64,000 bases of DNA, taken from Macrostomum lignano. Its lineage: Eukaryota. A program made the translations under genes and the position numbers. Below, piece by piece: positions 1-64,000 of this stretch. Numbering within the stretch: the stretch's first letter is position 1; the number at the start of each line of letters is the position of its first letter. The stretch lies in NCBI GenBank assembly GCA_002269645.1, contig NIVC01003207.1:62001-126000 (forward strand). Direction: 5' to 3'. The notes beneath the pieces are model-generated. The model was given only the letters and a program-made list of their open reading frames with translations, made no database searches and was not told the origin of the DNA.

Positions 1-1
1 T

Positions 2-181
2 AACAACTTAACCCTGCTGATTGATGATGTAGAGTGCGCCAGGATTGACGCGGATCTGAGCTTCTCCATCAGGAAGGTCAGCTGCCTCAGCTACGGAACT
101 TGAGTTCGCCTCGACAATCAGCTAAACACTTACCTCAACTTGTGCCAAGTTGAAGTGCTCGACTTTCCTGCGCTGCCTTAA
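2..181 (+). pseudogene. 3' end of an F-type lectin (fucolectin) exon with an in-frame stop; continues upstream of the window
   Basis: Frame 2 reads NNLTLLIDDVECARIDADLSFSIRKVSCLSYGT*VRLDNQLNTYLNLCQVEVLDFPALP*, collinear with the intact lectin exons. TGA at 101-103 replaces the conserved Arg. Confidence 0.85.
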
Positions 182-313
182 ATTAACTTTAAGAACTTTG
201 TCAATGATATTTGGATAAATTACGATTTCAGTAAGCTCTCATTCTCAAACTTTGTAAAAATATAAAAAATTACCCATAAAATATAGTACCGTAACTGTGA
301 CACAGGATGTTAC

Positions 314-1082
314 GAGTGGCACAGTGACATCCTGAGTGGCACAGTGACATCCTGAGTGGCACAGTGACATCCTGAGTGGCACAGTGACATCCTGAGTAAC
401 ACAGCGACATCCTGAATCCCGAGTGGCACAGTGACATTCTGAATAAAACAGTGACATCCTGAGTGACAAAGTGACATCCTGAGTGACAAAGTCACATCCG
501 GAGCGACACAGTAACATCCTGAGCGAGACAGTGACATCCTGAGTGACACAGTGACATCCTGAGTGACACAGAGACATCCTGAATCCCGAGTGGCACAGTG
601 ACATCCTGAGCGACACAGTGACATCCTGAGTGACACAGTGACATCCTGAATAAAACAGTGATATCCTGAGTGAAACGGTGTCACTCTTAAGGAAACAATA
701 ACATTCTAAGTGATACAGGGACATCCTGAGTGACAAAGTGACATCCTGAGTGACAAAGTGACAATCTGGGTGACACAGTGACATCCTGAGCGACACAGTG
801 ACATCCTGAGCGGCACAGTGACATCCTGAGCGACACAGTGACAATCTGGGTGACACAGTGACATCCTGAGCGACACAGTGACATCCTGAGCGGCACAGTG
901 ACATCCTGAGCGACACAGTGACAATCTGGGTGACACAGTGACATCCTGAGCGACACAGTGACAATCTGGGTGACACAGTGACATCCTGAGCGACACAGTG
1001 ACATCCTGAGCGGCACAGTGACATCCTGAATAACACAGTGACATCCTGAGTGGCACAGTGACATCCTGAGTGACACAGTGAT
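314..1082. repeat. 20-bp minisatellite (GAGTGGCACAGTGACATCCT)n
   Basis: About 38 degenerate tandem units; this array produces the spurious Cys/Val-rich ORFs at 245-1221. Confidence 0.95.
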
Positions 1083-1271
1083 ACTTCTTCTCTGTCACAG
1101 TGAGTGTACCTGCTAACAGTAGCTGTGACACAGTTTCCTTTGTTTGTTGCAGTTGCACCAATGCTTTTGTTTCACCAGAGCCTGATACATATGTATTTGC
1201 GAATGGAAATGAAGAAGTCAACTACATAGCGTAAAAATATGACATTTTTATATGTTTAAAACAACAGAAAT

Positions 1272-2040
1272 AAATCAAGGAAAATCAAGGCCTGTTCGAC
1301 CAAGGTGTTTCCCTGCGTGCTATGGCCAGGCAGCTGGGAAAAGTCGAAAACGTCCGTCCAGCAAGCACTCAGGCGCCTCAGCAGCACTGGCGGCACAGAC
1401 TGTGTCCCAAGACCTGGCAGGGCACTGAAAATTGACCACCGACTGGATCGACAAATTGTGCAAATGTCCGAGTCAAACCGTCGGCTCACCGTTGTGGACA
1501 TCAGCCGTGAACTTCTGGTGTCCAGTGGTGTCCAGCTGCACCCAATGACTGTCCACCGCCGTCTGGTAGCTGCTAGACTGCATGGCCGCATTGCTAGGAA
1601 GAAGCCATTTATCTCCGACAAAAACCGGAAGCGGCGCTTAAACTGAGCAAAGCAGCATGCAAGCTGGACACCCCCAGGACTGGACCAAGGTCATCTGGAG
1701 TGACTAGATGTCATGGTGTGGGCTGCATTCTCCAGAGCTGGGCCTGGGCCAATTACTCTCATTGAAGGCATTGGGCAGTCAGAAGTACCGTGACATCCTC
1801 AGCAGATGCGTTGCCACTGTGTACAGTGGACAGCTTGCAGTTTCAGCAGGACAACGATCTGAAGCACACCTCCAAGGTTGTGAAGGCATGGCTCGCTGAG
1901 AACAACATCCGAGCCATGGACTGCATTGCCAGCGCAGTCACCAGACCTCAATCCAATTGAAAATCTGTGGAACTGGCCGGTCGAGCCGGACATTCAGAGG
2001 CAGCAGCCAGCTTCCCTTGATCAGCTGTACCATATTGTTG
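1272..2040 (+). mobile_element. Degenerate Tc1-family transposase (pseudogene)
   Basis: Across frames: HTH region (PRPGRALKIDHRLDRQIVQ), RIARKKPFIS, WTPQDWTKVIWSD*, FQQDNDLKHTSKVVKAW and PAQSPDLNPIENLW. Stops, frameshifts and an internal deletion are present. Confidence 0.85.
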
Positions 2041-2170
2041 TGCAATCGTGTTTTTTTCGCCCTCCTGCCCCGCCCCAACCCTTCCAGTCTGCCCCACCCC
2101 TCCAATCAATAATCAATGCGTACGCCTGTCACGCCACCTCGCACCACCTCACGCTACCGTACCGTACGTT

Positions 2171-2502
2171 TGTTCTAAAAGTATTCATGTACGCGTAGGT
2201 CAGATAATAAATATAATGAATTTGCTGTCTAGTGGGCAGCCGCGCCCTTGCGTTCTCTTGGTCCTATCGTTGGCTACTTCAAAACAAACTTACTTGTCTA
2301 CCAAAGCACATAGCAAGTGCGAATTGTATCGGCTTTTGCGCGGAAGCATGTGAGTTCTGCTCTGTCGTTTTCCTGCTTCTCCCTGGGACACGGGACAGGG
2401 AGCTGACTGGGGACCTGGGGGTCGCAGCTTCCCAACAGGGTTCAGCTGTAGGCGTCGCTCTCGAGGACGGGGCTCACAACAACTGGTCCCGTGACCAGGA
2501 TT
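2171..2502 (+). mobile_element. Putative 5' LTR (TGTT...AACA, ~2171-2481) and tRNA-His primer-binding site (2484-2502) of a Ty3/gypsy-type element
   Basis: TGGTCCCGTGACCAGGATT follows ...CAACA after 2 nt. Its reverse complement AATCCTGGTCACGGGACCA matches the invertebrate tRNA-His 3' end (AATCCTGGTCACGGCACCA, recalled) at 18/19. The left LTR boundary is tentative. Confidence 0.6.
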
Positions 2503-2618
2503 CCAGTTAGGGTTTCTGTTAGATTTCTGTCTGTGTTGTCTGGGGTAGTGCATTAGTGAATTAGTGATTTAGTGCGTTAGAATTAGTTTTGCGTTAGAAT
2601 TAGTTTGTGCAAGCGATC

Positions 2619-3263
2619 ATGGCCAATTTAGACGATCTTATCGGTGCTTTGACAGCGAGAATCCAGGAGCAGTTAAACGTGGGTCAGCGCGTTCCACGTC
2701 CAAATAAGTATGTGCCGACTCAAGATTTTGCTTTGTGGTTGCAACAGTTTACCACGTACTGCGAGGCTGCTCAGATCCCCGAGGATCAGCGGAAGCAGAA
2801 CTTGCTGAGTCTGTTGGATTTTGGCACGGCTTTTAAAGCAGTGGCCAATCTCGAGCTGGATGATGACTTGGACTACGCAGAGTTTGTGGAGCAGCTGGAG
2901 GCTCGCTTCAGTCAGAATCGCACACCCCAGGACTACAAGACAGAATTTCAAAACAGGAGTCAGAGAGAGGGGGAAGCACTAGAGGACTACGCTGACGCTC
3001 TCAGGGAGCTCATGCGTAAGGCATATCCGGCTCTGCCAGTGGAGCAAAGGGATGAGCTAGCAAAAGACCGATTCTTAAAGGGGATTCGAGTTCCGGACAG
3101 GGTGCTTGAGAATGTCTTGCTGCAGGACCCTGACACGCTGAAGGCCGCAATCCAGCGAGTGCGCCAGACTCTCGCATCGATGAAGCTGCTGGAGGGAAAG
3201 CTCGTATATCGGTACGTCCGGAACACGGTACATCCACCAGACCGTTACGAGCACGGTGACTGA
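2619..3263 (+). CDS. Ty3/gypsy Gag capsid-like ORF (214 aa), 3'-truncated, no pol
   Basis: FALWLQQFTTYCEAAQIPEDQRKQNLLSLL...LEARF...FQNRSQREGEALEDYADALRELMRKAYP...KDRFLKGI is a typical retrotransposon-gag pattern. It lies ~120 bp after the PBS. No zinc knuckle, protease or 3' LTR follows. Confidence 0.8.
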   Translation: MANLDDLIGALTARIQEQLNVGQRVPRPNKYVPTQDFALWLQQFTTYCEAAQIPEDQRKQNLLSLLDFGTAFKAVANLELDDDLDYAEFVEQLEARFSQNRTPQDYKTEFQNRSQREGEALEDYADALRELMRKAYPALPVEQRDELAKDRFLKGIRVPDRVLENVLLQDPDTLKAAIQRVRQTLASMKLLEGKLVYRYVRNTVHPPDRYEHGD

Positions 3264-3483
3264 GCAGTTTAATGCATGGCAATTAAGGACTCCGTTTTTA
3301 AGTACGTAGTACCGTAATTTGAATAACAACCGGAAAATAACAACTTCACATCTTCTTCATGGTGCCTAGTACACTACAATGTTAAAAACGGCATTTTAGA
3401 ATATTGAGGTAGAAAAATCCCAGATGTGACGAAATCTACAAGTACGATGTACAAGTACTCTATCGTTCGAGTGGCGCGCTAGA

Positions 3484-3700
3484 ACCAGAGCCTTTAGCAC
3501 CAGGGGCTTTAGCACCAGGGCCTTTAGCACCAAAGGCTTTAGCACCAGGGGCTTTAGCACCAGGGGCTTTAGCACCAGGGGCTTTAGCACCAGGGTCTTT
3601 AGCACCAGGGGCTTTAGCACCAGGGGCTTTAGCACCAGGGGCTTTAGCACCAGGGGCTTTAGCACCAGGGGCGCCAGCACCAGGGGCGCCAGCACCAGGG
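3484..3700. repeat. 15-bp minisatellite (AGCACCAGGGGCTTT)n
   Basis: About 14 tandem units; explains the LKPLV and GAKAP repeat ORFs. Confidence 0.95.
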
Positions 3701-3985
3701 ATGCCAAAGTTGCTGCAATAAGAATGCCATTTGCTTCTGACAATCAAATTGGAGAGGGAGGGCTGCGGCCTATGATCATGGTAATGGCAGGAGAGACGCG
3801 CTGTGCATGTTGCGACCCTGCTTTCCTATAGGCAGCTCAACGGAGTAGCACTCAGGAGTGGTGCAGAAGTTTTAGCAGTTTTTAAAGCTGGAGGAGAATT
3901 TGAGTCTAAAAACTGACTCATTATATAGTATCATACAATACTACATATATCATTATATAGTATTTTATCCCACTGTCAGTGAATA

Positions 3986-4100
3986 CTTGCGTCGGCTACG
4001 GCAGTCGGGTTCGCCTCATCAGTCGCTTGCGTGGTGTGGCTTTCAGCCTGTGCGAAGACGAGGTGCTCGGGCTTCCCCGCTTCTGTGCTGCCTTAGAAGT
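3986..4100 (+). pseudogene. Isolated 3' fragment of an F-type lectin exon
   Basis: CVGYGSRVRLISRLRGVAFSLCEDEVLG followed by a frameshifted SALP* end (gctgccttag). The 5' part of the exon is absent. Confidence 0.8.
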
Positions 4101-4349
4101 CCGATCTAAATGGAGCTTTTTCCGCATCGCTAATATGCAAAACCAGATTAAACCGGAAAAAAACCTGCACTAATAAAGTACAGTGACATTTGTTAAACGT
4201 CTGAAGATAACTGAAACATTGTCTATCGTCCTGACTTTTACTGTTTTAAAATAAAGGAGATGTTTGGTTTCAGGCTTTGTTGTGTTTGACGATTGTTTTC
4301 CTAATCATTTCTGCATGAATTTTAATATCATAGGGACGACTTCCATGTA

Positions 4350-4890
4350 TTCCAAATGAAAGCATCAATTTTTGACGAATTTTTGTCTCTGTGCTAAAAG
4401 AGGTACAAGTTTTGAGCTAAAATGTCGCGGACTCCAATTATTTACCAGGACATATCGAATGAGATGAGCTTGGAAGTTCTGAATGACCAAGCTGGATACT
4501 TTGCTAAGTACACTATCGAACAGTTCGGAAGATGCTTCGGCGATTACTCCATCAAACAGTAGCACAGTAGCCTTTGCAGTAACAGAACAAACATTTGAAA
4601 TATACGAGCGTAAGTACAGCTGTTCGTTAGCCGATGTTTGCCAACTGTAGCTTTGATAGTTATACTTGTAATTTATAATACTTAAGGTCTTGTAATTAAT
4701 TAATTCTATCTGTCACTGTATTAACTATATTTGACGGGCTATGCATTCACACTTGTGTTAAATATACGTTTGTTGTTTTGTCTATGTGATTTGAAAGCCA
4801 GAAATACGAGCGTAATTGAGTTTTTTAGACATGGACTTCTCTAGCCTAGCATCTGGACCGGAAGACTTTTCCGAGTCTTAAAACATGAAG
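4350..4890 (-). repeat. Dispersed repeat, copy 1 (inverted relative to 54530-55100)
   Basis: Reverse complement aligns collinearly with 54530-55100, e.g. catggacttctctagcctagcatctggaccggaagacttttccgagtc and ttccgaactgttcgat. Confidence 0.7.
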
Positions 4891-6503
4891 CCACAGATTT
4901 CCCAGCTGATGAAATCTGTCAGGGGCAGATGGTACCGCACAATATCTACTAGTGTATAGGTTCACGTCATGTTCATGTAGGAATGGTTAATCATTAATGT
5001 AATTTGGAAAAGACGCTAAAAAATTAGGTGTACTCAAAATTGTTAATTATATACTTCGATGCTTTTCAGGATGTCAAAAGCGAGTGTTTTCTGAAACAAT
5101 TCAGGGCCTTAAAAATATTTCACTTGGAGATTATGTCAACGACTAAATGGACTCTTTCTCTTTTCCGTAAGCTACTTCTCCAAATTCACGTGACGTCAAA
5201 CTTTACCCCACCCCACCTTAAGCCGCGCAACAACCCCATTTTAGTAGCCAATCACGGTACGGCCAGGCAGGTGACGTCACTCGGTTGCTTGGCGACGTCG
5301 ATCGAAGGCAGTTCAAAGTTCTGTGATTCACGAGTCATGCCTATCGTACGCGATTTCAGCGCTTTTTAGAAAGCCCATCTTCCATGCCGTTTATGACTCC
5401 TGCGGCTCCTTTTCGACTCGTTCGGCTCTACGTCAACCCACTTATTGGTTATTCTCTTGGACCTGTACTCGTTCCCGCACCCTCACCCTGGACGAGACCT
5501 GGTTAAGCTTTTGAAATTATTAGATAATTAATTGTACTTCCAGCTCCTTTGGTAACCCGTATACCTATATCGTCAATAAATACTTAGTGAAATCGGACGC
5601 ATCATTGACGATTAAGTGCAGAAATCAAACTTCTTGATTGTTACTTCTAGTAATTAGCTCAACTAGATGTAGAGGAGAAACTGAGGTTAAAATACTGTAA
5701 AATTGGCCGATTTAACGCAACAATACTGTATATGTCTAACTAAAGTACAAATGCAACCTAGTTTTAAAATGAAGGCCCTTAGATGCGGAGTCAGGATAGC
5801 TCATACCTAATCGAAAAAGCAAAGCCTTGTTTGATACCGCTCTCTTGATCAAAAGAACCCCCTTGTTAAGTCCTCGTTATGGCATTTGTCTACGCTAGCA
5901 TGGTTTCAAATTTGTTGGGAGCCAATCAATCAATTTGATGGAAAAATTGATACAGTAATGATGAGTTTATTCATCTGTCAAATGACATACTCGTATCGGT
6001 TTAGAAGCTACGAGTATACGCATAGAATTCATATAATAATGTTGACTCGAGGGTCGCCTGATGGTAATATGATATCCCCGTCTGTACGAGTACCGGTATG
6101 GTCCGCAGGAGGTTCCGCCATTGAAGTAACTACTAAGCCAGGGAAGCGACAGGTAAACCTGCTTCAGTTCTCATATTAGAATTTTTGTGACAGTTTCCAA
6201 TTCAATGGAGAATAGGAGAAGAGTCACTCAAGAATTCTTTTTGGAAATTATACAGCTGTACAGCGTAATGTCTACACACTTTTCTGCTTTTCACATGAAT
6301 GTGTCAAACCGTCTTTTTCTTAACAATGACAGTTAAAGAGGCGAGAAAAAACTGATAATTGTAAAAGAACGTATTCCGGAGGATGCGGTGAAGGATACGT
6401 AGTGACCAAATAGCTAATACTGAACCTACTAAAGCTGGATAAAAACCCCAACCTTCAGTGCAACTCAGCAGCGGAGAGAGAAGAGGCTTTGTAAGAACTA
6501 GAA

Positions 6504-7389
6504 ATGAAACATATTGGCATTCTAGTCATTTCTGCATGGTTAGTTAGCACCAACGCTGGAGTCGCAGGCAATGACCCCGGCAGCTGCGCCAACCAGAAGA
6601 TGTTCTCTTTAGCCCAGCCCCACAGCCTGACGGTTCCGCAGTCCTTCAAGTCCGTGCAGGCAATTGGCAGCGAGCTGCAGTGCTCTCTGCAGTGCAGAGC
6701 CCAGTCCGGTGTCTGCTTCGGCTTCTACTGGCAAGAGGCGAGTCTGTCGTGCCAGCTGTTCAGCATCGCTGCGTTCTTCAGCAAGTCGCTGTGGCAGCCG
6801 AACGACAAGCCGGTCGACGTCTTCGCGAAGCCGTTCGACTGTGAGTTTTACACGGAACCGTTTGTTAAATATGCGCGTTAGAGAACAATAGGGATGCAGT
6901 AAACAATCTGCAATCCAGGGATTAACTACAGTCTATTGTCTCTTTGATTTCGCAGTTTTTGCTGTTTCAGCGTCAGCAGAATCCATCCTGACTGTTCAAC
7001 GCTGCAGTCAGATCTCTACTTCCTGGAGCGCACCCTGCGGTCTAGCAATCGATGGTAACACGGATCAGAACTTTTACGGAGGCTCCTGCACCCACACCGG
7101 CGGAGGCGACTTCCAGTGGTGGCAGGCCGACCTCGCTCAGCAGTCCCGCATCACGGCAGTCCGCATCTTCAACAGACAGGACTGCTGCGCTCAGAGGCTC
7201 AACAACTTCACCCTGCTGGTTGACGATATCGAGTGCGCCAGGGTGGACGTAGCTCAGAGCTTCTCCATCAAGACGGTCAGCTGCCTCGGCTACGGTAGTC
7301 GGGTTCGCCTCGTCAGTCGCTTGCGTGATGTGGTGTTCAGCCTGTGCGAAGTTGAGGTTCTCGGCTTCACCGTCTCTGCGCTGCCTTAG
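6504..7389 (+). CDS. Secreted PAN/Apple + F-type lectin, copy 1 (exons 6504-6840 and 6971-7389; alternative in-frame acceptor at 6956; 251-256 aa)
   Basis: Signal peptide MKHIGILVISAWLVSTNAG. PAN-type Cys pattern (SELQCSLQCRAQSGVCFGFYWQEASLSC). Phase-1 GTGAGT..CAG intron. Second exon carries the canonical fucose-binding motif H-x26-R-x-D-x4-R (H...RQDCCAQR) and ends in an intact stop. Confidence 0.9.
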
Positions 7390-9276
7390 GCTATTAATTA
7401 AGCCTAATTAATAATTAATTAATTAATTAATTTTCGAGATGATGCACTAGCAATATGGAAAATATCAAGTTCTTTATTCGTCTCGAGCTCATTTCTAAGA
7501 AAATCTGAGCGTAGCGTTCTTCAACTTCAGTTGTCTAGTAAAAAATTCTGTTCAACAGCTTGACAATATAGGAGAACGGAGAACCCTTTTCAACTCAAAT
7601 AAAGTTTTATATGCGTGTCCGAATAACCATGTCCGGTTTCAGTGTGTCCGTTTGACTGTGTGGCTTGAAGGTAAAATTTCATAAAAACTCGAAATAAACC
7701 AAAAACAATAGATAGCATAAAAGTCATATTTCTGCTTCTAACAAAAAGGACTAATGATCAAGTCAATTTATTAATCTGGGTTTTCTATCACTTATTTATA
7801 CAGCTGAAGATGTTTTTATTCATCAATCGATCAATCATTCGATTTATCGATCACTCAGCTTAAAGCTTTGAGAAGCGTTGTACGGAGACGCGGAGAACGA
7901 ACGTTTTTTAGATTTCTGGGTGGGGGGAATCTGTAATGACTCGAGAACGAAGTCTTGATTCGCTATGCACTGGGAATTGGCTCCCGAGTGGCAGACAGGA
8001 ATAAGAGATGTAAACCAAACCGTATCGTCTAGCTTCGCCATATATTTGCGGGCTCCTGGGCCCCAACATAGCCAGGCGCGCTGTGGCACGATGCATGGAA
8101 CACGCGTACGAATGGTGCATACGTAGCATGGGGGAAGTGTTCAGAAGGGGTGACTCCGGTGAGTCAGTGAGGGGAACAAACAGAGTGCAAACAAACATAG
8201 TCAGTGGGAGCGGCAGACCATATGGCCAGGGCTGCGGAGCGATTCCCAGCCCAGGCCATCACAGAATCGACCAGGCTAGAAAACAGGTAACTGCAAGAAG
8301 ATACTATACAATGAAAGTCTATTTTTTAGTTTTTCAGCTGCCTGCTTTCTCAGGTGTTTCAGCTTCCAGTTTCAGTTTCAGCTTCAGGTGTTTCAGCTGT
8401 TTCAACTTTCTCAGGTGTCGGTAAACAACCAATTATTATCAGCTAGTTTGAGTAGCCAAATTGCAGCTCATTCCATTATCTTCATCAACTGGCACCAGTT
8501 AAAACAGCATAGCAACACTTCTAGGGGAAAATTGTTGCATTTCTGGTGCAGAAGCACTGTTTAACGACTTTAGACGCAATGGAAAACCAGGGAGAGCCAG
8601 TACTACACTGTGGATTTCATACAAAATATTGACTCTAATTGAGTGCGTTGCAATCTGTGCACTCTTGTTTGCTAACCTATAATTGCTTTGCTCGCCATCT
8701 TATTGACAATAAGTTGTGTAAGCTAGACTGTTGTAATTAAAGTTTGTTATTGGTATTTTAGAAATTTGCTTATTACTGCGGAAAAGCAAAATGAATAGAG
8801 AAGAGACATGATCGAACCATAAGCTAGTGGGTCAGATTGCTATTGTGAAGTTCGAAAGGGTCGGTTTGCCGACCCCTGCCCTACTGTCTGCCTTGATAAC
8901 GACGGTGTTAGGGTTACAGACCTCCGTGCGGCTTCGGGATCTCTTCCAGGAGGATTTGGACACGTTTTAAAAAACTGTGGACTCTGGCCCCAGCGATCGC
9001 AGGGTACAGCATCGCATGTAGTATATCTACCACTTATGACTGTGAGTTCTAAGAAACAGATAAGAACACAATTGACACTAACAATCAGAGGAAGTTATAA
9101 AGGTGACTTAATTCGAAGAAGAAGAAGTAAAACGCATAATTGAGAGGATTCATATTGAGGTCCAGTCAGAGCCCATTGCAATGACTGTCATCTTGTTGTG
9201 CTCAAGGTGTGCAGTGGTCCACAAACGGTCCTCATCTCGCAAGGAACAGCTACATCCAATAGAGATTCCTGAAAGC

Positions 9277-9278
<2 letters not shown>

Positions 9279-9314
<36 letters not shown>
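9279..9314. repeat. (AG)n microsatellite
   Basis: About 18 perfect AG units. Confidence 0.95.
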
Positions 9315-9316
<2 letters not shown>

Positions 9317-9906
9317 GACTGCACCTCAATTCGGACCCCATCCCGAAGTGCCATGAGTAAACATATTGACAGACAGAAAAACTCAATCAAAGCTGTCTTA
9401 GTTTATAGTTTACTTAAAATTGCAGAATTTGCAAAACTGCATTATGTGCAGATTTCGCTCGTCTTGTTTATCTCTTCGTTTCAACCGGACCCTCACCTCA
9501 CGGGAGACTGAGGCCTGAATGACCACGACGCTTCAACAAACGGCTTCAGATTGGAGCCACCTTACCAACAGGTTTAGTTAGCTGGGCTAGACGGGAGAGG
9601 TACAGCAATGCATCAATGGTGGGGCTTTTGCTTTAGCATTGTGGAGAGGGCGGGAAGAGGGAATCGAGTTAACGTATTGAGAGTTTATTAAGAATGTAAA
9701 TAACAAAATATGATGGGGCCGACAAACTATGACTTCAGAAATCAGACTGAAAAAACCAAATGGTCCACATATATGGGCCCACAACCCGGTTACATTTAGT
9801 AAAAATAACGAATTAAAATGAGAAAAAGGAACTCAAAAGAGAGTTTAACAGGATCATTAGAAAACCCTAGGCTGATTTTTCATCAAGACTCATTCAGTCG
9901 GTCCAA

Positions 9907-11044
9907 CTAAGGCAGCGCAGAGACGGTGAAGCCGAGCAGCTCAACTTCGCACAGGCTGAACACCCAACCAGGCAAGCGACTGACGAGGCGAACCCGACTG
10001 CCGTAGCCGAGGCAGCTGACCGTCTTGATGGAGAAGCTCGGATCCGCGTCCACCCTGGCGCACTCGATATCGTCAACCAGCAGGGTGAAGTTGTTGAGCC
10101 TCTGAGCGCAGCAGTCCTGCCTGTTGAAGATGCGGACTGCCGTGATGCGGGACTGCTGAGCGAGGTCGGCCTGCCACCAATGGAAAACGCCTCCTTCGGT
10201 GTGGGTGCAGGAGCCTCCGTGAAAGTTCTGATTCGTGTTGCCATCGATTGCTCGACCACAGGCTGCGCTCCCGTGAGTAGAGATCTGACTGCAGCGTTGA
10301 ACAGTCAGGATGGCTTCTGCTGACGCTGCAACAGAGACATTGGGCGGAATAAGTGCGAGTTTTGATGAGAAACTCCAGTTGTACTTTTATGTCCTTTTAT
10401 GCTTCGCTCGGGTTGGGATGGGGCTTGCTTAGAAATTTGTCGCGGAAAATTTACGGTGATTCAACAAGGCGGGACAGGAGCTCTGTGGGACGGACCCATG
10501 GGACTTGCGGTTTTGGACTGGGAGCACCTGGGGTAGCTCTCACACACGTACGTTGCGATCAGGCTGGAGTTATGAAAATTCAAAACTGCTTCTGTCGGTA
10601 CTGCAGCAACCAAAGCGAAGGACAGATATTTGAATATGAGCTTGGAATCTCTGTGATTACAGGCCAAAATATTTCCCTTAAATCATCTATGCCATTGCAT
10701 TCAAACTCACAGTCGAACGGCTTCGCGAAGACGTCGACCGGCTTGTCGTTCGGCTGCCACAGCGACTTGCTGAAGAACGCAGCGATGCTGAACAGCTGGC
10801 ACGACAGACTTGCCTCTTGCCAGTAGAAGCCGAAGCAGACACCGGACTGGGCCCGGCACTGCAGAGAGCACTGCAGCTCGCTGCCAACTGCCTGCACGGA
10901 CTTGAAGGACTGCGGCACCGTCAGGCTGTGGGGCAGGACTAAAGAGAACAGCTTCTGGTTGGCGCAGCTGCCGGGGTCATCGCCTGTGACTGTCGAGCAG
11001 GTTGTCGCCAGCAGAGCGAATGCGGCTGTGAGGAGCCTCAGCAT
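9907..11044 (-). CDS. Secreted PAN/Apple + F-type lectin, copy 2 (exons 11044-10711 and 10325-9907; 250 aa)
   Basis: MLRLLTAAFALLATTCS signal, same PAN exon, phase-1 intron GTGAGT...TTGCAG. The lectin exon is open with H-x26-RQDCCAQR. The two exon lengths sum to a multiple of 3. Confidence 0.9.
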
Positions 11045-11656
11045 CTCTAGAGTTTGAACTTTTGGAGCTTGAAATATGTTTACTCGCACCCCACTGTTGG
11101 CTGCTTTTGTAGCTTTTGCAAGCCGCCCTGGCCACTTTTTGTTGCCAAATTAGTGCCGCTCAGTTCTGCCCGCGTTATACTGTATACTTAGAAGCCGGCC
11201 TTCAAAGCGTTGCTATGAGGTGAAATTGGAAGCATAACAAGGTGGAGAGAATGGTCTGAAGCCCCACGTGCGCCATTAATAAGTTTTCCCACAGAGCCGT
11301 TGCTTGAATACAGCAACATTTCAAGTCGTTAGTTCCAACGACGACTTTGCATCCAACAGAACTTGGGGTGGCTACATTGTCTTTGTCAATGGAATGCATT
11401 GCCACTGCATTTTTAATTGGGTATCTATCTTCCACAGCCGTGCATTTCAAAATCAACGTGGGCCTCTCAAACTCTAGTCCCCTTAGACGGCTTAGAGATT
11501 GGCAGTCAATCTGCTTATAGGCAAGATTCCAACTGCTTTCTACTGAAGTGTTTTGCATTCTCAGCTGAGAGAACGTTGCATAGATTTTGTTATTATACCA
11601 GGTAAACAGTAAGGCAAACAGAAAGACTGACTGACAGACATACAGTCGGATGGACC

Positions 11657-11775
11657 GACAGGTAGACACAAAGTTAGAGAAAACAGAATAAACCAGACAG
11701 ACATTGAAGACAGGTAGACACAAAGTTACAGAAAACAGAATAAACCAGACAGACATTGAAGACAGGTAGACAGAC
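11657..11775. repeat. 52-bp tandem duplication (about 2.2 copies)
   Basis: gacaggtagacacaaagtt... starts at 11657, 11709 and 11761. Confidence 0.85.
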
Positions 11776-12744
11776 AGACAGCAGTCATTATAGATAAGCC
11801 AATAAACTGACTGACACATGCATACAAGGATGCATACAAGGATATGTTTGACCGACTGAGTCACAAGAGCACTAAATAGTGTCCAGAAGCCATCCAAGCA
11901 CAAAATAATAAAGAAAGAAATTGATGCTGAAACACGAATTACGCATCAAGTCAGCTTTATCGCACACCTCAAAACTGTATGCATGCAACACATTTTCGGC
12001 ATAAGTACACGAATTGCTTCAATTTTTTTCACAAAAGAATCATTAAAATGAATTGATCTACATGTAATTTTTATTTAACGTACTACGCACGATCACACAG
12101 GGTGCACAGAGGCCCTGACTGTCTAATCGTCAGGCATGTGCACTCTCTGTGACATGGGGACTGGAGCCCTCCTGGCTGTGAATCGCATCTGGCCAAGTTT
12201 CGTGCTCTCGGAAAATCAAAACGAAGTCTGCAATGCGGCTACCGGAAAAATTAATTGGGCTGTTTTTCTAAGATAAAATTTCAAATAAAATCAAATTGAA
12301 GCATCTTATTAAAACCATGGCCTGGCAGGATTGAGTCTCATATCAGTAATTATAATTTATCAGATACACACGCACTTTGCATGCATTATTAACATTAAAA
12401 TTGTGTAATAAAAATAGAGCAAGTAATTTTTTTATCAATCTAACATTAATCCAAAACACGTTAATGGAACAAGATGATTCTTCAAGGTAATTTTATTAGG
12501 ACTGTAAATATGCTGTCAATGTAATATTGCTCTGCAGGAAGATTCGGCATAATTATTATAATTATAATTTTGAACAGCAACAAGAGCTACAATATGGGGA
12601 GGATAAATCAGCTAGATGCAACAGAGAACACTGATATAAAGTATATTTACGTTGGCACCATCTAGCAACACCAACGAGTTTACAGCAGCAATTTTTACAC
12701 GAACTTTGTGTATTGGTGGTGACTGTTTCCATTGGATTAGGGCT

Positions 12745-13265
12745 TTGGGGTGGCGGGCGCAGTGGGGTGACGGGTGCAGGTGGGGTGGTGGACGCATTGG
12801 GGGGTCGGCGCAGTGGGGTAAGCGGGCGCAGTGGGGTGGTGGGTGCAGTGGGGTGGTGGGTGCAGTGGGTGGCGGGTGCAGTGGGGTGGTGGGTGCAGTG
12901 GGGTGGCGGGTGCAGTGGGGTGGTGGACGCAGTGGAGGGTCGGCGCAGTGGGGTAAGCGGGCGCAGTGGGGTGGTGGGTGCAGTGGGGTGGCGGGTGCAG
13001 TGGGGTGGCGGGTGCAGTGGGGTGGTGGGCGCAGTGGGGGGTCGGCGCAGTGGGGTAAGCGGGCGCAGTGGGGTGGTGGGTGCAGTGGGGTGGTGGGTGC
13101 AGTGGGGTGGCGGGTGCAGTGGAGTGGCGGGTGCAGTGGTGGTGGGTGCAGTGGGGTGGTGGGCGCAGTGGGTGGAGGGTACAGTGGGGAGGCGGGTGCA
13201 GTGGGGAGGCGGGTGCAGTGCGGTGGCGGGTGCAGTGGGGTGGTGGGCGCAGTGGGGTGGTGGGT
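12745..13265. repeat. G-rich minisatellite (GCAGTGGGGTGGTGGGT-like, ~17-20 bp units)
   Basis: Dense GGG/GGGG runs on the + strand; produces the Pro/His and Gly/Val artefact ORFs. Confidence 0.95.
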
Positions 13266-13578
13266 ACATTATGGCGACCAATCAATAATGTTATGTTAAA
13301 TTATAAAGCAAGAAAAACGGTCAGACATAAGACCGAAATTAAAAGAAACAAAGCCGTGGAAAATCATCAATTTAGCTCGTAAATTAGGGCAGCAACAGTA
13401 CTCTAGCTAACTTGTCAAACGAGACGCCAAAACTAATGACAGTATAAATAAAACTAACAAACAAGCATGCAATAGTATTATATAAAAGCGGCACCCTGAA
13501 AGTCGAGCATCAATATTATATTTACTATTAAATGATTAGTAAATTCGCTGATACGAGAATTTCACAATCGCAAATCAC

Positions 13579-16572
13579 TCAAGCCAAATAGTGCGAGAAG
13601 AACTCATAGGAGGCGGTCACCACGCCCCAGGATAGCATCGAACGGAAGCAATTTGGCAAGGCGCCTCGGTAGATCTGGCGCACACTGCGACCCCGACTAA
13701 TGTACTCTAATCGAAGGCAGGTGACAAACGAAGTGTACGGACCGCCTACAGTCTTCTGCATATGAGTTTTAGCCACATTGAACGGATAGTTAAACGTGGA
13801 CAGCAGAGCGCCTAGCAGGGCTCCGTTAGTGAAATCTCGAACTGGTCCCGGCATGCCCGTGGCCCGCCTCTCCATGTGGGCTTTGAGCAGGAAATATAGT
13901 ACACTGCTGAATCCATTACGATAGAGAATTGGGGTCAGGCCTCTGTACCATTCTGTCAGGCCATGCTGGCGATACAGCTGACCAAATGCGTGAAAAGTGT
14001 TCCTGCGCGATAGTGTGCAATAAGATTGCAAATAGTGAGAGAAGTTTTCAAATTAAATCAAAGTCAATCAAAGACTGTTAATCAATTTTTGTTTGCGCCA
14101 CCAGTGTCTTGTACAAGTGTGCCACAGGTGTCTCATACAGGTGTGCAAAACGGTGTCCCATACAAGCGTGCCACAGGTGTGCAACACAGGTGTCTCATAC
14201 AGGTGCGCACCACAGGTGTCTCATACAGGTGTGCACAACAGGTGTCCCATACAAGTGTGTCACAGGTGTCTCATACAGGTGTGCAAAACAGGTGTCCCAT
14301 ACAAGTGTGTCACAGGTGTCTCATACAGGTGTGCCACAGGTGTTTCATACAGGTGTGCAAAACAGGTGTCCCATACAAGTGTGTCACAGGTGTCTCATAC
14401 AGGTGTGCCACAGGTGTTTCATACAGGTGTGCAAAACAGGTATCCCATACAAGTGCGCCACAGGTGTCTCAAACAGGTGAGCACCACAGGTGTGCAACAG
14501 GTGAGCACCACAGGTGTGCAACAGGTGTCTAAAACAGGTGAGCACCACAGGTGTGCCACAGGTGTCTCGTACAAGTGCACCACAGGTGTGCAACAGGTAA
14601 GCACCACAGGTGTGCAACAGGTGAGCACCACAGGTGTGCAACAGGTGTCTAAATCAGGTGAGCACCACAGGTGTGCCACAGGTGTCTCGTACAAGTGCAC
14701 CACAGGTGTGCAACAGGTGAGCACCACAGGTGTGCAACAGGTGAGCACCACAGGTGTGCAACAGGTGTCTAAAACAGGTGAGCACCACAGGTGTGCCACA
14801 GGTGTCTAAAACAGGTGAGCACCACAGGTGTGCCACAGGTGTCTCGTACAAGTGCACCACAGGTGTGTTATACAGGTGTGCAACACAGATGGGCCAAAGG
14901 TGTCTCATAGGTACCACGGGTGTCTCATAAATACCACAGGTGTCTCATATAGATACCACAGGTGTCTCGTATAGGTACCACAGGTGTCTCATATAGGCAC
15001 CACAGGTGTCTCATATAGGTACCACGGGTGTCTCATAAATACCACAGGTGTCTCATATAGGTACCACGGGTGTCTCATAAATACCACAGGTGTCTCATAT
15101 AGGTACCACAGGTGTCTCATATAGGTACCACGGGTGTCTCATAAATACCACAGGTGTCTCATTTAGGTACCACAGGTGTTTCATAGGTACCACAGGTGTC
15201 TTAAAGGTACCACAGGTGTCTCATATAGGTACCACAGGTGTCTCATAGGTACCACAGGTGTCTTAAAGGTACCACAGGTGTCTCATAGGTACCACGGGTG
15301 TCTCATAAATACCACAGGTGTCTCATATAGATACCACAGGTGTCTCGTATAGGTACCACAGGTGTCTCATATAGATACCACAGGTGTCTCATATAAGCAC
15401 CACAGGTGTCTCATAGGTACCACAGGTGTTTCATAGGCACCACAGGTGTCTCATACAGGTACACAAATCTCACTGGCTAGGGGTTGGTCACTGCCGCAGC
15501 TTAATGCGACAGGCCCAGCAGCGCACCTGTAAGTAGCCTGATACCGTTGATCCTGCAGCAGCGTCTGCACCCGTTCCAGCGGCATCAGCGAAGCTTCGCA
15601 GCTTCCCGCCATAAAAGCCGCCAAAGCGCTGCACACTTCGGCATTCCATCTCGGCGCTAATAAAGTCAATTCGGTGGAGAACTTTGCGTAGCAACCGAAT
15701 AGCAGACTCAGGTTGCAGATTCGCTGCAGCAGAGGTGGCAGCACGCCTCTGAGCGGAGGTGGGGGTGGTGCATGCGATTAATTGAAGGAGTGGAAACTGG
15801 AAACTGGGGGCAGAATACTGGAAATGGGGGCGGAATACTAGAAATGTGGGCGGAATACTGGAAATGGGGGGCGGAATACTGGAAATGGGAGCGGAATACT
15901 GGAAATGGGAGCGGAATACTGGAAATGGGGGGCGGAAAACTGGACATGGGGCGGAATACTGGAAATAAGGGAGCGAAAAACTGGAAATGGGGCGGAATAC
16001 TGGAAATGGGGCGGAATACTGGAAATGGGGGGCGGAATACTGGAAATGGGGGGCGGAATACTGGAAATGGGGGGCGGAATACTAGAAATGGGGGGCGGAA
16101 TACTGGAAATGGGGGGGCGGAATACTGGAAATGGGGGGCGGAAAACTGGAAATGGAGCGGAATACTGGAAATGGGTGGCGGAATACTGGAAATGGAGGGC
16201 GGAATATTGGAAATGAGGGGGCGGAATACTGGAAATGGGGGCGGAATACTGGAAAGGGGGGCGGAATACTGGAAATGAGGGGGCGGAATACTGGAAATGG
16301 GGGGCGGAAAAGTGAAGCAGTAACAGAAAAGTTCTCAAAATAAATACTCACCTATAGAGCGACAGAAACTCTTTCCTAATAACTTGATCTGCTGCATTTC
16401 TAAACGATATATTCCATAACTGCTGTCTAAAAATGATTTTATGCAATGGAAAGCCAACGATGACATTAGTTACGCCAGACAGACCGCCAGCTACAAACTC
16501 AAGCCTGGCTTTGTGATGGTTCTGACCGCCTGCGGTGGCTGCGCCGGCTGGTATCGCATTAGTAGACACCAT
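13579..16572 (-). CDS. SLC25A51: Mitochondrial carrier, SLC25A51/MCART1 orthologue (mitochondrial NAD+ transporter family); exons 16572-16352, 15748-15527, 14002-13579; 288 aa
   Basis: Three carrier repeats (FPLHKIIFRQQL, MPLERVQTLLQD, YPFNVAKTHMQ) and C-terminal RSMLSWGVVTASYEFF match the human SLC25A51 pattern. GT-AG introns with consistent phase 2/2. Confidence 0.9.
14100..15462. repeat. Compound CACAGGTGT-core minisatellite filling SLC25A51 intron 2
   Basis: Two sub-arrays: cacaggtgtctcatacaggtgtg-type to ~14890, then taccacaggtgtctcatatagg-type. Confidence 0.95.
15797..16310. repeat. ~20-21-bp minisatellite (GGCGGAATACTGGAAATGGG)n in SLC25A51 intron 1
   Basis: About 25 units with a variable G-run. 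Confidence 0.95.
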
Positions 16573-16785
16573 TTATTGTTATTATTGTTGTTATTTATTA
16601 AACGTTTATGGCCGATTTGAAATAAAGAAACTGGACTCATATAGGTTAGCAGGGCAGTTGGATCACTGCATGCCTCTGCTACCTTGTTAGCTTTGCTACT
16701 GGCGCCCGCATGCAATAGTGAGAAAAAACATTTCTATTGAAGTTTAAACATTATCTAGATTAGCTATAGTGAAAGTACGTTTCCT

Positions 16786-17445
16786 AGAAGCTAATTCCTA
16801 GAATCGCTAAGCTAATTCCTAGAATCGCTAAGCTAATTCCTAGAATCACTAAGCTAATTCCTAGAATCGCTAAGCTAATTCCTAGAATCGCTAAGCTAAT
16901 TCCTAGAATCGCTAAGCTAATTCCTAGAATCGTTAAACTAATTCCTAGAATCACCAAGTTAATTCCTAGAATCGTTAAGCTAATTCCTAGAATCGCTAAG
17001 CTAATTCCTAGAATCGCTAAGCCAATTCCTAGAATCGCCAAACTAATTCCTAGAATCGCTAAACTAATTCCTAGAATCGCTAAACTAATTCCTAGAATCG
17101 CTAAGCTAATTCCTAGAATCGCTAAGCTAATTCCTCGAATTTCTAAGCTAATTCCTAGAATCGCTAAACTAATTCCTAGAATCGCTAAACTAATTCCTAT
17201 AATCGCTAAGCTAATTCCTAGAATCGCTAAGCTAATTCCTCGAATTTCTAAGCTAATTCCTAGAATCGCTAAACTAATTCCTAGAATCGCTAAACTAATT
17301 CCTATAATCGCTAAGCTAATTCCTAGAATCACCAAGGTAATTCCTAGAATCGCCAAGCTAATTCCTAGAATCGCTGAGCTAATTCCCAGAATCGTTAAAC
17401 TAATTCCTAGAATCGCTAAGCTAATTCCTAGAATCTTAGAATTCC
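16786..17445. repeat. 21-bp minisatellite (AATTCCTAGAATCGCTAAGCT)n upstream of SLC25A51
   Basis: About 31 units; source of the ILGISLA artefact ORF. Confidence 0.95.
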
Positions 17446-18891
17446 TAGAAATTGATCACTGTTCAAATGGACAAGTAAACAAATCAGATGCACTCTACAT
17501 ACTACTTAGTTGAATTTGGGAATAGCAGAAGGCTTCAACTGCTATTGGTATGTACAATGCACAGAGTCAGCCTAAAAAAGCAAGAGCAAGGTCTCCGTTG
17601 TGTTTTAAAACACTCAAGTGAAAAGCAAAACAAACAATTTGATGCAGACAACAAAAATAAACAAAAACAGAGACCCAATGAGAATGCCACCGTTAATCTT
17701 GAATAATGATTACGACATATAAATATCGGTGCAGTTAAGACTTACACGCAAACACAAATACACAAAACTTGCAAAAAATTGATCATGCAAAGCAAACAGG
17801 GAAAATACGGTACACTAAAAACTAAAAATAAGAAATTGGGAGATCAAAGTAGGCATGAATGGACCGAGAAAATGCATTGTGACAAAGTATATATATATAC
17901 AGTACGATTATACATATCGATATAACCGAACGCAATATGAACAGAGGCTGGTAAACGCGGTTTACCAAAAAGCAAACGAATTTAAACAATTGTATGCACA
18001 GTTGATTTAAACAAACAAACTTGACAAACCTACGCGCACATTAAATGTGCCAACTATAATAAGCTGATTCTAATTTTAAATTAAAAATAAATATTTTATT
18101 TCGCATGCGCCATTTACTTTTAACAAAGAAAAACTACTACTTACTGTCATGAGTAGTGCAGTCGAATTTGCATGTCGGAATATGAAGTGAATTAATTATT
18201 AATCTGAAATAAAATAATAGAAATAGACATACAAAATTAGCAAAACAAACATTTTCAATTGTTAAAACAAAATCACAATACAAATAGATAGAAATCAATC
18301 CTTTCTGTGAGGTCAAAGTTAACTGACGAAAATAATATTGATTTTAAAGTACATCAGCTACTTTGATAATTAATAAATCGATCAAATGGCACACCATCAC
18401 CAGGCGACTGAGAATTGCAAATTGGCATTGATTTTTTTTAAAAACAAACAAAATTTTAAAAAGATGAGCACACTGAATATCAAAATTGTAAATCAGGCAG
18501 ATTAACAAAATAAACAAAAATCAAAGATATATTTAACCGGAATAAATGAGAATTAAAGTAAACAATGCATAGAAAAATAAACACTTAGACCAAAAATATT
18601 CTGGAGTAAACTGTTATTATAACAAAATATCATTCAAGCGATGGAAGAGAAGTTTGGGAAAATTAATTAATGGGCTCTTAGCACTTGGTGTTTCATTTAA
18701 ATTTATTATGTAATATCGAAAATTAAGTGCTTCAAATTCCGTATAGGAATACTAAATTAAAAGTATTCTAATATTATTGAAAATATTACAAAGTACGCAA
18801 ATGGGGAAATGAGCAATCTACACTGAATAAACTCGGAAATGATCGCAATTAAACATTTACACGAGGGGTTTCCAGACTGTTTTACTCTGTG

Positions 18892-20100
18892 ATTGCTGGG
18901 CCAGCCTCCCAGATCCTCAGTTGCTGGGCCAGCTTTCCAGATCATCAGTTGCTGGGCCAGCCTCCCAGACTGTCAGTTGCTGGGCCAGCTTTCCAGATCA
19001 TCAGTTGCTAGGCCAGCCTCCCAGATCTCCTGTTGCTGGGCCAGCCTCCCAGATCATCAGTTGCTGGGCCAGCCTCCCAGAGTGTCAGTTGCTGGGCCAG
19101 CTTCCCAGATCATCAGTTGCTAGGCCAGCCTCCCAGATCTCCTGTTGCTGGGCCAGCCTCCCAGATCCTCAGTTGCTGGGCCAGCCTCCCAGATCATCAG
19201 TTGCTAGGCCAGCCTCCCAGATTCCGTTGCTAGGCCAGCCTCCCAGATCATCAGTTGCTGGGCCAGCCTCCCAGAGTGTCAGTTGCTGGGCCAGCTTCCC
19301 AGATCATCAGTTGCTAGGCCAGCCTCCCAGATCTCCTGTTGCTGGGCCAGCCTCCCAGATCCTCAGTTGCTGGGCCAGCCTCCCAGATCATCAGTTGCTG
19401 GGCCAGCTTTCCAGATCATCAGTTGCTAGGCCAGCCTCCCAGATCTCCTGTTGCTGGGCCAGCCTCCCAGATCATCAGTTGCTGGGCCAGCCTCCCAGAG
19501 TGTCAGTTGCTGGGCCAGCTTCCCAGATCATCAGTTGCTAGGCCAGCCTCCCAGATCTCCTGTTGCTGGGCCAGCCTCCCAGATCCTCAGTTGCTGGGCC
19601 AGCCTCCCAGATCCTCAGTTGCTGGGCCAGCCTCCCAGATCATCAGTTGCTAGGCCAGCCTCCCAGATTCCGTTGCTAGGCCAGCCTCCCAGATCTCCTG
19701 TTGCTGGACCAGCCTCCCAGATCCCCAGTTGCTAGGCCAGCCTCCCAGATCTCCTGTTGCTGGGCCAGCCTCCCAGATCTTCAGTTGCTGGGCCAGCCTC
19801 CCAGATCATCAGTTGCTAGGCCAGCCTCCCAGATTCCGTTGCTAGGCCAGCCTCCCAGATCTCCTGTTGCTGGGCCAGCCTCCCAGATCTTCAGTTGCTG
19901 GGCCAGCCTCCCAGATCCTCAGTTGCTGGGCCAGCCTCCCAGATTCCCAGTTTCTGGGTCAGCCTCCCAGATCCTCAGTTGCTGGGCCAGCCTCCCAGAT
20001 TCCCAGTTTCTGGGTCAGCCTCCCAGATCCTCATTTGCTGGGCCAGCCTCCCAGATTCCCAGTTTCTGGGTCAGCCTCCCAGATCCTCAGTTGCTGGACC
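18892..20100. repeat. 27-28-bp minisatellite (CAGTTGCTGGGCCAGCCTCCCAGATCAT)n downstream of MEN1
   Basis: About 43 units with recurring higher-order variant order. Confidence 0.95.
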
Positions 20101-20300
20101 GGCCTGAACAATCAAAATGATTTATCAGGTCACTACAGTTTGCAGTTTTATCATTCAACAGATCAGCTGGCAAATGAGTCATGACAGTAAACACAGTCAG
20201 GAAACGTTTGCAACAACCCACTCATATTTTGTAAGCGATTTCAGATTAATATATGAAGCGAACCAATCAATGTTTAGTGTCTTTTCTGTTTTCTTCAGCT

Positions 20301-23300
20301 TCACGAACAAAACTCTGATCCAGATCTGAATCTTAAACGCTTAGCTCTGGCTGATTCGGTTGCAGAAGCAGATGATGCCGCTGGCTGAGGCTGAGACTGC
20401 AGACTCTGCTGCTGATGCGGCCGTTTAAAGTGCACCTGACTCTGAGCAGTGAGCTGCAGTTTAATTGCCGAGGAGTTCAATCTGGCCTGACAGAACAGCG
20501 AGGCGATGCCGCACATCTTGCGACTCCGCAGTGTCACGGGCACGCCGCCAGCTGGAGAAGACGAACAATTCGATGAGGCGGTTGAATGAACAGGCGACGG
20601 CTTCGAGGCGGTGGAATCCGATAGAAACACTGTCGGACTCAAGCCTAGCAGATAGCGAGGATTCAATAGCGCATTTGAGCAGCCTTCAGCAACAGATTTG
20701 AGCAGTTTAACTGACTCTGGACTGTAGTTACTAAGCTTAGTAGCATCCTCTGCTGATGTCAATTCCTGACCTTCTCTGCAACTAATTTTCAACGCTTGCC
20801 TAGCAACCGGATCGAACAGAAGCAAGCATTTCACTATCCTATCTGCCCAGCCAACATGCAGCACGGGAGTGTTGCTGTCCTGCTCCCACAGACAGATTGC
20901 GTCATAGAAGTGCAGCAGAGCGGCCAGGCTGCGCGCATCCGAGGACACGCCAGTGTCAGCCGACGAGCGAAGCAGGCGGGGCACCAGCTCGTTAGACACC
21001 TGGGCGATAGATGAATTTAGATATGGTCAGTCATATCGAGTGTTAAATACTATAAAAAATAAACTGAGGATTTTACAGTGTCTGAAGATTCCTTGAAAAT
21101 GAAGATTTCAGTGACGAATTCCTAAAAATGAGGATGTCAGAACGACAGATCCCGGAAATAAGGATTTAAGAGCGAAGATTCTCAAAATGAGGATCTCAGA
21201 GCGACAGATAACCAAAATGAGGATTTCAGATTGAAAAATCCTCAAAATGAGGATTTCAGATTGAAAAACCTCCAAAATGAGGATTTCAGGGTGAAAAATC
21301 CCCAAAATGAGGATTTCAGGGTGAAAAATCCTTAAAATGAGGATTTCAGATTGAAAAATCCTCAAAATGAGGATTTCAGATTGAAAAACCTCCAAAATGA
21401 GGATTTCAGGGTGAAAAACCTCCAAAATGAGGATTTCAGGGTGAAAAATCCCCAAAATGAGGATTTCAGGGTGAAAAATCCCCAAAATGAGGATTTCAGG
21501 GTGAAAAACCTCCAAAATGAGGATTTCAGGGTGAAAAATCTCCAAAATGAGGATTTCAGGGTGAAAAATCCCCAAAAGGAGGATTTCAGGGTCAAAAATC
21601 CCCAAAATGAGGATTTCAGGGTCAAAAATCCCCAAAATGAGGATTTCAGGGTCAAAAATCCCCAAAATGAGGATTTCTGAGCGACATATCCCCAAAATGA
21701 GGATTTCAGAGTGACAAACCGCAAAATGAAGATTTCGGAGTGACAAACCTCCAAAAAAGGATTTCAGAATGCCAGACTCCCAAAATAAGGATTTCAGAGT
21801 GAAAAATTTTATAAGCTACTCAACACTCATTCAGAGATTTACCTCAAACAGCTCTTTATAGATCTCGGCGTCCTCTCTGCTGTAACTGTACTGAGCCACT
21901 GTCCGCGCGGCCAGACACCAATACCTCAGAGCCTGTCTGCACTGGCTTTTGCGATAGAAATAACCGCCCAAAGCCAGATAGGGATACACGTGACAATTGT
22001 TATAATAAACTAGATTAGCTCGAATTGCTTCGTTATAAAGCGAGACAGCAACGCTTTCTCCAGGTGCGCTAAAACTGCAATCTTCGAATAATTCGTCACG
22101 CGGTTGTCTCTGCTGTTGCCGATGCGTTGGGTTCGCTGATTCTAAATCCGCCAGGTTGATCAGGGCCAGAGGGTAGCATTTCAGGTGGCCAAAGTCGTAT
22201 AGCTGCCAGAGCAGGCGTTGCTTCAGTCCTTCCAGTGGCCTGAGGATTGGTTGGATGTTGGATTATCCTCATTGTCTTCCTTATCTCCCCATATGTCTTC
22301 CTCATCTCCTCACCTGTCTTCCTCATCTCCTCACCCGTCTTCCTCATCTCCTCACTTGTCTTCCTCATCTCCCACCTGTCTTCCTCATCTCCTCACCCGT
22401 CTTCCTCATCTCCTCACTTGTCTTCCTCATCTCCTCACCTGTTTTTCTTATCTCCTCACCTGTCTTCCTCATCTCCTCCCCTGTCTTCCTCATCTCCTCA
22501 CCTGTTTTTCTTATCTCCTCACCTGTCTTCCTCATCTCCTCACCTATCTTCCTTATCTCCTCACCTGTCTTCCCCATCTCCCACTAATCTTCCTCATCTC
22601 CTCCCCTGTCTTCCTCATCTCCTCACCTGTTTTTCTTATCTCCTCACCTGTCTTTCTCATCTCCTCACCTGTCTTCCTTATCTCCTACCTGTCTTCCTCA
22701 TCTCCCCATCTGTCTTCCTCATCTCCCACCTTGTCTTCCTCATCGCATACCTGTCTACCCCATCTAACTACCTGTCCACCCCATCTCACCAACTCACCAA
22801 TCTCATCTTACTATCTGTGTTTCTCATTTTCTCACCTGTCTTGTCTAAGCTATGCTAATCTATTCCATTTTTTTAAAGTTAACTATCAATACATATCGGT
22901 AGCTAAGCCTTACTTAGACTGCAGCTGAGCGTGCTGCTGATGATCAGCAGATGAAGCAGTTGCAGGATGCAGCTGGCCACCAGTTATCCTTGGACTTATA
23001 GACGTCACCATAGCAACCAGAGTCAGCCAGTGAGTCTCGCACAGCACTGCATTGCCATTTAAATAAAGCCAAGAGGAACCAGCGCCGCTGCCTGCCGGAT
23101 GCTCCGGTTGCACCGATTGACCTCGCAACGATTGCAGAGTCCTGCCAGCCCAGCTGACCTCGGCGCTGTGCTCAAGCTGGTGCCCGAACACTAGCCAGGC
23201 GTGATCTTCGCTGAGTGCCAACCGGACAGTCGGCACCTCCAGTAGCTGACAGGCGGACACAACGGCCAGACACACGCCGAATGTGTCCAGCCTGGCCGGA

Positions 23301-24634
23301 TGGTGATCGCAGCTGACCAGAGTGTAGAGAGTCTGGCAGTGCGCCAGCTCCGCTAGGCCGACGCAGTGCCTCAGGCGGGCCCAGACTCGGTCAGCCAGCT
23401 GCACAATCACGTGACGCAGCAAATCCGGGAACCAGGCAGCAGCGGGCAGGTGAATTTCCAGCAGGTCTACGCTGGACCAGTTTAGCTTTTTTAAACGGGA
23501 GCACAGAGCTGCGGAGTCCGTGTTGTTGTTGTTATTGTTGCTTAGCAGCACCAGCTCCTGGGGAGGGGACATGGGATTGAGGTGTAGATTTGGGTTTGAT
23601 ACAAAGCCAGTCAGACAGACAGACAGACACACAGAGAGACTGACAGACAGACAGACAGACACAGACAGACACAGAACACAGACAGACACAGACAGACACA
23701 GACAGACAGACACAGACAGACACAGACAGACAGACTGACAGACAGACAGACAGACAGACACACAGACAGACAGACACAGACAGACAGACACAGACAGACA
23801 GACAGACACACAGAGAGACAGACAGACAGACAGACAGACACAGACAGACACAGACAGACAGACACAGACAGACACAGACAGACAGACTGACTGACAGACA
23901 GACAGACAGACAGACACACAGACAGACAGACACAGACAGACAGACACAGACAGACAGACAGACACACAGAGAGACAGACAGACAGACAAACAGACACACA
24001 GACAGACAGACACAGACAGACAGACACAGACAGACAGACAGACACAGACAGAAAGACAGACACACAGACAGACAGATAGACAGACACAGACAGACACAGA
24101 CACACAGACAGACAGATAGACAGACACACAGACAGACACACACACAGACAGACAGACAGACAGACACAGACACACAGACAGACAGATAGACAGACACACA
24201 GACAGACACACACACAGTCAGACAGACAGACACAGACAGACACTCACCTGCTCAATCCTAGTCCTATATTTGGTCAGATCAAATCTCATAGCATACACAT
24301 CCTGGCAGAAGCTGTTACACAATTTATCCAGCTGGTCCAAGTTCAGATTTGGAAATGCCACAATCTGATCATCGGTGCCTGCAGCGGCAGCGGCCACAGC
24401 GGCAGGTGCCGTAGTCAGCTGACTCTCAATATCGCCGAGCAGAATTGACAGCTGAGCAAGACACGGCTCAGTTTCCCTACGCAGCACGCAGCCAATTAGC
24501 GCTAGAACATCTTCCGCGGAAGACAGTCTGGCAGGAAGTCGGTATCGTTTCAACAGCTTGGCAAAGCTGATGGGTCCGACGCTTCCGGTGCCACTTAACA
24601 ACGGCAAACAGGTGGTTGCCGACATGCGATGCAT
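20301..24634 (-). CDS. MEN1: Menin; exons 24634-24248, 23557-22914, 22239-21843, 20999-20301; about 708 aa
   Basis: Menin-specific motifs [93 protein letters not shown] and [16 protein letters not shown]. Splice phases 0/2/0 are consistent. Confidence 0.92.
21110..21800. repeat. 30-bp minisatellite (AAAATGAGGATTTCAGGGTGAAAAATCCCC)n in MEN1 intron 3
   Basis: About 22 units. Confidence 0.95.
22267..22800. repeat. 21-bp pyrimidine-rich minisatellite (CCTGTCTTCCTCATCTCCTCA)n in MEN1 intron 2
   Basis: About 24 units, decaying toward 22800. Confidence 0.95.
23611..24242. repeat. (CAGA/CA)n compound microsatellite filling MEN1 intron 1
   Basis: Begins immediately after the GTGAGT donor on the sense strand. 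Confidence 0.95.
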
Positions 24635-24929
24635 GCAGCATAATGGATTATAATGATTTATTACTGCTTACAGATGATCAATTCATATCAACAGAAATTT
24701 ATTTTGCCTATATTTAAAAGAAAAAAATGGATATTGGCGGAAAAACTTAAAAAAGACATTTGGTAGAGTAATAGAGTACTTGGATAGGTTTAAGGACCAC
24801 GATTCAGGTATTAAGGAACAAATCAGGAGACCTAGACCCTAATACCTGAATACCTAATACCTGATATTAACTCAACTTAATCGATATGAAGTTAAGTTAA
24901 TATCGATTAGGGCACCAAATTAGTAGCTA

Positions 24930-25400
24930 ATAGGGGATCAAATTAGGAGATATTAGGAGACAAAATTAGAAGCTAATAGGGGACCAAATTAGGAGGTACT
25001 AGGGGACTGAATTAGGAGATATTAGGGAACCAAATTAGGAGATATTAGGAGACAAAATTAGGAGATTAGGACACCAAACTAGGGGATATTAGGGGACCAA
25101 ATTAGGAGATATTAGATGACCAGATAAGGAGATATTAGGGGACCAAATTAGGAGATATTAGATGACCAGATAAGGAGATATTAGGGGACCAAATTAGGAG
25201 ATATTAGGGGACCAAATTAGGAGATATTAGGGGACCAAATTAGAAGATATTAAAGGACCAAATTAGAAGATATTAAAGGACCAAATTAGAAGATATCAAA
25301 GGACCAAATTAGGAGGTATAAGAAGGAACAAACTGGGAGCTATTATGGAACCAGATTAGGAGATATTAGGGGATACAAATTAGAGGCCGTACCAGATTAG
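24930..25400. repeat. 23-bp minisatellite (ATTAGGGGACCAAATTAGGAGAT)n between CNOT6 and MEN1
   Basis: About 20 degenerate units containing TTAGGG. Confidence 0.9.
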
Positions 25401-26040
25401 GCGAAAATCCATTAAAATACAATATATAAGACCGATAAACTAATAACAATAAAAGTACAGTGTGTACTTAAATAAAAGACAAAAACAAAGTTTCAGTGTA
25501 AGTAGCTCGAAAGTAATCAATAGCCAACAAGCAAAACACACTACTTAGCTACTTAGCTAATAGTAGTATGTACTTATATTGAGCAGGAATTTTCTTCTAT
25601 TCTTCTAGTAACCATAAAAATAGAATTAAAATGAAAAAAAATCAAATAAGTAAGCTGCAACAAAAAACCATCTAAACGTGGTGGACAAAAATATACCAAA
25701 AATGATTGATTTAAAATTAAATGCCAAAAAATCTTAAGTAAAATGTTATAGTAATTTTTTAAATTTTACGACTTAGAAGTAGAAATCTGCCAAATGAAAC
25801 ACTTTTTTCTTATTATCAACTACTTAAAGTAGGCTGCATTGCTGATATTTTATGAGAAACATGAAAAAAAATTAATTTAAAACTATACAATGAAGAATAA
25901 AATTTAAAAATCAATTAGACAATATTCTTATTATCAACTATTTAAGGTACACTGGATTGCTGATATTGTATGGTTATAATCAACTTATTACTAGAAGGTT
26001 GCAGACGAATTTTAATAGTCACTTTAATAGTTCTCAATGT

Positions 26041-29000
26041 TTAGCTGGTTTGCCGCTCGTCACCGTTGCCATGGTTACTACTACTACCACTAGCTGGTAG
26101 CAGTTCCAGCTCGGCTAGCAGTGAGAAATGATCAGACGATATATGCGGATGCGGACAGCCAAGAATGCCATTCTGGGCAAACCAGGACTCCGGAATCATG
26201 TCCAAATAGCCGATGTTATTGAAATGATCCGCCGTGAAGAATATGTAGTCGATGACGCCTCGGAAACCGTAGGTGAAATTTGTGCAATTATTCGAGCCAA
26301 AGTAGCAGGGCAACAAGTTGAAATCGTGCTCAAGGTGCTCCTCGGTTGGGGCTAGTTGTGATCGGCGAGGCGTGAGCTTGTCCAGAATTTTAGCGTAGCC
26401 CAGCTCTTTGAAGTCTAGATGGGACTTGTTTACCCGGCCGCGAGATAGGTACTCGAATACACCTGACAGGATGTCAGTGAGGAGATGCCGAACATTAGAG
26501 CACAAGCTCACACAGGGTGTACGATCGGTCCCTGACTTATTCGAATCATTTGAGACTCTTATTATAAAGATTTAGGGGCGATTCCTTTGGTGATTTAGGG
26601 GCGATTCTTTTGGTGATTTAGAGGCGATTCTTTTGGTGATTTAGGGGCGAATCTTTTGGTGATTTAGGGGCGAATCTTTTGGTGATTTAGGGGCGATTCT
26701 TTTGGTGATTTAGGGGCGATTCTTTTGATGATTTAGGAGCGATTCTTTTGGTGATTTAGGGGCGAATCTTCTGGTGATTTAGGGGCGATTCTTTTGGTGA
26801 TTTAGGGGCGATTCTTTTGGTAATTTAGGCGCGAATCTTTTGGTGATTTAGGAGCGATTCTTCCCCTAAATCAAACATTCTAACAGTATAAGCAAATGCA
26901 TTTGTAGGGACTTTTGGGTAGCCATGCGATTCAGACCACTAATGTAGAGCCAACCATCTAAGTCACAGAGTATTTATCATTTTGTTTAACACTGTTTCCT
27001 GCGTTTAAGAAAAGTACCTTCTTTTGAGTGCCCACAAGCTAATTTGTCTATGGCCTAAACTCCCACTTTCGGTTTCAGCCTCAAACTAACTGTACACTAA
27101 CTTTAATTAAATGGACTCGATCGCCCCCCCAGCCAAGATTTAATTGTCCGCTCAACTTAATTAATCATCTTCATCTTTACAACCCTACAATCCTTACAAT
27201 CCTACAGTCTACACCAGCTCACCGGAATCAGGCAGTGAGTTGAAATCGCCGCATATAATAGTGGGCATGCTAGCCACATCGACTTTGTCAGCCTGTGGAT
27301 TCTGCTCGCGTAGATGATTCTCAATCTTCTTCCATAGCGCCGAAAGCAGCATGATGGACTGGATTAGTTTGACATCAGAGTACTCCGGATCCCAGTGAAT
27401 GTGAGCGGTGGACACCACTAGCTGACGGCGCTGACCTGTGGACTCTTCCAGCACCTCAAAGATGGCCATGATTGCGACATTGTCGCGTACCATCACCCTG
27501 TTGATCATCTGGTGGTTTGCCTGCAGGTTGCAGTAAGTGCATTAAGCACTTGTTTAACACTGCATTTCAACTACAGAATATCACAATAAACTACAAGAAT
27601 CTTACATTAAACTACAATAATCTCACATTAAACTACAATAATCTCACATTAAACTACAAGAATCTCACATCAAACTAAAAAATTGCACACTAAACTAACA
27701 GAATCTGAAATAAAACTACAAGAATCTCACATTAAACTACAAGAATCTCATATTAAACTACAAGAATCCCATATGAAACTACAAGAATCTCACATTAAAC
27801 TACAATAATCTAATATTAAACTACAATAATCTCACATGAAACTAAAATAATCTCAAATTAAACTACAAGAATCTCACATTAAACTACAATAATCTCACAC
27901 AAAACTACAATAATCTCACATTAAACTACAATAATCTCATATCAAACTACAAGAATCTCACATTAAACTACAAAAATCTCACATTAAACTACAAGAATCT
28001 CACATTAAACTACAAAAATCTCACATTAAACTACAAGAATCTCACATTAAACTACAAGAATCTCACATTAAACTACAGGAATCTCACATTAAACTACAAG
28101 AATCTCACATCAAACTAAAAAATTGCACATTAAACTAACAGAATCTGAAATAAAACTACAAGAAACTCACATCAAACTACAAGAAACTCACATCAAACTA
28201 CAAGAATCTCACATTAAACTACAAGAATCCCATATGTAACTACGGCAATCTACCTTGCAATCCTTCTCGTATTTCTCAACAGCCATCTGTGAGAACTCAA
28301 TGAGGTCCTCTTTAACCAGCGTAAAGCGGTCTCGCTTCCAAAAGATGGCCACCCCGTCGACATACTTGCTCTCATTGGCTGTCATCGTTCTTGCTCGACT
28401 CTTCGGACTAAAAATGCCTTCATAACCGGCTTTAGCCAGTTCCGGGCGGAAGAACACGCCAAACTGCTCAGTTTCAACTTCTTGCAAGCAGAGAATGTCA
28501 GCCTGGTAGGCTCGCAGTTCGTCCATTATGCCTCGACGTCTGTATTCCCATTGCAGGGCCCAGGATGGACAATAAGGATACTGCTTCTTAGTGGCGTACG
28601 CTTCGCATAGCACGTTGTAGCACATCACAGTGAATGCTGTACCATGGATACTACTGCCGTTGGCGCCGCTAGTAGTACCGTTTGAGCCGCTAGTTGTCGA
28701 CTGGGAATTGTTTGGTGCAGAGGCGTGACCATTGCGCGAGATCGAGTCAGTATTGCTGCGACCGCCCAGATAGCACCACTTGCGACTTGGAGGCGGCGTC
28801 ATGGCGAAGCCTGGGGACGTGATTTAGGGGCGATTCTTCCAGTGACTTAGGGGCGATTCTTCCAGTGACTTAGGGGCGATTCTTCCAGTGACTTAGGGGC
28901 GATTCTTCCAGTGATTTAGGGGTGATTCTTCCGGTGATTTAGGGGTGATTCTTCCAGTGACTTAGGGGCGATTCTTCCAGTGATTTAGGGGTGATTCTTT

Positions 29001-31043
29001 CAGTGATTTAGGGGTGATTCTTCCAGTGATTTAGGGGCGATTCTTCCAGTGATTTAGGGGCGATTCTTCCAGTGATTTAGGGGTGATTCTTCCAGTGATT
29101 TAGGGGTGATTCTTCCAGTGATTTAGGGGTGATTCTTCCAGTGATTTAGGGGTGATTCTTCCAGTGATTTAGGGGTGATTCTTCCAGTGATTTAGGGGCG
29201 ATTCTTCCAGTGATTTAGGGGTGATTCTTCCAGTGATTTAGGGGCGATTCTTCCAGTGATTTAGGGGTGATTCTTCCAGTGATTTAGGGGTGATTCTTCC
29301 AGTGATTTAGGGGTGATTCTTCCAGTGATTTAGGGGCGATTCTTCCAGTGATTTAGGGGTGATTCTTCCAGTGATTTAGGGGCGATTCTTCCAGTGATTT
29401 AGGGGTGATTCTTCCAGTGATTTAGGGGTGATTCTTCCAGTGATTTAGGGGCGATTCTTCCAGTGATTTAGGGGCGATTCTTCCAGTGATTTAGGGGTGA
29501 TTCTTCCAGTGATTTAGGGGTGATTCTTCCAGTGATTTAGGGGTGATTCTTCCAGTGATTTAGGGGTGATTCTTCCAGTGATTTAGGGGCGATTCTTCCA
29601 GTGATTTAGGGGTGATTCTTCCAGTGATTTAGGGGTGATTCTTTCAGTGATTTAGGGGTGATTCTTCCAGTGATTTAGGGGCAATTCTTCCAGTGATTTA
29701 GGGGTGATTCTTCCAGTGATTTAGGGGTGATTCTTCCAGTGATTTAGGGGTGATTCTTCCAGTGATTTAGGGGTGATTCTTCCAGTGATTTAGGGGTGAT
29801 TCTTCCAGTGATTTAGGGGCGATTCTTCCAGTGATTTAGGGGTGATTCTTCCAGTGATTTAGGGGTGATTCTTCCAGTGATTTAGGGGTGATTCTTCCAG
29901 TGATTTAGGGGCAATTCTTCCAGTGATTTAGGGGTGATTCTTCCAGTGATTTAGGGGTGATTCTTCCAGTGATTTAGGGGCGATTCTTCCAGTGATTTAG
30001 GGGTGATTCTTCCAATGATTTAGGGGTGATTCTTCCAGTGATTTAGGGGTGATTCTTCCGGTGATTTAGGGGCGGATCTTCCAGTGATTTAGGGGTGAAT
30101 TCTTTCAATGATTTAGATAGGATTTCTACATTGATTTCAAGGCATTAAAATGGTCATATCAAAAATATTTGCAGGATGGTTGTGGGCAACCCGACGTAAC
30201 GCATTCAGCGACATCGTCCTACAACCGGCGCTGACGGCAATTCTGCCCGTTCCGCTGACTTCTGAGCGCATGCAAGCGCGCTGAGAATGTACTTTACAGA
30301 CACACACTCATCACAGGCTCACAGACTTCTAATCATGCCTTGGGGATTGGCCCCTATAGCTGTGATTCGGAAGACAACCCACCCGCCAATATTGTGTAGC
30401 CGCTCACGGAAACGAACCAGGAATTGTATTGCGACAGGGCCAGATGCATTTTACAGCTGAGCTGCTCGGGCAAATGCCAATTACACTATTCAGACATATA
30501 GTGTTTACCTTCGCTATCCAGCAGCCAGGACAGCATACTCTGAGTAGTCTCAGAATTGTACAATTGCAGCATATCCGGATTAAGAGGATTATGATTGAGA
30601 TTAAGCACCGTCAGTTGAAACAAGCGGCCCAATTGCATAGGCAAACATCTGATTTGATTGCACTGCAGGTGCAACTCTTTTAATTCTGTTATTTCGCCAA
30701 TTTCTGGCGGCAAGATTTTCACCATATTGTAGGACAGGTCGAGGTGAACAAGATTTTTCAGCTGAGCAATCTCAGGCGGGATTACGCTAATCCTGTTGTG
30801 CGACATGTACAGGTAGCGCAGAAACGACATCGAGCACAAGCCTTGTGGAAAGATCTTTACTCCGCCAAGAATTTCTAACTGATCCCAGCTGGCTTTCGAA
30901 GGTGATTGTTTCTCTTTCCGTTGTTGCAGACTTTGCTGCTTTTGCTGAGCGTTGTTGGTGCAACCATTTTCTTTGGCATCAAGGAAGTGCACCTGCCGAC
31001 GACTGCTCATGTTTATCTCCCATAATTTGCGTTTTCTCTGCAT
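26041..31043 (-). CDS. CNOT6: CCR4 deadenylase (CNOT6/CNOT6L), LRR + EEP nuclease; exons 31043-30509, 28810-28254, 27520-27223, 26462-26041; about 603 aa (592 aa if MSSRR is the start)
   Basis: LRR exon (LRYLYMSHNRISVIPPEIAQLKNLVHLDLSYN) and EEP motifs VMCYNVLC, YCPSWALQWEYRR, LQEVETEQF, SPKSRARTM, HIHWDPEYSDVKLIQ, CGDFNSLPDSG, FRGVIDYIFF and SSDHFSL. Phases 1/0/1 are consistent. A 48-nt 5'-UTR intron (GTAAGT...CTTCAG) lies near 31073-31120. Confidence 0.93.
26568..26872. repeat. 23-bp minisatellite (GATTTAGGGGCGATTCTTTTGGT)n in CNOT6 intron 3
   Basis: About 13 units, ending in an inverted copy CCCCTAAATCA. Confidence 0.95.
27590..28240. repeat. 21-bp minisatellite (AACTACAAGAATCTCACATTA)n in CNOT6 intron 2
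   Basis: About 30 units abutting the donor at 28253. Confidence 0.95.
28820..30115. repeat. 23-bp minisatellite (GATTTAGGGGTGATTCTTCCAGT)n in CNOT6 intron 1
   Basis: About 56 highly homogeneous units ending ~9 nt from the acceptor AG. Confidence 0.97.
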
Positions 31044-31142
31044 CGCTTTTGGTTATTGTTCTATATTTCTACCTGAAGAGATTAGGACATAAATGAATTA
31101 TTTTTACAACTGAAACTTACTCAGCCTATCTGAATCTTGATT

Positions 31143-31640
31143 TATGGGCGATTCCTAAAGTGATTAATGGGCGATTTCTAAAGTGATTAATGGGCGATTT
31201 CTAAAGTGATCAATGGGCGATTTCTGAAGTGATCAATGGGCGATTCCTAAAGTGATTAATGGGCGATTTCTAAAGTGATTAATGGGCGATTTCTAAAGTG
31301 ATTAATGGGCGATTCCTAAAGTGATCAATGGGCGATTCCTAAAGTGATTAATGGGCGATTTCTAAAGTGATTAATGGGCGATTTCTAAAGTGATTAGTGG
31401 GCGTTCCTAAAGTGATCAATGGGCGATTCCTGAAGTGATTAATGGGCGATTCCTAAAGTGATTAATGGGCGATTCCAAAGTGATCAATGGGCGATTCCTG
31501 AAGTGATCAATGGGCGATTCCTAAAGTGATCAATGGGCGATTTCTTAAGTGATCAATGGGCGATTCCTAAAGTGATTAATGGGCGATTCCTTAAGTTATC
31601 AATGGGCGATTCCTTAAGTGATTAGTGGGCGATTCTTAAC
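31143..31640. repeat. 23-bp minisatellite (AATGGGCGATTCCTAAAGTGATT)n upstream of CNOT6
   Basis: About 21 units; shares the GGCGATT..GTGAT frame with the two intronic 23-mers. Confidence 0.95.
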
Positions 31641-32833
31641 GTATTTTATTGCAAAAGAGCTAACGCTAAATTACAGAGGTCTACATCTATCCTGAAAAAA
31701 ACAAAAATAAATATAATACTTTAACAGCCACTAATTTTTAGAAAGTTGCAATTATTTTTTATTTAATAATTTACTCACAATTATTTTCAGAGAACACAGT
31801 AAAACAAAATTATCTTCAAGTTTAATAATTAAGAAAAGGCATATCACCCAACCCGATGAAAACGGTACTTAGGTACTTAGTAGAAAGTTAATCGTCAACA
31901 CAATGACTCTTAGACAAATTTTTCGTGACTATATTACGATTCTGCCACTCGCATGATATGCTTGTGATAGTGAGTTGTTTACACTGACTATTTAACTTGT
32001 ACTTATTAACAGTCGTGTCTATAGTGAAATTAATAACTTGAAAAGCAACTCAATATTATTGACAGCGAATGAAATGCAGCCATGAAATCAGATACTTATG
32101 ACAACAAGAACAGAACATGAAATTGAATAAATTCATAGCCGTTATTAACAAACATTTCAGCCCAAATAAGATTTTACACAACAAAACTTCTACCAGAGGC
32201 TAGTTTATAAGTATTTCTGGCAAAATTTACAACTAAACTGATTTCATAAAAAATGCATTTAATGTTATTGTTCAGCACTAAATATAGATCGTTTTATTCT
32301 TACCATTTGATGAACTCCGAATCGCATATGTTAGCAAGTAATTGCTGTGGACTGCGGTCTCACTCTGAAGCTACTACCAGGTAATTATTTTTTTATCGAT
32401 TAAATATTGATAATAAAAAACTGCTAAGACGAGAAATCGAAAAAATTAATAAGTACAAACAGATTTCACTGATTTGGTAGTTAAAACTAGAAGTCCACGC
32501 CTAAAGGCGGTTGCACCACAGACAGTCTTGAAACCAAGGACTACCGAAAATCTCAGGACGCAGAACTTAAACTTGGTAGAAATTTGTAACATTCTAAAAT
32601 CAGCCATACTGCTTGCTGGCTTTGAAAAGTTATTTTATATTTTGCTTTTTTTCTGGTTTTACTTGCCTAAACTGAGATTCGGAAGTTCAAATGTACAGAT
32701 TTTTCGTCAATGTCAATGCTTTAATTAAACTTTCCGAATGGATTCGTTCCATTCAGAATCTAGTTAACTATTTAATGTATAATAGTAAACCACAGTTTAA
32801 TTTAAATAACATTCCAATCGGGAAGTAACGGCA

Positions 32834-33585
32834 TCATTGAGACAGGTTGCTGTGCTGTTCAGACTGAGCCAATGCGGCGTAGAGTTGCCTGACATCGCCA
32901 ATATGCAGCAGGCAGCACTCAGTTGAGCAATATTCTCCATCCCATTGAGGATCATCAATTGATAGATTGCTGCAGCCTGCTCTGGCGCAGAAACGTTTTG
33001 CTGGCGGTCTGGAATGCGGCTTGGCCCGAATGAACTGGGTTCTGGCAGCGGATTCATCGGTTTCTGTTGTTGAAATGTCAAGCTTTCTTTTGCCATTCAA
33101 TTTGCTGTGACTGCTGTTGCTGCTTCTGCTACTGCTACTACTGCTCACACTGCTCACACTACTGACACTGCTAACTTCTAGATCTTCCCGATCTGTTGTT
33201 TTCTGCAACAATTTCTTCTTCTTTTCCTTCTTTTTGGTCTCCTTCTTTTGCTGTTTCTTTTGTTGCTTTTTCGGCTTAGAAGAAGACTTGTTATTTGATT
33301 TTTTAGCAGCCGCTGAAGAAGCCGATGCAGTTCCAGTTGCCATGGAGTCTGCAGTGACAAATGTCATGGAAGCTACAGGCTGATTTGACAAGCCTGAGAA
33401 ACTGTGAAATCTCCACTGATCTCGCAGATCGGACATTTGCGGCTGAGAACTTCGTTTTGGCCGACTGTAAGCCAGGCCAACTGAGCGAACAATTTCAGCG
33501 GCGTCAACTGCTGCTGACACATTGATGGACAGTGGAGGGCCCTCTGTCATACTGGATTCGATTATTTGCTTAAATTGCAACTTTT
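32834..33585 (-). CDS. TOX4: Terminal exon of a TOX4-like gene (TOX4 C-terminal Cys/His domain; no HMG box seen)
   Basis: CARAGCSNLSIDDPQWDGEYCSTECCLLHIGDV parallels the TOX4 C-terminus as I recall it ([33 protein letters not shown]). A Lys-rich NLS-like stretch precedes it. Phase-1 TTGCAG acceptor at 33587-33586. Confidence 0.7.
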
Positions 33586-36500
33586 CTGCAAGTTGTAACT
33601 ATCATCAATTTGAAGTATGCATAAGTAAAGTGTTTGCTTAGTTTTGTTAATCTTGATAACAGATACCACACAAAACATTGATAATGTTTTGATAGTTCTA
33701 CTCAATCTAATAAAAGCCACATTTTCAGGTTTAAAATAAAAATTTCATGAACAAAAGTGTTAGTAAGATTTGACTCTTATTTTATTTTAACAAACAACCA
33801 GTAAGAGGTAATGCAAGTCTCTAGCCTATATTGTATCTAGCCTAGTCTGTAGAGCAAAAGTCACAAACTTGACAACTTTTAAGAAAATAAAAATAGACAA
33901 ATTATTTATCTGTCATATCTTTAGTCAAAATTAAGTTCATGGCCTATGTAATCTTAGTAATTACACATGCATATTTATTGTGATCAATAGGAATATCTAA
34001 ATGAGCTGAAATGTTAGCTAAAACTCCTAGCATATCTTCTTTATTAAACAGTCAAAATTACAAAATTTGACAAGCTTAGCAAAACTTTAAGGACATTTAT
34101 CAGCATATACTATTTATCCTCCCCCTGCCATATTTGGTGGACCTACACTGCCATTGTTAGACTGGCTATCTCCTTTGCTGGCTTTATTTGGAACAGTGCC
34201 CTAGAGGTGAAAGGGTTCTTAAGGCTCTAAATAGGGTGCAAGGCCACACTTGTCAAGCTATCATGAGAGCGGCTCCCCCTATGCCCTTTGCTAGCATAAA
34301 CTCTTTCCTGGACATTCCCCTTGACCTTTGTCAGAGGAGAGGCAATGAAGAACACTTGCTGTCTGCTTGACATAGGTGTCCTAACTCAGAAGCAGTTTGC
34401 CTTCAGAAAGTGAAACCTCTGGCCACACAGTGACCATAGCCCGTGAGACCTAGAAGCAGCAAGAGGCTTGCTGACCCTCTAGGAGAGAATCCTATCTATG
34501 CTCTGCCCTCCACTCAAATTCAAAACCAGTATTCCACCACATCATGAAGTAAGGGACAACTGGAAACCCTGTGAAATCTACTGCTTCATTTATGGGTTCC
34601 AAAACAACTCTGCCTCTGGCTACAGCTACTGCATCATGTCTGGAGGGAGAACTGTGGTGACCTTCTCTTAGCACACTGGCACCTGCTTCACCATCTTCTA
34701 GAATTAAGTTCTTGCCATCAGCTCCTATGCAGTATGCTATGAAGCTATACAATCTGCTTAGACAGTCAAGTGGCAATCCACACCTTTAAGTGTACCACCA
34801 CCTGCTTGTGTACAGTCCTTGACTGCATTGGGTAGCTCAATTGCTTAGGCACCTCCAACAAGGTTTCCCTAGGTGTTTCTAGGCCTGAGAACCTCTACCA
34901 GCTTGTCTGCTACCTAAGGGCTACTAGGCAAGTGACAATCTACCTCCTAGATTCTCCAAAGGAAGACCACGCTGCAGACACTAGCACTACTGGAATTTCC
35001 TATACAACACCATAGCATTAGCAGCCTGTGGTTGCAAAGGGTTAGCAAAATGGGCAGCAATACCTCCTCACTGTTCCAGACACACAGAGCCCCTGCAGCT
35101 AAGTCAAGTAAGTCAATCAGCATGTATTCATAAGTTTCATAAAACAGTTTGCAAATTAGTTTGTCACTTATAATCCCTGTAACTATTGTCATTTATTGAT
35201 ATTAGCATGCCAGAATGAAGTGACATTGGCTCTATTTGATCCTAATAGTTAAAATGATATTTAGTTAATGTAAACATATGCAACTGCTGGCCAACCTAGC
35301 TAATCTGGCCACCATAAATTGTAGTGGACCAAGAGTAAGCTGCAAAAATGCCCACCTGAAGGAATATGGATGTAGTACAAATTATTTGATGAGGCATTTA
35401 GCCCTAATAAGACTGTCATAGTTACTCCTGCTGTTTACCCAAAATGTGTTAATTTTTGCTTTAGGGTTTCTTTCACAGTTAAGTCATATTTTTGGTCAAA
35501 AAGAAGTCACATGGCCAGTGTAAATCAGGGGGTTGCATGTAGGAGTTAATGCATTGCTTAAAAAAAATAAAAATTTTCAATTTGAACTTCTAAAAAATCA
35601 GTGAAAGTGCAAGTTGCTTTGTGCCTTGCCTACATTGAGTTTGCTTGACTTCTTATCATTTCTCTATGATTTTAATTAATAAATTGTTTTCTAGATTTAC
35701 AAGACATAGGTAAAGTTTTAGCTCATTTGGATATTTCCAATATTCATAGTACATAGTATTTAGTCTAGAAACTGCAATATCTCTCAATCATTATTGATAT
35801 ATTCTGTTTCTAAAAAGAACATCAAGAAAAAGACTTTAATGACTATTCTGACTCTTGATACTATTACATGAATTATGCTATTATTCATTTAGTAGTTTAT
35901 AATATGTATTATATATATTTTAGAAATAGAAATTTCTAATAATTTCTAATAATAATAATTTATAATAAATTTAGAATTTATAATAGAAAAATATCATGTT
36001 CTAATATAATATATTGCTAAAATTTTGCCAACCATTGCCATTATAAATTTTCATTAATAGCTAAGTTTTATATAAAAATTGTAGTATAATTACCATTACA
36101 AAAAACACAATTGCTTCCTTGTATTCATACTTTTAAAACGGTTATTATCAGAAAATGAATGAGACAATTTAAGTTGCCCCATAGTGAAAAGTTTTATTAA
36201 TAGTAACATTTTAATTTAAAATAATTTCTATTTTAACTTTAGTGGTGCATTTTTTTATTAAGCCCTAATTATGGCCAAAACATTTGCTATTAATAAGTGC
36301 AACTTTGAGTTATTTAAAAATTGTAGTTCTTTTAGAAAATTGATATTAAAGATGCAAACTATCAATTTTCTTATCAATATAAATAATGGTTTTTCATTTC
36401 TATAACCCTTGCAAGGTATCTTATTGCTAAGTAATATTGGTTATTAAAGCAAATAAACTAAGAGCTAATATGTTGAAAAACAAATAAAATCAAACTTGTA

Positions 36501-37019
36501 CAATCACAAATATTAAACTTGTATATCATATGTCTAATAGTCATAACAATATTTTCAAAAAATGAAGCACTAGGCTGATTGTCTATATATTTGATATAAT
36601 TTAAATAGTCATTTTCCATCATATTAGTTAACATTAGAAAGCAGAAAAAGAATCATTTTAAAACATAGGATAAATTTCCAAAACTCTCTTAATCCTTAAA
36701 GCTCAAATCCAATTTGAATAGTCACATCAAAATTTAGGTAAACCATAGCAATAACCCTAAAAACAATGGGAATTTAAACCCTAAAATTATGTAAGAGCTT
36801 AGTGCCCTTAGGTATATTATATATATAAACAATAGCCATTATAAGTTTACACTAATGACTAATATAAATATCTGTATAAATTATTTCCATAGCATACATA
36901 ATGATGACTTTCATTAAATAACTTTTATTAATTATTCCAAGTCAAGTGTATGGCAAGTAATAAAAAAAATAATAATAGATTATACCTACTCTACTTGGGC
37001 CACATATACAACCAATAGC

Positions 37020-37260
37020 TTAGCCACAGCTATTGTGCAATGTATCTAAAGGTTGCATATGGCTATTCAATCCAAGGTCTAAGGAGTTACAATATCTTCA
37101 ATTATCCTAGCTAATGCTAGCACCCATTTTATAGCTGGGTGAACTGAAACAATGCAGAATTAAGAGTCTTGCTCAAGTACACATTGTTCTAGTGGGATTG
37201 GGAATTAAACCCCCAACCTTCAAGTTGTGAGTCTAACATTTTAACCTCTAGGCTACAACC
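37020..37260 (-). mobile_element. Decayed tRNA-derived SINE
   Basis: Minus strand reads TAGCCTAGAGGTTAAAATGTTAGACTC (A-box-like)...GGTTTAATTCCC (B-box GGTTCGATTCC with CG->TA), followed by the common cttgagcaagac...cacccagct body. Confidence 0.55.
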
Positions 37261-37678
37261 CCCTTATACACTCTTATGGCAGGCACTAAAAAATACAACT
37301 CTTGGAAATAGATTTTTTGAAAATGGATATTTGGCTAGTCACAATATTCTTAATATATACTAAATCTGAACTTGGTCATTTTTATATGCTAGCTATATAT
37401 ATTATTGTTGGATTTGAAAAATTTTATATATGCCAAGATTGTCAATGAAAGGTAAAAATATGCTATAAATTTATGATATAAAGGTCACCTTCAAGACTAT
37501 AATAATTACATGTATATACAAAAATAGGCCTATTTGAAATTTCTATTTGCCAACTGTTCAAACTCATATCATATGAACAAATTAAGAATAAGAATAATAG
37601 AAAAATAGCTGTTTCTTTTCAGATAAAATGCTGATATAGGGCTGCTTTATAAGTTTGAGAAAAAGAATTTTTTTGCTT

Positions 37679-40600
37679 TCACCTTAATTTTTTTGTATAT
37701 ACTCCCACGTAATGAGACTTCTCAACATAGTTTCCAGACAGATTGATGCATTCCTGCATCCTATAGAACCATGCTGAAAAACAGTCCCTTAATTCCACCT
37801 GAGTGACAGCTTCCAGCTCTACTTTCAATGCCTCTTCAAGCTCTTTGCGCAACTCAAAGCACTTTCCCTTGAGATTCTTCTTGATCTTTGGAAAGAGGAA
37901 GAAGTTAGCTAGAGTAAGGTCAGGCAAGTAGGCTAGACATGGCAATAGAGTCAGCTGAGTCAATGCAAGAAACTTTTGTGTCATCCTGGCTTGGTGAGCT
38001 GGAGTATTGTCATGGTGCAAGAAAATGGCACAGTCTCTGCTCTTTGGCCACTCCTGATCCTGTCACTGTGGCAGTCACTGTTGCAGTGACTGTGGCACTT
38101 TCCTCAAGTAGAATGGGTGACAGGATGCCATACTGCCAGAAGAAAACTGCTGTCATGACCTTGCTAACATTTCTCTCATGTAGGAATTTGATGGGGACAT
38201 CTTCTTTGAAGGCAATCTACTTTCTGCTCTGGAATTTGGTCTCTCGGTCATAAAAGTAAACCTAAGTTCAGGGTGCCCGTGCCCTTCTTTATCTCTTTTA
38301 TTCTCCTTTATTTGGCAAACCCCTCCTTTATCTGCTTTATTTTAAAGATTTTTTTTTGGATTTTTTTAGCCCCTTAACACTGCTATTTAGTTCGAACAAA
38401 ATCGGTTGAGCTGTTTTAGCTAAAATCAATCAAATACCCACAGACAGATCATTTTTAGTATATGGAAATAGTATATTTAGATTATATATTACTTAATATA
38501 TTATTAGTTTAGGGTCCTTTTAAATAATCATTAGGCTTATTCTATTCACTTGTACTTTTTTCCTGGACAAAGATATGTTGAAGAATATTTTGTAGGTCTT
38601 AAAAACTTTTGTATATACGATTACTAATTTTACAAAATTTTAAGCATTAACCCTAGGTTAGCCACAATATTAGATATTGAAAGATAAAATGATTTTGTTA
38701 TAATCTAGCCTAGCCTTATATAGTAAGTTTTTTTCTACAGTTAAAAAACTTGCCAGTTATAGCTATTTGGATAATAAATCAGTATTAGTATGGTGTCATC
38801 TAAAAAAAAACCTAAAAAGAAAAAAGAGAAGACATACAATTCAACTTTCAAGCCTAAATGGCTTTCAAGCAATCCAATGGGCTGAGGTAATTAGATGTCA
38901 GGATGACTACAATGCTTTTTGTACTTGCTGTTCTACCAAAATAGGTGTCTGCCACATGGGTAAATCACCAAATGTATTATGGAAAGCATGACTTGCAAGC
39001 TAGGCAATGGCAGGGCTTGCTGCAATTTTTTTTACATGCAAAATGACATTTCCCAGGTTGGAAGAAACGACTTGTCTGCTATTGCTCAGCACTTGAAGCT
39101 GGATAGCCATGTGAAAAAGTGGAAACATATGGAATATTGCTAGCCTTGAATATGGAAACATATTCAAGGCTAGCAATGTGCAGCTCTTATTTGTTTTAAG
39201 CCATCAATAGCAGCTGCAAATTCATCTGCTCCAGCCACTGATCCAGCTGCCATAGCTGCTGATCCACCTGCTGCTGCTACTGTTGCTGCTAATTTTTCTG
39301 TCAATACTGGCTCTGGTACTAGTGGAGACCAGTTCTATAACTCTTTTTTGTGATGAACATATATGTGACCAGAGCTGAAATCAAGTGGGCACTTTATCTT
39401 GTTTGGTCACATGGCTCTTTCTAAAGCAGCGATAGAATGGCTAATGTACTTTAAGACATGGATCCCAACAGTGAGATTTTATGCTAAATCTTGATGGATG
39501 GGACAAGGTGAGCAGTTTATTTTTTTGTCATCTTGTTTGTGCTAGCCTATACTTCTATAAGCTTTTCTTTTAGCATCTCTGCATGCCTAATGAATATTTA
39601 TAATAGTTGTATAATTATTATCGCAATTTATACAAGTAAAATAGTCGATTATTAGCCATGTTGAATCCATGCGAAAAAACTAGAAAGTAATTTAGCCTTT
39701 TGTTTTACTAAGTGAAATATTGACAATAAATATATTTTGTTATAAATGTAGCCTCCTAGACTCTATATATATAAAAGCCAATTTGCTCCCAAATAAACCA
39801 ACTTGCTCTTAGCTTGTTTGTTTGCCAAATTCATAGTAATATTTTCAGACTTGTTTTTGTATAAACCTTGAATTCTTATTCAGTTAGTTTTTTGCAAAAC
39901 TAAAAGGTTGAAGTGCTCAGAAACTTACTTAGAAAAGGGATTTGGAAAATATATGAAAGAAAGTACTAAGAGTAATCTCTGTGACCCTCTAATCTTGGTT
40001 AGAGGTTAGACTGCTCAGGCCAAATTATACAAGGGTGTCTAAAAAGTAGTGATACTTTTAACCATAGCTCTTGTTCTATAGCTTCCTGTGATATAAAATT
40101 TTATGAACTAATAGTGGCAAATCTTTTCTAGACTGCTTTTTGAATTTTTTTAAAATTGATACTAGAGAACAAAAGTTATACCCATGAATGAAAGTAACAG
40201 TACCTGTACCATAGAGTTACACAAACTATATTGAAATTTATAATAGTCAACTTCTGCACTTATTCATTAGGAAGGCATTGATAAATGTCTTTTTTAAGCA
40301 ATACCAAAGCCCAATTGCAAAATGATAACTCACTGTGACTGACTGAAATTTGTCTATGGACAAGATCATGCGCAGAAAAATAAAGCATTAAATTCATTAC
40401 TTTACTTGCAAACAAAGGAGCTTGCATTTTGCGATTTGTTCATGAGTTCATTGCCCATACTCGACAACACACATGGATGTGCACTCAGTTGTTGCTCAGC
40501 AAAGTACCATCTTCACTCTCTGGGGCACTGGCCATAGAGCCTCAGTAATTCACACAAAACTTTGCTCTGTGCACGGATCCTCTGTGGTCAACAAAATGAC

Positions 40601-42340
40601 AGTTTGTGCCGACATTGTGCCAAAAGTTTTTGATTAAACTTTTAAACTTAAAAATTTTCACTGAATGCAAATGAGTGACACATGAGCAGGCAGATCAGGC
40701 CATTAGTCAATTTGTTGCTTTCTATAGCAACGAAAGAGTAATTGAAGCCTTGCAGGCCTTCAATGCTTCCAAGGATTGTTTAGACACTTTCTTTGTGCAG
40801 TTGTTTAACACCAATGTCGATCTGACTGAATTGAGTGAACTTTGGACTATTGTCTGCATGGTCCTTATTCTTTCACATGGACAGGCATCTGTTGAGAGTG
40901 GATTTTCTATCAAAAAGACTCTCATAGTTGAGAACCTATCTGACAGAAGCCTTATTGCTCAACAGATTATAAATGATGCTATTCTCCAGTCAGATGGCTC
41001 ACTTACTTCTATTGAAATAACACCAAGCATGCTTAGGCATATAAAGGTTGTTAAAACTCGGTCTTGCAAGGCACAAGAACAACAGGGAAAGGCTGACTCT
41101 GCACAAGATCAATGAAAATGAACTAAAAAGTGCCAGAGAAGAAATGGAAAAGCTTAAGAAAGAATTAGCAACAAAGCGACATGTTGCAGAGGCTGCAACT
41201 AAGGAGGCTAACACTTTGCTAAGACAGCTGAATGAATTAAAAAAGAAGTAGCCTATTGATTTGATACTAAATTGTTTTCTCAACTAGCTACCAGATTACC
41301 TATTACTTCTGCGTTTTTGTTAATGTTTTCAGTAATCAGTGCTCATATTTGTTTCTAATTGCTTTAAAACTTTCAACATTCTTTTTAGAAATAGTCAGTA
41401 AACAATAGGATTTTTCTAATAGTAACAATAACAATTATTGTTTGTATAAGAAATATATGCCCATAAGTGCATAACAATCCTTTTTCACTTAAGCTTCATG
41501 CTTATTTAGTTTTAGTAGTTTACCACTGCATTTGTTTTTTTGCTTTGTATACAAATTGTACATTCACAACATCTTTTTGAAATTAGTACATGAATTGGCT
41601 TCTTAAAACTTATTATATTGTATCATTATAGGGTGCAATGATGTTATACTTTTTTCATTATATTGCCATCTAAATTAAAATATAAGCATATTGAGCATGT
41701 GATATAGGTTTAGGTCCACGTTAATACATTAAAAATTAGGTCTCCTTTATTTTGGCATCAAACAGTCTTATGTATTTTACTTGCTCAAAATGTGCGGGCA
41801 CCCTGCAAGTTTCATCTCCTATCAGGATATTGTCCATTAATTTTGAAGCCCATGCAATGAATTTGTTAAGCATGAAGTTTGCAAACTCAACATGAGCTTG
41901 CCTTTGGGTCCAGTTCAAGTGATGGGGCACCCAGTGTACAGACACTTTTCTCGTGCCTAGATGATCATGCAAGATGGAAATGTCATCTGAATCCAAAATC
42001 CTAACATGTTTCTTGATTTTGCAAACCATCACTTGTTAATGTTCATTGAGCAGTCTTTGGACACTGGCCACTATTGCATTTGTAATGGCCAAATTTGGAT
42101 GGCCTTCATATTAATCATTGTCTAGCTCCAGGCAGCCAGAATGAAATTGGCCAAACCACTTGTATATACTATTATCTGGGATAGGGCTTCATCATCTAGG
42201 GCTTTTTGAAGCATCTGCAAGCACTTGAAGGCAGATTAGCCAAGTTAAAATTGAGCAAGAATTGCAATTTGTCTGTCACACTCTGCCAATCACAGGGCAA
42301 GTTTGGGGTCATAACACTTTTTCAACCACTGCATTATACC
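37679..42340 (-). mobile_element. Decayed mariner transposon split by a hAT insertion
   Basis: N-terminal half 42250-41806 reads KWFGQFHSG..., RKVSVHWVPHHL, NILIGDET. The C-terminal half resumes at 38262 with WVYFYDRETKFQS, then HHDNTPAH, AYLPDLTLANFFLFPKIK and GNYVEK. Removing the insert and one TSD copy restores GDETWVY. Confidence 0.88.
38269..41805 (+). mobile_element. Decayed hAT-like DNA transposon with CAGGGTGCCCG TIRs and a 6-bp TSD
   Basis: 11-bp perfect TIRs at 38269-38279 and 41795-41805. Flanks TAAGTT / CAAGTT. Transposase remnants: WAEVIRCQDDYNAFCTCC (zinc-finger-like), VTRAEIKWALYLVWSHGSF and LILSHGQASVESGFS plus a coiled-coil tail. Confidence 0.85.
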
Positions 42341-43675
42341 ATTTTAGTCAGAGGCTGAAAATTGCAATATCTACTGAAATAAGCATATAAAATCTCATTT
42401 TATTTGCATAAAATGAAGTTAATTTTTCTACAAACTTATTATTAAGCAGCACTTGTATTTGAATCAAAATGTTTCATTAATTTACTACTAGGGCCTAGCT
42501 ATCTACCTTAGCATAGACCTCTAGAAAACAAACTGAAACTGACAGCAGACAATACAAACCAAATCAAAAATATTAATCAAACTAGATATTTTTATTGAGT
42601 AGGCCTAAGAGGCTATTGATCAAATGGCTTTTCTTATGCCTTTTATTTTTGGGCATCAATAATTTAAGTAGACCTACATATAAATAAAACTACAAATATT
42701 GATTTGATGCTAGGCTAATTGGCACCTAGTATTCTATTGCCACACCTCTAGCAATAGCCATACCAAATTTACCAAGCTAAATTACCATTCTGTTCTACGC
42801 ACATCTTTAGCTTTATATTTGATTGTGACATTTGTGGTGGCCTTTGTGATCTTGTGCAATGCATTTTTCTTTTTTTACCATACAAACTGTATCTTTGTGG
42901 CAGTAACTCTGTTATTGTCTGGTCCCAAGCCCAGAATGAGAAAGGAGAAGGGCTGCATTGAATAAACATGCAGTTGAATACAGTGGTTTCAGAGATACTG
43001 TGTCCAAGATACTAAGAATACAAGTTGGAAGGGAAAAAAGTTTCATGCGAGGTGTGTATTATTGGCAGTTGACAAAGTGAGTTGTGACCAAAAGTTGACA
43101 TTGTCCCATTGAACAGTTGACAAAATAGGCCTAACCAAGCTTTGAAAGTATCCTATTGGTTGGTTGATAAAACAACCAATATGGGGAACAGGTTGACGAT
43201 GTGTCCAGTTGACAGTTGACAATGGCAGTTGATGAAATGACTAGGCCTAGGATCCTTAAAATGACATGGCAATGGCATGGCATGAAGTGCAGTTCAAGAA
43301 AATATGTCTATGGCCAAAATCAGTGTCAACTCTGTGCAATTAAAGGGAGATGGGCTTGGGGTTAGAAATGTTAGCTGCCAAGTTGAGAATACTCAAGAGT
43401 TAAGATGCAAGTTATTCCCATTGAAAAAGTAATTTAATTAATGATTCTGCAGGATAGCCAACCCAGCTTCCTAGACCTAGTGTCACTATGAGCAGAATGA
43501 CATTATTTGTGTACATAGGATACTCAAGTTCCACTTCATAAGCTTAAGTTGCCAAGTTGATAGGCCCTTTGGTTGAATAAAAAAATACAATTATTTTAGT
43601 GCCTACAATTTGTGGTCATTTTTTCATGAAAAGTTAGGCCTAGTTTATATGATATATTAATATAATAATTATATT

Positions 43676-43789
43676 AGGTTATCTTCAAGTTTCGTTCGTT
43701 TAATTCCAACACCCACCCCCCACCACCCTTGAATAGAGGGCGAAAATAATTCCGGAAATAATTAAACGAACGAAACTTGAAGATTGCCT
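43676..43789. mobile_element. Short MITE (114 bp) with ~30-bp TIRs
   Basis: aggttatcttcaagtttcgttcgtttaatt versus aattaaacgaacgaaacttgaagattgcct, in an AT/TA context. CpGs are intact. Confidence 0.75.
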
Positions 43790-43897
43790 TATATTATATT
43801 ATATATATATATACATATATACACAATTACTTCTACACTACTTCTACACAGTAATTTTTTGCTAGGTTGAACATGCTACGGCTGATTGATGACTCAC

Positions 43898-43937
43898 TAT
43901 CAATAGGCGAAGTTTCAGAAGCAGCCCACTGGTCCAT
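43898..43937 (-). CDS. Candidate first coding exon of the TOX4-like gene (MDQWAASETSPID)
   Basis: ATG at 43937 and a GTGAGT donor at 43897 in phase 1, matching the phase-1 acceptor at 33586. Inference only; no homology support. Confidence 0.3.
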
Positions 43938-45006
43938 CAGTTACTCGGACGATTTTTACAAGAAATGGAATGACTATGCAAGAATATAAATGTCTGTATC
44001 TTACAGTGAAATTAGGGTAAAAACTTTATTTAATAATAAAAAATAGTGTTATGAACATTTAGAGAATTTAATTTTTTAGAATGTTAGGAGCATTTGTTTG
44101 TATGTGCTACGAAAAAACGGGCCCTACAAAGTCTGAGATTTGAATTCCACGGTTTACGCTTCTTTAAAACCAGCAATTACCTGTTTGTTGGTTATACTGC
44201 TGGACTTACAGAAAAAAACGCAGAAGTATTTACTGTAAAATGTCTCTTATCGATATAATTCTTCAGACGCACTACTTAACTTAAAAGTGATGCTTAACTT
44301 GTAACTAAATGCGTTTGCAGATGTTCATCAACTAAATCCTGCAATTAATTGGCAGAACTTTATGACTAACAGTTACTGATTTAGTAACAAAAATAAAAAA
44401 ACACTTACTCTAAACTGCCGCCTGAAGCAAATCTCGCTAAAACTTCATTCAAAAACAAAAATTATCGATCGTAACCCCCGTACATGTATATGGCCCTATA
44501 GCATCATCGAAAACTGCAGAAAGCATCAAGAAACGAACATACTTATGTCATTGTTAATATATATGATGGGCTAATAAAGATTAGATACACGCAAGGACCA
44601 CTTTAGTATAACAGGCCCGTAAGAACTTAAATGTCAGAGTATCAATTACTCTGAGTAATTTAATTAGATCGGCCAATGTTTTTTTAAAACCAATGAAGCT
44701 TTCACTATACAAACTTGTATTATAACTACAGCTAGCAGAGTAACATTATTTTCGTGCCAAATTTATAGGATCACTTCACTGGCCCCAAATCAACTGCAAT
44801 AATTGATATTGTGACTACAAACGAATTTTTATTATCTCTGCGGTGTAATTTTCAGGAAATTGGCCACTAAAAATACCCACAAGATCTTTGAGTTTTTCGT
44901 CGTCAGCTGTTACTGTGGTTACCTTAATGCGTGTAGATAGTATATACAATTGGTCCTTGATCTGTATACATGTAGCTGGCACCCAGCTTACAAATTATAA
45001 CAACAT

Positions 45007-48000
45007 TGTGACGTTGTCAGTTTAAGGTGGTCCCGAAAAGGGCCGTTGGACTGCTGTTTCTCCATAGTTTCAACCCTTCAGTTTCACCGTTCCAACTAAA
45101 CTTTTCCATTTGTTTATTGCGACGTTTACTTGTAGTAGTGCCCAACGATTTTGTGGCAATTTCTAATTCACTGTATATTTTACTATCCTCTCTCGCGACC
45201 GTTTAAAATTGGCACGATCGATAATTTCAAGTTCTCTCGCCAGCCAATGAAAACTCTCCGTGTTTTACGCTCCCCCCTCTGCGCTCCTTTATTAAACCCC
45301 CCGCCTGGCGGCAGGCACTCCTCACTCCCTGCTCGTCCCTGTTCTTGTGTTCTGTGTTCTCTCTCCTTAGGCTTGCCTCCGTCCCGTCTGGCTTGCCTAG
45401 CCTTGTCTAGCCTTGTTTTCCTTCTCTCTGTCTGGCTGCCTCGAGCCTCCTTACCTCACGCCACGGCTGACGCCAACCTCGCCACTGCTCATCTGCCTAC
45501 CTACTACGTCTCACTGCCTTCACTGTACTCATTGCCATTGATCATCACGTTACGTCGCCATTATATCACTCGTCTGTCGCTTGAACTCACATCCAATTTA
45601 TTGTCTTGTAACCGTGACAAACGGAGTGGTCTAAGATCTGACCTCATCAATATCAACGTCTGTGTATTGTACATTCACGCCAAAAAGGCAATAAGCGCAC
45701 AGGATACAGGGAACATGAAGAAAACGGCAGGTAGACGGCGCACAATACCGTAGGGGAGGATGGAAAAAGGGAAGGACAGCCGGCAAAAAGGACGACAAAA
45801 GCAGACGGAGGAAAAGCAGCAATCAAACAAAGAGAGAAACAGAGAATCCAGAAAAAGCAAAAAGTAGTACATTAGAACGGCCCAGAGCCCGTCGCAGACA
45901 GGATAGGCAAAAGCAATACCAAAAGTTGAGAAGGCAAAGAAGAAGACAGCAGGAAGAAGGAAAGGAAAAGCAGACGACAGACACGCGCCACCCCCCCCCC
46001 CGGCTGCCACCCGGGGGACCAACGCACACCACACGAAGTCACAGCTACAGTCCGTCCGGTTTTCTGGCCAAAACCGGCAAACCCGTACAAGCACCAAAGG
46101 AGACGGGCCAAGTCGGCGAGGCGCGAGGCCACCCGTCATAAGGGCGTAGTGCCAGACCACGACAAGCAGTGGAGATTGTGATTAAAGTTAACCATAATAA
46201 CATATAAGTAGCATAGTTAGTAAATTAATAAGTTAGTTAAACTTCCTACATCCAAGTTAAGACATAAGTAGCATATAAAGTAAGTAGTCATCAAAGATAA
46301 ATATGGCCTAATTGGAAAGAATTAACCAAAGAAATCTATTTGGACCCACACCCCCCACACACCTTTGGAAAGATTTCAAGAGCTGCCATACCTCCCCGTC
46401 CTTCTATGGAAAGCCTCCGCCTCATAAACCCCTCCCTCAAGTACCATGATCGACAACAGTTTCTGTTCGGCTTTAGTGAAACCTAAATTAGTTAAAATTT
46501 GCGATGTTCTCTTCTCCATGCATCCTCTCCAATTCCAGATAAGCCCAGAGCATTTAAATCCTGGTTTTTCTAACGACTTAAGGTTATAGTAATTAAGGAC
46601 CCAATCTTTGATGCATGGTTTGTTATAATAGCTACATTTATTATCGGCAGCTCTTTCCATACTTCCTGGTCCCACTCCCGCATCTGCAACAATTGAGACG
46701 TCCCCAATCCAGGCGGTGTTGCCCATCTTCCAAATCAGGTCTGGCCTACGACCTCCTTCTTTCGTAGAAATAAGCTGTTCTTTGATAGGTTGATGAGCTC
46801 TAGTTTCTAATTTGGCAAAAATATAGTTAACAATCTTATGGTGCCTGAAGTTACGTTTGTCGAATGTACGATTACAGCTTTGTAAGATGTGCCCCAAACC
46901 TTCAGCTCTACGACAGCCCGCATCGCAATTCGGAGCTTTGCCCCGACCTCTGGATGCACGGGCCCTGGTAGGCCAAAGATTGGATCTTATTTTGAGGCAC
47001 TTAATACACATTTCTGATGAGACTATGCTTGTGCCGTCGGAGACCCAGTCATGAACGAAAGGGACCTCGGCGGCTTCAGCAAGGCCTCTGCCATCCATCG
47101 TGTTGTTGAGCCTCTCTTTCCAATGGAGGTTAATTTCATTCATACTGTTATAAACTATTAAAGATTTGTCAAGTTTAAATTTATTGGCGAATTTAGGTTG
47201 ATTAGCGATCTTCTTAATTAGAGAGTCACTACAGTTAATAAGGCTTTGAAGTTTCCTGTTCTTAAAGTAAGGAATACATGTAGTAAATGAACTAATACCC
47301 AGGCCTCCATCGCGTACCCTCGCATGAATTATAGGCGACGGAGTATCCTTGGGTAACCTGAGTATATTGATAACCCATTTTCTGACCGTAATGTCTGCTT
47401 CTAATAATGTCTTTTTGTGGATTCTACCGTTAGTAAGAAGATAATTAACTTTAGGTATGACATTAGTGGAAAGTAGGTACATGCGTTGCTGAGGCCTAAG
47501 AGGGGCCTCCTTAAGTTTGGCAAGCATGTCCTTTAAGACCTTCAATCCCGGCTGCACTTGCCCTTTGGCATTGATCTCAATTCCCAAATATTTATAGCTA
47601 TTTTGAAGGCCTATATTAGGTAGTTCTTGGTTGTAAATTTTAAATCTAATGCTTTGGTTATTAAGCCACCTCTTGTTCTTCCCATCCCAAACGATCGCGA
47701 TGGTAGCACTCTTCTTGATATTGACTTCGAGGCCAGTTGGAGCAAGGGCCTCTTCAAAGGTACTGAGATGTTTAGTAAGTCCGGCTTCACTCGATGCGCA
47801 GATAGCCATATCGTCCGCAAATGCTGCAGAGTTGACTCTCTCCTGAGCAATTGGGAAGGCTAGGTGCGGGTCGAGTGAGCCCAGGACCTCATCTATTACA
47901 AAATTAAAAAGGATAGGTGACAAAGGGTCACCTTGCTTGACCCCCCTCCCAAGATTAGTAGTATTCCCAAAGATTTCAGTAGTATTGTTGGTGTATAAGT

Positions 48001-48460
48001 TGTCTAGGTAGTTAATTAATAGATCTGGTATACCTACTCTCCTGGCTGCCCTAATTAAAGTTGGGTGGTTGACCGAATCGAAAGCTTTTTTAAGGTCTAG
48101 GAAGGCCAGGAACAGGGGTGAGTTCCCTGCTCTGGCCTCCGCTAGAAGGTTTTCAATTAGGAAGTGATTCGCGCCAACCCCATCTAACCCTAGTTTGAAA
48201 CCCCTCTGAACACTACTGATATCACTGATATAAAAGAAACCATTGTTGCAGCCGCCAGTGCCCAGAAAGCAATAGTTTGTTATTTGCCAGTAACAACCAA
48301 ACTTACTATTTACATTGATAATAAAAACGACTACGGCAGTTTCCTGCCCTTATTGCCAAGTGCTCCGCTACACCATCCACTTCGCCTAAGTTGACTTCAA
48401 CTTATTTTGGGACTAAAACGGCCCTTTTAAGGGTCACGGCCAACATCAAATAACGTGACA
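45007..48460. mobile_element. Non-autonomous TG...CA element with imperfect ~40-bp TIRs and 5-bp TSD (AACAT); Ginger-like or LTR-derived
   Basis: AACAT|TGTGACGTT...AAAAGGGCCGTT on the left and AACGGCCCTTTT...AACGTGACA|AACAT on the right. It encloses the R2-type fragment. Confidence 0.6.
46376..48230 (-). mobile_element. 5'-truncated R2-clade non-LTR retrotransposon: RT, CCHC finger and restriction-like endonuclease, reading frame open
   Basis: The frame stays open upstream of the called start: VQRGFK..AFLDLKKAFDSVNH..RGVKQGDPLSPILFN..AFADD..YKYLG. It ends with IRSNLWPTRARASRGR, CDAGCRRAEGLGHILQSC, RHHKIVNYI and RRPDLIW..IGDVSIV, all R2-like. Confidence 0.87.
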
Positions 48461-48639
48461 AACATGTTCAGTTCCTTTTGCGCAATGGGAAAGACCCACC
48501 CATGCAATCTTCTAAATATACTAAATCTCTAAGGTTTGTATGTTTGTTGTTATTAAACGGGGTGGGTAGCCTAGGGGCTCCCGCGGATCTGCAGCCCAGG
48601 GAATTGGGCTCGATCTGCCGCTGTGATGGGGCACAATCT

Positions 48640-48995
48640 ACCAGGGATTCCAATTCCACTGTCAGAGATGAGAGCCAAGACACAATAAGCAGGGAAACAA
48701 CCAGAGGAGCCAGCAGATGGACGACCAAGGCAAAGCAGGATGGACCGGGCAGGGAGGGCAGAGCTCATAACTCCAAAGATTGGAAGGCACTGCCAGGCCT
48801 TAGATAAAAGCGGGGAGATAAAAACAAATGGGAGAAGCACCTAAACCCTAAACCCGGGGCTCAGCCTCAGGGCTGGCATCAACTGGGCTCTACCGTACAC
48901 TTTTGTGAATTGTCGTCTTTCCTGCAGGGCGGGTGCGACCGGGGGGCTCAATTGTCCCGTTCTAGCCACACTGCAGTCCAGATCTCCAACTCACT
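48640..48995. repeat. Dispersed repeat, copy 1 (also at 61180-61580 + 62371-62388)
   Basis: Shared blocks ccactgtcagagatgagagccaagacacaataagc and cccggggctcagcctcagggctggcatcaactgggctctaccgtacacttttgtgaat. Confidence 0.85.
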
Positions 48996-49135
48996 CCAGG
49001 TACACCCCCCCCTAACCCAAGGCCGATGCATGGCCAAACAATTGGAAAGAAAAAGTTGGGCTATATTCAGATGAGCACATCACCTCCGGTGAGGACTCTA
49101 ATTGGATTGGGCTAGCGAGGCAGCCAGGGTAAAAA

Positions 49136-49158
49136 CAGTCAGAGACCGTCTTTACGGT
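49136..49158 (-). other. Motif resembling the 5' half of the Macrostomum spliced-leader exon
   Basis: Minus strand ACCGTAAAGACGGTCTCTGACTG versus the recalled SL start CCGTAAAGACGGTCTCTTACTG (21/22). It has the ACCGT..ACGGT hairpin typical of flatworm SLs. The 3' half, donor and Sm site are absent. Confidence 0.45.
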
Positions 49159-49725
49159 CTGTATGTTTGCTTGCTAGCTTGCTTGTCCATAACGCTCTAG
49201 CCAATTACTATACTTCTACCATCTTGCGCAACCACAATTTTGATGCCACCAATGCAATTGCAAGTAACATATCTTGGTAAAGTCAATTGTTGTAATTTCA
49301 TTATATCCTCAGCCTCACATGTGAAGTCATTTCGCAAAATTTTGCTACTACAAATTACTTAGTAGATTTAAAATCGTTTTAAACTGAAAAGCTAAATAAA
49401 CAGAGAAACAAACGACACTACATGCACGAGAGTAATGTGTAAGTTTATTGCAATTTAAAAGATGGAAAACAGGATTTTACAATTAACTTGCAATATTCAA
49501 CACAGCTAACATAAGTTTATAGTGCGGAAAATATTAATAAAAAAATTTGTAAGGCAGATTTCGATTAAAGCCAAAACTTTAGGTTAACTTTAGATAAGGT
49601 GAAAAAAATCAAGATGCATCGGAAATGTTTCAAGTATTCTGACGTTTAGCCAATGTAACGTTACTTTCTGAATCTCATCAGGCTTTTACTATTGTGCATT
49701 TGTGACACGGAATTAAATTGCTTTT

Positions 49726-50996
49726 CTAAGGCAGCGCAGAGGCGGTAAAGCCGAGAACCTCAACTTCGCACAGGCTGACGTAAGTGTTCAGCCGATTGAT
49801 GAGGCGAACCCGACTGCCGTAGCCGAGGCAGCTGACCGTCTTGATGGAGAAGCTCTGAGCTACGTCCACCCTGGCGCACTCGATATCGTCAACCAGCAGG
49901 GTGAAGCTGTTGAGCCTCTCAGCGCAGCAGTCCTGCCTGTTGAAGATGCGGACTGCCGTGATGCGGGACTGCTGAGCGAGGTCGGCCTGCCACCACTGGA
50001 AGTCGCCTCCGTCGGTGTGGGTGCAGGAGCCTCCGTAAAAGTTTTGATTCTTGTTACCGTCGATCGCTAGACCGCAGAAATATTGTCCAAGAGTGGAGAT
50101 CTGGCTGCAGTTTCGAATGGTCAGAACGGATTCCGTTGGCGCTGCAAGAGTCAATAAACTCTCAAATTTAGAAATAATTTGTAGAACTGCATTAATGAGT
50201 GCCCTGATTGGCAGTAAAATATGGAATATTTTTCAGTCAATAATCCTGTCACACAGCCTTTCAGCCTGTTTAGAGGCAATGATGTGCAACTTGCAAGCGA
50301 TGGAAATAAAGAAGCCTGGTTATTCTTCCCGCAGCAGTTAATCTGCAAATCCAGTAGTCCCCACGCCTAGTGATGTGTTACACTTTTATAAGTATGGTAT
50401 GATAAGTATTCGTAAGTGTGGGTGCAGGAGCCTTCGTGAAAGTTCTGATCCGTGTTACCATCGATTGCTTGACCGCAGACTGCGCTCTGGTAAGTAGAGA
50501 TCTGACTGCAGTTTCGGACAGTCAAAAAGGCTTCTGTTGGCTCTAAAGCTACCAAAGCGAAGGGCAGACATTGAAATAACAGTTTTGAATCTCAGCACTT
50601 ATAACCAAAAATTCCTCCTTAACATTATTTATGTCATTGAATTCATTCAGTGTGGAACTCACAGTCGAAAGACTTCGTGAAGACGTCGACCGGCTTGTCG
50701 CTCGGCTGCCACAGCGACTTGCTGAAGAACGCAGCGATGCTGAACAGCTGGCACGACAGACTCGCCTCTTGCCAGTAGAAGCCGAAGCAGACACCGGACT
50801 GGGCTCTGCACTGCAGAGAGCACTGCAGCTCGCTGCCAACTTCCTGCACGGACTTGAAGGACTGCGGCACCGTCAGGCTGTGGGGCTGGGCTAAAGAGAA
50901 CAGCGTCTGGTTGGCGCAGCTGCCGGGGTCATTGCCTGCGACTTTCGAGGAGGTTGTCGCCAGCAGAGCGAATGCCAGTTGAAGGAGACGTTGCAT
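49726..50996 (-). CDS. Secreted PAN/Apple + F-type lectin, copy 3 (exons 50996-50663 and 50141-49726; 249 aa)
   Basis: Signal peptide, PAN exon and phase-1 intron. Lectin exon open with H-x26-RQDCCAER. A truncated extra lectin exon lies at 50548-50367 inside the intron. Confidence 0.9.
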
Positions 50997-51599
50997 TTTT
51001 TGGTTTTGGTTGGGTATTAACGGCCTGAAGCTCTAGCTTAACCTCACAGATGAAAACAAGACATGGGCTTAGCCTGCTGCTTTAGCAGTTTATAATAAAT
51101 TTGAGTGGATACGATGCTAAATATCCCTTCCCCACAGATAATGCAACATTTTGCAATGCACATCTGCGCTTAATTTACGGGATTTAAGGCTATTGGGATA
51201 ATTCTCGTTGCTGTGTAGTTGATGGTGGGGGGGCAGTGAGAGATGAGGGTATTGCTTTGGGCTGCGCCGCATAGCTACGTAATGATGGGCAGCAGAGGCT
51301 GTAAAAGTTGCGATCCTTTTCCCCTAAGGCAGCTCACAATCTCTCAACGGAGCAGCTCTCAGGACAATTGCAAAGGCTTGCTTCCAAATAGACAGGCCAG
51401 AATTAGTGTTAGAAAATTTAATCATCATATTGCATTGTATAAATAGTCCACTGTCACGCATTTTTATGGCATTGGATGCGTTTAAGTCGACTTGGATATT
51501 TGCTGTAGGCTTTGGGTTGCTGACCATTCTTCCAATCCTTTCGACTGAGGAAGCTGTCAGGAGCGGCCAGGGGGAAGGCATGAGCGGGGCCGCAGTCCC

Positions 51600-52500
51600 C
51601 ACCCCCATTTGATTGTCAGATGTCGTGTCGGCAGAAGCTCCCGCCTCCGCCGCGGCAGCTTTACGCGTCTCGCCCGGCCTCCTCACTGCCACTTTGAGGG
51701 TCGGCTTCGTAGGAGCGGATGCGCAGCTTCCAAAGGCCGGCGTTGATGAAGCTGTCGTGTGGATAACGCCGCATCCAGGCGTCCGACAGGCATCGAATGG
51801 ATGTGAAGCCTGTGACGTCGGTGCGCTTTAGGATGGCATACACCATTAGGCCCGCGGCAGGGACCTCTCGGTTGACTGCAAGCAGCCCTTCGGGAGCTCG
51901 TCAGCAGAGGTAACGACGCTTCTGGCTGGAACCCTGATTCTGTGCCTTTCGGTCCGGGGGCGTTTGTTCTCTCTTCAGAAGGCTAGGTTGAGGTCCCAGC
52001 TCTGCTGTGAAGCCAGCAGCTGAAGGAGCCGCCGTCCCGAGTCAGCATCACCGGGCCACATCCCTAGTCGCATTCGAGTGAATGTTCATAGGCGTGCCCT
52101 TTAGATTAAGCTTCCACAATGGGCCATCAACAGTGCGACTCAACTGCTTCAGCTGATCGGGGGACAGGCGCACATCCTTCCCCAGGATGGCAACCGTCGG
52201 TTGCCTCTCGGCCGCAACAGAATAGGAGGCCCAGGGTTCGGTGGAGCCTTGATCAGGTGGGCTGTCCATCCTCCCGGCTGCATCAGCCTCCCTATCCTGG
52301 GCAGGAGACTTCAGTGGTCTCAGGGCCCTTCTTCCGTCGCTGCCCCTACCGCCGAAATTGGAAATCTTCCCCTGTCACGAGGCGTTAGCCCCTGGCGCTG
52401 TTTAAGCTTCCACCCTCCTTGGCCCGCCTCCTTGTTAAGCCGGCGGCGGGCAGCTCCAGAGGTGATGCTTAGTTGCTTGGTAGTGTTGCATAGGGAAAGA
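51600..52500 (-). mobile_element. Possible decayed LINE ORF1-like remnant
   Basis: Short broken ORFs (TVAILGKDVRLSPDQLKQL; LWKLRIRSYE) in GC-rich sequence with the feel of R1/LOA-type ORF1. Not firmly assignable. Confidence 0.25.
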
Positions 52501-52579
52501 GACAATGAAGTTATCGCGGATCAAGCCGCATCTTATTTTTTCTGCTTATTTGTTTCTTTAGGCTCACTTTTCGTATATA

Positions 52580-53320
52580 TAAACTAAAGCGTTGGTAGGG
52601 CGAGAGCCATAAACAGAGAAGTTAGCGCAAAAGTACAAGTACGCAGCAGGTAGCTGGAGTGGCAGGTGTCTTCTCGGAGGCACCGATCAGAGTTCTTCTC
52701 GGCGTCCCCGATGGTAGCAGATGGTATGGCCACGTAGTCCAGGGCCCCGGCCGATGCCCGGAGGCAGTGTGTCATCCACAGCCGGCAGGTTACTTCAACT
52801 AGAAGCCATTAGCAGGAAGTAAAAGGTGGGACTTCCTGCAGAACACAGGCAAAGAGCCGCTAGGCCGCAACCCCAAACCAAGTGGCAGGTCCGCAAAATA
52901 GAAGAATACCACCCTGTGAGGGGACCCAAAAGCCCAGGGGGGACCGTTTGCGACCAGACTACTCCCTGGCCAAGCGTCCATTAGCACGGAGTTACACTGG
53001 GACCTTGGAGGGTGCGTTTTTTTATGGTCAAACCAGGACCTCGGCACGAACGAATCAGCTTGGCAAGGCCCCATGAGGCCTGTCTTAACACCCACAGGAC
53101 GAGTACCTTCAGAGTGCAAGGTGAAAGGCAGGAGACGAAGACTCTTGAGCTATCAGCCCGCCAGAGGAGGCAGGTGTGAGCATCGCTAGCTGCAAAAGAG
53201 GCCATACCAGACTCATACTGCACAGATAGTTTACCACGAAATTTTGTGCAGGACCCGGGGTCATAGGGGCAACATCCTTGGCAACTAATACGTGAGCATG
53301 GTAGCTATCCATTGAGTGAA
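52580..53320 (-). mobile_element. Decayed 3' end of an RNase-H-bearing LINE
   Basis: Frameshifted TLQ(W)VPS and LARE motifs, then LRASAGALDYVAI...DRCLREDTCHSSYLLRTC resembling the C-terminal CCHC finger. Confidence 0.4.
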
Positions 53321-54529
53321 ACTAAATATCGGAAATATAATAATTATCTTTTTCACTTTGCAAATCTGAAATGTTTTCGTCTCGCAACCTCACGCTAAGT
53401 AAATTTTGTAAGATGAAGACCCACGCTTTCATTATTAGTACATGTATCTCTATCCGTTATGATGTAACCCGGTCGTGGGACTAGTCCAGGATCTAGGATG
53501 GAATACCAGGGTAGAAGAAAAGCTACTTCCCTCAGTTGGTTTTGGGTAGCTTGAGTTGTGATTGAGAGGCCGAGGTTCCTCGGATTAAACTAGCCGCTCC
53601 GGAGTGTTTTATATTATAGTACTCGTAGGTACTCGCCAGAGGCGTGGACGCCACCAGCTACACCTGGAAACTTTCATTAATGAAAGCAGACTCCCAGCCT
53701 GCTACGGCAACGAATTGGGAGCCGAAAAAAAGCGAATAAAAGCGAATAAAAGCGAATAAAAAACCGAAAAAAGCGAAGATTCCGAAAAAGCGGAGTTTGA
53801 GGTGGAAGGGAGGAAGTACGTTGGGCAAGGGATGAGTCATCCGATGAGTCATCGGGGAAAGGGCCCGGATATCTAGGGGTTGAGATTGTGTTCGGCGCAC
53901 CTGAGGAATGCATTTAATACATTAGAATTTTAAGTGTAGATTGGCTGGCCAATCGCTGTTAGCGGGGCCGGGGGTGCTTGCCACCGCCCTTGTGTTCGCC
54001 GCCACTTGGGCGGGTTGGGTGTCAGAAGAGCCTTTTTAGCCTCACCTTGTTTCGCTTCATTTGCGCGCGCGTTTTTTTCTGGCTTAGCCCCCCACCTTTA
54101 CTCGTAATCACAATTTCTAGTTTCCTTTTGCTTTCGATTATATTTTACATTATCAAACGTTTACATTTGCAAATATACTCGCGTTTCGTATGTTGTCCAT
54201 ACAGGGCGGTAGGATGTTTTTTCGTGCTCTGCAATTGTTGTCTCCTCTGCTCTATCCCTCCGGCCGTTCCGCTAATGGGGGCCTGACCGCTGTAACATCA
54301 GTTATTAATACCGGGATTTCAGGGTTCTTGACAGTTGGTGAAAAACACTTTGTTGTTACTAATTGCTCATATCATTATTACTGTTGCTGACAGCAATAAC
54401 AGGTGCGATGCATTGTCATCCGGAATCGATGAACTTAAGATTACAAATTTCAATGCTTGATATCATATCCTAGTAAAGCCTATTTTTAGGCTCCATTTTT
54501 TTGAGAAGACCAGTCGCTTTTGATCTCAT

Positions 54530-55100
54530 ATTTTAGACTCGGGGCAAAGCTTTCCGGTCCAGATACTAGCTAGAGAAGTCCATGTCCAAAACACTCCATC
54601 ATTTCTGGCTTTCAAACCGCATTACAGCCATAGACAAAAAACAGCAAACGTTTTGCTAGTCAATGGAGGTAATACATAAACATATAGCATCAAGCATCGT
54701 GATTTGACATACGACAAAATGTTGAAAAATTTTGAAAATCTTTAAAGCATTTTCAGACTCGTGCAAATGAAGTGTATGAGCTTTCTCACACTGTCCAACT
54801 ATGAAATGTCAGTGAATCTGTTATTGGGGCCTAACTTACTATAAATTAAAAGGGCAAATATCAAAGCTATAGTTGGCGAGCATCGGCCGACGGACAGCTA
54901 TACCTACATCCAAGTTTTGCTGCGTTTCTGCAAACGCCACTGTGCTATGGTTGATGGAGTATTCAATGAGGCAACCTTCCGAACTGTTCGATGGTGTACT
55001 CAAAGAACTATACGGTTTAAGGTCATTTACAACTGCCAGGCTTACGTCATCCGACATGTCACGTTGACAATTGGTGCTGACAGCAATCGGCACCCTCTAG
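54530..55100 (+). repeat. Dispersed repeat, copy 2 (inverted relative to 4350-4890)
   Basis: See 4350-4890. Carries the broken ORF piece VIYNCQAYVIRHV (VIQNFQAHLIRYV in copy 1). Confidence 0.7.
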
Positions 55101-55559
55101 CTCAATGCTACTATATCTTTCGCAATAGGTAATGGTGCACAGTAGCTCCCTTTGCTGTCCCTCAATGACCGTAACCTCGTCCATGCTGTGACCACTGTCT
55201 AAAAGGTCACGCATGTGCAATGGTGTGTGTATGGCTTCGAAAGCAAAAACGCTTCATTGAGATCAACAATGAACAAGCACAACCTATTGACGCTGTAACA
55301 GGTAAGATTTTGCGTCCTGCCTGCACCCTCTGCTCACGTCGGATAGCTAAGAATTGAACTCAAAGCATGGTATTTTTGGGCCCAGGCTGCTGCGGTTCTA
55401 CAGCCCAGCCGAGGCAATGGCCATGCCTTTGGGCCTGCAGAAGCGGGCGAGAGAAAAAGTGAAGTGAGCGCCTCCACTGTCTCTCCTTTTATTTTAAACA
55501 CGAAGATACGCGTTTGAACGAAAATGCTTATAAGCTACACACATTCACCTCAACTTAGA

Positions 55560-56610
55560 CGATGGACTGCAAACCCCCCTCTCTCATCCTCAGGAAGGGC
55601 TTCAAATGTACCCTTCCGCCGCGAGGGTGCCACCCATTGGACGTGGGCATCAACCGGAGAAGCCAGGGCATTCACTGCTTCACTGACGGATCCCTGTGTG
55701 ACGGCCTAGCGGGCGCGGGCATTGCCATTTTCCACAAGGGTGAGACGATCTTTCAAGAGAGTCTTCATCTTGGTGAAAATGTCTCGGTTTTACAATCCGA
55801 AGTTATGGCTATCAACCAGTGCGCTGAGCATTTGCACAAAGCTGGCATCAGCAGCTTTGACATAAATTTTTACTCTGACAGCCAGGCTGCTATTAAAGCC
55901 TTGTCTTCCATCAAGCTCTCAACCAAGTCAGTTTCAGACAGCTTCAAAAGCTTGCAGACCCTGGCGATTCTCAACAGGATCAATGTTATCTGGATACCAG
56001 GCCACAGCAATATCCTCGGAATTGAGCCTGTGGATCAACTCACCTAACGGGGTAGCACCCCGGGTGGAGCGCAACGCTCGGTCAAGTTACCTTCTCCGAA
56101 GTCATCAGTCAACCGCGCCATTCAAGAGTGGCTGAACCACTAGCACCAGATCCACTGGAAGTATCCGAATATCTAATCTCCTTAAGCAAAACTGACCTCA
56201 GGGAGATGTGCATGGTCATTACTGGCCATGGCTTCTCCCAGAGACATATTTTACTGCAAAGTGGTTGCTCCCCTATCTGCCCATTCCGTGATTTAGAGGA
56301 GGAAACCTCGACGCACCACGTCACTTTCTGCCTGCACTTCAACGAGGCGCGGAGACGTCACCTCGGTCACCCGCTAAGGCTGGACGAGCTCACCACTCCG
56401 GACCGGATCCGTGACCTGCGCGCATTCGTTCGGGATTCTGGACGGATGAAGATCGCAGACGCCACTCTCGCGAGCTCTTCTGCTGCCGACGAGGGGTGGG
56501 CGCAGCCCCAAGGCTAACGCCTTCCTGTTTTTAGCTTGGCCGGGTTGTGATAGGGGCCTCGCGGCCTAATCGCGGCGTTCGGCCCCCTTCGTCGGTAGTA
56601 ATTAAGCAAT
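55560..56610 (+). mobile_element. 5'-truncated LINE (I/R1/LOA group): RNase HI domain and C-terminal zinc finger, pseudogenised
   Basis: [37 protein letters not shown] and [12 protein letters not shown], then ITGHGF...[18 protein letters not shown]. Stops and frameshift present. Confidence 0.82.
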
Positions 56611-57062
56611 CTACATGGAACAAATATGGTTTTAGGCAGCCGCCCTTCACAAATATGACGGCATTATATGCAGTTCATAGACGCCACGTAGCTTGTACTT
56701 GACAACAAGAAAAATTTTGTAACTCCCTTAAATGCATTAGCAAGAAGGCGCGAAAAAAAATTAACAACAAAGTTAATTGCAGTTTAAAATGTGAATTGGT
56801 GTTTTTACTTATAATATAAAGTCTTCACCATTCTGTGGTCTTCACCATTGACTTCACGCTCACCGTTAAGCACAACAAAGCTTATAGCCAACGAATATAC
56901 TGGCTCGTAGTTAATTTTAGAAAAACAAAATTAAAGATTCTTGGAAAAGTTTTAGTTATATTCAGACTTTAAACACATGACACGTTACTTTCGGAATCTC
57001 ATTCTGAATCGCTTCAACTTGTGTGTATTTGTGACACCGAAGAAGCTCCTTAGGTCGGTCCT

Positions 57063-58334
57063 TTAAGGCAGCGCAGAGACGGTGAAGCCGAGAACCTCAA
57101 CTTCGCACAGGCTGAACACAAGACCATGCAAGCGACTGACGAGGCGAACCCGACTGCCGTAGCCGACGCAGCTGACCGTCTTGATGGAGAAGCTCGGATC
57201 TGCGTCCACGCTGGCGCACTCGACATCGTCAACCAGCAGGGTGAAGTTGTTGAGCCTCTCAGCGCAGCAGTCCAGCCTATTAAAGATGCGGACTGCCGTG
57301 ATGCGGGACTGCTGAGCGAGGTCGGCCTGCCACCAATGGAAGTCGCCTTCGTTGGTGTGGGTGCAGGAGTCATGAGAAAAATGCTGATTTTTGTTACCGT
57401 CGATCGCTAGACCGCAGAAATATTGTCCAAGAGTGGAGATCTGGCTGCAGTTTCGAATGGTCAGAACGGATTCCGTTGGCGCTGCAAGAGTCAATAAACT
57501 CTCAAATTTAGGCATAATTTGTAGAACTGCATTAATGAGTGCCCTGATTGGCAGTAAAATATGGAATATTTTTCAGTCAATAATCCTGTCACACAGCCTT
57601 TCAGCCTGTTTAGAGGCAATGATGTGCAACTTGCAAGCGGATGGAAATAAAGAAGTCTGGTTATTCTTCCCACAGTTAATCTGCAAATCCAGTGGTCCTC
57701 ACGCCTAGTGATGTGTTACACTTTTATAAGTATGGTATGATAAGTATTCGTAAGTGTGGGTGCAGGAGCCTTCGTGAAAGTTCTGATCCGTGTTACCATC
57801 GATTGCTTGACCGCAGACTGCGCTCTGGTAAGTAGAGATCTGACTGCAGTTTCGGACAGTCAAAAAGGCTTCTGTTAGCTTTAAAGCTACCAAAGCGAAG
57901 GGCAGACATTGAAATAACAGTTTTGAATCTCAGCATTTATAACCTAAAATTCCTCCTTAACATTATTTATGTCATTGAATTCATTCAGTGTGAAACTCAC
58001 AGTCGAAAGACTTCGTGAAGACGTCGACCGGCTTGTCGCTCGGCTGCCACAGCGAATTGCTGAAGAACGCAGCGATGCTGAACAGCTGGCACGACAGACT
58101 CGCCTCTTGCCAGTAGAAGCCGAAGCAGACACCGGACTGGGCCCTGCACTGCAGAGAGCACTGCAGCTCGCTGCCAACTGCCTGCACGGACTTGAAGGAC
58201 TGCGGCACCGTCAGGCTGTGGGGCTGGGCTAAAGAGAACAGCTTCTGGTTGGCGCAGCTGCCAGGGTCATTGCCTGAGACTGTCGAGCAGGTTGTCGCCA
58301 ACAGAGCGAGTGCCAGTTGAAGCAGATGTTGCAT
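57063..58334 (-). CDS. Secreted PAN/Apple + F-type lectin, copy 4 (exons 58334-58001 and 57481-57063; 250 aa)
   Basis: Same structure as copy 3, with motif H-x26-RLDCCAER. A truncated extra lectin exon lies at 57886-57705. Confidence 0.9.
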
Positions 58335-59378
58335 TTTTTTGTTTTGGTTGGGTATTAACGGCCTGAAGCTCTAGCTTAACCTCACAGATGAAAACAAGGC
58401 ATGGGTTTAGTCTGCTGCTTTAGCAGTTTATAATAAATTTGAGTGGATACGATGCAAAATATCCCTTCCCCCCAGATAATGCAATATTTTGCAATGCACA
58501 TCTGCGCTTAATTTACGGGATTTAAGGCTATTGGGATAATTCTGGTTGCTATGCAGTTGATGGGGATGGGGATACTGCTGTCAGGTGCAGCGCATGGAGA
58601 TGCATCATAATGAGCAGCAGATGCATTGCAAGTTGCGATCCCATTCCCCATAGGCAGCTCCAAGTCTCTCAACGGAGCAGTTGTGAGGACAATAGAAAAA
58701 GTTTTAGCTGCTTAAACACCTAGGCCAGGATTAGGGTTTTAAAATCGATTCTATTACCTTATATTATAGTCCGCTGTCACGCATTTTAATTGAAAGCGTT
58801 GAAGCCGTTGAAGGAGGCACTGGAGTTGCCTATTCCTCTGACCCTGCCAACTGCAGAATTAAAAGCAGCTGAGAGACTGAGTGAGATTTGTTTACGAGCA
58901 GCAGTGAAGCCGGAGTAGGTGTGCGGGCAGAAATTGATTCATAATCTTGAGGTTAAAGTTAAAATTTTATTTTGGCAACAAATTTAGGCTCGTATTTAGT
59001 CTGGTCTCCGCCTTTTCGCCCTTGCGTTCTCGTTTGCTCAGATTTTTTTTCGCTTTTTCATTCGACTGTTAAATCTTTCGAAAGAAATAAATTCGTCCGC
59101 AAGCTTTGTTTCGCGCAGAGGTTCCGTTTCGTGCCACCTCTAGTCTTGCCTCGATCCTTTCCTCGCGGTTTAAGGGCGAATTGCCGTTTTGAATGGCATT
59201 TTCCCATTTTGATGGTCCATTCCACATTCTATGGTTGCGTATTCCCAAGCAGCTCGAGCCTGCGGTCTGGCTTGAATGTCTATGGCGTCCCGTTTTGATT
59301 ATCCAAATTCCCATTTAGATCATCAAAAGCAATACTAGCTTGCAAAATGCCATAATAAGAATTGCGGGAGGGCTAGGA

Positions 59379-59708
59379 CCATGGATGAATAATATAACTG
59401 GATCGCCAAAAGCTCAATTTTTTTGGTCCTAGCCATAGACAGGCACCAGCATCACAAGAAGCTCATGACGCCTTGAATTTATTGTCTTCACTTGACTCTC
59501 ATTTGTCAAGTTTGCTTGCAACTCATTTGGCTGTTTGTTTTCGCCTTTTATTGTTTGTTTGTTTGTCAAGGTTTGCAGCTTCTGCAACTGCTATTTGTCT
59601 ATGTGTGAAAGTACGGCGTCATGAGCTTCTTGTGATGCTGGTGCCTGTTTATGGCTAGGACCAAACAAATCTAGCTTTTGGCGATCCAGTTATGTTATTC
59701 ATTCATGG
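59379..59708. mobile_element. MITE with ~95-bp TIRs and a CTAGGA target duplication
   Basis: ccatggatgaataatataactggatcgccaaaagct...agaagctcatgacgcc is mirrored by ggcgtcatgagcttct...agcttttggcgatccagttatgttattcattcatgg. CTAGGA flanks both ends. Confidence 0.8.
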
Positions 59709-60080
59709 CTAGGACACACTGGCGCAGCGCTTTCGGCGACGATATCCCAAAATCAACGCTGGGGCAATTCTGGCCATTCATCTTCATTCAGCTGACTTCT
59801 GAGCACATGCAATCGCGCCAATGCGCACACATGCACACGCTTACAAAGGTTGTGCAGTGGCCTTAGCTTGATCTACTGACCAGGTATGTACACTCACTGT
59901 GTCTTAGGGGTTGGCCGTCAAGGGTGTGACTGGCATGACAACCCTTCGGTCAATTTTTTACATTGCTAGGCCAAAAATTAATGTGGCCGCAAATGGAATC
60001 GAGCCAGAAATCGTGGCGAGAGATTTAGGGTTAGGGTAACACTTTAGCCAGTCAGTCACATGGCTTGTGCCATAGACTAA

Positions 60081-60344
60081 CTGTACCGGATATTGATGCG
60101 TCTTTTGCTTTCAGTAGGTTAAATATTTTCTCCCCCTTTTTCCAAACATGTCTATGGAAAAGTAAGTCCGAGGATGATATTATCAAGGCCTCGGCTTCGC
60201 CGATAATGATATTATCAAGGCCTCGGCTTCGCCTCGGCCTGAGAAATGCATCCTCGGACTTAATTTTCTATAGACATGTTTGGAAAAAGGGGGAGAAAAT
60301 ATTTAACCTACTGAAAGCAAAAGACGCATCAATATCCGGTACAG
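60081..60344. repeat. Fold-back inverted repeat (96-bp arms, 72-bp loop)
   Basis: 60081-60176 is the near-perfect reverse complement of 60249-60344. The loop contains a tandem 26-mer gatattatcaaggcctcggcttcgcc. Confidence 0.88.
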
Positions 60345-61580
60345 CTTCGCCTCGGTCTGAGAAATGCATCCTCGGACTTACTTTTCCATAGCCACACTGG
60401 GAAAAGGAGGAGAATGTATACTTAAATCACAGAATATGCACCGAATGCCGATTCGAGTATTTTTGTTTAAAAAATCGGTACAAGAATTAAAATCCCACCA
60501 GCCTACTCTTGTTGTGAAGCTTTGATAAGTAGGGCTTGATTTTTGCCATAGACTATTTTATGAATGAAACTGAAAAAGGAAAAGGAAAGGAAAGGTTTTC
60601 ACTTAACTGAAAATTAAGTTCAGTCTGAGCTTTTCTGCGTAGCATGGCTGGAAAATCCAGACTCCAGTGCGCAGCCTATGCATGCCCAAACTATGCCTAC
60701 AAGTGCCCTCCGGAGTCCCGGACACCCGATTCCTCACGGCGAACGCTGTGCTAAGGCAATGACCAAGTTGTTTGCCAGACTTCGCCTGCATCACTGGTGC
60801 AACAGTCAGAGGACGCTCGCTCGGCAGAGTACAAGACATTGCCAACCCAAAAAGTGGAATCGGGGACGGTGCTAGGACCGAGTCCACCCAGGCTACCCCC
60901 CCCCCCCCCCCAGCAGACAAGTCCTCGAGAGTGCGCGAAAAACAGAATTGGATTTACTACTGAAAGCCGTCCAAGAGCGGGGAAACCCAGAAGTCTTGGA
61001 AGGGGCTTAACTGTTCGAGCGAGTCTGGAAGGCTTGTATCCGAGGGCGAGTCTCCTTGCAAGCCACAAGGGCATCACCTATCCAGCTCAATATTGGAGGC
61101 CAGGCCAAGGGGGGGAGGGGCACAAGGGGCAAGAGGAAACCGGACTCAGCCGGTTTTCCCCGATTCGGGACGAACATCCTTCCCAGGACTCCAATCCACT
61201 GTCAGAGATGAGAGCCAAGACACAATAAGCAAGGAGACAACCAGAGGAGCCAGCAGATGGACCAAGGACAGAGCAGGATGGACCGGGCAGGTAGGGCAGA
61301 GCTCATAACTCCGAGAATTGGAAGGCTTCTAATGGCCAGATAAAATAATAAAAGAATGGGGATAAAACCGCGCTGGGATGCCAGTCCAGAAAAAAAGAAT
61401 GGCAGAAAGGAGGAGCACCTGAACCCTACTAGCAGGTGGGGAACACCCTGCAACCCGGGGCTCAGCCTCAGGGCTGGCATCAACTGGGCTCTACCGTACA
61501 CTTTTGTGAATGGTCGTCGTTACTGCAGGGCGCGTGCGACCAGGGGGCTCAAGTCCCGTTCTGGCCACACTGCAGTCCAG

Positions 61581-62369
61581 GGGGGTCTTTCTCGAAAATT
61601 GCGTAAGTTCTATGGTAAGTTCGATCTTAAGTTAGAACTTTACGCTCTGCGTAAGATCAATACTAAGCCAGTTTCTCGAAACTCACTTAGACTTTGCGTG
61701 ACTTACGCGATTCATAAGTCTAGTTAAGTCGATTAAGTGTTGCCTATGGAAGAGAAGACAAAAAATCAAATCTAAAAAGCTAATTTAAATGATATGTATT
61801 TCTTGCTTTTTTTACTAACAGTAATAGGAAATGGGCACCAGTTTTATTTTATTTTATTTTAGGAAAGTACCCAAAGAAATACATGCATGTACAAGCAAAA
61901 GATTATAATGTTTTAGAACGCGAGCAGTTGTTAACCAGTTTTTTGGCTTGACAGTTAAAAGTCGTAACAGATCAAGTCAATTAAAGTAGACAATCAACCC
62001 GCACAACTCCACATTGACCCCTAAATCACAGAACACACCAGTTGTCGTGGACATCACTACCAATCACAACCTCAGACTTGATCTGATCTTTGCTCTCACT
62101 TGCAGTATTAAAGATATCATACCCTGAGATCTCTCCGATAAGTGCTTCTTACCGAGATACCGAGCAGTCGTAGGGTTAAGATCAACCTTACGAAAGACCA
62201 TAGACATACGAACGTTTCGAGAAACAGTCTTTTGGCAAAGTTACGAGCTCACAAAGTTGCGATCGATCGTACGTCGTTTCAAGTTGCGAGACTTTCGAGC
62301 AAGCCATAAGCACTTCCTCCCCAACTTACGTCTTTGGCCGATCGTAAGTTGCTTTCGAGAAAGACCCCC
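61581..62369. mobile_element. PIF/Harbinger-like MITE
   Basis: TIR GGGGGTCTTTCTCGAAA / TTTCGAGAAAGACCCCC with (C)CAG duplicated. The empty site gcagtccagatctcc survives in the other copy of the host repeat near 48973-48988. Confidence 0.82.
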
Positions 62370-62859
62370 CCAGATCTCCAACTCACTCCTGTGCTAAGGC
62401 AATGGCCAAGTTGTTTGCCAGACTTCGCCTGCATCACTGGTGCAACAGTCAGAGGACGCTCGCTCAGCAGAGAAAGCGGGGGCGTACGACAGGAATAAAG
62501 AGAGCTGAAGAGAGGAAAAAGCTGGTGCGATTAAATGCTGTTTAACTGTAGTTTAACTGTGATGCGAATGAATTCTGCTTAGCTGTTGTTTGTTGATGAT
62601 GCGAATGAATTCTGTTTAACTTGAGTTCTTCATTGTTTGGTTTGTTTAAATGATAAACTAAGAAAAAATGATAAAAATTTTACATTTGGTCCTCCAGGTT
62701 ATTTATTATTCTTCGCTAATTTATACTACTGGCCATAGACTTCACAACAAGAGTAGTGCACACGAATTTTAATTCGGCTTCATGGAAATCGCTCGATTTG
62801 GCATTCTGTGTATATTCTGTGACTTAAACTACGATTACTTATTTAAGTAAGTCCGTTTA

Positions 62860-63260
62860 AGTCCGTAAACAAAGTCGTGTTGGATCATGAAGACTAGATC
62901 TTTGAGGGTGCCAGGTGGAATTTGGAAACTTTTCCCAGTTCTCTTTACGAACTTCGAACACAAAATACTGGAGCAAATAATTCAGGTCGGATTTCGTAAG
63001 ATCCTCGGTTGGCTTGAGAACCATGAGTCCTGACTCATCGCCTGTCAACTGACGATTGACGCGCATCTCTTTCTATAGATTGAATAACTTCATTGCCCAT
63101 TTTTCCTTTGCTCTGGTAGCAGCAGGCAAACTTTCGTCGATTCTTTTTTTAGAGCAGCTTCGTCCAGGGACTCAGCAGAAACTCGAGTTGTCGACTCAAC
63201 TCCGAAAGCAGCAAAGAAAGCGTCAAAATTGAAGTCTTCTAAGCCTTCCATATTGTATTG
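62860..63260 (-). mobile_element. Crypton/DUF3504-like remnant
   Basis: Across frames KEKWAMKLFNL*K and DLNYLLQYFVFEVRKENWEKFPNST resemble the N-terminal region of CryptonA/ZMYM/QRICH1-type proteins. No catalytic C-terminus is present. Confidence 0.5.
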
Positions 63261-63356
63261 TTGATTCTAGTTCGAAGAAAAAGCGAATTTAAATTCGGCT
63301 GTTATGTTTTGCCACCGCTGACTGACTGCTGCTTCGTGACTGTATCTTTGTGAGAA

Positions 63357-64000
63357 AGGGGATGTCAACTTAAGCATCAGAATGGAGCCCGAAGTTCAGT
63401 TCCGGACCAAACCGACTGCAATCGATAACTTGTCGGCCCAGACGACTAGAATCGCCGAGACATCCCATCCGGCTCCCTTCCTTGGGGTCCCAGGGGATAA
63501 AGGGGATAAAATGGGGATCTCATGTCAACTTAAGGCTCTGGAATGGAGCCCGAATTTCAGCTCCGGACCAAACCGACTGAATCGATAACTTGTCGGCCCA
63601 GACGACTAGAATCGCCGAGACATCCCATCCGGCTCCCTTCCTTGGGGTCCCAGGGGATAAAGGGGATAAAATGGGGATCTCATGTCAACTTAAGGCTCTG
63701 GAATGGAGCCCGAAGTTCAGCTCCGGACTAAACCGACTGCAATCGATAACTTGTCGGCCCAGACGACTAGAATCGCCGAGACATCCCATCCGGCTCCCTT
63801 CCTTGGGGTCCCAGGGGATAAAGGGGATAAAATGGGATCTCATGTCAACTTAAGGCTCTGGAATGGAGCCCGAAGTTCAGCTCCGGACCAAACCGACTGC
63901 AATCGATAACTTGTCGGCCCAGACGACTAGAATCGCCGAGACATCCCATCCGGCTCCCTTCCTTGGGGTCCCAGAGGATAAAGGGGATAAAATGGGGATC
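63357..64000. repeat. 160-161-bp satellite, about 4 copies, running off the window
   Basis: gaATGgagccc recurs at 63382, 63543, 63703 and 63863. Confidence 0.95.

Follow-up and report, generated by a model that had tools for sequence, protein, structure and literature searches.

Mosaic lectin exons and reassorted binding-face loops in a dispersed flatworm (Macrostomum lignano) gene family with PAN/apple-like and F-type lectin exons

Introduction

In the MHC, immunoglobulin V and opsin/RH gene families, concerted evolution is interrupted by divergent islands under selection. Most of their coding sequence is homogenised by conversion, their short ligand-contact regions are divergent and shuffled, synonymous divergence is heterogeneous along the gene and boundaries fall at exon edges, beyond which homology is lost. 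The flatworm genes described here show this pattern of divergence, and selection may likewise act on their islands, but they belong to another gene family and phylum and include pseudogene and relic-exon relatives. For Biomphalaria FREPs and chicken immunoglobulins, too, gene conversion is held to generate the diversity of lectin-like or recognition receptors, some of its donors being non-functional; somatic action is claimed or known there and donor pools are large, whereas the flatworm family is small.

Among F-type lectins, the eel fucolectins (the Anguilla anguilla agglutinin, AAA, 1K12; eFL-1 to eFL-7 of A. japonica) consist, like the lectins described here, of a single F-type lectin domain in which a His/Arg/Arg triad is conserved alongside a Cys-Cys disulfide and a Ca site. 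One animal has several isoforms, which differ mainly in CDR1 and CDR2 (PMC5712786), and a gene-conversion mechanism was not found reported for them in the literature searched. Unlike the flatworm genes, eel fucolectins are without a PAN-like N-terminal domain; in the flatworm lectins, moreover, a pair of additional cysteines flanks CDR1, and variation extends to two more loops.

The sperm bindin of the oyster Crassostrea gigas is likewise an F-lectin diversified at its sugar-binding face with recombination, and its repeats adjoin a retroelement, as the flatworm copies adjoin ORFs for gag, RT and RNase H. The bindin gene is present once, and in it recombination occurs in a mid-domain intron, repeat number is varied by splicing and eight sites are positively selected. 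In contrast, the flatworm set is made up of separate paralogous genes with one uninterrupted exon and one domain each, exchange falls within the exon, and dN/dS does not exceed about 1. Neither a domain split by an intron nor a variable number of F-type lectin domains of the bindin type is present in the four genes, whose additional lectin exons are dead, truncated relics. The bindin parallel drawn in an earlier, sequence-only reading of this DNA thus holds for recombination around the binding face and fails for the single-exon, single-copy domain, leaving a loose likeness.

Here, we analyse a 64,000-nucleotide stretch of one M. lignano contig (the window), with which no paper found in our literature search deals at the level of these genes. 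We consider it probable that the genes form an old dispersed family, encoding secreted proteins with a PAN/apple-like and an F-type lectin part, that evolves via exon-limited ectopic (interlocus) gene conversion.

Results

Four intact genes and their relatives

Gene models bear out the four signal-PAN-F-type-lectin genes recognised earlier: each has two exons (Table 1), all reading frames are open, and the introns are GT..AG and in phase 1. The products of copies 1 to 4 measure 251, 250, 249 and 250 aa. Exon 1 of copy 1 is homologous to that of the other copies only from nt 57 (6560). Copies 3 and 4 form a tandem. Copies 1 and 3 are mutually inverted and 43 kb apart, and genes for menin, a CCR4-like protein and a mitochondrial carrier occupy the interval. 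ORFs for gag, RT and RNase H adjoin the lectin copies.

Table 1. Positions of genes, fragments and shared tracts in the window.
Feature	Position	Strand	Remarks
psiA, lectin-exon pseudogene (3' part)	1..181	+	cut by window edge; also inside fused UniRef model P0020
Retroelement gag-like ORF, between psiA and psiB	2607..3263	+	Pfam PNMA / Retrotrans_gag; present in UniRef model P0020
psiB, 5'-truncated 3' lectin-exon fragment	3988..4099	+	..CVGYGSRVRLISRLRGVAFSLCEDEV..
Copy 1, exon 1 (signal peptide + PAN/apple-like)	6504-6840	+	gene model
Copy 1, exon 2 (F-type lectin domain + stop codon)	6971-7389	+	Pfam, PDB sequence, AF2, Foldseek
Copy 2, lectin exon	10325..9907	-	gene model
Copy 2, intron	10326..10710	-	
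Copy 2, decayed remnant of the same extra lectin-exon start as r3, in intron	~10625..10560	-	
Copy 2, exon 1 (signal peptide + PAN-like)	11044..10711	-	gene model
Copy 3, lectin exon	50141..49726	-	gene model
Copy 3, r3, dead truncated lectin exon in intron	50416..50550	-	encodes PTEAFLTVRNCSQISTYQSAVCGQAIDGNTDQNFHEGSCTHT
Copy 3, exon 1 (signal peptide + PAN-like)	50996..50663	-	gene model
Copy 4, lectin exon	57481..57063	-	gene model
Copy 4, r4, same dead truncated lectin exon in intron	57754..57888	-	acceptor AG mutated to AA
Copy 4, exon 1 (signal peptide + PAN-like)	58334..58001	-	gene model
Tract common to copies 1 and 3	copy 1 7069..7311 / copy 3 50043..49801	+ / -	5 differences/243 nt
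Tract of ~1.17 kb common to copies 3 and 4	copy 3 50051..51222 / copy 4 57391-58560	- / 	~97% identity

Pseudogene fragments, intronic relic exons, a fifth intact family gene immediately left of the window and a copy 3 last loop common to a pseudogene are additional to what had been noticed before. Pseudogene psiA contains an in-frame stop (..SYGT*VRL..), and with DNQLNTYLN it has a last loop of the 9-codon 'NTY' type, as does copy 3. Fragment psiB carries a Val codon (TGC GTC GGC) otherwise private to copy 4, together with the Ile codon of copy 3. In r3, homology ends after CTHT, and splicing to exon 1 would create a stop codon at the junction.

UniRef models P0003 (identical to copy 4), P0022, P0023 and P0020 match the window exactly, which apparently belongs to the same assembly. 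P0002 and P0021 are variants from a second locus; most of their differences from copies 2 and 1, respectively, fall where the state of another paralogue appears. The family comprises at least five intact genes at the locus, accompanied by relic exons and fragments of pseudogenes, and further copies elsewhere in the genome.

Domain structure and predicted ligand site

The lectin exon matches Pfam F5_F8_type_C_2 and, among PDB sequences, FBP32 and AAA. Its AF2 model (pLDDT 87.6, pTM 0.84) has only F-lectins as top Foldseek matches (lectinolysin, SpX, 1k12 with TM 0.84, and 3cqo), and the exon encodes an F-type lectin domain with a predicted F-type jelly-roll fold. The fucose motif of F-type lectins is a His followed by Arg-x-Asp-x4-Arg/Lys (PMC5712786). 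All four copies contain CTH(41)T ... NR(68)xDCCAxR(75), adjacent Cys-Cys included, and His41, Arg68 and Arg75 align residue-for-residue with AAA His52, Arg79 and Arg86. In the alignment every copy retains the triad and the Ca site, the cation motif h2DGx reads AIDGN, the ligands S38, C125 and E126 are all present, and so are equivalents of the AAA disulfides C50-C146 and C108-C124. The proteins may bind fucose or fucosylated glycans.

The PAN label is borderline. UniRef names a paralogue 'Apple domain-containing', but the Pfam PAN_1 score is just under its gathering cut-off (20.6 vs 21.4 bits, E = 4e-4), and the PAN-like part had no match among PDB sequences. When the whole mature protein was modelled with AF2, residues 1-92 had pLDDT <35, owing to the shallow alignment. 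The C-x3-C-x6-C-x11-C spacing of the exon fits the PAN pattern.

Divergence is partitioned along each gene

Exons of the four copies are 86-97% identical, whereas the upstream, intron and downstream DNA of copies 1, 2 and 3/4 is at the level of shuffled sequence (z ~0), homology ending ~10 nt or less from the exon borders. Saturation of introns and flanks between these lineages indicates that the duplicates are old. Within the same gene pairs, dS amounts to 0.25-2.2 for the signal peptide and 0.035-0.07 for mature PAN; in the lectin it reaches 0.64-1.0 over the initial 31 codons (93 nt) and 0.08-0.17 over the rest, a more than 10-fold range of synonymous divergence within a single gene. Concerted evolution that homogenises the scaffold is thus the main signal, and not the generation of novelty.

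Variable loops of the binding face

The loop strings listed previously proved exact. In copies 1/2/3/4, the loop after CSQIST is SWSAP/HGSAA/LGQYF/LGQYF, that after AIDGN TDQNFYGG/TNQNFHGG/KNQNFYGG/KNQHFSHD, that after CTHT GGGDFQ/EGGVFH/DGGDFQ/NEGDFH, the mid loop VAQS/ADPS/VAQS/ADPS and the last loop SRLRDVVFS/SRLPGWVFS/NRLNTYVS/SRLHGLVFS. Equating them with the CDR-like loops of eel agglutinin holds by direct alignment for CDR1, CDR2 and CDR3 (residue roles of the AAA loops taken from PMC5712786). The other two, the VAQ/ADP and last loops, would lie on the binding face by model topology, as judged by strand parity in the predicted model rather than by coordinates.

Variation is indeed clustered in loops and not evenly spread. 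Nucleotide differences are concentrated in the binding-face loops in six of six copy pairs (binomial p 3e-5 to 3e-8), and the loops, 46 residues in all, hold 22 of the 40 variable residues (Fisher p 1e-3 to 5e-5). Synonymous divergence follows the same division (dS 0.17-0.70 in these loops vs 0.04-0.07 elsewhere). Pairwise loop dN/dS is 0.35-1.02; between copies 1 and 2 it is ~1 in the loops and 0.2 elsewhere. For site models, which recombination would bias, the sequences are too few. Because loop dS is high alongside dN, the loops look like old divergent islands that escape conversion or are moved and reassorted by it, rather than sites of hypermutation or targets of a special diversifying mechanism.

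Copy 3 is a mosaic

The lectin exon of copy 3 is composed of a copy 4-like part (nt 1-98), a copy 1-like part (nt 99-341), a psiA-like last loop and then common sequence. Both identities reported earlier were recovered: copies 3 and 4 agree fully across exon nt 1-91, and 90 nt are identical between copy 1 (7206-7295) and copy 3 (49906..49817), where copy 4 differs at 6 sites and copy 2 at 4. Outside the surrounding copy 1-copy 3 tract, the two copies differ at 30 of the 98 nt on its upstream side and at 15 of the 25 nt on its downstream side. The longer tract common to copies 3 and 4 covers the promoter, exon 1, the entire intron and the first 91 nt of exon 2, ends within the lectin exon, and has flanks of just 50-85% identity. 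The last loop of copy 3 (~49800..49777) shares a 3-nt deletion with psiA and matches it at 21 of 27 nt, vs 14-15 differences in 28 nt to copies 1, 2 and 4; 6 of the 11 variants private to copy 3 are found in psiA.

The claim that the pattern is not tree-like is upheld by conflicting trees of adjacent segments and significant breakpoints. Exon nt 1-91 support (c1,c2)|(c3,c4), for copies 1 to 4, with 0 and 8 differences within pairs and 28-30 across; nt 272-290 support (c1,c3)|(c2,c4), and the remaining segments are star-like. The longest concordant run between copies 3 and 4 spans 32 polymorphic sites (permutation p < 5e-5), that between copies 1 and 3 has permutation p = 0.002, and maximum chi-square breakpoints are significant in five of six pairs (p <= 0.002). 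Cassettes several nucleotides long (VAQ/ADP, NTY with its deletion) are repeated identically in combinations that conflict, a four-gamete incompatibility. At the protein level, eight family members vary in CDR1 (5 variants), CDR2 (7), CDR3 (7), the mid loop (3) and the last loop (6), and 8 pairs of characters are incompatible. Together with the copy 1-copy 3 tract, segment trees and breakpoints support exchange of DNA among paralogues, including those on opposite strands 43 kb apart; the direction and number of events lie beyond the resolution of four full sequences, in which a patch that escaped homogenisation would look the same as an imported one.

Recent duplication with no exchange, the loops diverging fast through positive selection or local hypermutation, would fit the strong clustering of differences in loops and the contrast in dN/dS between copies 1 and 2. 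It is nevertheless highly improbable, being contradicted by the saturated introns and flanks of old duplicates, by loop dS raised as much as dN, and by the conflicting cassettes.

An artefact of assembly or polishing is another alternative: the data come from a single assembly, and short-read polishing of paralogues can yield false homogenised stretches. Cross-paralogue read correction or mis-joined haplotypes might have made copy 3 equal to copy 1 and to copy 4; the M. lignano genome has undergone recent duplication and is rich in repeats (PMC7053086), and UniRef models P0004 and P0002 contain indel-type errors. As the window and the UniRef models it matches come from the same assembly, there is no truly independent copy. 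Against this, the tract common to copies 3 and 4 takes in intron and promoter DNA totalling 1.1 kb at ~97%, not 100%, with sharp old flanks; 5 private differences remain in the copy 1-like tract of copy 3; and dS heterogeneity reaches the PAN exon in all four genes. The copy 3 loop combination also recurs on another contig, in the copy 3-like, indel-rich P0004 (KNQNFYGG in a shifted frame, THTDGGDFQ, VAQS, NTYVS), which appears to be the one semi-independent support for the mosaic. We regard an artefact as quite unlikely.

The junctions might instead stem from chimeric genes produced by unequal crossing-over. Copies 3 and 4 are in tandem, and the truncated lectin exons in their introns, with the copy 2 remnant, show that the gene was rebuilt at the CTHT position by at least one illegitimate or unequal recombination. 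However, given the inverted arrangement of copies 1 and 3 around three genes, a single crossover would invert the region and not move an internal 243-nt patch, and each patch lies inside a gene, between stretches of other ancestry, which makes this origin improbable. Such flanking of the copy 1-like tract by other ancestry is as expected for conversion, which we infer in preference to a double crossover.

Discussion

Under exon-limited gene conversion, the identical framework stretches would provide homology for strand exchange, and conversion would overwrite exons again and again while introns and flanks drift past alignability, which would keep the scaffold near-identical even at silent sites. 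Five loop patches (CDR1, CDR2, CDR3, VAQ/ADP and last) would be kept as deeply divergent islands and travel from copy to copy when a conversion tract spans them, so that each gene would display its own loop combination on a constant scaffold with the triad intact. The loop differences are probably maintained by selection, and the loops may tune glycan specificity. The proposed shuffling of specificity cassettes is thereby partly retained: exchange and loop reassortment among paralogues stand, but homogenisation dominates and loop dN/dS stays at or below ~1, and both a dedicated shuffling system and an immune, mucus/adhesive or gamete role are conjectural. The cluster is a clean, fairly ordinary example of recognition-gene family evolution.

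Could the diversification be programmed, possibly somatic, with loop cassettes copied from pseudogenes or relic exons into expressed genes? The loop cassette that psiA has in common with copy 3, the private variants of copies 3 and 4 in psiB, the silent relic exons within genes and the ascription of FREP diversity to gene conversion and point mutation (PMC12074976) point in that direction. Yet psiA differs from the copy 3 patch at 6 of 27 nt, and is therefore not a recent donor; no transfer from relic exons into copies 3 and 4 was seen (1 match vs 9 mismatches); the relic exons are conserved no better than the surrounding intron; and the family is small. We hold this to be very unlikely. A germline cassette library, its framework serving as homology arms and psiA, psiB, the relic exons and the copies elsewhere forming a reservoir copied into expressed genes often enough to vary between individuals or cells, strikes us as unlikely too, if less so; were it true, a flatworm would possess antibody-like, template-driven variation of glycan recognition.

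Base composition accords with the preferred reading, gene conversion confined to exons. The lectin genes have a GC3 of 0.75-0.78, compared with 0.44-0.62 for ORFs nearby and 0.41 for the unconverted signal-peptide part of copy 1; the high value fits GC-biased conversion, with codon bias as an alternative cause.

Results

Four F-type lectin genes and their relatives in the window

Searches with tblastn and blastn, using copy 1 as query, recovered four complete genes (c1-c4) and extra pieces in the window. Each of the four models opens with an ATG and a hydrophobic N-terminus and contains a GT..AG phase-1 intron that separates exon 1 (334-337 nt; signal peptide and a PAN/apple-like part) from exon 2 (416-419 nt with the terminal stop; F-type lectin domain). 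Genes c1 and c2 adjoin in convergent orientation, while c3 and c4 lie in tandem at a spacing of 7.3 kb; the two pairs are separated by unrelated genes (a mitochondrial carrier, menin, and a CCR4-like gene with LRR and nuclease) and by numerous intronic minisatellites, and retroelement ORFs (gag, RT, RNase H) adjoin the lectin copies. The window is of animal origin, and the closest proteins are "FTP domain-containing" and "Apple domain-containing" entries of the flatworm Macrostomum lignano; among UniRef models, c2 and c4 match P0022 and P0003 exactly, and the local gene order is reproduced in the fused models P0020 and P0023. As P0020 shows, a fifth intact gene, c0 (P0001), is located immediately left of the window. 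P0020 itself (861 aa) erroneously fuses c0, psiA/psiB, the gag ORF and c1 into a single protein.

Positions of lectin genes, lectin fragments and neighboring features
Feature	Position	Strand	Description
psiA	1-181		3' part of lectin pseudogene with in-frame stop
Gag-like ORF	2607-3263		retroelement, between psiA and psiB
psiB	3988-4099		lectin fragment truncated at 5' side
c1	6504-6840 and 6971-7389	+	gene model
c2	11044..10711 and 10325..9907	-	gene model
Remnant	~10560-10625	-	decayed remnant of r3/r4 piece, c2 intron
Mitochondrial carrier	13579-14031		exons
Menin	20301-24211		exons
CCR4-like LRR + nuclease gene	26041-31043		exons
Reverse-transcriptase ORF	46376-47923	-	retroelement, just downstream of c3
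c3	50996..50663 and 50141..49726	-	gene model
r3	50550..50416	-	dead truncated 5' third of lectin exon, c3 intron
RNase H ORF	55562-56047	+	retroelement, between c3 and c4
c4	58334..58001 and 57481..57063	-	gene model
r4	57888..57754	-	dead truncated 5' third of lectin exon, c4 intron

Exon 2 matches Pfam F5_F8_type_C_2 and F5_F8_type_C, and among solved structures it is closest to FBP32 of striped bass and to eel (Anguilla anguilla) agglutinin, AAA. The structural matches heading the list for the AlphaFold model of the lectin domain (pLDDT 87.6) are all F-lectins, with a TM of 0.84 to the AAA structure 1K12. In a residue-for-residue alignment with AAA, 4/4 copies retain the His of CTHT and the Arg..Arg of NRxDCCAxR that make up the fucose triad, along with the Cys-Cys pair, AIDGN as cation motif and the structural disulfides, the roles of the AAA residues being taken from PMC5712786. 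Sequence and fold both assign the proteins to the F-type lectin family. For exon 1, the PAN label given by the sequence-only reading is borderline: at 20.6 bits, PAN_1 falls short of its cut-off of 21.4, the name in UniRef is "Apple domain", the PAN part has no match among PDB sequences, and residues 1-92 of the mature c4 protein fall below pLDDT 35 in AF2, leaving that part of the model unusable.

Homogenization is confined to exons

Outside the exons (upstream, intron and downstream), global alignments between c1, c2 and the c3/c4 pair score no higher than those of shuffled sequence, with the sole exception of a weak match between the c2 and c3 introns, and blastn homology ends within ~10 nt of the exon borders. 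Over the 271 nt of the mature PAN part, any two copies differ at just 5-12 positions. Across gene pairs of c1-c4, dS runs at 0.25-2.2 over the signal peptide and falls to 0.035-0.07 over the mature PAN part; it climbs to 0.64-1.0 over the first 31 lectin codons (c1/c2 versus c3/c4 lineages) and is 0.08-0.17 over the remainder of the lectin exon. Repeated exon-limited exchange can produce such abrupt changes along the gene, which protein-level selection cannot. The GC3 of c1-c4 (0.75-0.78), set against 0.44-0.62 in neighboring ORFs and 0.41 in the non-homologous signal-peptide part of c1, fits GC-biased conversion without proving it.

That signal-peptide part of c1 (6504-6560) and its 5' flank show no relationship to their counterparts in c2-c4, with differences at 27-33 of 66 nt and a GC3 of this part in c2-c4 of 0.55-0.68. 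The border to the homogenized PAN part is sharp, and c1 therefore has a different 5' end or promoter.

Mosaic structure of the lectin exons

The loop strings from which the sequence-only reading drew its claim of patchwork loops are all exact in c1-c4, and the identities it reported hold: c3 equals c4 over exon nt 1-91, and the 90 nt of c1 at 7206-7295 recur unchanged in c3 (49906..49817), a stretch in which c4 departs at 6 sites and c2 at 4. By permutation over 82 polymorphic sites, the c3-c4 run has p < 5e-5 and the c1-c3 run p = 0.002; maximum chi-square breakpoints reach p <= 0.002 in 5/6 pairs. The pattern had also been described as not tree-like, with per-segment trees proposed as the check, and quartets by segment do disagree: nt 1-91 give (c1,c2)|(c3,c4), with 0 and 8 differences versus 28-30, the VAQ/ADP patch gives (c1,c3)|(c2,c4), and the rest is star-like.

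The tract common to c3 and c4 spans ~1.17 kb at ~97% identity, comprising promoter, exon 1, the whole intron and the first 91 nt of exon 2; its flanks are 50-85% identical and it ends inside the lectin exon. At exon nt 99-341, c3 is c1-like (5 differences in 243 nt, versus 30 in the 98 nt upstream and 15 in the 25 nt downstream). Since c1 and c3 are inverted and 43 kb apart, this internal patch must have been copied. The last loop of c3, NRLNTYVS, is one codon short and of the same type as DNQLNTYLN in psiA; the two are of equal length and identical at 21 of 27 nt, including AACACTTAC, versus 14-15 differences in 28 nt from c1, c2 and c4. Six of the 11 variants private to c3 are present in psiA. 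With its psiA-type last loop, c3 thus has a lectin exon that is a mosaic of three sources. That the mosaics are artefacts of assembly or polishing we consider very unlikely, while noting that the matching UniRef models seemingly come from the assembly to which the window belongs, and that the c3 mosaic has only one second view, the error-ridden P0004.

Homology of the relic exons r3 and r4 to the lectin exon stops after CTHT. Together with the c2 remnant, their presence in the c3 and c4 introns implies at least one illegitimate recombination that rebuilt the gene, and they mark the CTHT codons as the place of an old rearrangement. Unequal crossover accounts for the relic exons but fails for internal patches between inverted genes. 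A programmed or somatic diversification system finds no support, psiA being no recent donor and the relic exons being without transfer. As donors to c3 and c4, r3 and r4 were rejected (1 match versus 9 mismatches at private sites). The relic CDR1, YQSAV, is a third type, closest to YLSAG of P0001 outside the window.

Family members or variants beyond c1-c4 were compared as proteins only. Those from other contigs contribute new combinations: P0021 joins a c1-like lectin to a c0-like PAN end, P0002 resembles c2 but takes c4/c0 states at several sites, and P0024 adds a further combination in its C-terminus. The eight protein sequences hold 5 variants of CDR1, 7 of CDR2, 7 of CDR3, 3 of the mid-loop and 6 of the last loop, with 8 incompatible character pairs.

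Variation sits in loops of old divergence

The variable patches had been likened to the CDR-like loops of the eel protein. For the first three, alignment with AAA agrees: the patch following CSQIST is CDR1, that following AIDGN is CDR2 (the Phe45/Tyr46 region), and that following CTHT comes after AAA His52 and is CDR3. Because our literature search found no definition of CDR5, the VAQ/ADP and last loops were placed by strand parity of the predicted model, which agrees with the AAA Ca ligands Cys146/Glu147 and the Asp64-Arg131 salt bridge; on this placement they too would lie at the sugar-binding end of the barrel. In a set of 46 loop residues that includes these two model-placed loops, 22 of the 40 variable residues are found (Fisher p 1e-3; 5e-5 without the first 13 residues), and the clustering of differences in loops recurs as nucleotide enrichment in 6/6 pairs (p 3e-5 to 3e-8).

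In the loops, dS (0.17-0.70) rises along with dN (dN/dS 0.35-1.0), which marks the loops as old divergent sequence; they either escape homogenization or travel as blocks, and are not hypermutated. Positive selection as the main cause of loop divergence was rejected, dS being raised as much as dN, and no positive selection on point mutations could be demonstrated. Three findings contradict divergence without exchange between copies: flanks are saturated, dS is raised in the loops, and cassettes are incompatible. The idea of gene-conversion-type diversification survives in altered form: exchange between paralogues and loop reassortment stand, but the loops are old divergent islands and it is the scaffold that is homogenized.

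We regard the following mechanism, gene conversion within an old family, as quite probable. Framework runs identical in 4/4 copies, the longest being 53 nt (lectin exon) and 44 nt (PAN exon), would offer homology for ectopic strand exchange; conversion would keep the scaffold uniform, tracts ending in or near loops would reassort loop-coding islands, and selection for distinct glycan specificities would plausibly stop the loss of these islands. The outcome for each gene would be a loop set of its own, carried by a scaffold that is constant and fucose-competent.

Comparison with other F-type lectins

F-type lectins are textbook recognition proteins with "CDR-like" loops. To our knowledge, the origin of their isoform diversity is known in detail for oyster bindin alone. 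Bindin likewise uses recombination, which there takes place in a mid-domain intron; the gene is single-copy and multi-repeat and shows splicing variation. These features are all absent from the Macrostomum genes, where the route differs in being exchange among separate paralogues inside a single domain exon. Scaffold homogenization and loop reassortment are legible in one 64 kb stretch. We rate the locus as a case of concerted evolution in which ligand-contact islands are reassorted, and for this lectin family and phylum we found no earlier description of it; our literature search returned nothing linking Macrostomum with fucolectins, or F-type lectin paralogues with gene conversion. The case is useful and well delimited, and introduces no new principle. 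Eel fucolectin isoforms vary at CDR1/CDR2 (PMC5712786), as do the Macrostomum copies. Transgenesis, knockdown of genes and in situ hybridization are established in M. lignano (PMC7053086), making the effect of loops on glycan specificity, the sites of expression and continuing conversion after the recent genome duplication testable.

Additional features of the proteins and locus

Two extra cysteines at lectin residues 11 and 22 (c1 7003-7005 and 7036-7038) bracket the hypervariable CDR1 as C-SQIST-xxxxx-C, which may form a disulfide-stapled loop. The bracket is also present in the distant relatives P0005, P0034 and P0156 and absent from eel and bass F-lectins. By Pfam, the combination of PAN and F-lectin outside Macrostomum was not seen in amphioxus, crinoid or Logan matches; P0156 (214 aa, 43% identity) does have the same signal / PAN-like / F-lectin layout, and P0034 combines WSC-like repeats with a lectin of the same subtype. 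The subfamily with Cys-bracketed CDR1 therefore extends beyond this locus. The PAN exon encodes an odd number of cysteines, five.

A retroelement beside F-lectin repeats has likewise been noted for oyster bindin; here, RT and RNase H ORFs adjoin c3/c4. The part of the window with housekeeping-gene exons (12700-31700) holds many long minisatellite arrays with periods of ~23-170 bp, for example at 18893-20105 and 28819-30137.
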